Assembly: GCA_032718475.1 (NCBI GenBank)
Contig: JAUCBJ010006245.1
Span: 1-64,000, forward strand
Source of the DNA: Nemertoderma westbladi
Taxonomy: Eukaryota > Animalia > Xenacoelomorpha
DNA length: 64,000 nt
Direction: 5' to 3'
Shown here: one piece after another, positions 1 to 64,000 of the stretch
Numbering within the stretch: position 1 is the first letter of the stretch
Layout: every line of letters begins with the position of its first letter
The notes under the pieces: model-generated
Told to the model about the DNA's origin: nothing
Database searches by the model: none
The model's input: the letters and a program-made list of their open reading frames with translations, nothing else
Program-made: the position numbers and the translations under genes

Positions 1-247
1 GATTTGTAGAAAAAAAATTTTTTAGGAGGGGGGGTCCGTATCACCAGAAAATAACCCAAACATTACGTGTCATTGTGTAATAATAATTGTAACTGTAATT
101 AATTGCTATAGTTTCGGAAGTAGGTTATATTCTGGAATTTGCCGATGCAATTAAGTCGCATAAACAATTGGGAATCTAATTTAAGCATCATTGGTAGGTT
201 TTTATCAGAATTAATTAAATTTATTTTAAAAAAAGTAGAAGCAGAAA

Positions 248-730
248 ATGTCAAGATGGCGCGAATCTTATAAAAATTCACGCACAACACCGCGGCGATT
301 CTACCCAAGCCAGCGCAGCCCTGTGGATCAAAAGGAAAGATATGATGATAAATGGAAGAAAGTTGAGAATTACCCGAAAGAATCAAAAGATGAAGCTGAC
401 GAATCATGGCAGAAAGAAGAGGACAAGCTTGAGTATCAATATGATGTTGAGGATAACTATAATGATGACGTTTCAACGAAAGAACCAGCGATGGATTATT
501 TAAAGAGAAAGATTGTAGGAATGTTTAAGTCAAGGAAGTTCTGGTTGGTCTTCGTACTGATTACCCTTATTATGACCAATGCGGCTACGTTGACGGGGTT
601 GGTGAACTTAATACGAAATTACATTACACGGAAAGCGGATCTGGAGAAGGGGGAATATAAAAATAAATTGAGAGACATTCAAGATATTTTAGAGGAATAT
701 ATGGATTCGGCAATGGACTGCGAAGCATAG
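248..730 (+). CDS. Hypothetical 160-aa protein: charged N-terminus, one hydrophobic helix, helical C-terminus
   Basis: Uninterrupted ORF in AT-rich DNA starting aaaATG; hydrophobic stretch FWLVFVLITLIMTNAATLTGLVNLI; family not recognised. Confidence 0.5.
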   Translation: MSRWRESYKNSRTTPRRFYPSQRSPVDQKERYDDKWKKVENYPKESKDEADESWQKEEDKLEYQYDVEDNYNDDVSTKEPAMDYLKRKIVGMFKSRKFWLVFVLITLIMTNAATLTGLVNLIRNYITRKADLEKGEYKNKLRDIQDILEEYMDSAMDCEA

Positions 731-938
731 GAAGACAATGTCGATACACTGGTCAACATATTAGACAATTTCGCTGCAGGTTCAGAAAAGTAAAGTACTC
801 GAACCTCCAACATTACAAGTAAACACAAACGGAACTGTTACCATATCAATATCAATAATAGTTAATTGTAAATATACACAGTTAGTAGTTATTGGTCCGG
901 CTAAACATTATAGAAGAGCACCGGTACCGGCGGTACTA

Positions 939-1107
939 CAGTAGCAGGCCTTTCGATTTTATTCAAGTAGTTTTTAAATATTAGCTAGCGAGGGGCCTAC
1001 TATACTTGGATGGAAATAGGCCTGCTACTTTAATAATAATTTATTTCTAAATGCAAATAAATAAAATTCAACAATAATAATGGTGACAAATAAAAGGCCT
1101 ACTACTG
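939..1107. mobile_element. MITE, Tc1/mariner type
   Basis: TIRs CAGTAGCAGGCCTTT / AAAGGCCTACTACTG, with TA on both sides (937-938, 1108-1109). Confidence 0.6.
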
Positions 1108-1314
1108 TACTGTACCAATACAGGTATAACAGTGTACCAGTAACTAAGTAACCAGCTTTTCAATAATTGCATTTAAACTCTTATTAATAAAATGTTTTTG
1201 GTTAGTCCGCCGGTCGAGGGTTTGACAATAAACACACATAGTAAAGCGTCTTGAGAAGTTGTAAAAATAACATACAGTAGGAAACTGTAAGTCAGTAGCG
1301 TCGTGTGGGTTGGG

Positions 1315-1316
<2 letters not shown>

Positions 1317-1345
<29 letters not shown>
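1317..1345 (+). repeat. Poly-G tract (about 29 nt)
   Basis: Read directly. Confidence 0.9.
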
Positions 1346-1348
<3 letters not shown>

Positions 1349-2034
1349 CGGACTCAAGAACCAGGATGGGCGCAAAACGGAACAAGTTGGAACATTTCTA
1401 TTAATATGAAGTGGAGAAAATTTGTTAAGCCATTGTACTGTAGCTTAATCATATTTTCAATGGCTAGGTTAGGATAACTGGGTAGATAAGGCTTAGTTTG
1501 TAAAGATTTTATATTCTAAATTATAAAAAAATTCTCAATTTATTGACGATTAATTACTTCAATAAATTACCACTATCATGGAAAGATGGATCTCGCGTAC
1601 TAATTCACAAATATACAATTAAATTTCCCTCTGATAATTAATCACTGACTATAGTATCCAATAGGTAAGCAGTATTTCATGTAAATAATTTTTGCAACGC
1701 ATATTAACTACTGTATTTACGTGGGGGCAAAAGTAGACTTTTTGTCGAGCGATATAAGAAAGCAAAACAAAAAATGTTACTTTTTTTCCACCACTTAAGT
1801 CGTTTTATTTGTTGTAAGTCTGTTACTTTACCTTCAAACTATACCGTCGATCCTGGCGAGTCTGGGATGAACTGTATAGCCAGCGGAGAGAGTGCACAAG
1901 CACTACCGTAACTGACATAGTCGAAGCCTATAGGGACACTGCTACTTCGCCCCCAAAGCTAAATAGTCGGTCCTGAGACGAACTAAGTAGCCAGTGGACA
2001 GAGTGCGCGAGCGCTGTGGGGCTACAGAGAGATC

Positions 2035-2243
2035 TGTCATCAGCGGTAATGTCTTACCTTCCCAGCAACCGCGAACCCGCTAAGGCCAGCCTGGGAAGAA
2101 AGAAGTCCAATATCTTGGAGCAGAGCTCACTTTAAGGCTAGTCAGCCAAAACACTGTCCTTGGCGGTAACGTCTTACTGTACCTTCCCAGCAACCGCTAA
2201 GGCCGGCCTTGGAAGAAAGAAGTCCAATACCTTGGAGCAGAGC
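2035..2243 (+). repeat. Degenerate tandem duplication, period about 120 bp
   Basis: gcggtaa.gtcttac..cttcccagcaaccgc..taaggcc.gcct.ggaagaaagaagtccaata.cttggagcagagc occurs twice. Confidence 0.75.
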
Positions 2244-2333
2244 CTAGTTTAGTTGCCGAGGCGGCCAACTATGAAGGCTGATTTGTGGGACTCACTTCTC
2301 CATCCGAATGTGGCCCCTTTTAAACCCGGTGTG

Positions 2334-4312
2334 GGGCAATTCCATCGTTACGGACTCACATTCATACGCAATTTTCGAATTTAATTGGCATATTTAATTA
2401 ATAACTTTACAATATAAATAACATTCACCTATGGTGGCTGATGGATTAATGGTACATCTTTACTTTGACTTATAAAAAAGAGTTGTATCTCATTTGATTC
2501 ATAGGATATTGTAAATATAGTGCCCGTTACGGACTCACATGCAAATGGACAAAGAAAAATTACCCAATTGTATTTTGACAAATTCTCTTGAAATGTTTAA
2601 CGCCATACGTTATAACTTTCACAATGCGAGGTAGATACATCAAATTTTGTAAATTTGTAAGTTAATAGCAGAAACATATGGTGATAAACCTCATTTATAG
2701 AGAAATTGTTCGTTACGGACTCACAGAAAAAAATGTTACGGACTCACACTTGAAATCGTTATGCACTCGTTATTTTGTTTAGAAAAAAAAGAGCAACGAC
2801 CAATGACTGTTTATGGTATTTATTCAATAAATATATTTATTGCTTATCTACCTTTCGCTTTCACAATGTACCTTATGCATCACTATTAGTTATATCTTTA
2901 GTAGTGTTCATATTTTGAGTAGGCATATTTGGTGTGTGTATAGTAGTGTATATTTAATATCCTATAAGTTCATATGACCATAATTTGTTAAAATGACCAA
3001 TTTCTAATTCTTTAACAACATAAATACCACGTTCACGGAAAATTTTTTATACTGGAAAATAAATTTTGAACAGTATTTCGTTGTATTTATGTTTTACGAT
3101 CACTACTATCACAGTACTTAAGTTATTCCACCTTGGCGTAGTTGGTTAAATCAGTGGCATTGAAATCACATCTCTCCTTGGGTCGTGGGTTCGATCCCAT
3201 CATGAGGGCTAGGGTAGTTTTCGTTTCGGCACGAATACTTTAAAGACAATAAAGAGACTTATTAGCCAGGGCGCATCTCTTCCTTCCGTAAATGGTAGCT
3301 AAATGAGAACTGGAGTTTCCTCTGGGGGAATATAGGAGGGGACCGCACTGGAAATATACACTTTATTATTGAGACTTTGTGCGTAATCCCTGGCCTAACT
3401 GACGATATGTTTTGTATCTCAATCCATCATTCGCTCACTCGTTTCATGAAATCTTGGCGAACTTCGAGTGTATCATACTATACCATCTTGGTCAGTAACT
3501 TCTGTCATCCGTGATATATGCCGTTTGGCCCTTTCGGCCCAGAAATGTGAGTATTAGACGTAAGAGACAGGATTAAACGGGCGCAATGAAGAATGTCGTA
3601 CATTAGGATGATGTATGAATGAATACGTTCGAATGTACTGTCGATGGACAATTGTCAGACTAAAAGGAGCTGAATACTTTCAGTTTACATAGTGAATAAT
3701 GTATACAAAGCAGAATGATTCTTACCTAACCTACCGCCTGGTGAGTCCGTAACGGAAAATTTGTGAGTCCGTAACGCTATTCTTAAACAGTTCAGCTGCA
3801 ATACAGACCATAGAGACCTAATGGATGGTTTTGATTGGTTGTAAACCCAAAGGAAAATGATTGTCAGTGCAATACACATGCGGGGTGTACTCCAAATTAA
3901 AACTTTAAGTACTTTTCGTTACGGACTCACATAATTCTGTAGGCCAAATCTAAAATTTTTGAAACATTGAATACACAATGCTATTCTGTCAATATTCAAA
4001 TTTTTATCATCAATAAGCTTCTAATAAATGTTGAATTTTCGGTTGGTGTAATTACCTGTCTTAATCAGACAATTTCAATGATAGTAAGATTATGTCAAAA
4101 ATGACATGTAATAATTTCTGCAAATTTGAAAATATGTAAAAAAATTTTCTCATATTCAATAATGAAAAACCAGTTGTTACCCTCAAAAAAATTAAGAATC
4201 CGTCACTTTTATTAAAAATTTCATTCTTTCTCGTCATTTTGATACCAAAATTATGCTGATTAGATGACTTTTTATTTTCGACATAAGTGTTACATCAATG
4301 GTGGAATTGCCC
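2334..4312. mobile_element. Non-autonomous DNA transposon, about 2 kb, 4-bp TSD (Sola2-like, tentative)
   Basis: TIR GGGCAATTCCA at both ends; TGTG duplicated at 2330-2333 and 4313-4316; seven internal GTTACGGACTCAC motifs in both orientations; no transposase ORF. Confidence 0.7.
3130..3370 (+). mobile_element. tRNA-derived SINE inside the DNA transposon
   Basis: Pol III A-box TGGCGTAGTTGG and B-box GGTTCGATCCC followed by a non-tRNA body and a short TTA-type tail. Confidence 0.55.
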
Positions 4313-4749
4313 TGTGGGGTCAATAAGAAGTTGACCCCTAATTATCACCTAAACACAGTTTGTCTTTCTTGTGCAGTGATTTTACGTTCAACCCATGTAA
4401 AATATAATTAATACTATTAAAAATAATAAATAATATAAAAAAAATATAAATAAATAAAAAATAATATTAATAGGTGAGTTATATAGAAAAGTGGAAAAAA
4501 GGTAAAAAAAAACAGTAAGTTACCTTCGGCCGTTAATCCTTGGATTACTACTCAGATGAGATTTCTACTCGTTTAGCTGCTATTTAGGGATTAAGTGGTC
4601 CAAGTCCCTGAATCTCGAAAAACAACCAACAGTCAAACAATATCAAAAGGATGTTGAATAAATTTAATGTATTCAATCATGGCCTTCTATATTATATTAA
4701 ATTCGTAAAAGATTGAACAAAAATAACATTTACATAAAATTAAACCGCT

Positions 4750-5220
4750 CCGGAATAGTGACATGCCCCACACCCCACCCTAATTTTATTTGACTAGTTT
4801 GATGGATATAAATAGTTTCACCTCCAGACCACTAAGTGGGTTAGCCAGAATGTTTATTTGCGTTTTCAATCTTTAGCAAATTCATGAACATTCGAATGCC
4901 CAAACTCAGCTTTTTCCCAACCAAATTACTGTAAGATGTTTTTACATATTTGGAATCCTTGCATGCTAGCTTTCTATATCAGATTTCAAATCCGGTGTAA
5001 TATTAACAGCGGTGTAACGGGTGCAATATCGACGGAGACACTTTTCTCAGACGTTTGTAGCTAAAGATTGACAGTGAAAATTACATTCATAGCTCACACA
5101 GGAAGCGAGGTGAAACTATCTTTGTTCAAATACCATCATGCAATATCATTAAGATTTGTAGAAATAGTTGGGGATGGGGGGTGGAGGATACCTGAATAAA
5201 GCACAATATTCCGTAGCATG
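4750..5220. repeat. Dispersed repeat with degenerate inverted arms (old MITE-like family)
   Basis: atagtttcacctc / caatctttagc at 4813-4877 is mirrored by gctaaagattg / gaggtgaaactat at 5060-5119; related sequence at 1-50 and 63770-64000. Confidence 0.55.
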
Positions 5221-5470
5221 GTATAAATTGCAAAATTGTTAAGTAAATAATAGAAATAGATTATCATATATTTACAAAGTGACATACTGTAAACAATAAA
5301 GACATGCACGCAATAAACTGTGTTTCAGTTAAAGTGAAAATATTTTCACGCTAAATTGAAAAAATAAAATAAAATATAAAAAAGGCTGAAAGAATTCAGC
5401 AATAATTTAAATTGAATGAAAATGAAATCAATGTATATGAATTCATTGATAATAAATATGAACGAACAGC

Positions 5471-5632
5471 TTAGAAGTCATCGTCCGAATCGCCAATAGG
5501 TAACGATTGTCTACGACGGACAGTGGGATTAAATCTATCGAGTTTAGCGTTAACTTCTTCTTCATCGTCGTCGTCTGTGGTAAATGATTCATTACCATCA
5601 TCGGCGATCTCGAAGTCACTTCCCGATTCCTC
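5471..5632 (-). CDS. CLUAP1: CLUAP1 terminal exon, distal variant
   Basis: ttacag|GAG...TTC TAA; encodes [53 protein letters not shown]; phase 0. Confidence 0.8.
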   Translation of the reverse strand, partial: EESGSDFEIADDGNESFTTDDDDEEEVNAKLDRFNPTVRRRQSLPIGDSDDDF

Positions 5633-8600
5633 CTGTAAGACAGATAAAACATTCTAACGAAATTTGGTATGCTGATCCTAGTGACTTTATTAGCTATCCC
5701 TCGCTACGCTCGTCTGTAAAATAATCCATTCGGAACAGCAAACTGTATATGAGTATATCGCTACTTTACACAAAAAGTATGTTTAAAATTACGATATTAA
5801 GCTTGTATACCACGTTGTATGTACTGCTAACTACCTAAAAGTCGTCATCTGAGTCGTTTGTGATTGGTTGGCGTTGTTTGAAAGTAGTTCTACTAGCAGC
5901 GGCTACCGGGTCCATCATTGATCCATCTATGTCGAGGTCTCCATCGTCACTGGAGTTGGTTAACGATAAATCCTAACGATAGAGTGTTAGTATGATAGAA
6001 AGTTAGTAATATTATTAAATGTAACATATTATTTGCAGTGAGTTAGTTAGTACATCTGTGTGACATTCTTGGCAACAAATGAACCCATACTGAATGTGGT
6101 ACTGTTTACTTACATCGTCGTCATCGGAACCACCCATCATGGACCCATACATCTGTCGTCCTTGTGGAATGGAACCACGGAGTTTCTTTACTAGAGCGGC
6201 TCGTCCTAAACAAATTAACGAGATAGATTTTAATGGGATATACGAGGGGAGACTTCATATGAAAGTTATTGTTCCTGTTGCTCCCCACTCCCACAACCAA
6301 CTCCCACCCAACCTACCTTTAGCATCAGCTCCCCACTCCCACAACCAACTCCCACCCAACCTACCTTTAGCATCAGCTCCCCACTCCCACAACCAACTCC
6401 CACCCAACCTACCTTTAGCATCAGGTCCCCACTCCCACAACCAACTCCCACCCAACCTACCTTTAGCATCAGCTCCCCACTCCCACAACCAACTCCCACC
6501 CAACCTACCTTTAGCATCAGCTCCCCACTCCCACAACCAACTCCCACCCAACCTACCTTTAGCATCAGCTCCCCACTCCCACAACCAACTCCCACCCAAC
6601 CTACCTTTAGCATCAGCTCCCCACTCCCACAACCAACTCCCACCCAACCTACCTTTAGCATCAGCTCCCCACTCCCACAACCAACTCCCACCCAACCTAC
6701 CTTTAGCATCAGCTCCCCACTCCCACAACCAACTCCCACCCAACCTACCTTTAGCATCAGCTCCCCACTCCCACAACCAACTCCCACCCAACCTACCTTT
6801 AGCATCAGCTCCCCACTCCCACAACCAACTCCCACCCAACCTACCTTTAGCATCAGCTCCCCACTCCCACAACCAACTCCCACCCAACCTACCTTTAGCA
6901 TCAGCTCCCCACTCCCACAACCAACTCCCACCCAACCTACCTTTAGCATCAGCTCCCCACTCCCACAACCAACTCCCACCCAACCTACCTTTAGCATCAG
7001 CTCCCCACTCCCACAACCAACTCCCACCCAACCTACCTTTAGCATCAGCTCCCCACTCCCACAACCAACTCCCACCCAACCTACCTTTAGCATCAGCTCC
7101 CCACTCCCACAACCAACTCCCACCCAACCTACCTTTAGCATCAGCTCCCCACTCCCACAACCAACTCCCACCCAACCTACCTTTAGCATCAGCTCCCCAC
7201 TCCCACAACCAACTCCCACCCAACCTACCTTTAGCATCAGCTCCCCACTCCCACAACCAACTCCCACCCAACCTACCTTTAGCATCAGCTCCCCACTCCC
7301 ACAACCAACTCCCACCCAACCTACCTTTAGCATCAGCTCCCCACTCCCACAACCAACTCCCACCCAACCTACCTTTAGCATCAGCTCCCCACTCCCACAA
7401 CCAACTCCCACCCAACCTACCTTTAGCATCAGCTCCCCACTCCCACAACCAACTCCCACCCAACCTACCTTTAGCATCAGCTCCCCACTCCCACAACCAA
7501 CTCCCACCCAACCTACCTTTAGCATCAGCTCCCCACTCCCACAACCAACTCCCACCCAACCTACCTTTAGCATCAGCTCCCCACTCCCACAACCAACTCC
7601 CACCCAACCTACCTTTAGCATCAGCTCCCCACTCCCACAACCAACTCCCACCCAACCTACCTTTAGCATCAGCTCCCCACTCCCACAACCAACTCCCACC
7701 CAACCTACCTTTAGCATCAGCTCCCCACTCCCACAACCAACTCCCACCCAACCTACCTTTAGCATCAGCTCCCCACTCCCACAACCAACTCCCACCCAAC
7801 CTACCTTTAGCATCAGCTCCCCACTCCCACAACCAACTCCCACCCAACCTACCTTTAGCATCAGCTCCCCCCTCCCACAACCAACTCCCACCCAACCTAC
7901 CTTTAGCATCAGCTCCCCACTCCCACAACCAACTCCCACCCAACCTACCTTTAGCATCAGCTCCCCACTCCCACAACCAACTCCCACCCAACCTACCTTT
8001 AGCATCAGCTCCCCACTCCCACAACCAACTCCCACCCAACCTACCTTTAGCATCAGCTCCCCCCTCCCACAACCAACTCCCACCCAACCTACCTTTAGCA
8101 TCAGCTCCCCCCTCCCACAACCAACTCCCACCCAACCTACCTTTAGCATCAGCTCCCCACTCCCACAACCAACTCCCACCCAACCTACCTTTAGCATCAG
8201 CTCCCCCTTCCCACAACCAACTCCCACCCAACCTACCTTTAGCATCAGCTCCCCCCTCCCACAACCAACTCCCACCCAACCTACCTTTAGCATCAGCTCC
8301 CCACTCCAACAACCAACTCCCACCCAACCTACCTTTAGCATCAGCTCCCCACTCCCACAACCAACTCCCACCCAACCTACCTTTAGCATCAGCTCCCCCC
8401 TCCCACAACCAACTCCCACCCAACCTACCTTTAGCATCAGCTCCCCACTCCAACAACCAACTCCCACCCAACCTACCTTTAGCATCAGCTCCCCACTCCC
8501 ACAACCAACTCCCACCCAACCTACCTTTAGCATCAGCTCCCCCCTCCCACAACCAACTCCCACCCAACCTACCTTTAGCATCAGCTCCCCACTCCAACAA

Positions 8601-11600
8601 CCAACTCCCACCCAACCTACCTTTAGCATCAGCTCCCCACTCCAACAACCAACTCCCACCCAACCTACCTTTAGCATCAGCTCCCCACTCCCACAACCAA
8701 CTCCCACCCAACCTACCTTTAGCATCAGCTCCCCACTCCAACAACCAACTCCCACCCAACCTACCTTTAGCATCAGCTCCCCACTCCCACAACCAACTCC
8801 CACCCAACCTACCTTTAGCATCAGCTCCCCACTCCCACAACCAACTCCCACCCAACCTACCTTTAGCATCAGCTCCCCACTCCAACAACCAACTCCCACC
8901 CAACCTACCTTTAGCATCAGCTCCCCACTCCAACAACCAACTCCCACCCAACCTACCTTTAGCATCAGCTCCCCACTCCAACAACCAACTCCCACCCAAC
9001 CTACCTTTAGCATCAGCTCCCCACTCCCACAACCAACTCCCACCCAACCTACCTTTAGCATCAGCTCCCCACTCCCACAACCAACTCCCACCCAACCTAC
9101 CTTTAGCATCAGCTCCCCACTCCCACAACCAACTCCCACCCAACCTACCTTTAGCATCAGCTCCCCACTCCCACAACCAACTCCCACCCAACCTACCTTT
9201 AGCATCAGCTCCCCACTCCCACAACCAACTCCCACCCAACCTACCTTTAGCATCAGCTCCCCACTCCCACAACCAACTCCCACCCAACCTACCTTTAGCA
9301 TCAGCTCCCCACTCCCACAACCAACTCCCACCCAACCTACCTTTAGCATCAGCTCCCCACTCCCACAACCAACTCCCACCCAACCTACCTTTAGCATCAG
9401 CTCCCCACTCCCACAACCAACTCCCACCCAACCTACCTTTAGCATCAGCTCCCCACTCCCACAACCAACTCCCACCCAACCTACCTTTAGCATCAGCTCC
9501 CCACTCCCACAACCAACTCCCACCCAACCTACCTTTAGCATCAGCTCCCCACTCCCACAACCAACTCCCACCCAACCTACCTTTAGCATCAGCTCCCCAC
9601 TCCCACAACCAACTCCCACCCAACCTACCTTTAGCATCAGCTCCCCACTCCCACAACCAACTCCCACCCAACCTACCTTTAGCATCAGCTCCCCACTCCC
9701 ACAACCAACTCCCACCCAACCTACCTTTAGCATCAGCTCCCCACTCCAACCTCCCTTTAGCATCAGCTCCCCACTCCCACAACCAACTCCCACCCAACCT
9801 ACCTTTAGCATCAGCTCCCCACTCCCACAACCAACTCCCACCCAACCTACCTTTAGCATCAGCTCCCCACTCCCACAACCAACTCCCACCCAACCTACCT
9901 TTAGCATCAGCTCCCCACTCCCACAACCAACTCCCACCCAACCTACCTTTAGCATCAGCTCCCCACTCCCACAACCAACTCCCACCCAACCTACCTTTAG
10001 CATCAGCTCCCCACTCCCACAACCAACTCCCACCCAACCTACCTTTAGCATCAGCTCCCCACTCCCACAACCAACTCCCACCCAACCTACCTTTAGCATC
10101 AGCTCCCCACTCCAACAACCAACTCCCACCCAACCTACCTTTAGCATCAGCTCCCCACTCCAACAACCAACTCCCACCCAACCTACCTTTAGCATCAGCT
10201 CCCCACTCCAACAACCAACTCCCACCCAACCTACCTTTAGCATCAGCTCCCCACTCCAACAACCAACTCCCACCCAACCTACCTTTAGCATCAGCTCCCC
10301 ACTCCACAACCAACTCCCACCCAACCTACCTTTAGCATCAGCTCCCCACTCCAACAACCAACTCCCACCCAACCTACCTTTAGCATCAGCTCCCCACTCC
10401 AACAACCAACTCCCACCCAACCTACCTTTAGCATCAGCTCCCCACTCCAACAACCAACTCCCACCCAACCTACCTTTAGCATCAGCTCCCCACTCCAACA
10501 ACCAACTCCCACCCAACCTACCTTTAGCATCAGCTCCCCACTCCCACAACCAACTCCCACCCAACCTACCTTTAGCATCAGCTCCCCACTCCCACAACCA
10601 ACTCCCACCCAACCTACCTTTAGCATCAGCTCCCCACTCCCACAACCAACTCCCACCCAACCTACCTTTAGCATCAGCTCCCCACTCCCACAACCAACTC
10701 CCACCCAACCTACCTTTAGCATCAGCTCCCCACTCCCACAACCAACTCCCACCCAACCTACCTTTAGCATCAGCTCCCCACTCCCACAACCAACTCCCAC
10801 CCAACCTACCTTTAGCATCAGCTCCCCACTCCCACAACCAACTCCCACCCAACCTACCTTTAGCATCAGCTCCCCACTCCCACAACCAACTCCCACCCAA
10901 CCTACCTTTAGCATCAGCTCCCCACTCCCACAACCAACTCCCACCCAACCTACCTTTAGCATCAGCTCCCCACTCCCACAACCAACTCCCACCCAACCTA
11001 CCTTTAGCATCAGCTCCCCACTCCCACAACCAACTCCCACCCAACCTACCTTTAGCATCAGCTCCCCACTCCCACAACCAACTCCCACCCAACCTACCTT
11101 TAGCATCAGCTCCCCACTCCCACAACCAACTCCCACCCAACCTACCTTTAGCATCAGCTCCCCACTCCAACCTCCCTTTAGCATCAGCTCCCCACTCCCA
11201 CAACCAACTCCCACCCAACCTACCTTTAGCATCAGCTCCCCACTCCCACAACCAACTCCCACCCAACCTACCTTTAGCATCAGCTCTCCACTCCCACAAC
11301 CAACTCCCACCCAACCTACCTTTAGCATCAGCTCTCCACTCCCACAACCAACTCCAACCCAACCTACCTTTAGCATCAGCTCTCCACTCCCACAACCAAC
11401 TCCCACCCAACCTACCTTTAGCATCAGCTCCCCACTCCAACCTCCCTTTAGCATCAGCTCCCCACTCCCACAACCAACTCCCACCCAACCTACCTTTAGC
11501 ATCAGCTCCCCACTCCCACAACCAACTCCCACCCAACCTACCTTTAGCATCAGCTCCCCACTCCCACAACCAACTCCCACCCAACCTACCTTTAGCATCA

Positions 11601-14600
11601 GCTCCCCACTCCCACAACCAACTCCCACCCAACCTACCTTTAGCATCAGCTCTCCCACCCAACCTACCTTTAGCATCAGCTCCCCCACCTTTAGCATCAG
11701 CTCTCCCACCCAACCTACCTTTAGCATCAGCTCCCCACTCCCACAACCAACTCCCACCCAACCTACCTTTAGCATCAGCTCCCCACTCCAACCTCCCTTT
11801 AGCATCAGCTCCCCACTCCCACAACCAACTCCCACCCAACCTACCTTTAGCATCAGCTCCCCACTCCCACAACCAACTCCCACCCAACCTACCTTTAGCA
11901 TCAGCTCTCCACTCCCACAACCAACTCCCACCCAACCTACCTTTAGCATCAGCTCTCCACTCCCACAACCAACTCCCACCCAACCTACCTTTAGCATCAG
12001 CTCCCCACTCCAACCTCCCTTTAGCATCAGCTCCCCACTCCCACAACCAACTCCCACCCAACCTACCTTTAGCATCAGCTCTCCACTCCCACAACCAACT
12101 CCCATCCAACCTACCTTTAGCATCAGCTCCCCACTCCCACAACCAACTCCCACCCAACCTACCTTTAGCATCAGCTCTCCACTCCCACAACCAACTCCCA
12201 CCCAACCTACCTTTAGCATCAGCTCCCCACTCCAACCTCCCTTTAGCATCAGCTCCCCACTCCCACAACCAACTCCCACCCAACCTACCTTTAGCATCAG
12301 CTCTCCACTCCCACAACCAACTCCCACCCAACCTACCTTTAGCATCAGCTCTCCCACCATCATCATCGCTCGCTGATGAACCATCATCATCACGAACCCC
12401 CAAATCAGCCAACTCCCACCCAACTTACCTTTAGCATCAGCTCTCCCACCCAACCTACCTTTAGCATCAGCTCCCCACTCTAACAACCAACTCCCATCCA
12501 ACCTACCTTTAGCATCAGCTCTCCCACCATCATCATCGCTCGCTGATGAACCATCATCATCACGAACCCCCAAATCAGCCAACTCCCACCCAACCTACCT
12601 TTAGCATCAGCTCTCCCACCCAACCTACCTTTAGCATCAGCTCCCCACTCCAACAACAACTCCCACCCAACCTACCTTTAGCATCAGCTCTCCACTCCCA
12701 CAACCAACTCCCATCCAACCTACCTTTAGCATCAGCTCTCCCACCCAACCTACCTTTAGCATCAGCTCTCCCACCATCATCATCGCTCGCTGATGAACCA
12801 TCATCATCACGAACCCCCAAATCAGCCAACTCCCACCCAACCTACCTTTAGCATCAGCTCTCCCACCCAACCTACCTTTAGCATCAGCTCTCCCACCCAA
12901 CCTACCTTTAGCATCAGCACTCCCACCCAACCTACCTTTAGCATCAGCTCCCCACTCCCACAACCAACTCCCACCCAACCTACCTTTAGCATCAGCTCCC
13001 CACTCCAACAACCAACTCCCACCCCACCTACCTTTAGCATCAGCTCCCCACTCCAACAACAACTCCCACCCAACCTACCTTTAGCATCAGCTCCCCACTC
13101 CCACAACCAACTCCCACCCAACCTACCTTTAGCATCAGCTCCCCACTCCAACAACCAACTCCCACCCCACCTACCTTTAGCATCAGCTCCCCACTCCAAC
13201 AACAACTCCCACCCAACCTACCTTTAGCATCAGCTCCCCACTCCCACAACCAACTCCCACCCAACCTACCTTTAGCATCAGCTCCCCACTCCAACAACCA
13301 ACTCCCACCCCACCTACCTTTAGCATCAGCTCCCCACTCCAACAACAACTCCCACCCAACCTACCTTTATCATCAGCTCCCCACTCCCACAACCAACTCC
13401 CACCCCACCTACCTTTAGCATCAGCTCCCCACTCCCACAACCAACTCCCACCCAACCTACCTTTAGCATCAACTCCCCACTCCAACAACCAACTCCCACC
13501 CAACCTACATTTAGCATCAGCTCTCCCACCTTTAGCATCAGCTCTCCCACCCAACCTACCTTTAGCATCAGCTCCCCCCTCCCACAACCAACTCCCATCC
13601 AACCTACCTTTAGCATCAGCTCCCCACTCCAACAACCAACTCCCACCCCACCTACCTTTAGCATCAGCTCCCCACTCCAACAACCAACTCCCACCCAACC
13701 TACCTTTAGCATCAGCTCCCCACTCCAACAACAACTCCCAACCAACCTACCTTTAGCATCAGCTCCCCACTCCAACAACAACAACTCCCAACCAACCTAC
13801 CTTTAGCATCAGCTCTCCCACCCAACCTACCTTTAGCACCAGCTCTCCCACCCAACCTACCTTTAGCATCAGCTCCCCACTCCCACAACCAACTCCCACC
13901 CAACCTACCTTTAGCATCAGATCCCCACTCCCACAACCAACTCCCACCCAACCTACCTTTAGCATCAGCTCCCCACTCCAACAACAACTCCCAACCAACC
14001 TACCTTTAGCATCAGCTCTCCCACCCAACCTACCTTTAGCATCAGCTCTCCTACCCAAAGTACCTTTAGCATCAGCTCTCCCACCCAACCTACCTTTAGC
14101 ATCAGCTCTCCCACCCAACCTACCTTTAGCATCAGCTCCCCACTCCCACAACCAACTCCCACCCAACCTACATTTAGCATCAGCTCTCCCCCCTTTAGCA
14201 TCAGCTCTCCCACCCAACCTACCTTTAGCATCAGCTCTCCCACACAACCTACCTTTAGCAACAGCTCCCCACTCCAACAACCAACTCCCACCCAACCTAC
14301 CTTTAGCATCAGCTCCCCACTCCAACAACAACTCCCAACCAACCTACCTTTAGCATCAGCTCTCCCACCCAACCTACCTTTAGCATCAGCTCGACCACCC
14401 AACCTACCTTTAGCATCAGCTCTCCTACCCAACCTACCTTTAGCATCAGCTCTCCCACCCAACCTACCTTTAGCATCAGCTCTCCCACCCAACCTACCTT
14501 TAGCATCAGCTCCCCACTCCCACAACCAACTCCCACCCAACCTACCTTTAGCATCAGCTCCCCACTCCAAAAAAAACTCCCAACCAACCTACCTTTAGCA

Positions 14601-17600
14601 TCAGCTCTCCCACCCAACCTACCTTTAGCATCAGCTCCCCACTCCCACAACCAACTCCCACCCAACCTACCTTTAGAATCAACTCCCCACTCCAACAACA
14701 ACTCCCACCCAACCTACCTTTAGCATCAGCTCCCCACTCCAACAACCAACTCCCACCCCACCTACCTTTAGAATCAACTCCCCACTCCAACAACAACTCC
14801 CACCCAACCTACCTTTAGCATCAGCTCCCCACTCCAACAACCAACTCCCACCCCACCTACCTTTAGCATCAGCTTCCCACTCCAACAACCAACTCCCACC
14901 CAACCTACCTTTAGCATCAGCTTCCCACTCCAACAACCAACTCCCACCCAACCTACCTTTAGCATCAGCTCTCCCACCCAACCTACCTTTAGCATCAGCT
15001 CTCCCACCCAACCTACCTTTAGCATCAGCTCCCCACTCCCACAACCAACTCCCACCCAACCTACCTTTAGCATCAGCTCCCCACTCCAACAACAACTCCC
15101 AACCAACCTACCTTTAGCATCAGCTCTCCCACCCAACCTACCTTTAGCATCAGCTCTCCCACCCAACCTACCTTTAGCATCAGCTCCCCACTCCCACAAC
15201 CAACTCCCACCCAACCTACCTTTAGAATCAACTCCCCACTCCAACAACAACTCCCACCCAACCTACCTTTAGCATCAGCTCCCCACTCCAACAACCAACT
15301 CCCACCCCACCTACCTTTAGCATCAGCTCCCCACTCCAACAACCAACTCCCACCCAACCTACCTTTAGAATCAACTCCCCACTCCAACAACAACTCCCAC
15401 CCAACCTACCTTTAGCATCAGCTCCCCACTCCAACAACCAACTCCCACCCAACCTACCTTTAGAATCAACTCCCCACTCCAACAACAACTCCCACCCAAC
15501 CTACCTTTAGCATCAGCTCCCCACTCCAACAACCAACTCCCACCCAACCTACCTTTAGAATCAACTCCCCACTCCAACAACAACTCCCACCCAACCTACC
15601 TTTAGCATCAGCTCCCCACTCCCACAACCAACTCCCACCCAACCTACCTTTAGAATCAACTCCCCACTCCAACAACAACTCCCACCCAACCTACCTTTAG
15701 CATCAGCTCCCCACTCCAACAACCAACTCCCACCCCACCTACCTTTAGCATCAGCTCCCCACTCCAACAACCAACTCCCACCCAACCTACCTTTAGCATC
15801 AGCTCCCCACTCCAACAACCAACTCCCACCCAACCTACCTTTAGCATCAGCTCCCCACTCCCACAACCAACTCCCACCCAACCTACCTTTAGCATCAGCT
15901 CCCCACTCCAACAACCAACTCCCACCCAACCTACCTTTAGCATCAGCTCCCCACACCAACAACCAACTCCCACCCAACCTACATTTAGCATCAGCTCTCC
16001 CACCCAACCTACCTTTAGCATCAGCTCCCCCACCTTTAGCATCAGCTCTCCCACCCAACCTACCTTTAGCATCAGCTCCCCCCTCCCACAACCAACTCCC
16101 ATCCAACCTACCTTTAGCATCAGCTCCCCACTCCAACAACCAACTCCCACCCCACCTACCTTTAGCATCAGCTCCCCACTCCAACAACCAACTCCCACCC
16201 AACCTACCTTTAGCATCAGCTCCCCACTCCAACAACCAACTCCCACCCAACCTACATTTAGCATCAGCTCTCCCACCCAACCCACCTTTAGCATCAGCTC
16301 TCCCACCTTTAGCATCAGCTCTCCCACCCAACCTACCTTTAGCATCAGCTCCCCCCTCCTACAACCAACTCCCATCCAACCTACCTTTAGCATCAGCTCC
16401 CCACTCCAACAACCAACTCCCACCCAACCTACCTTTAGCATCAGCTCCCCACTCCAACAACCAACTCCCACCCAACCTACATTTAGCATCAGCTCTCCCA
16501 CCTTTAGCATCAGCTCTCCCACCCAACCTACCTTTAGCATCAGCTCCCCCCTCCCACAACCAACCCCCATCCAACCTACCTTTAGCATCAGCTCCCCACT
16601 CCAACAACCACTCCAACCCAACCTACCTTTAGCATCAGCTCTCCCACCTTTAGCATCAGCTCTCCCACCCAACCTACCTTTAGCATCAGCTCCCCCCTCC
16701 CACAACCAACTCCCATCCAACCTACCTTTAGCATCAGCTCCCCACTCCCACAACCAACTCCCACCCAACCTACCTTTAGCATCAGCTCCCCACTCCAACA
16801 ACAACTCCCAACCAACCTACCTTTAGCATCAGCTCTCCCACCCAACCTACCTTTAGCATCAGCTCTCCCACACAACCTACCCTTAGCATCAGCTCCCCAC
16901 TCCCACAACCACCTCCCACCCAACCTACCTTTAGCATCAGCGCCCCACTCCCACAACCAACTCCCACCCAACCTACCTTTAGCATCAGCTCCCCACTCCA
17001 ACAACCAACTCCCACCCAACCTACCTTTAGCATCAGCTCTCCCACCCAAACTACCTTTAGCATCAGCGCCCCACTCCCACAACCAACTCCCACCCAACCT
17101 ACCTTTAGCATCAGCTCCCCACTCCCACAACCAACTCCCACCCAACCTACCTTTAGCATCAGCGCCCCACTCCCACAACCAACTCCCACCCAACCTACCT
17201 TTAGCATCAGCTTCCCACTCCAACAACCAACTCCCACCCAACCTACCTTTAGCATCAGCTCTCCCACCCAACCCACCTTTAGCATCAGCTCTCCCACACA
17301 ACCTACCTTTAGCATCAGCGCCCCACTCCCACAACCAACTCCCACCCAACCTACCTTTAGCATCAGCTTCCCACTCCCACAACCAACTCCCACCCAACCT
17401 ACCTTTAGCATCAGCGCCCCACTCCCACAACCAACTCCCACCCAACCTACCTTTAGCATCAGCTTCCCACTCCAACAACAACTCCCAACCAACCTACCTT
17501 TAGCATCAGCTCTCCCACCCAACCTACCTTTAGCATCAGCTCTCCCACCCAACCTACCTTTAGCATCAGCGCCCCACTCCCACAACCAACTCCCACCCAA

Positions 17601-20600
17601 CCTACCTTTAGCATCAGCTTCCCACTCCCACAACCAACTCCCACCCAACCTACCTTTAGCATCAGCTCCCCACTCCCACAACCAACTCCCACCCAACCTA
17701 CCTTTAGCATCAGCGCCCCACTCCCACAACCAACTCCCACCCAACCTACCTTTAGCATCAGCTTCCCACTCCAACAACCAACTCCCACCTAACCTACCTT
17801 TAGCATCAGCTCCCCACTCCAACAACAACTCCCAACCAACCTACCTTTAGCATCAGCTCTCCCACCCAACCTACCTTTAGCATCAGCTCTCCCACACAAC
17901 CTACCTTTAGCATCAGCTCCCCACTCCCACAACCAACTCCCACCCAACCTACCTTTAGCATCAGCGCCCCACTCCCACAACCAACTCCCACCCAACCTAC
18001 CTTTAGCATCAGCTCCCCACTCCAACAACCAACTCCCACCCAACCTACCTTTAGCATCAGCTCTCCCACCCAAACTACCTTTAGCATCAGCGCCCCACTC
18101 CCACAACCAACTCCCACCCCACCTACCTTTAGCATCAGCTCCCCACTCCCACAACCAACTCCCACCCAACCTACCTTTAGCATCAGCGGATGTAGGAAAA
18201 TTCGGTCCCGGACAATTCGGTCCCGGACAATTCGGTCCGGACAATTCGGTCCCGGACAATTCGGTCCCGGACAATTCGGTCCCAAAACACTAAATAAATG
18301 GGACCGAATTGTCCGAGTCAGTATCCGGACAATTCGGTCCCGGACAATTCGGTCCCGGACAATTCGGTCCCAAAACACAAAATTAATGGGACCGAATTGT
18401 CCGGGACCGAATTGTCCGGACCGAATTGTCCGGGACCGAATTGTCCTGCTTCCAGCATCAGCTCCCCACTCCAACAACCAACTCCCACCCAACCTACCTT
18501 TAGCATCAGCTCTCCCACCCAACCTACCTTTAGCATCAGCTCCCCACTCCAACAACCAACTCCCACCCAACCTACCTTTAGCATCAGCTCCCCACTCCCA
18601 CAACCAACTCCCACCCAACCTACATTTAGCATCAGCTCTCCACTCCCACAACCAACTCCCACCCAACCTACCTTTAGCATCAGCTCTCCCACCCAACCTA
18701 CCTTTAGCATCAGCTCTCCCACCCAACCTACCTTTAGCATCAGCTCCCCACTCCCACAACCAACTCCCACCCCACCTACCTTTAGCATCAGCCCCCACTC
18801 CAACAACCAACTCCCACCCAACCTACCTTTAGCATCAGCTCTCCCACCCAACCTACCTTTAGCATCAGCTCTCCCACCATCATCATCGCTCGCTGATGAA
18901 CCATCATCATCACGAACCCCCAAATCAGCCAACTCATCATCGTCGTAACGACCACCCATCCCTCCCCCCATGATTCCCCGTAGCTGATCCCGCTTCTGTT
19001 CCTCTTGCAGACTTTCCTGCATTCGTTTCATTGAATCATCGCTCGCCTGCAATCAGGTATTATATCCGTTAGGAACTTATTAACACACAATGACATGACT
19101 GCAAATGTTAAATGGCAGACATTAATTGTGATTTTGACAGAATGCAGAAAAACCTAAATGCCATTCTGATAAATGACATAATGTTAAATATCTTGATCGG
19201 TGAGTTTGTTACCTATACAACAGAAACAAACACACCGGCACCAAAATCAGCCATCACCCATTAATACGAATACTACTAGTAATAATATAAATTTAATATA
19301 ATAGGGTTTCCAAAAACATTTTTAATTTAGTCAAACAATCTCAAACACTCTTAGTCAACATCGAACCCTGGCAGAGTGGCAGACATGGAGTTCCTGTTAC
19401 TGCTCACTGCACTGTGCATTACTGCTCACTGCATTGTGCATTACTGCTCACTGCACTATGCATTACTGCTCACAGCACTATGCATTACTGCACAATGCAC
19501 TATGCATTACTGCTCAATGCACTATGCATTTTAGTGCTCAGTGCACTGTGCATTACTGCTCATTGCTCACTGCACTGTGCATTACTGCTCAGTGCTCAGT
19601 GCACTGTGCATTACTGCTCACTGCACTGTGCATTACTGCTCACTGCACTATGCATCACTGCTCAGTGCACTGTGCATTACTGCTCAGAGCCCACTGCACT
19701 GTGCATAACTGCTCACTGCACTGTGCATTACTGCTCACTGCACTGTGCATTACTGCTCAGTGCTCACTGCACTGTGCATTACTGTTCATTGCACTGTGCG
19801 TGTGCACTACTGCTCACTGCACCATGCATTACTGCACACTGCACTGTGCATTACCGCTCACTGCACTATGCATTACTGCACACTGCACTGTGCATTTACT
19901 GGTCACTGCAGCGCGCATTACTGCACACTACACTGTGCATTTACTGGTCAATGCACTATGCATTACTGCTCACTGCACTGTGCATTACCGCTCACTGCAC
20001 TATGCATTACTGCACACTGCACTGTGCATTACCGCTCACTGCACTATGCATTACTGCACAGTGCATTTAATGGTCACTGCAGCGCGCATTACTGCTCAGT
20101 GCACTGTGTATTTAATGGTCACTGCACTATGCATCACTGCTCATTTCACTATGCATTACTGTCCAACACAATCCCACCTCTTGTTGACTCTGTTCTGTCC
20201 GGTTTAATTCTTCCAGTAGACTTTCCAAATAGCTCAAATTGCGAAACTTTGTTATGTAAACTTGATAAATTTTCTGAAGTTCTTCTTCGAACTTTTCGTA
20301 ATCGTCCATGTAGGCAGGTCTAATAAAAATAAAATATTGTTACTTAGCAACGACTTTATATCGTTGATATTAATGGTTACTGGTTCCATTTAAATTACCT
20401 ACTAAGACACGCGCTCCACTGCACTGGTATATAAGTCGTATGTCATAGGTCGAAATAAATTATGGAACACATTGGTTTCAATGGGAGCGTCTCCACTGGT
20501 ATGTCATAGTTACGACAAATGAGTCGAAAGTGCATCTTTTGACATACGACGCATGAGTTATATCCGGCTAGAGGCCTGTGATTGGTTACTTTGTGTAGCT

Positions 20601-23600
20601 GCAAGCCAATATTGTACAGCAATTTATTACCAATGCTTACAGCATTCCTTATTTTAGTCTATACTTACCACTTTCGCATAACAGATAATAAAGAATATAA
20701 TCATATATAATGAATGGGAGAATCTTTTAGGCTCGTTAAGCCAAGGAATGTCTGTTCACCACCATGGGTGATCGTAAACAGTAAACCCTTTCACTCTGTT
20801 TCCTAAAGGAATGCCTGTTCACTACCATTAGGGATCTTCCACAGTAAACCCTTCCACTCTGTTTCCTAACCACTCTGTTTCCCCCACAGTAAACCCTTCC
20901 ACTATGTTTCCTAAAGGAATGTCTGTTCACCACCATGGGTGATCGTCCACAGTAAACCATTAAACTCTGTTTCCTAAAGGAATGCCTGTTCACCACCATG
21001 GGTTATCTTGCACAGTAAAACCTTCCACTACGTTTCCTAAAGGAATGCCTGTTCACCACCATGGGTGATCTTCTGATCTTCCACAGTAAACACTTCCACT
21101 CTGTTTCCTAAAGGAATGCCTGTTCACCACCAAGGGTGATCTTCCACTGTAAACCCTTCCACTTTGTTTCCTAAAGAAATGCCTGTTCACAACCATGGGT
21201 GATCTTCCACAGTAACCCCTTCTACTCTGCTTCCAAAAGGAATGCCTGTTCACCACCATGGGTGATCTTCTGATCTTCCACAGTAAACCCTTCCACTCTG
21301 TTTCATAAAGGAATGCCTGTTCACCACCATGGGTGATCTTCCACAGTAAACCCTTCAACTCTGTTTCCTAAAGGAATGCCTATTCACCACCATGGGTGAC
21401 CTTCCACAGTAAATCCTTCCACTCCGTTCCCTAAAGGAATGCCTGTTCACCACCATGGGTGATCTTCCACAGTAAACCCTTCCACTCTATTACCTAAAGT
21501 AATGCCTGTTCACCACTGTTATCTTCCATAGTAAACCCTTCCACTCTATGTCCTAAAGGAATGCCTGTTCATCACCATGGGTGATCTTCCATAGTAAACC
21601 CTTCCACTCTGTTTCCCCAACAGTAACCCCTTCCACTCTGTTTCCTAAAGGAATGTCTGTTCACCACCATGGGTGATCTTACACAGTAAACCCTTTCACT
21701 CTGTTTCCTAAAAGGAATGCCTGTTCACCACCTTGGGTGATCTTCCACAGTAAACCCTTCCACTCTGTTTCCTAAAGGAATGCCTGTTCACCAAAATGGG
21801 TGATCTTCCATAGTAAACCCTTCCACTCTGTTTCCCCCACAGTAAACCCATCCACTCTGTTTCCTAAAGGAATGTCTGTTCACCACCATGGGTGATCGTC
21901 CACAGTAAACCCTTCCACTCTGTTTCCTAAAGGAATGCCTGTTCATCACCATGGGTGATCTTCCACAGTAAACCCTTCCATTACGTTTCCTAAAGGAATG
22001 CCTGTTCACCACCATGGGTGATCTTCTGATCTTCCACAGTAAGCACATCCACTCTGTTTCTTAAAGGAATGCCTGTTCACCACCATGGGTGATCTTCTGA
22101 TCTTCCACAGTAAACACTTCCACTCTGTTTCTTAAAGGAATGCCTGTTCACCACCATGGGTGATCTTCCACAGTTCATCGGACAAAGGGGTCTCGAGTTT
22201 ATTAACATTTCTACTTCCACTAACATAGTTCGGTAGGTCTCTTCAGCGATCACTTGATGGTGTAAGTTTCGGTCTGTAGATATACTCCGTAGAGTTTCTC
22301 GAGTTGTTCTAATTAGGCGTTCAGTTATTCCATTTTGGTGACTCCCTTTGGGTGCTGACCATTCCCAGGCTACTTCCGGTCGGAATTCTTCCGGGATGCC
22401 CATTTGCTTCGCCCTGGTCACCATATTTTGTAATTGGTTTTGTGCACCCGTAAAATGAGTTCCCTGATCCGAATATAATATCGAAACATTTCCATATCGG
22501 CAGATAAATCTCCTTAGTACTAGACTCAGAGCATCTGCTGAATAATCCGCCGCTAAATCCAGCGCCACAGCGCGACATAAGAAACACGTGAATACTTGCA
22601 CGTGAATAATTGTTTGACTTCCACCCTGCCGCACATTCAGGTTATGGGTCCAAACAGATATACTCCACAGTAGGTGAACGGTGAGTCGTACATATGAGTC
22701 CTGTTCCATGATATCAGGGCCATTAATTGTGAGCCCACTTTACCCCATTTCCTTTGGCATTTAATGCAGGTGCGTATCACATGTTTAACTTTAGATCTTA
22801 ATTTGAAAATCCAGAAACGTCTTCGCACCTTATACATGGTGTAGTCGAATCCCTGGTGGGTGATATCCTGATGTGCCCCTCTGACTACTGTTGTAATCGG
22901 TGACTCATTTGGTGACAGTATGGGAAACTTCTCATTGTAATCCAGTTCCGTGTATAGGAAACGTGTATGGCATCTTATGACCCCAAGGGGGCCAAGAAAC
23001 AGACAAAGCTTCTGTAACAGATTATTCTTAACCAGCTGGATGTTCCTTTCTAGATCAATTATAGTCGACAAGTGTTTAGCTTGTAGATGTTTCATAATGG
23101 TGGTGAACACCATTTCTTTATAATCTGCTTAGATCAGTTGAAAGCTTATAAACTTGTTCTTTTTGCACTGGGCATTGTAAAGTATCTTGTCCCATAGGAT
23201 CATCAGGTTTGCCAGTCTATTCATATTGATGTTGAAGGAACCATTTCCAGCCAAGATTTTGTTTATGGGATGTTCGTCATCTGTTGCTGTTGTTGCATAT
23301 GCCGCCGTGACTTACTTCTCTTTGTCGGGTTTATAATCATCCACCTACTCTGGTTTCTTTCCTTTATGAGGGCCATTGACAATTTCTGAAGGCCACTCCT
23401 TGTCTGGGAGTCTGAGGAATTCTGGTCCATAGAACCAAAAGTCGTTGAACCTTGTTATAAACTCTTCCGGGAAAAATCCGCTCCTTGCACAGTCTGCTGG
23501 GTTCATTTCTGTGGGAACATATCTCCAATGTCTTATCTCGGTGAACCTTCTCACTTCCTCTATCCGGTTTGCTACAAAAGGCTACGAAGCGTCTTGACAC

Positions 23601-26600
23601 GTTTGATAGTTGACATAGCACCACCTCTGAGTCCGAATATAAATAGTTTCGTTCGATTTTGAGTTCCAACGCACTCATAATTTCCGCGTGCGCTTTAACT
23701 GTGAGTACTGCCGCTGATAACTCCATCCTGGGTACCATTTGTGTAGATATGGGTGCTGGTCATGTTCTTGAATATACGAGCCTAGTATGAATAGGCTCAC
23801 CCTCCCCACCCACACAACGAAGGTACGAAACGGTGCCGTAACCGGTTTCGCTGGCATCACAGAATTTATGTAACTCGTATATTGGAGTATCCGGAATTAT
23901 CAGGAAATACAGATGGGGTATCCGCAGTTCTGAAAGGATTTCTAGTTGGGAAGTTTACTTTATCCAGTCAGTTAGCAATGCTGGTGGTAGTTGTTTATCC
24001 CTATCCAGTTTGTCTATCCAACATTTCTGGAACATGATTTTTCCTTGTAACGCGATTGGTGCAACGAGTCCTAGTGGATCGTATATGGACATAATGATGG
24101 AGAGAATTGTCCATTTCGTTGCCATTCCTGGTTTATCACCATCTGCAGTTTAACTGCAATGGTGAACGTGTCTTCTTCAGGCCACCATTTTACTCCTAAT
24201 GCCCTTGTCAACGGCATTTCGTCCAAATCCAGATCTAGAATTCCTTTCGCAACTTTGTCTGCTGGTATGTTGTTGAGAAATTGTCGCGAGTTCGATAGGA
24301 ATTTGGTTGCATTGAATCCTCCTCTCTTTAGACAGTCTATTAGATTATACGCCAACAGTACCACTTTGTTTACGGTTGATTCACCTGTGAATCCATCCTC
24401 CACGTAGAAACGTTTCTGGATCGTCTCATTTACATTGGCGTGATATCTGTGGGAGTTTTCGCTTGCGGTCCTTTTCAGTGGGAAGGCCATTATAGATGGG
24501 GCATCAGTGGTGCCAAACATCTTTGCATTCATTTGAATGTGTTTAGTCTGTTATGGATTCAGGTTCCTCAATTCCATCATACCATAATATGGTTTGGGAT
24601 ACAGCATCCTCGGGGTATACCTTGACTTGATGGAACATCGCTTCTGCTGTGATCTTAATAATATAGTTAGATCATGCAAAATGTAAATTAAGTTTATCCT
24701 GTATATAGGTAATCCCGTAGTATATTAGTCGTACTTATCCTAAGCTAGAATACATTTTGAATTTCCCGCCACCTGCATTTAAATGTTATATAAACATAAT
24801 AAGGGTAGAACCCACCAACTCCCCCCTTTAAGATTGAGTTTGTCTAACGAGATCGGAGTCAGTATTTTGTAGAGTCATAACGGATGGGCTGGTGTCGAAT
24901 TCTACTACTCCTACGTAACATGGCAGTAGGAGGCTCATCTTTCTGGAATACCACAACATCCATTGCTGGGTTAAGAGTGCATTTATTTTTCTGATTGTTG
25001 TTCGGTGGAATTCTATTTTTATGATATTCTTTTAGTATACCCTTTGGGAGTAATCGTGCTGAATACTTCATTTGCGGTTCCTGGTCCAGAATATTACGTC
25101 GAATATGGCGACGGTTGCGCCACAGAACATGGCCACTTGGTAAACGTATATGGTAATTGCGGCCACTGGCTCCTATAATAGAACCAGTACGATCCCACAG
25201 TTTAGTTTTTGCATTCTGAATGTGAACAGGTGTATGTACAGTTAGGGCCTTTAGTGGACGGTTCTGGATTTGGGGAGGGGGTGTCACCATAGTGTCAAGA
25301 GTGTCGAGATGTTTGGTCCACTGAGATGAAAAATTTGTATGGTGAGACGGTACACGTGCCCTAGTTTGGCGTCCGAATACAAGCTCAGCGGGAGAAAATC
25401 CATTTACCCGTGGCGTATTTCGCAGTTCGAGTAAACGTTTATGGAAACTATCAGTTTGTATATCCCCATGATGTGATGATGTGGCGACCAGGTGTTTGAG
25501 TGTTTTAACAGCCGACTCCGTGAGTCCGGTACTTTGAGGGAAATGAGGGGCAGAGAACAACTGATTGACTCCCCAATCCTGAAGGAATGATCGGAATTCC
25601 GCCGAATGGAATTGTGGACCTCCATCAGTCCGCAGTTTAATGGGAATTCCCAGGTTACTGAAAAGATGGCGAAGTACTGTAGCAACTTTTGCAGAATTAG
25701 GGTCATGCCGTCCGAATGCATGGATTTCAGGCCATCCTGAAAAGCGGTCAATGTATGCTAAATAATGTTGACCTGCATAGCTGAAAAGATCCAAACCAAC
25801 CTCTTCGAATGGACGTGTAGGTTGAAGGTCAGAAAGTAAAGGCTCTGGTGGTAAAGATGGTTTATGTTGTTGAAATGGCATACATTTCCCAACTTTGTTT
25901 ATTATGTCCACGGTTAAACCGGGCCAGAATACAGTTTGACGGGCTCGTCGTTTGGAACGTTCAATGCCCTGATGAGATTGATGTAAAAGTTCTAGAACGT
26001 GGCAACGTTGAGATTGTGGAATAACAATACGGGATAAATACAGGACAAGCCCATCATCAACTGACAAATCATTTCGTAATTTCCAATATGGTTGTAGATT
26101 GTGAACTAAGTTCGTCGGCTTTGCTGGGAATCCATTCTGGATTAGATAGATCAGTTTCTGGTATTCTGGATCCAAAATGGCCGCTTGTTTTATACTTTCT
26201 ATATTTGGGTCATTGAGGGAAGAATTTGAGTTGTTGTCAGCTAACGCAATGACAGTGGCATTAATATGTGCACACATGTAAGTGTTGATCTCCTGTTTGG
26301 TAGTGACATCATCTGGGGTTGGGTTACCAACTGGTGCGCGAGAAAGCGCATCTGGTATGTAATGGGTTTTACCTTTCTTCCATTCGATATAGAAGGAATA
26401 AGATATAAGAGTTTTTCCTTGAGACGCCTCAGCCTCGGATTATCAATGTTATCAAGAGTTTTTTCGTTTAGAATTGCTAGAAGCAGTTTGTGATCACTCA
26501 CAATAATGAAATGTGGAATGCTGAGTAGATATATATGACATTTCTTAATGGCCCAAGCAATGGCAAGTGTTTCAAGTTCGATGACTGTGTATCGTAACTC

Positions 26601-29600
26601 AGTGTCTGTGAGGAATCGTGATCCACACTGGATGAGATTAAGGTGCCCTGAGGATGTCGGTTGTAGTAAAACAAAACCGAGTCCTTTCAACCTAGAAGCG
26701 TCAGTATGAAGTTCTACTGGGAGATTTGGATCGAATGGAGTAAGAATCGGTGGGGAAACTAGAGCCAGTTTAACATCATTGAAGGCATTGGTGTGGTTGG
26801 GCGTCCACTGGAAGACGTTAGCTTTCTTAAGTAGTGGGCGTAGTGGTGTTGCAGCAGCACTTACCTTACTCGAAAATGAACCAAGCTGGTTCACAATTCC
26901 AAAAAATGATCGCAGTTCTGATATGTTTATTGGAATTGGAAAATTAGATAGAGCAGAAATTTTAGTTGGATCTGCCTCTATTCCATAAATACCGACTCTG
27001 TAACCAACATAGTCAACAGTGTCTTTGGCAAATATGAATTTCTTTGGATTCAATGTGATTTGATGAGTGCGGCACCACTGTAGAACCTCAATAATTCGTT
27101 CTACATGGTTGGGAAAAGAACCAGTGTGGACCAACATGTCGTCCACAACTTTCTCGAGGTTGTCAATCCCCTGAATAGCAAGATCTCCACGACGACTATA
27201 TTCATCCCCTGTTGATATCAACCCCATAGGAGCCCGCAGGAATTTAAAACATCCTTGGGGACAGATAAAAGTTGTGAGGAACTGACTGGCAGTGTCGAGG
27301 GGAATCTGCCAATAGCCCTTAAGTGCAACGAGTGTTGAAAAGTAACGATCATCTCGATGGATAGAATCAACAGCGTCCTTTGGAGTCCGTAGAGGATGAT
27401 ATGGACGCACGCAGAAAGAATTGAGTTTAGTAAGATCTACACATATCCGCACTTCCTCAGGTGAGTGTGATTTTTTGGTGACAACCATCGGATGGCACCA
27501 CTCGGTAGGGACGTCACTAACACGTTCAATTATACCTTTTTTTTTTTCTCTAGCGGTAGGACTGTATATTGAATTAAGCTTAACAGGGTCACATTATGAC
27601 AATTGACAATAACAATAACAATTCGGACAGATAAGGCCCTATATCCAGCTTAGTTACTATATCAGATTAGAGTTGCTAGGAGTGACAGTTGTAAATATAT
27701 GGTAAACAATAAACTTTATAAAATAAAAATATACTAGACCGACAGGCGCGCTGACTCACAACCAAGCCACAAAATAGAAGGCACATCAATAAACATAAAA
27801 AATAAGAATAATATAATGTAGCAACATACAGTGAAATTTAATTTACATTACCAAATGAATCTATTTAATTAGCTAACAAAGACAGTTGAAGGGAAAAGGT
27901 ATATATGCAAGCAAGTAAGTAAATATTTTGGGCTAATGGTTTTGTTTTATTGTGAAAGTAGCCGAAAACGCTGAGTAGAGACAATAAAGGTGTTTAGAAG
28001 GGAGAAATATTTGTTGTAATCGGTCGCAGATATACCTTGTCCCTCTAAAACAGAGTTTAATGACAGTGAAGCCCCCAGGGCTTCCAACCCAACCTTCAGT
28101 GTACGGCGGGCACCAGATTAACTCGGACAAGTTATAAAAAAGTGAAAGGCGTTTTCTGTGGCAGCACCGCATGAGGTGCACTCAGGTGAGTCCTGAAGGT
28201 GCCTGGATACCATGTCTGCAGATAATTCACTACACCGCAGTCGCAACTGGCAGACAATGATTTGAAATTTGCGGGTTCCAACACAGTAAAATGGTTTGAT
28301 AACATTATTTGAAATGAGTTGGGATTTAAACGTCGGGAGAGGGAGTGAACGTTTTAAAAAGGGAGATCGTTCCATTTTTTTATAGTGTTTGGAAAGAAAG
28401 ATTTGCCATAAAGGTCTTTACGGTACGATATTTGGGAAATGTTGGCGCTGTTTCTGAGAGGGTAACTATGTGATGGGTTTTGCCCCACTGTAATTGGGAT
28501 TCTGGAAAATAAGTACTCCGGAGTTAACTTGTTAATAATTTTATAAAAAGTTATTAAGCAGATGGCTGAGCGCCTGGAAGAGAGACTCTGTATGTTGCAT
28601 TCGGTATATAACTTGCTATGTGAAGTGCGAGATGGAGCACCAGTGGCAATTCTTAGAATTTCAAGTTCAAAATTGTCAAGTAGTTCAGACATTTCTTGAG
28701 ATATGTTGTTCCAGACCGCACAGCCGTATTCCAGTTTAGGACGTATAAATGTTTTGTATATTTTTAGTATTGCATCTTTGGATAGGACGTATTTAGTTTT
28801 CCGCAGAACCAATAGATTTCTCGAAACTGAGTTAATTAGTTCTAGGACATGGTCATTGAACTTGAAATTGGAAGAAAATACCAGTCCCAGGTGTTTGTGA
28901 GTCTCACCACACGGAAGGGCCTCACCATTTAGATATAGTGGCACTGTCTGGTAGGGGATGGAACCACACATAGTCATTACAATGGTTTTCTCTGGGTTAA
29001 AAGTTACGAGCCATTTAGTAGCCCAAGTGTGTAGTTCATGAAGTTCGTGGTTAAGAAAGTGAGCGCGCACAACAGGATGACTGATTCTAGATGAAAGAGA
29101 TGTATTGTCAGCAAACAGTGAACAGTTTGCCGACAATACATCAACAAGGTCATTTATGTAAATAATAAATAAGATGGGACCGAGCACACTTCCCTGTGGT
29201 ACGCCTGCGAGCACCGCCAGAAACAGTGAGCATGTCCCATCTAGTACTACACGCTGCCAACACCCTGATAAATAACATTGGAACCATGCCAATAAACGAC
29301 CGCGGATTCCCATTCTATATATTTTTTCAAGGAGACCTGCGTGCCATACCCTGTCAAAGGCTTTTGTGACATCACAGAATATTACTTGTGTGACGTCGCC
29401 TTCATCCCATGCCTGGCACCAGGAGTCGTATAGGAAGAGAAGTTGGTTTTGGCAACTATCGCCGGGAATAAATCCTGATTGTCGTTTCGATATTTTATGC
29501 CATAGGAAATTCCAGATATGCTTTCTGACAACAGTTTCAAAAAGCTTAGAAAGGTTATTTAATAAAGAAATTGGGCGATAGTTGCCGGAATTATAAAATT

Positions 29601-32600
29601 CTCCCTTTTTAAAAATTGGAGTAATATTAGAATACTTCCAGGATTGTGGAAAAATAGAAATGTTAAGTAACGCGTTAAATAAAATAGTTAGACCGACTAT
29701 TAAAGAGCCGGATAATGATTTAATAACTCTGTTACTTATTCCATCGATACCAGGAGATCCATTCGTTTTTAAGGACGAAATACCTGCACCTATGTCCTCT
29801 TCTGAAATCTGTATGTGCTCTAGGACTGCTTCTTCAGGGACGCCCTGAACAGTACAGGGGTCAGGGTGTAGTGAAGTCGGGGGTAAAGATTGTGGTATGG
29901 GATGTACCGCTGCAGGCTCCACGGGATATACCACTGATGGTAGGGTAGTCTGGGGTATGGGGTGCACTGCTGGAGGTACAATCGGAGGTGTGGGATGTAC
30001 TACCGGTGGTACAGTCAGGGGTATAGGGTGCACTGCTAGAGGTACAATCGGAGGTGTGGGATGTACCACCGGTGGTACAGTCTGGGGTGCACAGCTGGAG
30101 GTACAATCGGAGGTGTGGGATGTACTACCGGTGGTACAGTCTGGGGTATGGGGTGCACTGCTGGAGGTACAATCGGAGGTGTGGGATGTACTACCGGTGG
30201 TACAGTCTGGGGTATGGGGTGCACTGCTGGAGGTACAATCGGAGGTGTGGGATGTACTACCGGTGGTACAGTCTGGGGTATGGAGTGCACTGCTGGAGGT
30301 ACAATCGGAGGTGTGGGATGTACTACCGGTGGTACAGTCAGGGGTATGGGGTGCACTGCTAGAGGTACAATCGGAGGTGTGGGATGTACCACCGGTGGTA
30401 CAGTCTGGGGTATAGGGTGCACTGCTGGAGGTACAATCGAAGGTGTGGGATGTACTACCGGTGGTACAGTCTGGGGTATGGGGTGCACTGCTGGAGGTAC
30501 AATCGGAGGTGTGGGATGTACTACCGGTGGTACAGTCTGGGGTATGGGGTGCACTGCTGGAGGTACAATCGGAGGTGTGGGATGTACTACCGGTGGTACA
30601 GTCTGGGGTATGGGGTGCACTGCTGGAGGTACAATCGGAGGTGTGGGATGTACTACCGGTGGTACAGTCCGGGGTATGGGGTGCACTGCTGGAGGTACAA
30701 TCGGAGGTGTGGGATGTACAACCGGTGGTACAGTCTGGGGTATGGGGTGCACTGCTGGAGGTACAATCGGAGGTGTGGGATGTACTACCAGTGGTACAGT
30801 CGGGGGTATGTGGTGAAGCACTGGAGGTACTACAGAAAGTACCACCGGTGGTACAGGCTGGTGTGTGCGATGTACTAGTGGTGGTGCTGTCTGAGGTGTG
30901 GATTGTACTGGGGTCGTCGGTAATAAACCTGGTAAAGTGGAATTAATGACAAATCTGTTATTTAGAACTTGGGCTTTGTCAAAGGCTTCATACACCGCTG
31001 TATCACCATCAAATAAGAACAGGATGGATGATAATTTGTTTTTCCCCAGTACCGACTTTACTATTGAAAACCATTTCTTAGAGTCTAAGTTGCTGGAACT
31101 TTTGGTTGATAAATACAATTCACTAGAATATGAAGCCTTAGCTAAGCGAACTTTTTGAGTGACAAAATTTCGATATTTTCTGAAATTGACCCATTGATTT
31201 GAGTTGTTGGGTGTCCCTTTGGCTCATTTGTGTAGCCTTTCCCTGCGCCTGAACAGTGAGCGCAACTCATTATTTATCCACTTAGGGTCGCTGGATCTGG
31301 TTTTTATTTTGTGGCTGGGAATAAATCTATTCGTACCTTCAAGTAAAGTCTCTGTGAGAAAATTAACACCTTCAACAGGGTCATCGGCATGTGCACCAAA
31401 GTAGCTACTAAGACATTTGCTATTTAGGAATTGTCTGAATTCTCCCCAGTTCGCTTTGTCATAATCCCATACGGTACGAATGAAAAGGGGTGGCGGTTTG
31501 ATATCAACGTTTAAGTCGATAAAAATTGGCGAGTGGTCAGAAATAGGAAGGTTGTTGTCAAAACAAATATCAGCATGTGCGTCCGCCTTAATTTTCAGGG
31601 GAAGTAAATTAGTGAATAATAAGTCAATGCAAGATTGGGATTGGGATCGAGTTATAGAGTTTATCACTTGGGTAAAACCAGTTAAAGAGCAGAATTTGTT
31701 TACTAGAAAAGGAGTTTGGTGAAAACAGTTGGTATTAAAGTCACCTAAAAGAAGAATTCCATCATATTTATACGCTGTCGTGATGTTACAAATAACATCG
31801 TACAAGGTATCCCAGTACTGTGCAGTAGGTTCGGTGGGTGTGTAAAGACCAATCACGAGAACTTTTAATTTTACGATGAAAATATCAATAAATATTAATT
31901 CTAGACCTTGCGAGTTAAAGGCCCTGCCAGTGCGTCTGAGATGGGGTAATGACTCCCTGATAAATAACCCGACACCACCGTACCCCGAGTTGTCAGCGCG
32001 GGGTTTGTCATAGTATTTATAAGAGTGTTTGTTCAGCTCACTTTCATGGTCAGCTGCCGTACATTTTAAAAACTATGTTTCCGTTACAATAAAAATATCA
32101 ATATTTAAATCTAAGATAGTGTCGTAAATTATTTTTAACTTGTCAGTGCAGATTTTGTTATTTAATTTTGGTAAAAGGCTGCGGACATTATGGTGCCATA
32201 CAGAGAGCGGGCCAGGGTTACTCTCTATATCACCGCAAAGAAGGATCGATATGGAAGATGGTTGGAAGGTAATTGAATATACTACTGTGGCTAATAAAAC
32301 ATACACTGGATGCCACTGGGTACTGTTTGCAAACCAATAAGAACCATAATAAAACGTGAAAATTTTGAATATGGTTTGTTGTGGCTATCCGCCACATTTT
32401 GTCGGATAATGTAGAAACATTTGGTTGTTACTGGCTTGCAAACAATATAATGCATTATTAGTAAGTTTAAAGTTTGAACAAACAAGAAAAAGTGGCCAGT
32501 GGAATGGGGCTGTGAGTAATAAAACAACGCGCAATGTCAGTCGAGTCGGGCTATGTACGAAAACTGTACTTCTACATAAACAAACCAAAATACAACTTAC

Positions 32601-35600
32601 ATAAACGGACAACAAATATAAAACAACCATCACCCAATATAATTCTAGTTCACTATACAACAAGAAACTGGCTGTAGCACAGTACGCCAACGCTTAAGCA
32701 ACAGTGAGGCAGGTATCAGACCGCACATGACTTCCCACGGGAGAGTCAACAGTGCATTTTTACGTGTGGCAGGTCAAATATTTTGTGCCGGAATACTGGT
32801 ACAAAGTACCGGTATAAAAGGCATTATTAGACAAAAATAACATTTATATATTAATACCGGTAAGTGTGTATATACGATATAGAAAACGGTACTGCCTGAC
32901 TGGTGGTATATACGATGTAGAAAAACGGTACTTGGAGTAATTTAAACTTAACTGGGGGTAATTAATTGTATACCAATACCGGTAGGCCTACAGTAAAAAG
33001 AAAGGAAAGGGAAGTAAATCTGAAATCTCCAATATAGGACAAAACTACAAAAATATATTATAGTTTCCATTAACTGATCAAGGCTAGATAAGCAAAACAT
33101 AGTATATGTATGTGTATGTACAGATATATATATTGTATGTTAAGTATGAACCTGTTTATTCAAAGCAACATCTTGGCGGCGGTAGTAGTACTAGTACATA
33201 GTACACTGCTGCATGATGCAACAGCGGTACGAAGAACGTAAAAGATACTAGGAACCAGTACTGCAGTATAGAATAGGCCAATTTGCCAAACGTCTACTCG
33301 CCTTTACTTAGACCTGAACCACGAATTAGAGTGCCGATGTCCACATCGCTGTGGATTGGCACAGGTTTGACACCCTCCTGGGCCTTAGCCATGATGGTTC
33401 CATTGAATGTATATGCCGAGTGAAGCAGACCATTCCGTTTGTGCTCCTTTAAAGTACTGAGTAGAGTGGCACGTCTTTTTGTCAGATGTTCGGTAATAAA
33501 GAGGCTGTTTGATGCAACCGAACCCTTGTTTTTCATAACATGGATTTTCTTTGCCTGGGACAGAAGACAGACTAGAACGGGTCGCGATTTACCATGGTCA
33601 TTCTTCTTTACCCCGAAACGATGAGAGATATCTATGTCCGAAGGCTGCAACCCGAGATCGTGAAGAACTGGATGGTGATCTTTATTCTCTGGCAGAGCGT
33701 GAATCAGGAAATTGGACCTTCGAGATAACTGATCGAGGTCATCGAACTTTGTATCAAATGTGGCTAATCTAGACTTAAGCGAAGCCGCTTCTATCTCAAG
33801 TTGATCGACGCGAAGTAGTAAGGCGGACAGTTCCGACGTGTCTTTTTTGATGGACGATACTTCCTTCTTAAGGCTGGTGATATCGTTAATTACTTTCTTC
33901 AGGGGCGCAACCTCGGACTTGAGGAAGGAGATATCGTCAGAAAGCTTGCTTATAGCAGAAAGGATTTCGGAATTGCTGCCGTCTAACTCCTTGTTGGTAG
34001 CAGGTGTATTAGAGGAAGAACGTGACTGAGTTGAACGAGACATCGCATACAGTTATATGTAGAGCTGTTTTGAGGATGAGTTATATTTGCCGAGTACCGA
34101 TATTGTGTAAATACTTAGAAATGTGCTACCGGTTGCCGGTAATAATAAGCAGGTATGTATCCCACAGGCAGGTTGTTAGGGTCTGACAGCAGAGCCTACC
34201 ACATCATAATAACGGTAAGTACAGCAGTACAGCAGTGATTCAGCAGCAGTGATTGCATTCCTTTTTATCGCTTATTATCAATTATACCTTTCTCCACCAT
34301 GGATTCAATTTCGAGCTTGGCCTTCTCTCTAAGAGCAAATGGAACTTGACGAGAAGTGGTTAAAGAGAAAGGAATGTTGTTTGGTTGAAGATGAATCTTC
34401 ATTGGTTTGCCTTGCATAGGCTTGTGATGTTCCACTGTGGAGAAAACATCTGGGAATAGTTCTAAAATTTGGTTACATATTGAATCAATGTCTGACTCAG
34501 AGGGATTTTCTGGAATTGTGTGTAGCTGATCACAATATTGTATGGAGTGTTCTGATTGGACATTGCAGATTTGTGTGGGAAAGTCAGTTGGAATGATTTT
34601 GAGATCTCGACAAGTTATCCAACCAAGAAGAAATCCATCAGACTTTCCAATCACGTGTATAGTTGTCACAGAGGTAAAATTTCCAAGTGTAATAGAGCAG
34701 GGAAGTTGTCCAAGAACCTTAAGCGAATTATGTCTGAAACTGTTAAGTGGAAGATTGCTGTGTTCCAAGTCAGACAGTTGGAGTCCAAATTTGTTAAATA
34801 CAGAATCGGACATTATGTTTGTTGGAGATCCAGTGTCTGGTAGAGCCTTGATATTATCTAGCTGGATACCTACTGAGAAATTAAAAGGGTCGAGGGAAAC
34901 TATAACTTCTGGTGTAGGCTTTTCATCAAGAGTTATAAACATGATTTACTGAGGATTCAATGTAACCAACATTGGAAGATGGGGTTTTCAAATACGTTTC
35001 ATCCCATTTCAAACTACAAACTCTGATCCAATGTCCAGTATTTTTGCATAGGGACAGGTTGATTCGTTTGCAGGGCAAGTGGACATGTCCTTATGTAGGT
35101 CATTACCACACCATAGACATTTCTTCCTTAAATGTTGTGGAATCCGGTCACGGGACTTACTGCGATATCGAGGCCGTGACCTGTCTGGCGAGTTCCTCCG
35201 ACACTCTTTCTGTGTTTTGTAAGTATTACCTTTTATACAGTTTACTGTAGCTCCTGGGTTGGCGAATTTATGGCCGGCCTCCTCCCGGCGGCAGAATGCG
35301 ATGACGTCGTCAAGGTGTGGGTATGGACGAATCGCCATGAGGCATCGGCGGATCTCCTCGTCTCGTAGCCCAACACGTATTCTATCTGCCAGACGTTAGT
35401 CGAAGCAATGGTTGCAAAGTTCGGCATCCTGCCCTAGGTTCCTTAAGGCTAAGATAAATTGGTCAAAAATTTCTCCGGGCATTTGGAATTGGCGTTCGAA
35501 AGCTTGGCGTTCACGTCCTAAATCACGTTTTTCTTGGAAATAAGTTGCAATTGCATCGAGTCTGTCATTGATTGATATCGCATTTCCCGGTTCGGCGGGT

Positions 35601-38600
35601 TGGACGTCGATGTGCGACAGAACGTCCTGTACATCTTGGTGTAAAGCGCGACGGAATGCCGCTAGTTGCTCCGGTTCAGGGAATTCTACAAGATGTACGA
35701 GAGTTGCGTAGTCGTCCCAAGTTGTACGCCAATGGCGAAATGCTCCAACCGAGGTATTCAGGTTTAAAATCGACGGAGGGTGAGGGGCAGCTGATCTGGC
35801 GAGATCATGACGAGGTAGATGCAGTTGAGTCGGCCTAATGTCAGCAGGAACAGTGGGAGGAACACGATGTTATGCCCCATTATTTGTAGCATCTCTGCAT
35901 GTTCAGTGCGACGTCGCTGTTCGTCCTCTGCGCGTCGTTGTTCCTCGCGTTGTTCCCGGCGTTCTTCCATCTGCATAAGGAATTTTGCCAGGTCGGTTTG
36001 TTGAGGAGGATCCCCGGCTTCGAACTCGAGGATTCTGTACAGCTGTTTGCGTAAATTAGCTGTCGATGTGTGAGGATTAAACTGTAAACCGGCATTTGTA
36101 GTGGATTTTTAATGCGGCTCGGTCGAGTTCATCTATTTTGTCCACAGTGAGGTCCAAGTAATCCTCTGGGTTAATAGCTTCAGCCCTTTATTGTATTCGT
36201 AATTGAATTAGAAAATAAAATAATTCATAAACAAATAATACATCCTACTCGCAGCGCCATGCTGTGATCTTAATAATATAGTTAGATCATGCAAAATGTA
36301 AATTAAGTTTATCCTGTATATAGGTAATCCCATAGTATATTAGTCGTACTTATCCTAAGCTAGAATAAATTTTGAATTTCCCGCCACGTGCATTTAAATG
36401 TTATATAAACATAATAAGGGTAGAACCCACCAGCTTCTAGATCTAAACAGAAGGCGACGGGGTAGACTCGGAATTGCATTAAAATTGCCACTATCATGTT
36501 GAACAGATTAGGTCCAGCCATTAGTTCAGAGTTGAGACTATGGCCTTTCCACGTTGCTGCAGTGTCCATTACCACACGTAATTTGTTATTTTTGTTGGTT
36601 TCTAGAACATAGTGGGTAGGAATATAGTATTGTCAGGGGTCAGGATTCAATATTTCTTCCTTCGTCAGATATTGTCCTATTCCTTTGGAGATGAACTCTT
36701 CCATTTTTGTTTGGAATTGTTCGATTCAGTGGTGTTTTTACGCAATCTAGTTTTTGTCCATCGTAACCTTTTGATTGCTAAGGCAAGGTTGGGTATAAGA
36801 GGTTTTTGTTTATCTCTCCATAACATAGGGACATAATAGTACCCATTTTCAAAGGTAGTATCTCATTCCATCATCTTTAGTGATTTTGTGTCTTCCACTG
36901 AGCGAAATTTCTCCTTTGTTGGTACCTCGAAGTGTTCCAAAACCCAATATTGAATTAGTTGTTTCTTCAGAATGTTCATTGGGATTATCTCGTCATAACA
37001 CGGGCATGTTGCTGTGCGTTCATCTTCTTTTGGACCTTCCTGTATGACGTTGATGTAGTGGCTTGACGTTACAGGTATATATTGTGGTTCAAATGGTCCT
37101 ACCACGACCCATCCGAGGGGTGTTAACTCTGCGTGAGGAAGATGTTCCTGATCAACCTTGGAATCACCCCATAATCCATCGAGTACTGTATGTAGAAGTG
37201 GGAAATTGATACCAATAAGTATTGAAACCTGATCAATTTCCATGCCATCGTCTGGTATCTTGATGTCTCTAAGATGTTGGATCCTCTCGAGAGGCCATTC
37301 TGACGCTCGATTATAGTCGATTTTTAGGTTTTCAAACATCATATAATATCAGATATTCTGTAAGATGTATGGTTCAACATCTTTTGTATCAACCAAAGGT
37401 TGTACCCCACATGTTGTTCGATGGGTGTTGAATGTTTTCTTATCAGCCATGGTGTTGATACAGATAGTAGCCTCGCGCAGGGGTAAACCCAGCTGGTTGG
37501 CTAAACATCTGTCTATAAAGGTGCCCATTGAACCATTGTCAAGGAATGCATACGTTGTTACGATTGCGTTTGTGTTGGAGTTTTTGACTTGTATAGGAAT
37601 GATCTTTAGGAATACCACTGCTCCTTTTTTAGAGGCCCACTGCAAAGAGGCTCCCATCGCCGTAATCTCGTCGTCGTTAGTTGGAGGCATTGTGTGGAGT
37701 GTTGCATCCTCATAATAATTTAATTTGAATGACGAGGTAGTTGTTTTCGGCGGTGGCGGAAGAAGTTTAGTGGTATTCTTTTTATCCTTACTCTCTGGAT
37801 GAAGTTTCAACCATGCTTCATATGGTGTTGGGGGTCCACTCGCTACTCTTTTGTATTCATGTGTTAACCATCGGAATTTATCATTTATGTCGAGTTCTGG
37901 ATGTAAATCCGGGCTATGTGCTTCCCGGCGCATGCCATCTTTGGTTGTTCTAGAACACTGATATTTTTCCAAGGATTTACAATGTTTCCAGAAATGTCCG
38001 AAACCTTGACAGACTAAACAGGGTCATAGATGGAAGCATGTTTCGTACTTCACTTTATGTGAGAGACTTTGGAATTTTGGACACTGATACATACAATGTT
38101 TTCCACTGCATACATAACATTGTTGGACTAGTCCGTTTGGATAGATCCTTATAGGTTCGGCGGACCATGTTGTTGCAAACGCGTCAATATGTGGATTAGT
38201 TGTCCAGAACTCATCATCACTTGAGTAGTAGATATCCCCCTTATCATCTTTGTCATCAATATGTTCGCTCTCGCAAACATTCTCTTCTCCTTCCTGGGAC
38301 TGGATGGCTACACTGTGACCGTTGGGATGGTTTTAGGTTTTGTAGCAGATTTTTGGTTTAATTTCTCCGCTTTTCCTTTTCGCAACGCGAGAATGATCTT
38401 TGTCTGCGCCATAGATGGACGTATTCCAGTATAGGATTCTCCCATCTGGACGGATGCCGCAAGGTTGCCATATAGAGGATCCTTAACTCTGTCGGCGTAT
38501 TTCTCCATCCAGTCTGCGAACTCGTAAATGCCGGGTTCAGTCCCATGTCGTATCCGGAATTTTTGCGCTTTGTTCAGCCATTTTTGTTGATCTGAAAAGT

Positions 38601-41600
38601 CGAAATTCATAACAATTCTACTCATATTGTCGGTGCTGTTTAGTGCATGCAGACACTTCAAAGTTTGGAGTATTTCCAGACCTTGTCCGATATCGTCCGA
38701 ATATTCTTCGACGTCTGAGTCTGTTGTAATCAGGAATCTGCAATTGGTGACATTGTGTATCACCAATTTCATGATGATGGGCTACCAAAGTTATTTTCCA
38801 ACACGTCCCACGCACTTTGATATCCATCATCCACTCCTTCATAATGTTTGACCTTCTGTAACGCTTTCCCAGATCTAGTACTAGGATCGGCATCATGCCG
38901 GATCATGGATTTTTAAGAATGCTGTGCCGGCTTATTGACAAAATTGCACCGCCACAACTCCCTATCACCCATGACATTTGCTAGAGCATCCGCATCTTCA
39001 CGGCCAGTGTCCTTTAAGATGCGTCTCAAGAAAGTCATGGGCTGTCTACCATGCTTATTCACTCCATGAGGCTGCCAAAGTACAAGATTATGCACTGGCT
39101 GGTCCTCACGGGCGAAAGCAATGTCCTGCAAAGCGGAGGCAATTTTGTTCTAGTGTCAAGCTTGGGGGAACCAATGAGACACCTCCAATGTTATATAGTA
39201 TCTGGTTGGAGATGTGTGCATTGTACTTGACACAATGAACCTGGTGTAGCATTCTTGTGAATGTGCCATCCAGAGATTTGGTGTCCTCAGCAGTTAAAGC
39301 CCAGCTTGAACTTCCATAGGGGAGTACTGGAACTACTGCTGCTCTAAATAATTGGACCTTAAGTTTCCGATTAATTAATTACCAGATAGGTAGGTTAACA
39401 GACGTCGCAATTTTTGTTGTTATGGGGACGTTTTTACAATCCACTTGTGCGATAAAACGCGCTTTAAACGAGATGAATTCTGCTGGGTTTCCACTGAATT
39501 TAGTTGGCTTCTGACGTGGTTTTGGGGGTGCCTTCTTTGGTTTGTCATCTTTTCTCTGTTTCTTCTTAGGGATTTTGTCCTTCCATTTCCTCGGGGGTTT
39601 ATCATTGTCATCATCATGGTACGGGTCATCTGGATCGTTTGGCGGCACCTCAGGACACGCTCTACCGGGTGTATAGCGGTCTGTTGTTAATGCGTGTCTG
39701 GCATAGAATCGGACGTCTTGGGGATGAGATGACAATGGGACTGTTGTATGAGGACGGTTCATTGGCGATTTGTTTCCACCATTATAATATGCTTTGTAAT
39801 GTGAATTGTCTTTGACTTTATACATTGATGAGACACACGGCAATTCTTAGCTAACCTAACTAACGCTAACCTAACTGTCTGCAACGTGCTCAACCATTTC
39901 TATCCTCTCTCCAACCCCACTAACCTAACCGTCTGCAACATGCTCAACCGTTTCTATCCTCTCTCCAACTCCACTAACCTAACTGTCTGCAACGTGCTCA
40001 ACCGTTTCTATCCTCTCTCCAACTCCACTAACCTAACTGTCTGCAACGTGCTCAACCGTTCCTGTCCTCTCTCCAACTCCACTAACCTAACTGTCTGCGA
40101 CGTGCTCAACCGTTTCTGTCCTCTCTCCAACTCCACTAACCTAACTGTCTGCGATGTGCTCAACCGTTTCTATCCTCTCTCCAACTCCACTAACATAACT
40201 GTCTGCAACATGCTCAACCGTTCCTGTCCTCTCTCCAACTCCACTAACCTAACTGTCTGCAACGTGCTCAACCGTTTCTATCCTCTCTCCAACTCCACTA
40301 ACCTAACTGTCTGCGACATGCTCAACCGCTTCTGTCCTCTCTCCAACTCCACTAACCTAACTGTCTGCAACGTGCTCAACCGGTTCTATCCTCTCTCCAA
40401 CTCCACTAACGTAACTGTCTGCAACGTGCTCAACCGTTTCTGTCCTCTCTCCAACTCCACTAACCTAACTGTCTGCGACGTGCTCAACCGTTTCTGTCCT
40501 CTCTCCAACCCCACTAACCTAACTGTCTGCAACATGCTCAACCGTTCCTGTCCTCTCTCCAACTCCACTAACCTAACTGTCTGCAATGTGCTCAACCGTT
40601 TCTATCCTCTCTCCAACTCCACTAACCTAACTGTCTGCAACGTGCTCAACCGTTTCTATCCTCTCTCCAACTCCACTAACATAACTGTCTGCAATGTGCT
40701 CAACCGTTCCTGTCCTCTCTCCAACTCCACTAACCTAACTGTCTGCGACATGCTCAACCGTTTCTGTCCTCTCTCCAACCCCACTAACCTAACTGTCTGC
40801 AACATGCTCAACCGTTTCTATCCTCTCTCCAACTCCACTAACCTAACTGTCTGCAACGTGCTCAACCGTTTCTGTCCTCTCTCCAACCCCACTAACCTAA
40901 CTGTCTGCAACGTGCTCAACCGTTTCTGTCCTCTCTCCAACTCCACTAACCTAACTGTCTGCGATGTGCTCAACCGTTTCTATCCTCTCTCCAACTCCAC
41001 TAACCTAACTGTCTGCGACGTGCTCAACCGTTTCTGTCCTCTCTCCAACTCCACTAACCTAACTGTCTGCGATGTGCTCAACCGTTTCTATCCTCTCTCC
41101 AACTCCACTAACCTAACTGTCTGTGACGTGCTCAACAGTTTCTGTCCTCTCTCCAACTCCACTAACCTAACTGTCTGCGACGTGCTCAACCGTTTCTGTC
41201 CTCTCTCCAACTCCACTAACCTAACTGTCTGCGATGTGCTCAACCGTTTCTATCCTCTCTCCAACTCCACTAACCTAACTGTCTGTGACGTGCTCAACCG
41301 TTTCTGTCCTCTCTCCAACCCCACTAACCTAACTGTCTGCGATGTGCTCAACCGTTTCTATCCTCTCTCCAACCCCACTAACCGAACTGTCTGCGATGTG
41401 CTCAACCGTTTCTGTCCTCTCTCCAACCCCACTAACCTAACTGTCTGCAACATGCTCAACCGTTTCTATTCTCTCTCCAACTCCACTAACCTAACTGTCT
41501 GCAACGTGCTCAACCGTTTCTATCCTCTCTCCAACTCCACTAACCTAACTGTCTGCAACGTGCTCAACCGTTTCTATCCTCTCTCCAACTCCACTAACCT

Positions 41601-44600
41601 AACTATCTGCAATGTGCTCAACCGTTTCTGTCCTCTCTCCAACTCCACTAACCTAACTGTCTGTAAGGTGCCCAACCATTTCTGTCCTCTCTCCAACTCC
41701 ACTAACCTATTTGTCTGCAACGTGCTCAACTGTTTCTATCCTCTCTCTAACTCCACTAACCTAACTGTCTGCGATGTGCTCAACCATTTCTGTCCTCTCT
41801 CCAACCCCACTAACCTAACCGTCTGCAACATGCTCAACCGCTTCTGTCCTCTCTCCAACTCCACTAACCTAACTGTCTGCAACGTGCTCAACCGTTTCTA
41901 TCCTCTCTCCAACTCCACTAACCTAACTGTCTGCAATGTGCTCAACCGTTTCTGTCCTCTCTCCAACTCCACTAACCTAACTGTCTGTAAGGTGCCTAAC
42001 CATTTCTGTCCTCTCTCCAACTCCACTAACCTATTTGTCTGCAACGTGCTCAACCGTTTCTGTCCTCTCTCCAACTCCACTAACCTAACCGTCTGCAACA
42101 TGCTCAACTGTTTCTATCCTCTCTCCAACTCCACTAACCTAACTGTCTGCGACGTGCTCAACCGTTTCTGTCCTCTCTCCAACCCCACTAACCTAACCGT
42201 CTGCAACATGCTCAACTGTTTCTATCCTCTCTCCAACTCCACTAACCTAACTGTCTGCAACGTGCTCAACCATTTCTATCCTCTCTCCAACCCCACTAAC
42301 CTAACCGTCTGCAACATGCTCAACCGCTTCTGTCCTCTCTCCAACTCCACTAACCTAACTGTCTGCAACGTGCTCAACCGTTTCTATCCTCTCTCCAACT
42401 CCACTAACCTAACTGTCTGCAACGTCCGCAACCGTTTCTGTCCTCTCTCCAACTCCAACTCCACTAACCTAACTGTCTGCAACGTGCTCAACCGTTTCTA
42501 TTCTCTCTCCAACTCCACTAACCAAACCATCTGCAATGTGCTCAACCGTTTCTGTCCTCTCTCCAACTCCACTAACCTAGCCGTCTGCAACGTGCTCAAC
42601 CATTTCTGTCCTCTCTCCAACTCCAACTCCACTAACCTAACTTTCTTCAACGTGCTCAACCGTTTCTGTCCTCTCTCCAACTCCACTAACCTAACTGTTT
42701 GCAACGTGCTCAACCGTTTCTGTCCTCTCTCCAACTCCACTAACCTAACTATCTGCAATGTGCTCAACCGTTTCTGTCCTCTCTCCAACTCCACTAACCT
42801 AACTGTTTGCAACGTGTTCAACCGTTTCTGTCCTCTCTCCAACTCCACTAACCTAACTGTCTGCAACGTGCTCAACCGTTTCTGTCCTCTCTCCAACTCC
42901 AACTCCACTAACCTAACTGTCTGCAACGTGCTCAACCATTTCTGTCCTCTCTCCAACTCCAACTCCACTAACCTAACTGTCTGCAACGTGCTCAACCGTT
43001 TCTGTCCTCTCTCCAATTCCAACTCCACTAACCTAACTGTCTGCAACGTGCTCAACCGTTTCTGTCCTCTCTCCAACTCGGTCTTCTTTTTCTCTATTTT
43101 ATTCTCCAGATTTGCCTCATCCTCGGCGACATTATCAATAGAGGCATTGATCTTTTTAATTTCAGCCTAATTCAGAAAATAGATAATTAAAATCCCGTCC
43201 AACTAACCTCCACCACCCTAATGCTAAACTAACCCCCCTGCCCTAATGCTGGCCTTTAAACCCCGCTCTATCCCATCCAACTAACCTCCACCACCCTAAC
43301 GATGGGCTTTAAACCCGGCTCTATCCCGTCCAACTAACCTCCACCGCCCTAACGCTGGCCTTTAAACCCCGCTCTATCCCGTCCAACTAACCTCCAACGC
43401 CCTAACGCTGGCCTCTAAACCCCGCTCTATCCCGTCCAACTAACCTCCACCACCATAACGCTGGCCTTTAAACCCCGTTCTATCCCGTCCAACTAACCTC
43501 CACCACCCTAACGATGGGCTTTAAACCCGGCTCTATCCCGTCCAACTAACCTCCACCACCCTAACGCTGGCATTTAAACCCGGCTCTATCCCGTCCAACT
43601 AACCTCCCTGCCCTAACGCTGGCCTTTAAACCCCCCTCTATCCCGTCCAACTAACCTCCACCGCCCTAACGCTGGCCTTTAAACCCCGCTCTATCCCGTC
43701 CAACTAACCTCCAACGCCCTAACGCTGGCCTCTAAACCCCGCTCTATCCCGTCCAACTAACCTCCACCACCATAACGCTGGCCTTTAAACCCCGTTCTAT
43801 CCCGTCCAACTAACCTCCACCACCCTAACGATGGGCTTTAAACCCGGCTCTATCCCGTCCAACTAACCTCCCTGCCCTAACGCTGGCCTTTAAACCCCGC
43901 TCTATCCCGTCCAACTAACCTCCAACGCCCTAACGCTGGCCTCTAAACCCCGCTCTATCCCGTCCAACTAACCTCCACCACCATAACGCTGGCCTTTAAA
44001 CCCCGTTCTATCCCGTCCAACTAACCTCCACCACCCTAACGCTGGCCTTTAAACCCCCCTCTATCTCATCCAACTAACCTCCACCACGCTAACGCTGGCC
44101 TTTAAAACCCGCTCTATCCCATCCAACTAACCTCCACTGCCCTAACGCTGGCCTTTAAACCCCGCTCTATCCCATCCATCTAACCTCCACCGCCCTAACG
44201 CTGGCCTTTAAACCCCCCTCTATCTCATCCAACTAACCTCCACCACGCTAACGCTGGCCTTTAAACCCCGCTCTATCCCATCCAACTAAGCTCCAGCGCC
44301 CTAAAGCTGACCTTTAAACCCTGCTCTATCCCATCCAAATAACCTCCACCACCCTAACGCTTGCGTTTAAACCCTCCTCTATCCCATCCAACTAACCTCC
44401 ACCATACTCTATCGCTGGCCTTTAAACTCCCTTCCATCCTGTCCAACTAACCTTCCTGTCCTAACACTGGCCTTTAAACCCCGCTCTATCCCATCCAACT
44501 AACCTCCACCACCCTAACGCTGACCTTTAAACCCCCCTCTATCTCATCCAACTAACCTCCACCGCCCTAACGCTGGCCTTTAAACCCCACTCTATCCCAT

Positions 44601-47600
44601 CCAACTAACCTCCACCACCCTAACACTGGCCTTTAAACCCCACTCTATCCCGTCCAACTAACCTCCACCACCATAACGCTGGCCTTTAAACCCCACTCTA
44701 TCCCATCCAACTAACCTCCACCGCCCTAACGCTGGCCTTTCAACCCCACTCTATCCCGTCCAACTAACCTCCCTGCCCTAACGCTGGCCTTTAAACCCCG
44801 CTCTATCGCATCCAACTAACCTCCCTGCCCTAACACTGGCCTTTAAACCCCGCTCTATCCCGTCCAACTAACCTCCCTGCCCTAACGCTGGCCTTTAAAC
44901 CCCGCTCTATCCCATCCAACTAACCTCCACCACTCTATCGCTGGCCTTTAAACTCCCTTCCATCCTGTCCAACTAACCTTCCTGGCCTAACACTGGCCTT
45001 TAAACCCCTCTCTATCCCGCCCAACTAACCTCCACCGCCCTAACGCTGGCCTTAAAACCCCGCTCTATCCCATCCAACTAACCTCCACCACCCTAACGCT
45101 GGCCTTTAAACCCCCTTCCATCCTGTCCAACTAACCTCCCTGCCCTAACACTGGCCTTTAAACCCCGCTCTATCCCGTCCAACTAAACTCCACCACCCTA
45201 ACGCTGGCCTTTAAACCCCGCTCTATCCCGTCCAACTAAACTCCACCACCCTAACGCTGGCCTTTAAACCCCGCTCTATCCCGTCCAACTAAACTCCACC
45301 ACCCTAACGCTGGCCTTTAAACCCCGCTCTATCCCATCCAACTAACCTCCAACGCCCTAACGCTGGCCTTTAAACCCCGCTCTATCCCATCCAACTAACC
45401 TCCACCACCCTAACGCTGGCCTTTAAACCCCGCTCTATCCCATCCAACTAACCTCCACCACCCTAACACTGGCCTTTAAACCCCCTTCCATCCTGTCCAA
45501 CTAACCTCCCTGCCCTAACACTGGCCTTTAAACCCCGCTCTATCCCGTCCAACTAACCTCCACCACCCTAACGCTGGCCTTTAAACCCCGCTCTATCCCG
45601 TCCAACTAAACTCCACCACCCTAACGCTGGCCTTTAAACCCCGCTCTATCCCATCCAACTAACCTCCACCGCCCTAACGCTGGCCTTTAAACCCAGCTCT
45701 ATCCCATCCAACTAACCTCCACCGCCCTAACACTGGCCTTTAAACCCCGCTCTATCCCGTCCAACTAACCTCCACCACTAACGCTGGCCTTTAAACCCCG
45801 CTCTATCCCATCCAACTAACCTCCACCGCCCTAACGCTGGCCTTTAAACCCCGCTCTATCCCATCCAACTAACCTCCACCGCCCTAACGCTGGCCTTTAA
45901 ACCCTGCTCTATCCCATCCAACTAACCTCCACCGCCCTAACGCTGGCCTTTAAACCCCGCTCTATCCCATCCAACTAACCTCCACCGCCCTAAAGCTGGC
46001 CTTTAAACCCCGTTCTATCCCGTCCAAATAACCTCCACCGCCCTAACGCTGGCCTTTAAACCCCACTCTATCCCATCCAACTAACCTCCCTGCCCTAACA
46101 CTGGCCTTTAAACCCCGCTCTATCCCATCCATCTAACCTCCACCACCCTAACCCTGGCCTTTAAACCCTGCTCTATCCCATCCAACTAACCTCCACTGCC
46201 CTAACGCTGGCCTTTAAACCCCGCTCTATCCCATCCATCTAACCTCCACCACCCTAACCCTGGCCTTTAAACCCTGCTCTATCCCATCCAACTAACCTCC
46301 ACTGCCCTAACGCTGGCCTTTAAACCCCGCTCTATCCCATCCAACTAACCTCCACCGCCCTAACGCTGGCCTTTAAACCCCACTCTATCCCATCCAACTA
46401 ACCTCCACCGCCCTAACGCTGGCCTTTAAACCCCGTTCTATCCCATCCAACTAACCTCCACCGCCCTAACACTGGCCTTTAAACCCCGTTCTATCCCGTC
46501 CAACTAACCTCCACCACCCTAACCCTGGCCTTTAAACCCCGCTCTATCTCATCCAACTAACCTCCACCGCCCTAACGCTGGCCTTTAAACCCCACTCTAT
46601 CCCATCCAACTAACCTCCACCGCCCTAACGCTGGCCTTTAAACCCCGTTCTATCCCATCCAACTAACCTCCACCGCCCTAACACTGGCCTTTAAACCCCG
46701 TTCTATCCCGTCCAACTAACCTCCACCACCCTAACGCTGGCCTTTAAACCCCGCTCTATCCCATCCAACTAACCTCCACCGCCCTAACGCTGGCCTTTAA
46801 ACCCCGTTCTATCCCGTCCAACTAACCTCCACCACCCTAACCCTGGCCTTTAAACCCTGCTCTATCCCATCCAACTAACCTCCACCGCCCTAACGCTGGC
46901 CTTTAAACCCCGTTCTATCCCGTCCAACTAACCTCCACCACCCTAACCCTGGCCTTTAAACCCCGCTCTATCCCATCCAACTAACCTCCACCGCCCTAAC
47001 GCTGGCCTTTAAACCCCGTTCTATCCCGTCCATCTAACCTCCACCACCCTAACCCTGGCCTTTAAACCCCGCTCTATCCCATCCATCTAACCTCCACCAC
47101 CCTAACGCTGGCCTTTAAACCCCGCTCTATCTCATCCAACTAACCTACACCGCCCTAACGCTGGCCTTTAAACCCCGCTCTATCTCATCCAACTAACCTC
47201 CACCGCCCTAACGCTGGCCTTTAAACCCCGTTCTATCCCGTCCATCTAACCTCCACCACCCTAACCCTGGCCTTTAAACCCCGCTCTATCCCATCCATCT
47301 AACCTCCACCACCCTAACGCTGGCCTTTAAACCCCGCTCTATCCCATCCATCTAACCTCCACCACCCTAACGCTGGCCTTTAAACCCCGCTCTATCTCAT
47401 CCAACTAACCTACACCGCCCTAACGCTGGCCTTTAAACCCCGCTCTATCTCATCCAACTAACCTCCACCGCCCTAACGCTGGCCTTTAAACCCCCCTCTA
47501 TCTCATCCAACTAACCTCCACCGCCCTAACGCTGGCCTTTAAACCCCGCTCTATCTCATCCAACTAACCTACACCGCCCTAACGCTGGCCTTTAAACCCC

Positions 47601-50600
47601 GCTCTATCTCATCCAACTAACCTACACCGCCCTAACGCTGGCCTTTAAACCCCGCTCTATCTCATCCAACTAACCTCCACCGCCCTAACGCTGGCCTTTA
47701 AACCCCCCTCTATCCCATCCAACTAACCTCCACCGCCCTAACGCTGGCCTTTAAACCCCGTTCTATCCCATCCAACTAACCTCCACCGCCCTAACACTGG
47801 CCTTTAAACCCCGTTCTATCCCGTCCAACTAACCTCCCCACCCTAACGCTGGCCTTTAAACCCCACTCTATCCCATCCAACTAACCTCCACCGCCCTAAC
47901 ACTGGCCTTTAAACCCCGTTCTATCCCGTCCAACTAACCTCCACCGCCCTAACGCTGGCCTTTAAACCCCGCTCTATCTCATCCAACTAACCTCCACCGC
48001 CCTAACGCTGGCCTTTAAACCCCACTCTATCCCATCCAACTAACCTCCACCGCCCTAACGCTGGCCTTTAAACCCCGCTCTATCTCATCCAACTAACCTC
48101 CACCGCCCTAACGCTGGCCTTTAAACCCTGCTCTATCTCATCCAACTAACCTCCACCGCCCTAACGCTGGCCTTTAAACCCCGCTCTATCTCATCCAACT
48201 AACCTCCACCGCCCTAATGCTGGCCTTTAAACCCCACTCTATCCCATCCAACTAACCTCCACCGCCCTAACGCTGGCCTTTAAACCCCGCTCTATCTCAT
48301 CCAACTAACCTCCACCGCCCTAACGCTGGCCTTTAAACCCCGCTCTATCTCATCCAACTAACCTCCACCGCCCTAACGCTGGCCTTTAAACCCCGTTCTA
48401 TCCCGTCCAACTAACCTCCACCGCCCTAACGCTGGCCTTTAAACCCCGTTCTATCCCATCCAACTAACCTCCACCGCCCTAACACTGGCCTTTAAACCCC
48501 GTTCTATCCCGTCCAACTAACCTCCACCACCCTAACGCTGGCCTTTAAACCCCGCTCTATCCCATCCAACTAACCTCCACCGCCCTAACGCTGGCCTTTA
48601 AACCCCGTTCTATCCCGTCCAACTAACCTCCACCACCCTAACCCTGGCCTTTAAACCCTGCTCTATCCCATCCAACTAACCTCCACTGCCCTAACGCTGG
48701 CCTTTAAACCCCGCTCTATCCCATCCAACTAACCTCCACCGCCCTAACGCTGGCCTTTAAACCCCGCTCTATCCCATCCAACTAACCTCCACCACCCTAA
48801 CGCTGGCCTCTAAACCCCGCTCTATCCCATCCAACTAACCTCCACCGCCCTAACGCTGGCCTTTAAACCCCGCTCTATCCCATCCAACTAACCTCCACCA
48901 CCCTAACGCTGGCCTCTAAACCCCGCTCTATCCCATCCAACTAACCTCCACCACCCTAACCCTGGCCTTTAAACCCCGCTCTATCCCGTCCAACTAACCT
49001 CCACCGCCCTAACGCTGGCCTTTAAACCCCGCTCTATCCCGTCCAACTAACCTCCACCACCCTAACGCTGGCCTCTAAACCCTGCTCTATCCCATCCAAC
49101 TAACCTCCACCACCCTAACCCTGGCCTTTAAACCCCGCTCTATCCCGTCCAACTAACCTCCACCACCCTAACGCTGGCCTCTAAACCCCGCTCTATCCCA
49201 TCCAACTAACCTCCACCACCCTAACCCTGGCCTTTAAACCCCGCTCTATCCCGTCCAACTAACCTCCACTGCCCTAACGCTGGCCTTTAAACCCCGCTCT
49301 ATCCCGTCCAACTAACCTCCAACGCCCTAACGCTGGCCTCTAAACCCCGCTCTATCCCATCCAACTAACCTCCACCACCCTAACCCTGGCCTTTAAACCC
49401 CGCTCTATCCCATCCATCTAACCTCCACCGCCCTAATGCTGGCCTTTAAACCCCGCTCTATCTCATCCAACTAACCTCCACCGCCCTAACGCTGGCCTTT
49501 AAACCCCGCTCTATCCCGTCCAACTAACCTCCACCACCCTATCGCTGGCCTTTAAACCCCGCTCTATCCCGTCCAACTAACCTCCACCACCCTAACGCTG
49601 GCCTTTAAACCCCGCTCTATCCCATCCATCTAACCTCCACCACCCTAACCCTGGCCTTTAAACCCTGCTCTATCCCATCCAACTAACCTCCACCGCCCTA
49701 ATGCTGGCCTTTAAACCCCGCTCTATCTCATCCAACTAACCTACACCGCCCTAACGCTGGCCTTTAAACCCCGCTCTATCCCATCCATCTAACCTCCACC
49801 GCCCTAACGCTGGCCTTTAAACCCCGCTCTATCCCATCCAACTAACCTCCACCACGCTAACGCTGGCCTTTAAACCCCGCTCTATCCCATCCAACTAACC
49901 TCCACCACCCTAACGCTGGCCTTTAAACCCCGCTCTATCTCATCCAACTAACCTACACCGCCCTAACGCTGGCCTTTAAACCCCGCTCTATCCCATCCAT
50001 CTAACCTCCACCGCCCTAACGCTGGCCTTTAAACCCCGCTCTATCCCATCCAACTAACCTCCACCACCCTAACGCTGGCCTTTAAACCCCCCTCTATCTC
50101 ATCCAACTAACCTCCACCACCCTAACGATGGGCTTTAAACCCCGCTCTATCCCGTCCAACTAACCTCCACCGCCCTAATGCTGGCCTTTAAACCCCGCTC
50201 TATCCCGTCCAACTAACCTCCCTGCCCTAACGCTGGCCTTTAAACCCCTCTCTATCCCGCCCAACTAACCTCCACCGCCCTAACGCTGGCCTTTAAACCC
50301 CGCTCTATCCCGTCCAACTAACCTCCACCACCCTAACGCTGGCCTCTAAACCCCGCTCTATCCCATCCAACTAACCTCCACCACCCTAACCCTGGCCTTT
50401 AAACCCCGTTCTATCCCGTCCAACTAACCTCCACCACCCTAACCCTGGCCTTTAAACCCCGCTCTATCTCATCCAACTAACCTCCACCGCCCTAACGCTG
50501 GCCTTTAAACCCCACTCTATCCCATCCAACTAACCTCCACCGCCCTAACGCTGGCCTTTAAACCCCGTTCTATCCCATCCAACTAACCTCCACCGCCCTA

Positions 50601-53600
50601 ACACTGGCCTTTAAACCCCGTTCTATCCCTTCCAACTAACCTCCACCACCCTAACGCTGGCCTTTAAACCCCGCTCTATCCCATCCAACTAACCTCCACC
50701 GCCCTAACGCTGGCCTTTAAACCCCGTTCTATCCCGTCCAACTAACCTCCACCACCCTAACCCTGGCCTTTAAACCCTGCTCTATCCCATCCAACTAACC
50801 TCCACCGCCCTAACACTGGCCTTTAAACCCCCCTCTATCTCATCCAACTAACCTCCACCACCCTAACGATGGGCTTTAAACCCCGCTCTATCCCGTCCAA
50901 CTAACCTCCACCGCCCTAATGCTGGCCTTTAAACCCCGCTCTATCCCATCCAACTAACCTCCACCACCCTAACCCTGGCCTTTAAACCCCGCTCTATCCC
51001 ATCCATCTAACCTCCACCACCCTAACGCTGGCCTTTAAACCCCGCTCTATCTCATCCAACTAACCTACACCGCCCTAACGCTGGCCTTTAAACCCCGCTC
51101 TATCTCATCCAACTAACCTCCACCGCCCTAACGCTGGCCTTTAAACCCCGTTCTATCCCGTCCATCTAACCTCCACCACCCTAACCCTGGCCTTTAAACC
51201 CCGCTCTATCCCATCCATCTAACCTCCACCACCCTAACGCTGGCCTTTAAACCCCGCTCTATCCCATCCATCTAACCTCCACCACCCTAACGCTGGCCTT
51301 TAAACCCCGCTCTATCTCATCCAACTAACCTACACCGCCCTAACGCTGGCCTTTAAACCCCGCTCTATCCCATCCAACTAACCTCCACCACCCTAACGCT
51401 GGCCTCTAAACCCCGCTCTATCCCATCCAACTAACCTCCACCACCCTAACCCTGGCCTTTAAACCCCGCTCTATCCCGTCCAACTAACCTCCACCGCCCT
51501 AACGCTGGCCTTTAAACCCCGCTCTATCCCGTCCAACTAACCTCCACCACCCTAACGCTGGCCTCTAAACCCTGCTCTATCCCATCCAACTAACCTCCAC
51601 CACCCTAACCCTGGCCTTTAAACCCCGCTCTATCCCGTCCAACTAACCTCCACCACCCTAACGCTGGCCTCTAAACCCCGCTCTATCCCATCCAACTAAC
51701 CTCCACCACCCTAACCCTGGCCTTTAAACCCCGCTCTATCCCGTCCAACTAACCTCCACTGCCCTAACGCTGGCCTTTAAACCCCGCTCTATCCCGTCCA
51801 ACTAACCTCCAACGCCCTAACGCTGGCCTCTAAACCCCGCTCTATCCCATCCAACTAACCTCCACCACCCTAACCCTGGCCTTTAAACCCCGCTCTATCC
51901 CATCCATCTAACCTCCACCGCCCTAATGCTGGCCTTTAAACCCCGCTCTATCTCATCCAACTAACCTCCACCGCCCTAACGCTGGCCTTTAAACCCCGCT
52001 CTATCCCGTCCAACTAACCTCCACCACCCTATCGCTGGCCTTTAAACCCCGCTCTATCCCGTCCAACTAACCTCCACCACCCTAACGCTGGCCTTTAAAC
52101 CCCGCTCTATCCCATCCATCTAACCTCCACCACCCTAACCCTGGCCTTTAAACCCTGCTCTATCCCATCCAACTAACCTCCACCGCCCTAATGCTGGCCT
52201 TTAAACCCCGCTCTATCTCATCCAACTAACCTACACCGCCCTAACGCTGGCCTTTAAACCCCGCTCTATCCCATCCATCTAACCTCCACCGCCCTAACGC
52301 TGGCCTTTAAACCCCGCTCTATCCCATCCAACTAACCTCCACCACGCTAACGCTGGCCTTTAAACCCCGCTCTATCCCATCCAACTAACCTCCACCACCC
52401 TAACGCTGGCCTTTAAACCCCGCTCTATCTCATCCAACTAACCTACACCGCCCTAACGCTGGCCTTTAAACCCCGCTCTATCCCATCCATCTAACCTCCA
52501 CCGCCCTAACGCTGGCCTTTAAACCCCGCTCTATCCCATCCAACTAACCTCCACCACCCTAACGCTGGCCTTTAAACCCCCCTCTATCTCATCCAACTAA
52601 CCTCCACCACCCTAACGATGGGCTTTAAACCCCGCTCTATCCCGTCCAACTAACCTCCACCGCCCTAATGCTGGCCTTTAAACCCCGCTCTATCCCGTCC
52701 AACTAACCTCCCTGCCCTAACGCTGGCCTTTAAACCCCTCTCTATCCCGCCCAACTAACCTCCACCGCCCTAACGCTGGCCTTTAAACCCCGCTCTATCC
52801 CGTCCAACTAACCTCCACCACCCTAACGCTGGCCTCTAAACCCCGCTCTATCCCATCCAACTAACCTCCACCACCCTAACCCTGGCCTTTAAACCCCGTT
52901 CTATCCCGTCCAACTAACCTCCACCACCCTAACCCTGGCCTTTAAACCCCGCTCTATCTCATCCAACTAACCTCCACCGCCCTAACGCTGGCCTTTAAAC
53001 CCCACTCTATCCCATCCAACTAACCTCCACCGCCCTAACGCTGGCCTTTAAACCCCGTTCTATCCCATCCAACTAACCTCCACCGCCCTAACACTGGCCT
53101 TTAAACCCCGTTCTATCCCTTCCAACTAACCTCCACCACCCTAACGCTGGCCTTTAAACCCCGCTCTATCCCATCCAACTAACCTCCACCGCCCTAACGC
53201 TGGCCTTTAAACCCCGTTCTATCCCGTCCAACTAACCTCCACCACCCTAACCCTGGCCTTTAAACCCTGCTCTATCCCATCCAACTAACCTCCACCGCCC
53301 TAACACTGGCCTTTAAACCCCCCTCTATCTCATCCAACTAACCTCCACCACCCTAACGATGGGCTTTAAACCCCGCTCTATCCCGTCCAACTAACCTCCA
53401 CCGCCCTAATGCTGGCCTTTAAACCCCGCTCTATCCCATCCAACTAACCTCCACCACCCTAACCCTGGCCTTTAAACCCCGCTCTATCCCATCCATCTAA
53501 CCTCCACCACCCTAACGCTGGCCTTTAAACCCCGCTCTATCTCATCCAACTAACCTACACCGCCCTAACGCTGGCCTTTAAACCCCGCTCTATCTCATCC

Positions 53601-56600
53601 AACTAACCTCCACCGCCCTAACGCTGGCCTTTAAACCCCGTTCTATCCCGTCCATCTAACCTCCACCACCCTAACCCTGGCCTTTAAACCCCGCTCTATC
53701 CCATCCATCTAACCTCCACCACCCTAACGCTGGCCTTTAAACCCCGCTCTATCCCATCCATCTAACCTCCACCACCCTAACGCTGGCCTTTAAACCCCGC
53801 TCTATCTCATCCAACTAACCTACACCGCCCTAACGCTGGCCTTTAAACCCCGCTCTATCTCATCCAACTAACCTCCACCGCCCTAACGCTGGCCTTTAAA
53901 CCCCCCTCTATCTCATCCAACTAACCTCCACCGCCCTAACGCTGGCCTTTAAACCCCGCTCTATCTCATCCAACTAACCTACACCGCCCTAACGCTGGCC
54001 TTTAAACCCCGCTCTATCTCATCCAACTAACCTACACCGCCCTAACGCTGGCCTTTAAACCCCGCTCTATCTCATCCAACTAACCTCCACCGCCCTAACG
54101 CTGGCCTTTAAACCCCCCTCTATCCCATCCAACTAACCTCCACCGCCCTAACGCTGGCCTTTAAACCCCGTTCTATCCCATCCAACTAACCTCCACCGCC
54201 CTAACACTGGCCTTTAAACCCCGTTCTATCCCGTCCAACTAACCTCCACCACCCTAACGCTGGCCTTTAAACCCCACTCTATCCCATCCAACTAACCTCC
54301 ACCGCCCTAACACTGGCCTTTAAACCCCGTTCTATCCCGTCCAACTAACCTCCACCGCCCTAACGCTGGCCTTTAAACCCCGCTCAATCTCATCCAACTA
54401 ACCTCCACCGCCCTAACGCTGGCCTTTAAACCCCACTCTATCCCATCCAACTAACCTCCACCGCCCTAACGCTGGCCTTTAAACCCCGCTCTATCTCATC
54501 CAACTAACCTCCACCGCCCTAACGCTGGCCTTTAAACCCTGCTCTATCTCATCCAACTAACCTCCACCGCCCTAACGCTGGCCTTTAAACCCCGCTCTAT
54601 CTCATCCAACTAACCTCCACCGCCCTAATGCTGGCCTTTAAACCCCACTCTATCCCATCCAACTAACCTCCACCGCCCTAACGCTGGCCTTTAAACCCCG
54701 CTCTATCTCATCCAACTAACCTCCACCGCCCTAACGCTGGCCTTTAAACCCCGCTCTATCTCATCCAACTAACCTCCACCGCCCTAACGCTGGCCTTTAA
54801 ACCCCGTTCTATCCCGTCCAACTAACCTCCACCGCCCTAACGCTGGCCTTTAAACCCCGTTCTATCCCATCCAACTAACCTCCACCGCCCTAACACTGGC
54901 CTTTAAACCCCGTTCTATCCCGTCCAACTAACCTCCACCACCCTAACGCTGGCCTTTAAACCCCGCTCTATCCCATCCAACTAACCTCCACCGCCCTAAC
55001 GCTGGCCTTTAAACCCCGTTCTATCCCGTCCAACTAACCTCCACCACCCTAACCCTGGCCTTTAAACCCTGCTCTATCCCATCCAACTAACCTCCACTGC
55101 CCTAACGCTGGCCTTTAAACCCCGCTCTATCCCATCCAACTAACCTCCACCGCCCTAACGCTGGCCTTTAAACCCCGCTCTATCCCATCCAACTAACCTC
55201 CACCACCCTAACGCTGGCCTCTAAACCCCGCTCTATCCCATCCAACTAACCTCCACCGCCCTAACGCTGGCCTTTAAACCCCGCTCTATCCCATCCAACT
55301 AACCTCCACCACCCTAACGCTGGCCTCTAAACCCCGCTCTATCCCATCCAACTAACCTCCACCACCCTAACCCTGGCCTTTAAACCCCGCTCTATCCCGT
55401 CCAACTAACCTCCACCGCCCTAACGCTGGCCTTTAAACCCCGCTCTATCCCGTCCAACTAACCTCCACCACCCTAACGCTGGCCTCTAAACCCCGCTCTA
55501 TCCCATCCAACTAACCTCCACCACCCTAACCCTGGCCTTTAAACCCCGCTCTATCCCGTCCAACTAACCTCCACCACCCTAACGCTGGCCTCTAAACCCC
55601 GCTCTATCCCATCCAACTAACCTCCACCACCCTAACCCTGGCCTTTAAACCCCGCTCTATCCCGTCCAACTAACCTCCACTGCCCTAACGCTGGCCTTTA
55701 AACCCCGCTCTATCCCGTCCAACTAACCTCCAACGCCCTAACGCTGGCCTCTAAACCCCGCTCTATCCCATCCAACTAACCTCCACCACCCTAACCCTGG
55801 CCTTTAAACCCCGCTCTATCCCATCCATCTAACCTCCACCGCCCTAATGCTGGCCTTTAAACCCCGCTCTATCTCATCCAACTAACCTCCACCGCCCTAA
55901 CGCTGGCCTTTAAACCCCGCTCTATCCCGTCCAACTAACCTCCACCACCCTATCGCTGGCCTTTAAACCCCGCTCTATCCCGTCCAACTAACCTCCACCA
56001 CCCTAACGCTGGCCTTTAAACCCCGCTCTATCCCATCCATCTAACCTCCACCACCCTAACCCTGGCCTTTAAACCCTGCTCTATCCCATCCAACTAACCT
56101 CCACCGCCCTAATGCTGGCCTTTAAACCCCGCTCTATCTCATCCAACTAACCTACACCGCCCTAACGCTGGCCTTTAAACCCCGCTCTATCCCATCCATC
56201 TAACCTCCACCGCCCTAACGCTGGCCTTTAAACCCCGCTCTATCCCATCCAACTAACCTCCACCACGCTAACGCTGGCCTTTAAACCCCGCTCTATCCCA
56301 TCCAACTAACCTCCACCACCCTAACGCTGGCCTTTAAACCCCGCTCTATCTCATCCAACTAACCTACACCGCCCTAACGCTGGCCTTTAAACCCCGCTCT
56401 ATCCCATCCATCTAACCTCCACCGCCCTAACGCTGGCCTTTAAACCCCGCTCTATCCCATCCAACTAACCTCCACCACCCTAACGCTGGCCTTTAAACCC
56501 CCCTCTATCTCATCCAACTAACCTCCACCACCCTAACGATGGGCTTTAAACCCCGCTCTATCCCGTCCAACTAACCTCCACCGCCCTAATGCTGGCCTTT

Positions 56601-59600
56601 AAACCCCGCTCTATCCCGTCCAACTAACCTCCCTGCCCTAACGCTGGCCTTTAAACCCCTCTCTATCCCGCCCAACTAACCTCCACCGCCCTAACACTGG
56701 CCTTTAAACCCCCCTCTATCTCATCCAACTAACCTCCACCACCCTAACGATGGGCTTTAAACCCCGCTCTATCCCGTCCAACTAACCTCCACCGCCCTAA
56801 TGCTGGCCTTTAAACCCCGCTCTATCCCATCCAACTAACCTCCACCGCCCTAACGCTGGCCTTTAAACCCCCCTCTATCTCATCCAACTAACCTCCACCG
56901 CCCTAACGCTGGGCTTTAAACCCCGCTCTATCCCGTCCAACTAACCTCCACCGCCCTAATGCTGGCCTTTAAACCCCGCTCTATCCCATCCAACTAACCT
57001 CCACCGCCCTAATGCTGGCCTTTAAACCCCGCTCTATCCCATCCAACTAACCTCCACCGCCCTAACGCTGGCCTTTAAACCCCCCTCTATCTCATCCAAC
57101 TAACCTCCACCACCCTAACGCTGGGCTTTAAACCCCGCTCTATCCCGTCCAACTAACCTCCACCGCCCTAACGCTGGCCTTTAAACCCCCCTCTATCCCG
57201 TCCAACTAACCTCCACCGCCCTAACGCTGGGCTTTAAACCCCGCTCTATCCCGTCCAACTAACCTCCCTGCCCTAACACTGGCCTTTCAACCCCACTCTA
57301 TCCCATCCAACTAACCTCCACCGCCCTAACGCTGGCCTTTAAACCCCCCTCTATCCCATCCAACTAACCTCCACCGCCCTAACGCTGGCCTTTAAACCCC
57401 CCTCTATCTCATCCAACTAACCTCCACCACCCTAACGCTGGCCTTTAAACCCCGTTCTATCCCGTCCAACTAACCTCCCTGCCCTAACACTGGCCTTTAA
57501 ACCCCGCTCTATCCCGTCCAACTAACCTCCACCGCCCTAATGCTGGCCTTTAAACCCCGTTCTATCCCATCCAACTAACCTCCACCGCCCTAACGCTGGC
57601 CTTTAAACCCCCCTCTATCTCATCCAACTAACCTCCACCGCCCTAACGCTGGCCTTTAAACCCCCCTCTATCTCATCCAACTAACCTCCACCACCCTAAC
57701 GATGGGCTTTAAACCCCGCTCTATCCCGTCCAACTAACCTCCCTGCCCTAACGCTGGCCTTTAAACCCCGTTCTATCCCATCCAACTAACCTCCACCGCC
57801 CTAACGCTGGCCTTTAAACCCCCCTCTATCTCATCCAACTAACCTCCACCACCCTAACGCTGGCCTTTAAACCCCGTTCTATCCCGTCCAACTAACCTCC
57901 CTGCCCTAACGCTGGCCTTTAAACCCCGCTCTATCCCGTCCAACTAACCTCCACCGCCCTAATGCTGGCCTTTAAACCCCGTTCTATCCCATCCAACTAA
58001 CCTCCACCGCCCTAACGCTGGCCTTTAAACCCCCCTCTATCTCATCCAACTAACCTCCACCGCCCTAACGCTGGCCTTTAAACCCCCCTCTATCTCATCC
58101 AACTAACCTCCACCACCCTAACGATGGGCTTTAAACCCCGCTCTATCCCGTCCAACTAACCTCCCTGCCCTAATGCTGGCCTTTAAACCCTGCTCTATCC
58201 CATCCAACTAACCTCCACCGCCCTAACGCTGGCCTTTAAACCCCCCTCTATCTCATCCAACTAACCTCCACCGCCCTAACGCTGGCCTTTAAACCCCCCT
58301 CTATCTCATCCAACTAACCTCCACCACCCTAACGATGGGCTTTAAACCCCGCTCTATCCCGTCCAACTAACCTCCACCGCCCTAACGCTGGCCTTTAAAC
58401 CCCCCTCTATCTCATCCAACTAACCTCCACCACCCTAACGCTGGCCTTTAAACCCCGTTCTATCCCGTCCAACTAACCTCCCTGCCCTAACGCTGGCCTT
58501 TAAACCCCGCTCTATCCCGTCCAACTAACCTTCACCGCCCTAACGCTGGCCTTTAAACCCCGCTCTATCCCGTCCAACTAACCTCCACCGCCCTAACGCT
58601 GGCCTTTAAACCCCCCTCTATCTCATCCAACTAACCTCCACCGCCCTAACGCTGGCCTTTAAACCCCCCTCTATCTCATCCAACTAACCTCCACCACCCT
58701 AACGATGGGCTTTAAACCCCCCTCTATCTCATCCAACTAACCTCCACCACCCTAACGCTGGCCTTTAAACCCCCCTCTATCTCATCCAACTAACCTCCAC
58801 CACCCTAACGATGGGCTTTAAACCCCCCTCTATCTCATCCAACTAACCTCCACCGCCCTAACGCTGGCCTTTAAACCCCCCTCTATCTCATCCAACTAAC
58901 CTCCACCACCCTAACGCTGGCCTTTAAACCCCCCTCTATCTCATCCAACTAACCTCCACCACCCTAACGCTGGCCTTTAAACCCCCCTCTATCTCATCCA
59001 ACTAACCTCCACCACCCTAACGATGGGCTTTAAACCCCCCTCTATCTCATCCAACTAACCTCCACCGCCCTAACGCTGGCCTTTAAACCCCCCTCTATCT
59101 CATCCAACTAACCTCCACCACCCTAACGATGGGCTTTAAACCCCCCTCTATCTCATCCAACTAACCTCCACCGCCCTAACGCTGGCCTTTAAACCCCCCT
59201 CTATCTCATCCAACTAACCTCCACCACCCTAACGCTGGCCTTTAAACCCCCCTCTATCTCATCCAACTAACCTCCACCACCCTAACGCTGGCCTTTAAAC
59301 CCCCCTCTATCTCATCCAACTAACCTCCACCACCCTAACGATGGGCTTTAAACCCCCCTCTATCTCATCCAACTAACCTCCACCACCCTAACGATGGGCT
59401 TTAAACCCCGCTCTATCCCGTCCAACTAACCTCCACCGCCCTAACGCTGGCCTTTAAACCCCCCTCTATCTCATCCAACTAACCTCCACCACCCTAACGC
59501 TGGCCTTTAAACCCCTCTCTATCTCATCCAACTAACCTCCACCACCCTAACGCTGGCCTTTAAACCCCCCTCTATCTCATCCAACTAACCTCCACCACCC

Positions 59601-62600
59601 TAACGATGGGCTTTAAACCCCCCTCTATCTCATCCAACTAACCTCCACCGCCCTAACGCTGGCCTTTAAACCCCCCTCTATCTCATCCAACTAACCTCCA
59701 CCACCCTAACGCTGGCCTTTAAACCCCTCTCTATCTCATCCAACTAACCTCCACCACCCTAACGCTGGCCTTTAAACCCCGCTCTATCTCATCCAACTAA
59801 CCTCCACCGCCCTAACGATGGGCTTTAAACCCCGCTCTATCCCGTCCAACTAACCTCCCTGCCCTAACGCTGGCCTTTAAACCCCCCTCTATCTCATCCA
59901 ACTAACCTCCACCACCCTAACGATGGGCTTTAAACCCCGCTCTATCTCATCCAACTAACCTACACCGCCCTAACGCTGGCCTTTAAACCCCGTTCTATCC
60001 CGTCCAACTAACCTCCACCGCCCTAACGCTGGCCTTTAAACCCCCCTCTATCTCATCCATCTAACCTCCACCGCCCTAACGCTGGCCTTTAAACCCCCCT
60101 CTATCTCATCCAACTAACCTCCACCACCCTAACGATGGGCTTTAAACCCCGCTCTATCCCGTCCAACTAACCTCCACCGCCCTAACGCTGGCCTTTAAAC
60201 CCCCCTCTATCTCATCCAACTAACCTCCACCACCCTAACGCTGGCCTTTAAACCCCGTTCTATCCCGTCCAACTAACCTCCACCGCCCTAATGCTGGCCT
60301 TTAAACCCCCCTCTATCTCATCCAACTAACCTACACCGCCCTAACGCTGGCCTTTAAACCCCGCTCTATCTCATCCAACTAACTTCCACCGCCCTAACGC
60401 TGGCCTTTAAACCCCACTCTATCCTGTCCAACTAACCTCCACCACCCTAACGCTGGCCTTTAAACCCTGCTCTATCCCATCCAACTAACCTCCACCGCCC
60501 TAACGCTGGCCTTTAAACCCCGCTCTATCTCATCCAACTAACCTCCACCGCCCTAATGCTGGCCTTTAAACCCCGTTCAATCCCGTCCAACTAACCTCCA
60601 CCGCCCTAACGCTGGCCTTTAAACCCCGCTCTATCTCATCCAACTAACCTACACCGCCCTAATGCTGGCCTTTAAACCCCGTTCTATCCCGTCCAACTAA
60701 CCTCCACCGCCCTAACGCTGGCCTTTAAACCCCGTTCTATCCCGTCCAACTAACCTACACTGCCCTAACACTGGCCTTTAAACCCCGTTCTATCCCGTCC
60801 AACTAACCTCCACCACCCTAACGCTGGCCTTTAAACCCCGCTCTATCCCATCCAACTAACCTCCACCGCCCTAACTACTACTACTACTACTAGGATCGGC
60901 ATGCTGCATTGCAGCTGCATTTTTAAGAATGCTGTGCCGGCTTGTCAACAAAATTGCACCGCCACAACTACCTATCACCCATGACATTTGCTAGATCATC
61001 CGCATCTTTAAGGCCAGTGTCCTTTAAGATGCGTCTCAAGAAAGTCATGGGCTGTCCACCATGCTTATTCACTCCATGAGGCTGCCAAAGTACAAGATTA
61101 TGCACTGGCTGGTCCTCACGGCGAAAGCAATGTCATGCAAAGCGGAGGCGATTTTGTTCTAGTGTCAAGCTTGGGGGAACCAATGAGACACCTCCAATGT
61201 TATATAGTGTCTGGTTGGAGATGAGTGCATTGTACTTGACACAATGAACCCGGCGTAGCATTCTTGTGAATGTGCCATCCAGAGATTTGGTGTCCTCAGC
61301 AGTTAGAGCCCAGCATGGACTCCCGTAGAGGAGTACTGGAACTACTGCTGCTCTAAATAATCGGACCTTAAGTTTCCGATTAATTCTCGGTGACTTCCAA
61401 ATCCTGGAAAGCCTATTCAAGGCTGCCCATGCCTTTCCCTTACGTATTCGAAGGTCCTCATCTGACTTCCGGATCCATGATCCCAGGTAACAGAAGTCGT
61501 CCACCACATGCTCAAGCATACCATCCTTTGAGCTTATGCTCATCCGATCAGAGACTTGCTGAGGACTTTCAAAGTTAACTGTCAGAATTTTGGTCTTTCT
61601 GGAGTTAATAAAAAGACCAACACTAGAAGCAGCATGTTCTAATGAGCTGAGGAGCCGTTGGGCTCCCTCTAATGATTCTGAGAGTACTCCTAAGTCATCA
61701 GCAAAATCTAGATCAGTTAGGTACTTGGCAGGATTTCCTCGACTTCTGGAGCCAGTAGGTGGAGTTATCATCACCCCATCATCATTATAATGATCTAAGG
61801 ACATGCGTAGAACATAGTCAACCACAATAATGAACAAGAATGGTGCAAGTGTGTCTCCTTGGAGGACGCCCCATAACACTTCAAATGGTTCTGTGTCACC
61901 GTCAACAGTAGACACAAATGTTGTCGAACCATCGAATACTGATCTGATTGCTGCAATAATTTCATCAGGAATTCCATATAATGAAAGTATGCTGAACATA
62001 CGTGAGCGAGAGACTGGATCAAAGGCCTTGAAGAAGTCAACAAAGATAACAGCCAGATGCCTGTCTTTCTTTTTTGATAACTCTTCAATTATCCTTCTAA
62101 GTGCCAAAATGGGCTCCATGGTCCCACGACCTTTACGGAACCCATTCTGATTTCCACGGAGCAGTCTCTCAATGGGATCCCTGATGCGATTTAATAGAAT
62201 CCTATTGTATAGCTTTGCAGCAATCGAGATCAATGAGATTCCCCGAAAAGAACCATAGAGTGTTAGGTTGCCCTTCTTGGGAACTGCCACCAATTTATTT
62301 GTTTTCATTTCTTGTGGGACTCTTGTTGTTCGGCCTTTCAACCCCACTCTATCCCATCCAACTAACCTCCACCGCCCTAACGCTGGCCTTTAAACCCCGT
62401 TCTATCCCGTCCAACTAACCTCCACCGCCCTAACGCTGGCCTTTAAACCCCGCTCTATCCCATCCAACTAACCTCCACCACCCTAACGCTGGCCTTTAAA
62501 CCCCGTTCTATCCCGTCCAACTAACCTCCACCGCCCTAACGCTGGCCTTTAAACCCCGTTCTATCCCATCCAACTAACCTCCACCGCCCTAACGCTGGCC

Positions 62601-63243
62601 TTTAAACCCCGCTCTATCCCATCCAACTCCATCTGTTTAGACAGCGCGACGGTTCTCTGGTCCCGAAGTTCCACCTCCCGACCCAACAGGTCGTAGAGAC
62701 TCGCGCCCTGCGAGGTGATATCCGAAGCGAGTTGTCGGCAGAGTTTCAATTCGTTCGCCTGAATGATGAAACATTAATTAAAGCCCTTAACGGTGATCTA
62801 TTAATCATACAAACTCTTTTCTAGTCCTGTTACAAAAATATGGTCAACAGTGAAGATGATGTCAGTTTCATAATTGAATATTTATGACAACAAAATTAAC
62901 GCAAAATTTTGTCAACTTAAAAGCCCAAATATTAAAAAGTATCACAAATTTATACTCTAAAAAAATGAATAAATTCAATAAAACAGGTAAAGGAATATGA
63001 TATAAGTACAGGTAAAGTATAAGTTCATTTATAAGTATAAATGAATTAGTACGACTGACTTACTCTACTGTTCATATCGTAACTCCGACTGGATGGTGCA
63101 GACGAACTGTCTGCATTGTCTAACTGTTTGTTCGATTTAATCGCATTGTAGAGAATACCTGTGACTTTTAGCAATTCTTTAACTGCGTACCCATCAGCTT
63201 GGTACAACTTCTTCGTGTTGAGTTTTATGTGCGCTTTAGTCGC
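5471..63243 (-). CDS. CLUAP1: Clusterin-associated protein 1 / IFT38 gene, multi-exon, 5' part outside the window
   Basis: Exons 63064-63243, 62579-62758, 43033-43166, 20178-20319, 18857-19046 and 6114-6205, then 5835-5972 or 5471-5632, all have AG/GT boundaries and compatible phases (0,0,2,0,1,0). The joined peptide has CLUAP1 motifs recognised from memory of the family: [80 protein letters not shown], and an acidic tail ending SDDDF. Confidence 0.95.
5835..5972 (-). CDS. CLUAP1: CLUAP1 terminal exon, proximal variant
   Basis: gttag|GAT...TTT TAG; encodes [45 protein letters not shown]; phase 0. Confidence 0.8.
   Translation of the reverse strand, partial: DLSLTNSSDDGDLDIDGSMMDPVAAASRTTFKQRQPITNDSDDDF
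6114..6205 (-). CDS. CLUAP1: CLUAP1 exon F (92 nt)
   Basis: tttag|GA...GAT|gtaagt; encodes (G)[30 protein letters not shown], resembling the CLUAP1 G(T/S)MxGGDS motif. Confidence 0.88.
6279..18876 (-). repeat. Exon E/donor-derived minisatellite: 48-bp main unit plus 47-, 30- and 18-bp variants, about 12.6 kb
   Basis: Sense unit GAGCTGATGCTAAAG|GTAGGTTGGGTGGGAGTTGGTTGTGGGAGTGGG = last 15 nt of exon E, its donor and the intron start; roughly 280 copies. Confidence 0.97.
18188..18453. mobile_element. Foldback-like MITE with 9-bp TSD (Mutator-like) inserted in the array
   Basis: AGCATCAGC duplicated at 18179-18187 and 18454-18462; ends GGATGTAGGA / TCCTGCTTCC; built from 15-bp GGACAATTCGGTCCC units in direct and inverted blocks. 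Confidence 0.8.
18857..19046 (-). CDS. CLUAP1: CLUAP1 exon E (190 nt)
   Basis: tgcag|GCG...AAA G|gtaggt; encodes [24 protein letters not shown]...[10 protein letters not shown]; phase 1 fits exon F. Confidence 0.85.
19398..20162. repeat. Degenerate 22-bp minisatellite (ACTGCTCACTGCACTGTGCATT)n
   Basis: About 35 units, starting about 16 nt into intron D-E from the donor. Confidence 0.92.
20178..20319 (-). CDS. CLUAP1: CLUAP1 exon D (142 nt)
   Basis: attag|A CCT GCC...GAG|gtggga; encodes (R)[47 protein letters not shown]. Confidence 0.93.
20742..22174. repeat. 63-bp minisatellite abutting the BEL/Pao integrase
   Basis: Unit CACAGTAAACCCTTCCACTCTGTTTCCTAAAGGAATGCCTGTTCACCACCATGGGTGATCTTC, about 22 copies with indel variants. 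Confidence 0.92.
22173..24644 (-). mobile_element. Degenerate BEL/Pao retrotransposon, 3' part (RT end, RNase H, integrase)
   Basis: Frameshifted ORFs with [75 protein letters not shown]. Confidence 0.9.
24645..24817 (-). repeat. Gypsy 3' LTR
   Basis: 173 bp; preceded on the minus strand by polypurine tract AAAGGGGGGAG. Confidence 0.95.
24859..26277 (-). CDS. Gypsy integrase
   Basis: HQSHQGIE...FWPGL zinc-finger region, [27 protein letters not shown]...SPAELVFGR. Confidence 0.9.
   Translation of the reverse strand: MCAHINATVIALADNNSNSSLNDPNIESIKQAAILDPEYQKLIYLIQNGFPAKPTNLVHNLQPYWKLRNDLSVDDGLVLYLSRIVIPQSQRCHVLELLHQSHQGIERSKRRARQTVFWPGLTVDIINKVGKCMPFQQHKPSLPPEPLLSDLQPTRPFEEVGLDLFSYAGQHYLAYIDRFSGWPEIHAFGRHDPNSAKVATVLRHLFSNLGIPIKLRTDGGPQFHSAEFRSFLQDWGVNQLFSAPHFPQSTGLTESAVKTLKHLVATSSHHGDIQTDSFHKRLLELRNTPRVNGFSPAELVFGRQTRARVPSHHTNFSSQWTKHLDTLDTMVTPPPQIQNRPLKALTVHTPVHIQNAKTKLWDRTGSIIGASGRNYHIRLPSGHVLWRNRRHIRRNILDQEPQMKYSARLLPKGILKEYHKNRIPPNNNQKNKCTLNPAMDVVVFQKDEPPTAMLRRSSRIRHQPIRYDSTKY
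26241..27539 (-). pseudogene. Gypsy RT-RNase H
   Basis: [23 protein letters not shown] (expected Asp replaced by Val), [23 protein letters not shown]; frameshift before the integrase. Confidence 0.92.
29890..30855. repeat. 66-bp tandem repeat within LINE ORF2
   Basis: About 14 units reading [22 protein letters not shown] in the ORF2 frame. Confidence 0.93.
32208..32231 (-). other. 2A-like StopGo motif DIESNPGP
   Basis: [12 protein letters not shown] matches D(V/I)ExNPGP just before the APE domain. Confidence 0.8.
33294..34043 (-). CDS. LINE ORF1 (coiled coil plus RRM-like domain)
   Basis: Heptad region, then [35 protein letters not shown]. Confidence 0.85.
   Translation of the reverse strand: MSRSTQSRSSSNTPATNKELDGSNSEILSAISKLSDDISFLKSEVAPLKKVINDITSLKKEVSSIKKDTSELSALLLRVDQLEIEAASLKSRLATFDTKFDDLDQLSRRSNFLIHALPENKDHHPVLHDLGLQPSDIDISHRFGVKKNDHGKSRPVLVCLLSQAKKIHVMKNKGSVASNSLFITEHLTKRRATLLSTLKEHKRNGLLHSAYTFNGTIMAKAQEGVKPVPIHSDVDIGTLIRGSGLSKGE
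34278..34942 (-). pseudogene. Gypsy aspartic protease and RT N-terminus
   Basis: ALPDTGS motif; ends MVEKGII at the LINE TSD and resumes [16 protein letters not shown] near 27525. Confidence 0.88.
34950..36180 (-). pseudogene. Gypsy gag, frameshifted
   Basis: Fragmented ORFs with a charged coiled coil and zinc-knuckle-like [22 protein letters not shown]. Confidence 0.7.
36242..36259 (-). promoter_or_regulatory. Primer-binding site, probably tRNA-Ser
   Basis: TGGCGCTGCGAGTAGGAT directly after the LTR; its complement ATCCTACTCGCAGCGCCA resembles a tRNA-Ser 3' end. Confidence 0.75.
36260..36432 (-). repeat. Gypsy 5' LTR
   Basis: 173 bp; 3 mismatches to 24645-24817; followed by the PBS. Confidence 0.95.
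36433..39848 (-). mobile_element. Degenerate BEL/Pao retrotransposon, 5' part (gag, protease, RT start)
   Basis: [22 protein letters not shown]...[18 protein letters not shown] (protease), [23 protein letters not shown]...FCLDLEA; reading resumes across the Gypsy TSD; no LTR seen. Confidence 0.88.
38875..39381 (-). mobile_element. 5'-truncated RTE-type LINE in BEL gag
   Basis: Close match to 60890-61385; CCAGAT TSD at 38869-38874 and 39382-39387; removing it restores gag TYLSGKAL. Confidence 0.88.
39849..43078 (-). repeat. Exon C/donor-derived 54-bp minisatellite (some 60-bp units), about 3.2 kb
   Basis: Sense unit GAGTTGGAGAGAGGACAGAAACGGTTGAGCACGTTGCAGACAGTTAG|GTTAGTG = last 47 nt of exon C plus 7 nt of donor; about 59 copies. 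Confidence 0.97.
43033..43166 (-). CDS. CLUAP1: CLUAP1 exon C (134 nt)
   Basis: attag|GCT...GTT AG|gttagt; encodes [44 protein letters not shown](R); phase 2 fits exon D. Confidence 0.92.
43192..62628 (-). repeat. Exon B/donor-derived 53-bp minisatellite, about 19.4 kb including an RTE insert
   Basis: Sense unit TTGGATGGGATAGAGCGGGGTTTAAAGGCCAGCGTTAGGGCGGTGGAG|GTTAG = last 48 nt of exon B plus donor; roughly 340 copies. Confidence 0.97.
60874..62331 (-). mobile_element. 5'-truncated RTE-type LINE with (TAG)n tail, inserted in the 53-bp array
   Basis: RT ORF 61133-62347 with [40 protein letters not shown]; about six TAG repeats at the 3' end. Confidence 0.92.
62579..62758 (-). CDS. CLUAP1: CLUAP1 exon B (180 nt)
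   Basis: ttcag|GCG...GAG|gttagt; encodes [60 protein letters not shown]. Confidence 0.93.
63064..63243 (-). CDS. CLUAP1: CLUAP1 exon A (180 nt)
   Basis: tatag|GCG...AGA|gtaagt; encodes [37 protein letters not shown]...YDMNSR. Confidence 0.95.
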
Positions 63244-63769
63244 CTATATAACATAATTAATTGTCTTATTAGATATTCAAGATAAAATATATTTGCAATA
63301 ATTTCAAGTTTAGTAACACTTTAACACTTTTTTAGTAACACAGTAAAATTTATAAACACTCTACAGTTACTATAATATGTAATTGAATTAGGGTAATAGT
63401 AAATACCTTTTAACTTGGAGTTTTCTAAGTTAAACCTAAATCCGTCGAGGTTTGCGAACTTTATTAAACGATGATTGACAATTTATTTAAATAAAAATTA
63501 ATGTAGCTTTTTATTATTATCTATTTTTATTTCTACAAAGTGAATAATAAACTGCACCAGAATATAAGTAATTAATTTATGGGTAATTGAATATTTGATT
63601 AATCCACTGTAAACATTTGTGGCGAGTTATCTGAATCGGGGCTGTCAAAAAAAAGTAACGGAACTCAGTAAACGATTATTACCTTCAAAATTTAATATAA
63701 TCCAGTTGTAAAGGAAAATTTTATGTTCTAGATAATCTCAGAAAAAAACAGATTTGAGGTCTGGCCATG

Positions 63770-64000
63770 TCCCAGAATATGTTGTCGTATTTCAGTGACA
63801 TGCCCCCCCCCCCCCCCCCCAAAAAAAAAAAAAATTTCTACAAATCTTAATGAGATTGCATGAAATATGAAACAGAGATAGTTTCATCTCCCTCCTCCTT
63901 GCTGGGTGAGCCAGAATTTTTATTTATGTTTTCATTCTTTAGTTACAAGCGTTGGAAAAAGTGTCTCCTACAGCGATATATATTGTACCAGTCGTACTGC
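63770..64000 (+). repeat. Second copy of the 4750-5220 repeat family, with a C18-A14-type homopolymer block
   Basis: tttctacaaatcttaatga.attgcatga...gatagtttca.ctc...aaaagtgtctcc matches the reverse complement of about 5020-5220. Confidence 0.6.

Follow-up and report, generated by a model that had tools for sequence, protein, structure and literature searches.

Three kilobase-scale minisatellite arrays span 5' splice sites of one gene, CLUAP1, in the assembled genome of Nemertoderma westbladi

Introduction

Tandem repeats whose unit crosses an exon-intron boundary and thereby copies a splice signal have been described in amphioxus, where these "mirage" minisatellites are found in Adh3, troponin C, the globin genes BflGb6 and BflGb9, and PGBD5 (PMC3087553, PMC3902484). 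In the accounts given there, splicing is not visibly disturbed, the length of the repeats varies, and their origin is described as unclear; for the Adh3 mirages, somatic instability and units of 10-72 bp are reported. Human genes also contain minisatellites that span donors, namely the 37-bp VNTR in F7 intron 7 and repeats in CBS intron 13, 6-16 intron 2, LMNB2 and PDGF intron 4 (PMC1557585). Using mutagenesis of F7, Borensztajn et al. showed a scanning rule, under which splicing selects whichever functional donor lies furthest upstream (PMC1557585). Finally, internal tandem repeats at exon-intron boundaries have been described in human segmental duplications (PMC2812944).

Here, we analyzed a window comprising the first 64,000 nucleotides (forward strand) of contig JAUCBJ010006245.1 from the xenacoelomorph Nemertoderma westbladi (assembly GCA_032718475.1), in which the gene CLUAP1 carries three arrays of this type. 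Mirages are head-to-tail repeats with units of 10-160 bp; the head-to-tail units in CLUAP1 measure 53, 54/60 and 48/30 bp, cross the exon-intron boundary, retain the splice signals, and have the true boundary as their terminal copy. The arrays thus resemble the amphioxus mirages in structure and unit size, and the possibility of more than one cluster per gene is likewise shared, as amphioxus PGBD5 has two. They differ from the mirages described in PMC3087553 and PMC3902484 in copy number (60-339 copies, or 3-18 kb, versus 2-7 copies in amphioxus), in position (three of six donors and none of eight acceptors, whereas mirages are reported at both 5' and 3' boundaries), and in that several unit lengths have been re-seeded at one donor in the third array.

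The likeness to the human F7 type is that the first monomer spans the donor, that the intron contains identical pseudo-donors, and that the most upstream donor is used. In contrast, the human arrays reported in PMC1557585 have 5-25 copies, with one array per gene, a size that this locus far exceeds, since the CLUAP1 arrays are 10-60 times larger; moreover, the F7 unit includes only 4 exon nucleotides, whereas the CLUAP1 units include 15-79. With the boundary minisatellites of PMC2812944, whose expansion is attributed to slippage or unequal crossover, the arrays share their location; those repeats, however, are described as a source of new introns, or of alternative transcripts, in young paralogues, whereas the CLUAP1 arrays add length to introns already present in a conserved gene, without a change in the mRNA.

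A preliminary description of this DNA knew of no named mechanism, while allowing for an earlier description; both the repeats and the choice of the first donor are in fact covered by the accounts of the mirages (PMC3087553) and of the F7, CBS, 6-16, LMNB2 and PDGF repeats with their experimentally tested scanning (PMC1557585). Our literature search, which covered few subscription papers, returned no kilobase-scale case and no genome-wide test for enrichment at donors. Donor-spanning repeats are a kind already known and named; what differs here is their size (18 and 12 kb), the presence of three cases in one gene, and the repeated re-seeding.

Results

The minus strand of the window encodes the 3' part of animal CLUAP1 (IFT38), for which we mapped eight exons (Table 1). 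A homologue search using exon A as query returned CLUAP1 proteins, and a Pfam Cluap1 match was obtained for four of the five exon translations scanned, exon E being the one without any match. In a tree calculated with a quick method from 45 rows (44 of the 120 homologues listed, plus the first 225 residues from the window), the window's CLUAP1 took no settled position, on a long branch outside the mollusc, annelid and brachiopod set, and its best identity was 64%. The introns measure 305 nt (A-B), 19,412 nt (B-C), 22,713 nt (C-D), 1,131 nt (D-E), 12,651 nt (E-F) and 141 nt (F-G), with donors at 63063, 62578, 43032, 20177, 18856 and 6113. Both array-free donors lack a preceding AG, whereas the four donors with an array at or beside them read AG/GT followed by G-rich sequence. 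The two alternative last exons end as other CLUAP1 proteins do, and their mutual DNA similarity is weak.

Table 1. Features of the window, with positions counted from its first nucleotide.
Feature	Position	Strand	Remarks
Exon A, 180 nt	63064..63243	-	donor GTAAGT, without array
Exon B, 180 nt	62579..62758	-	final 48 nt serve as first copy of array 1
Exon C, 134 nt	43033..43166	-	final 47 nt serve as first copy of array 2
Exon D, 142 nt	20178..20319	-	
Exon E, 190 nt	18857..19046	-	final 15-22 nt are copy 1 of array 3
Exon F, 92 nt	6114..6205	-	donor GTAAGT, without array
Exon G, alternative last exon	5835..5972	-	ends SDDDF-stop; use suggested by the end of the X4 contig
Exon H, alternative last exon	5471..5632	-	ends SDDDF-stop
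Array 1, 53-bp unit	43190..62628	-	unit of 48 nt exon B + 5 intron nt; 339 donor anchors
Perfect duplication in array 1, 46 units, 2,437 bp	48892..53819	-	53819-51382 equals 51329-48892
LINE fragment, 1.46 kb	60876..62331	-	within array 1; 5'-truncated, RVT_1, short tandem tail
Array 2, 54/60-bp unit	39866..43079	-	unit of 47 nt exon C + 7 intron nt; 60 donor anchors
Fourth array, 22-bp unit	19397..20161	-	starts 16 nt past donor D; no CLUAP1 exon sequence
Array 3, 48/30/21/92-bp units	6280..18878	-	on the end of exon E; 278 donor anchors
MITE-like insertion in array 3	18188..18453	.	inverted ends, 9-bp target-site duplication
Three 92-bp units in array 3	12337..12845	-	exon tail starts at 12832, 12585 and 12415

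Three of the six donors in the window are spanned by an array, while none of the eight acceptors is. At all three, the exon itself is the first copy, and every copy is direct, with none inverted. The repeat anatomy therefore agrees with the preliminary description of three units (53, 54 and 48/30 bp) that cross from an exon into the donor and begin with the exon, and our recount of the donor copies (339, 60 and 278 in arrays 1, 2 and 3) comes close to the earlier figures of roughly 340, 59 and 280. The further statement that three introns are inflated by the arrays holds for introns B-C and E-F, about 93% and 97% of which are array sequence, but not for intron C-D, where the share is 14%.

Array 1 fills about 18.0 kb of its intron, and its final copy places a donor 41 nt from the acceptor of exon C; 81 distinct 53-mers occur among 313. 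Array 2 extends over 3.2 kb. Its commonest variant (43% of the 54-mers) creates a stop in the CLUAP1 frame (39866-43032, minus strand), and an in-frame stop is found in 23 of 59 units, none of them among the first nine. An antisense ORF of 1,112 aa over array 2 was set aside, since a unit free of stops on that strand would produce it as a by-product. Array 3 fills 12.3 kb of its intron; it is the only array in which divergence clearly follows a gradient with distance from the exon, and its distal part is nearly homogeneous, with 105 of 190 48-mers being identical. Six kilobases into array 3, three 92-bp units each hold the last 79 nt of exon E without a mismatch, and were either copied anew from the exon in recent times or left over from the early array. 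On the sense strand, the array units contain 39-52% G and 4-10% C and, unlike the real acceptors of the gene, no pyrimidine tract. A strand signal was sought in the spectrum of variant types among the array copies, which yielded nothing usable. By eye, telomere-like words were seen inside the units.

Arrays 1 and 3 are interrupted by a LINE fragment, inserted after about 5.6 units, and by a MITE-like element with internal 15-bp repeats, located about nine units into the array. Both insertions lie near the exon end, as if the arrays had later grown mostly at their distal side. A second, related LINE 3' end was noticed by eye at about 38870-39380 (minus strand). Much of the rest of intron C-D consists of remains of LTR- and LINE-type retroelements, and Pfam matches were obtained for six of the 12 ORFs scanned, including the LINE inside array 1. 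The region 24400-36500 (minus strand) contains nested retroelements: a Gypsy-like element, whose matching ends were located by eye near 24,600-24,800 and 36,250-36,430, lies inside Pao-type remains and itself contains a LINE. CLUAP1 exon sequence is absent from three of the six long arrays in the window, two of which are situated inside retroelement ORFs. Arrays with 63-bp and 66-bp units lie at 20743-22174 and 29947-30830; by eye, the former begins in an integrase-like reading frame, without Pfam match, near the Pao-type remains. The latter separates the endonuclease part of a LINE ORF from its reverse transcriptase part, and, being in frame there, is predicted to encode a proline-rich repeat.

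We compared the locus with short-read contigs from sequencing runs. A run search returned five runs with the sequence among the eight rows listed, none of them given as RNA, and four of them were examined: X1 (sample S1), X2 and X3 (sample S2), and X4 (sample S3). X1 may correspond to the source sample of the assembly, while X2 and X3 come from another sample. Over both units beside exon C, contigs of X1, X2 and X3 showed tandem joints that go back 53 as well as many variants; for array 3, tandem joints and variant contigs were present in X1 and X2, while X3 gave no contig there, which counts neither for nor against the array. In X2, one contig links the end of array 1, across the acceptor, with exon C. 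The arrays are therefore no invention of the assembly, being present, though apparently shorter in one of them, in contigs from two samples, and it is the assembly only that provides their lengths.

That the assembler inflated short arrays is very improbable, even though copy estimates, calculated as word depth divided by the depth of the flanking contig, which is not a true copy number, stay below the assembled counts (110 versus 190 and 19 versus 29 in X1; 26 versus 190, 7 versus 32 and 4 versus 28 in X2). The perfect 2.4-kb block could likewise be a duplication made by the assembler, and neither in X1 nor in X2 does the exon E contig visibly branch where the three 92-bp units would make it do so. 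However, even the depth-based estimates imply arrays of kilobase size, and inflation accounts poorly for the tandem joints and many variant contigs in two samples or for the variety of 53-mers in array 1. The LINE fragment and the MITE with its target-site duplication inside the arrays also speak against assembler invention. Ratios of word depth in array 3 were about 4-fold lower in X2 than in X1, with the same proviso that contig depth is not a copy number, and the depth ratios together hint at arrays that are kilobase-sized and variable between samples. The 92-bp units are probably absent from X2, since the exon E contig there has the same depth (23.3) as the exon C contig (23.4). For X1, the missing branch speaks neither for nor against their presence, as assembly-graph cleaning can delete branch links of this kind.

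Run X4, labelled "DNA?", yielded at this locus a single contig of 1,363 nt (depth 407) that covers neither intron nor array sequence and is, for this reason, most likely derived from a transcriptome. The contig joins exons B-C-D-E-F and uses the first donor at each of the three arrays, as the preliminary description had supposed, which confirms the exon-intron boundaries there. Within it, the exon B tail occurs once, exon C occupies 802-937 and exon E occupies 1078-1270. At its loose ends we identified the unique part of exon B, both ends of exon D and the beginning of exon F. We rejected a processed pseudogene in a DNA run as its source, in view of the single contig and the lack of intron or array cover. 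The evidence for first-donor use is this one assembled transcript, which stems from another individual with unknown array alleles and from an assembly procedure in which rare isoforms are dropped. From the exon lengths, the end of exon F is predicted at position 1,361, and the contig stops at 1,363, past two bases common to exons G and H; this stop at the point of divergence hints that both last exons are used.

We considered whether the arrays serve as a splicing dial, in which array 2 donors would lengthen the coiled coil or frameshifting donors would tune the mRNA level via decay. In array 2, donors 2-10 would indeed be in frame and free of stops if used, as would donor 2 in array 3, and the GT is intact in 334 of 339, 60 of 60 and 271 of 278 copies of arrays 1, 2 and 3. 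The latter finding also led us to reject selection against decoy donors. In human 6-16 and CBS, moreover, the next two pseudo-sites are reported to be used (PMC1557585); the CLUAP1 contig, by contrast, shows no such use, although minor use could escape contigs. The dial is nevertheless very unlikely: the deep X4 contig is unbranched at all three junctions, not one of the 333 further donors in array 1 would both keep the frame and avoid a stop, array 2 carries its in-frame stops in more than a third of its units, and array size seems to differ severalfold between samples. Most likely, the arrays have no function. Recursive splicing at ratchet points uses a pyrimidine-rich acceptor directly before each internal AG/GT; the units lack a pyrimidine tract and so do not qualify as ratchet points.

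The reading that we favor, with a probability of roughly 0.6, is that the arrays are three independent minisatellites of the mirage/F7 type, 3-18 kb in size, which started by slippage, grew by unequal exchange and persisted because the first donor is used. An array would start when microhomology allows slippage from the G-rich first bases of the intron back into the end of the exon; unequal exchange would then enlarge it, and the downstream copies would be ignored as the first donor wins. Matches between the intron start and the exon were present at the junctions of the 30-bp unit (8 bp), the 92-bp unit (7 bp), array 1 (7 bp, possibly a partial last copy) and the 48-bp unit (4 bp), while no microhomology could be demonstrated at the unit junction of array 2. 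At the far end of array 3, the G-rich intron start is kept and continues into unique intron, so that the match there is not merely the unit itself. The three unit lengths of array 3 represent three different jumps back into exon E. By chance, shuffled sequence gave a mean of 0.9 diagonals with matches of at least 7 bp, compared to three observed, and P(>=2) was 0.21; such matches are common in sequence of this composition and thus permit slippage without proving it. Later growth resembles the usual turnover of repeats, as seen in the 2,437-bp perfect block and in the homogenization of array 3 at its distal side, and the arrays without exon sequence, two of them in retroelement ORFs, indicate that this genome readily makes arrays elsewhere.

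Persistence of the arrays may in part reflect a survival filter, by which copies behind a donor would be tolerated and copies in exons or across acceptors, tending to enter the mRNA, would be selected out. Under a null model with tolerance alone, the probability that at least three of four host arrays span a donor is 0.003-0.024, given a compact ancestral gene and assumed intron sizes, and that of at least three donor-spanning arrays is 4e-5 when all 20.9 kb of non-array sequence is taken as target, in line with the earlier claim of donor clustering beyond uniform chance; these P values are post hoc, as the window was chosen for the array feature. Since clustering exceeds the tolerance-only null, survival alone is insufficient and a second factor is needed. 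The fourth host array, which also starts close to a donor (D), was counted against survival alone as well. As second factor we chose the G-rich flanks, with the hotspot discussed below as a live rival: these donors may be unstable due to a G-rich sense strand that is prone to form quadruplexes or R-loops. G4Hunter scores of the donor windows place the array donors as the top three (B 0.96, E 0.80, C 0.45, D 0.42, F 0.36, A 0.00). On exon sequence alone, exon F (0.47), which has no array, ties with E and exceeds C (0.30). The ranking is also in part circular, as the unit itself supplies the first bases of the intron.

An explanation that we regard as less likely, though still live, is a donor-coupled hotspot, in which pausing of transcription or R-loops at 5' splice sites would cause breaks or template switches, so that arrays are born there and re-seeded from the exon. 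An array starts within about 50 nt at four of the six donors and at none of the eight acceptors, and the low null probabilities fit this proposal, although they carry the post hoc bias of a window picked for the feature. The different exon E points reached by the units of array 3, and the perfect 79-nt match of the 92-bp units to an exon 6 kb away, are in agreement with re-seeding, and the origin of mirages is, in the account of PMC3087553, unclear. On the CLUAP1 sense strand, five of the six long arrays are rich in G; this excess on one strand is, however, not significant, exon-derived units inherit the skew of coding sequence, and in the 66-bp array it is the other strand that is rich in G. 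That arrays arise inside retroelements too argues against a process tied to donors. The corresponding generalization, that in this animal satellite-scale arrays are born again and again at 5' splice sites whose flanks are G-rich, by transcription-coupled template switching into the exon, as might be read from the 30-, 48- and 92-bp units at one donor, we consider doubtful.

The preliminary description had also suggested RNA templating. Copying of units from spliced mRNA or cDNA and their re-insertion, by RNA-templated repair or by a rolling-circle route from an RNA-derived circle, would account for the exon ends in the units, and the long perfect runs of array 3 suit any rapid amplification. 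Yet all units hold intron sequence and none contains the next exon, and 0 of 7 exon-exon junction 16-mers were found in the window on either strand with up to one mismatch, which makes a spliced template extremely improbable. Templating from unspliced RNA is possible.

Discussion

In the assembled transcript, first-donor choice holds against up to about 330 near-identical donors. The last donor of array 1 lies close to the acceptor of exon C, and the first donor is still used, an argument that this animal relies on exon definition or on co-transcriptional commitment. In practice, gene prediction and the mapping of reads can be misled by arrays like these.

Since its units carry specific variants and three arrays lie in the same gene, CLUAP1 of N. 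westbladi offers a good natural test of donor choice, and the gene is equally suited to testing whether repeats are born preferentially at donors. If the proposal of recurrent array birth at G-rich-flanked 5' splice sites were true, donor amplification would be a main driver of intron growth, from about 40-110 nt to 12-19 kb, and first-donor scanning would hide hundreds of perfect decoys.
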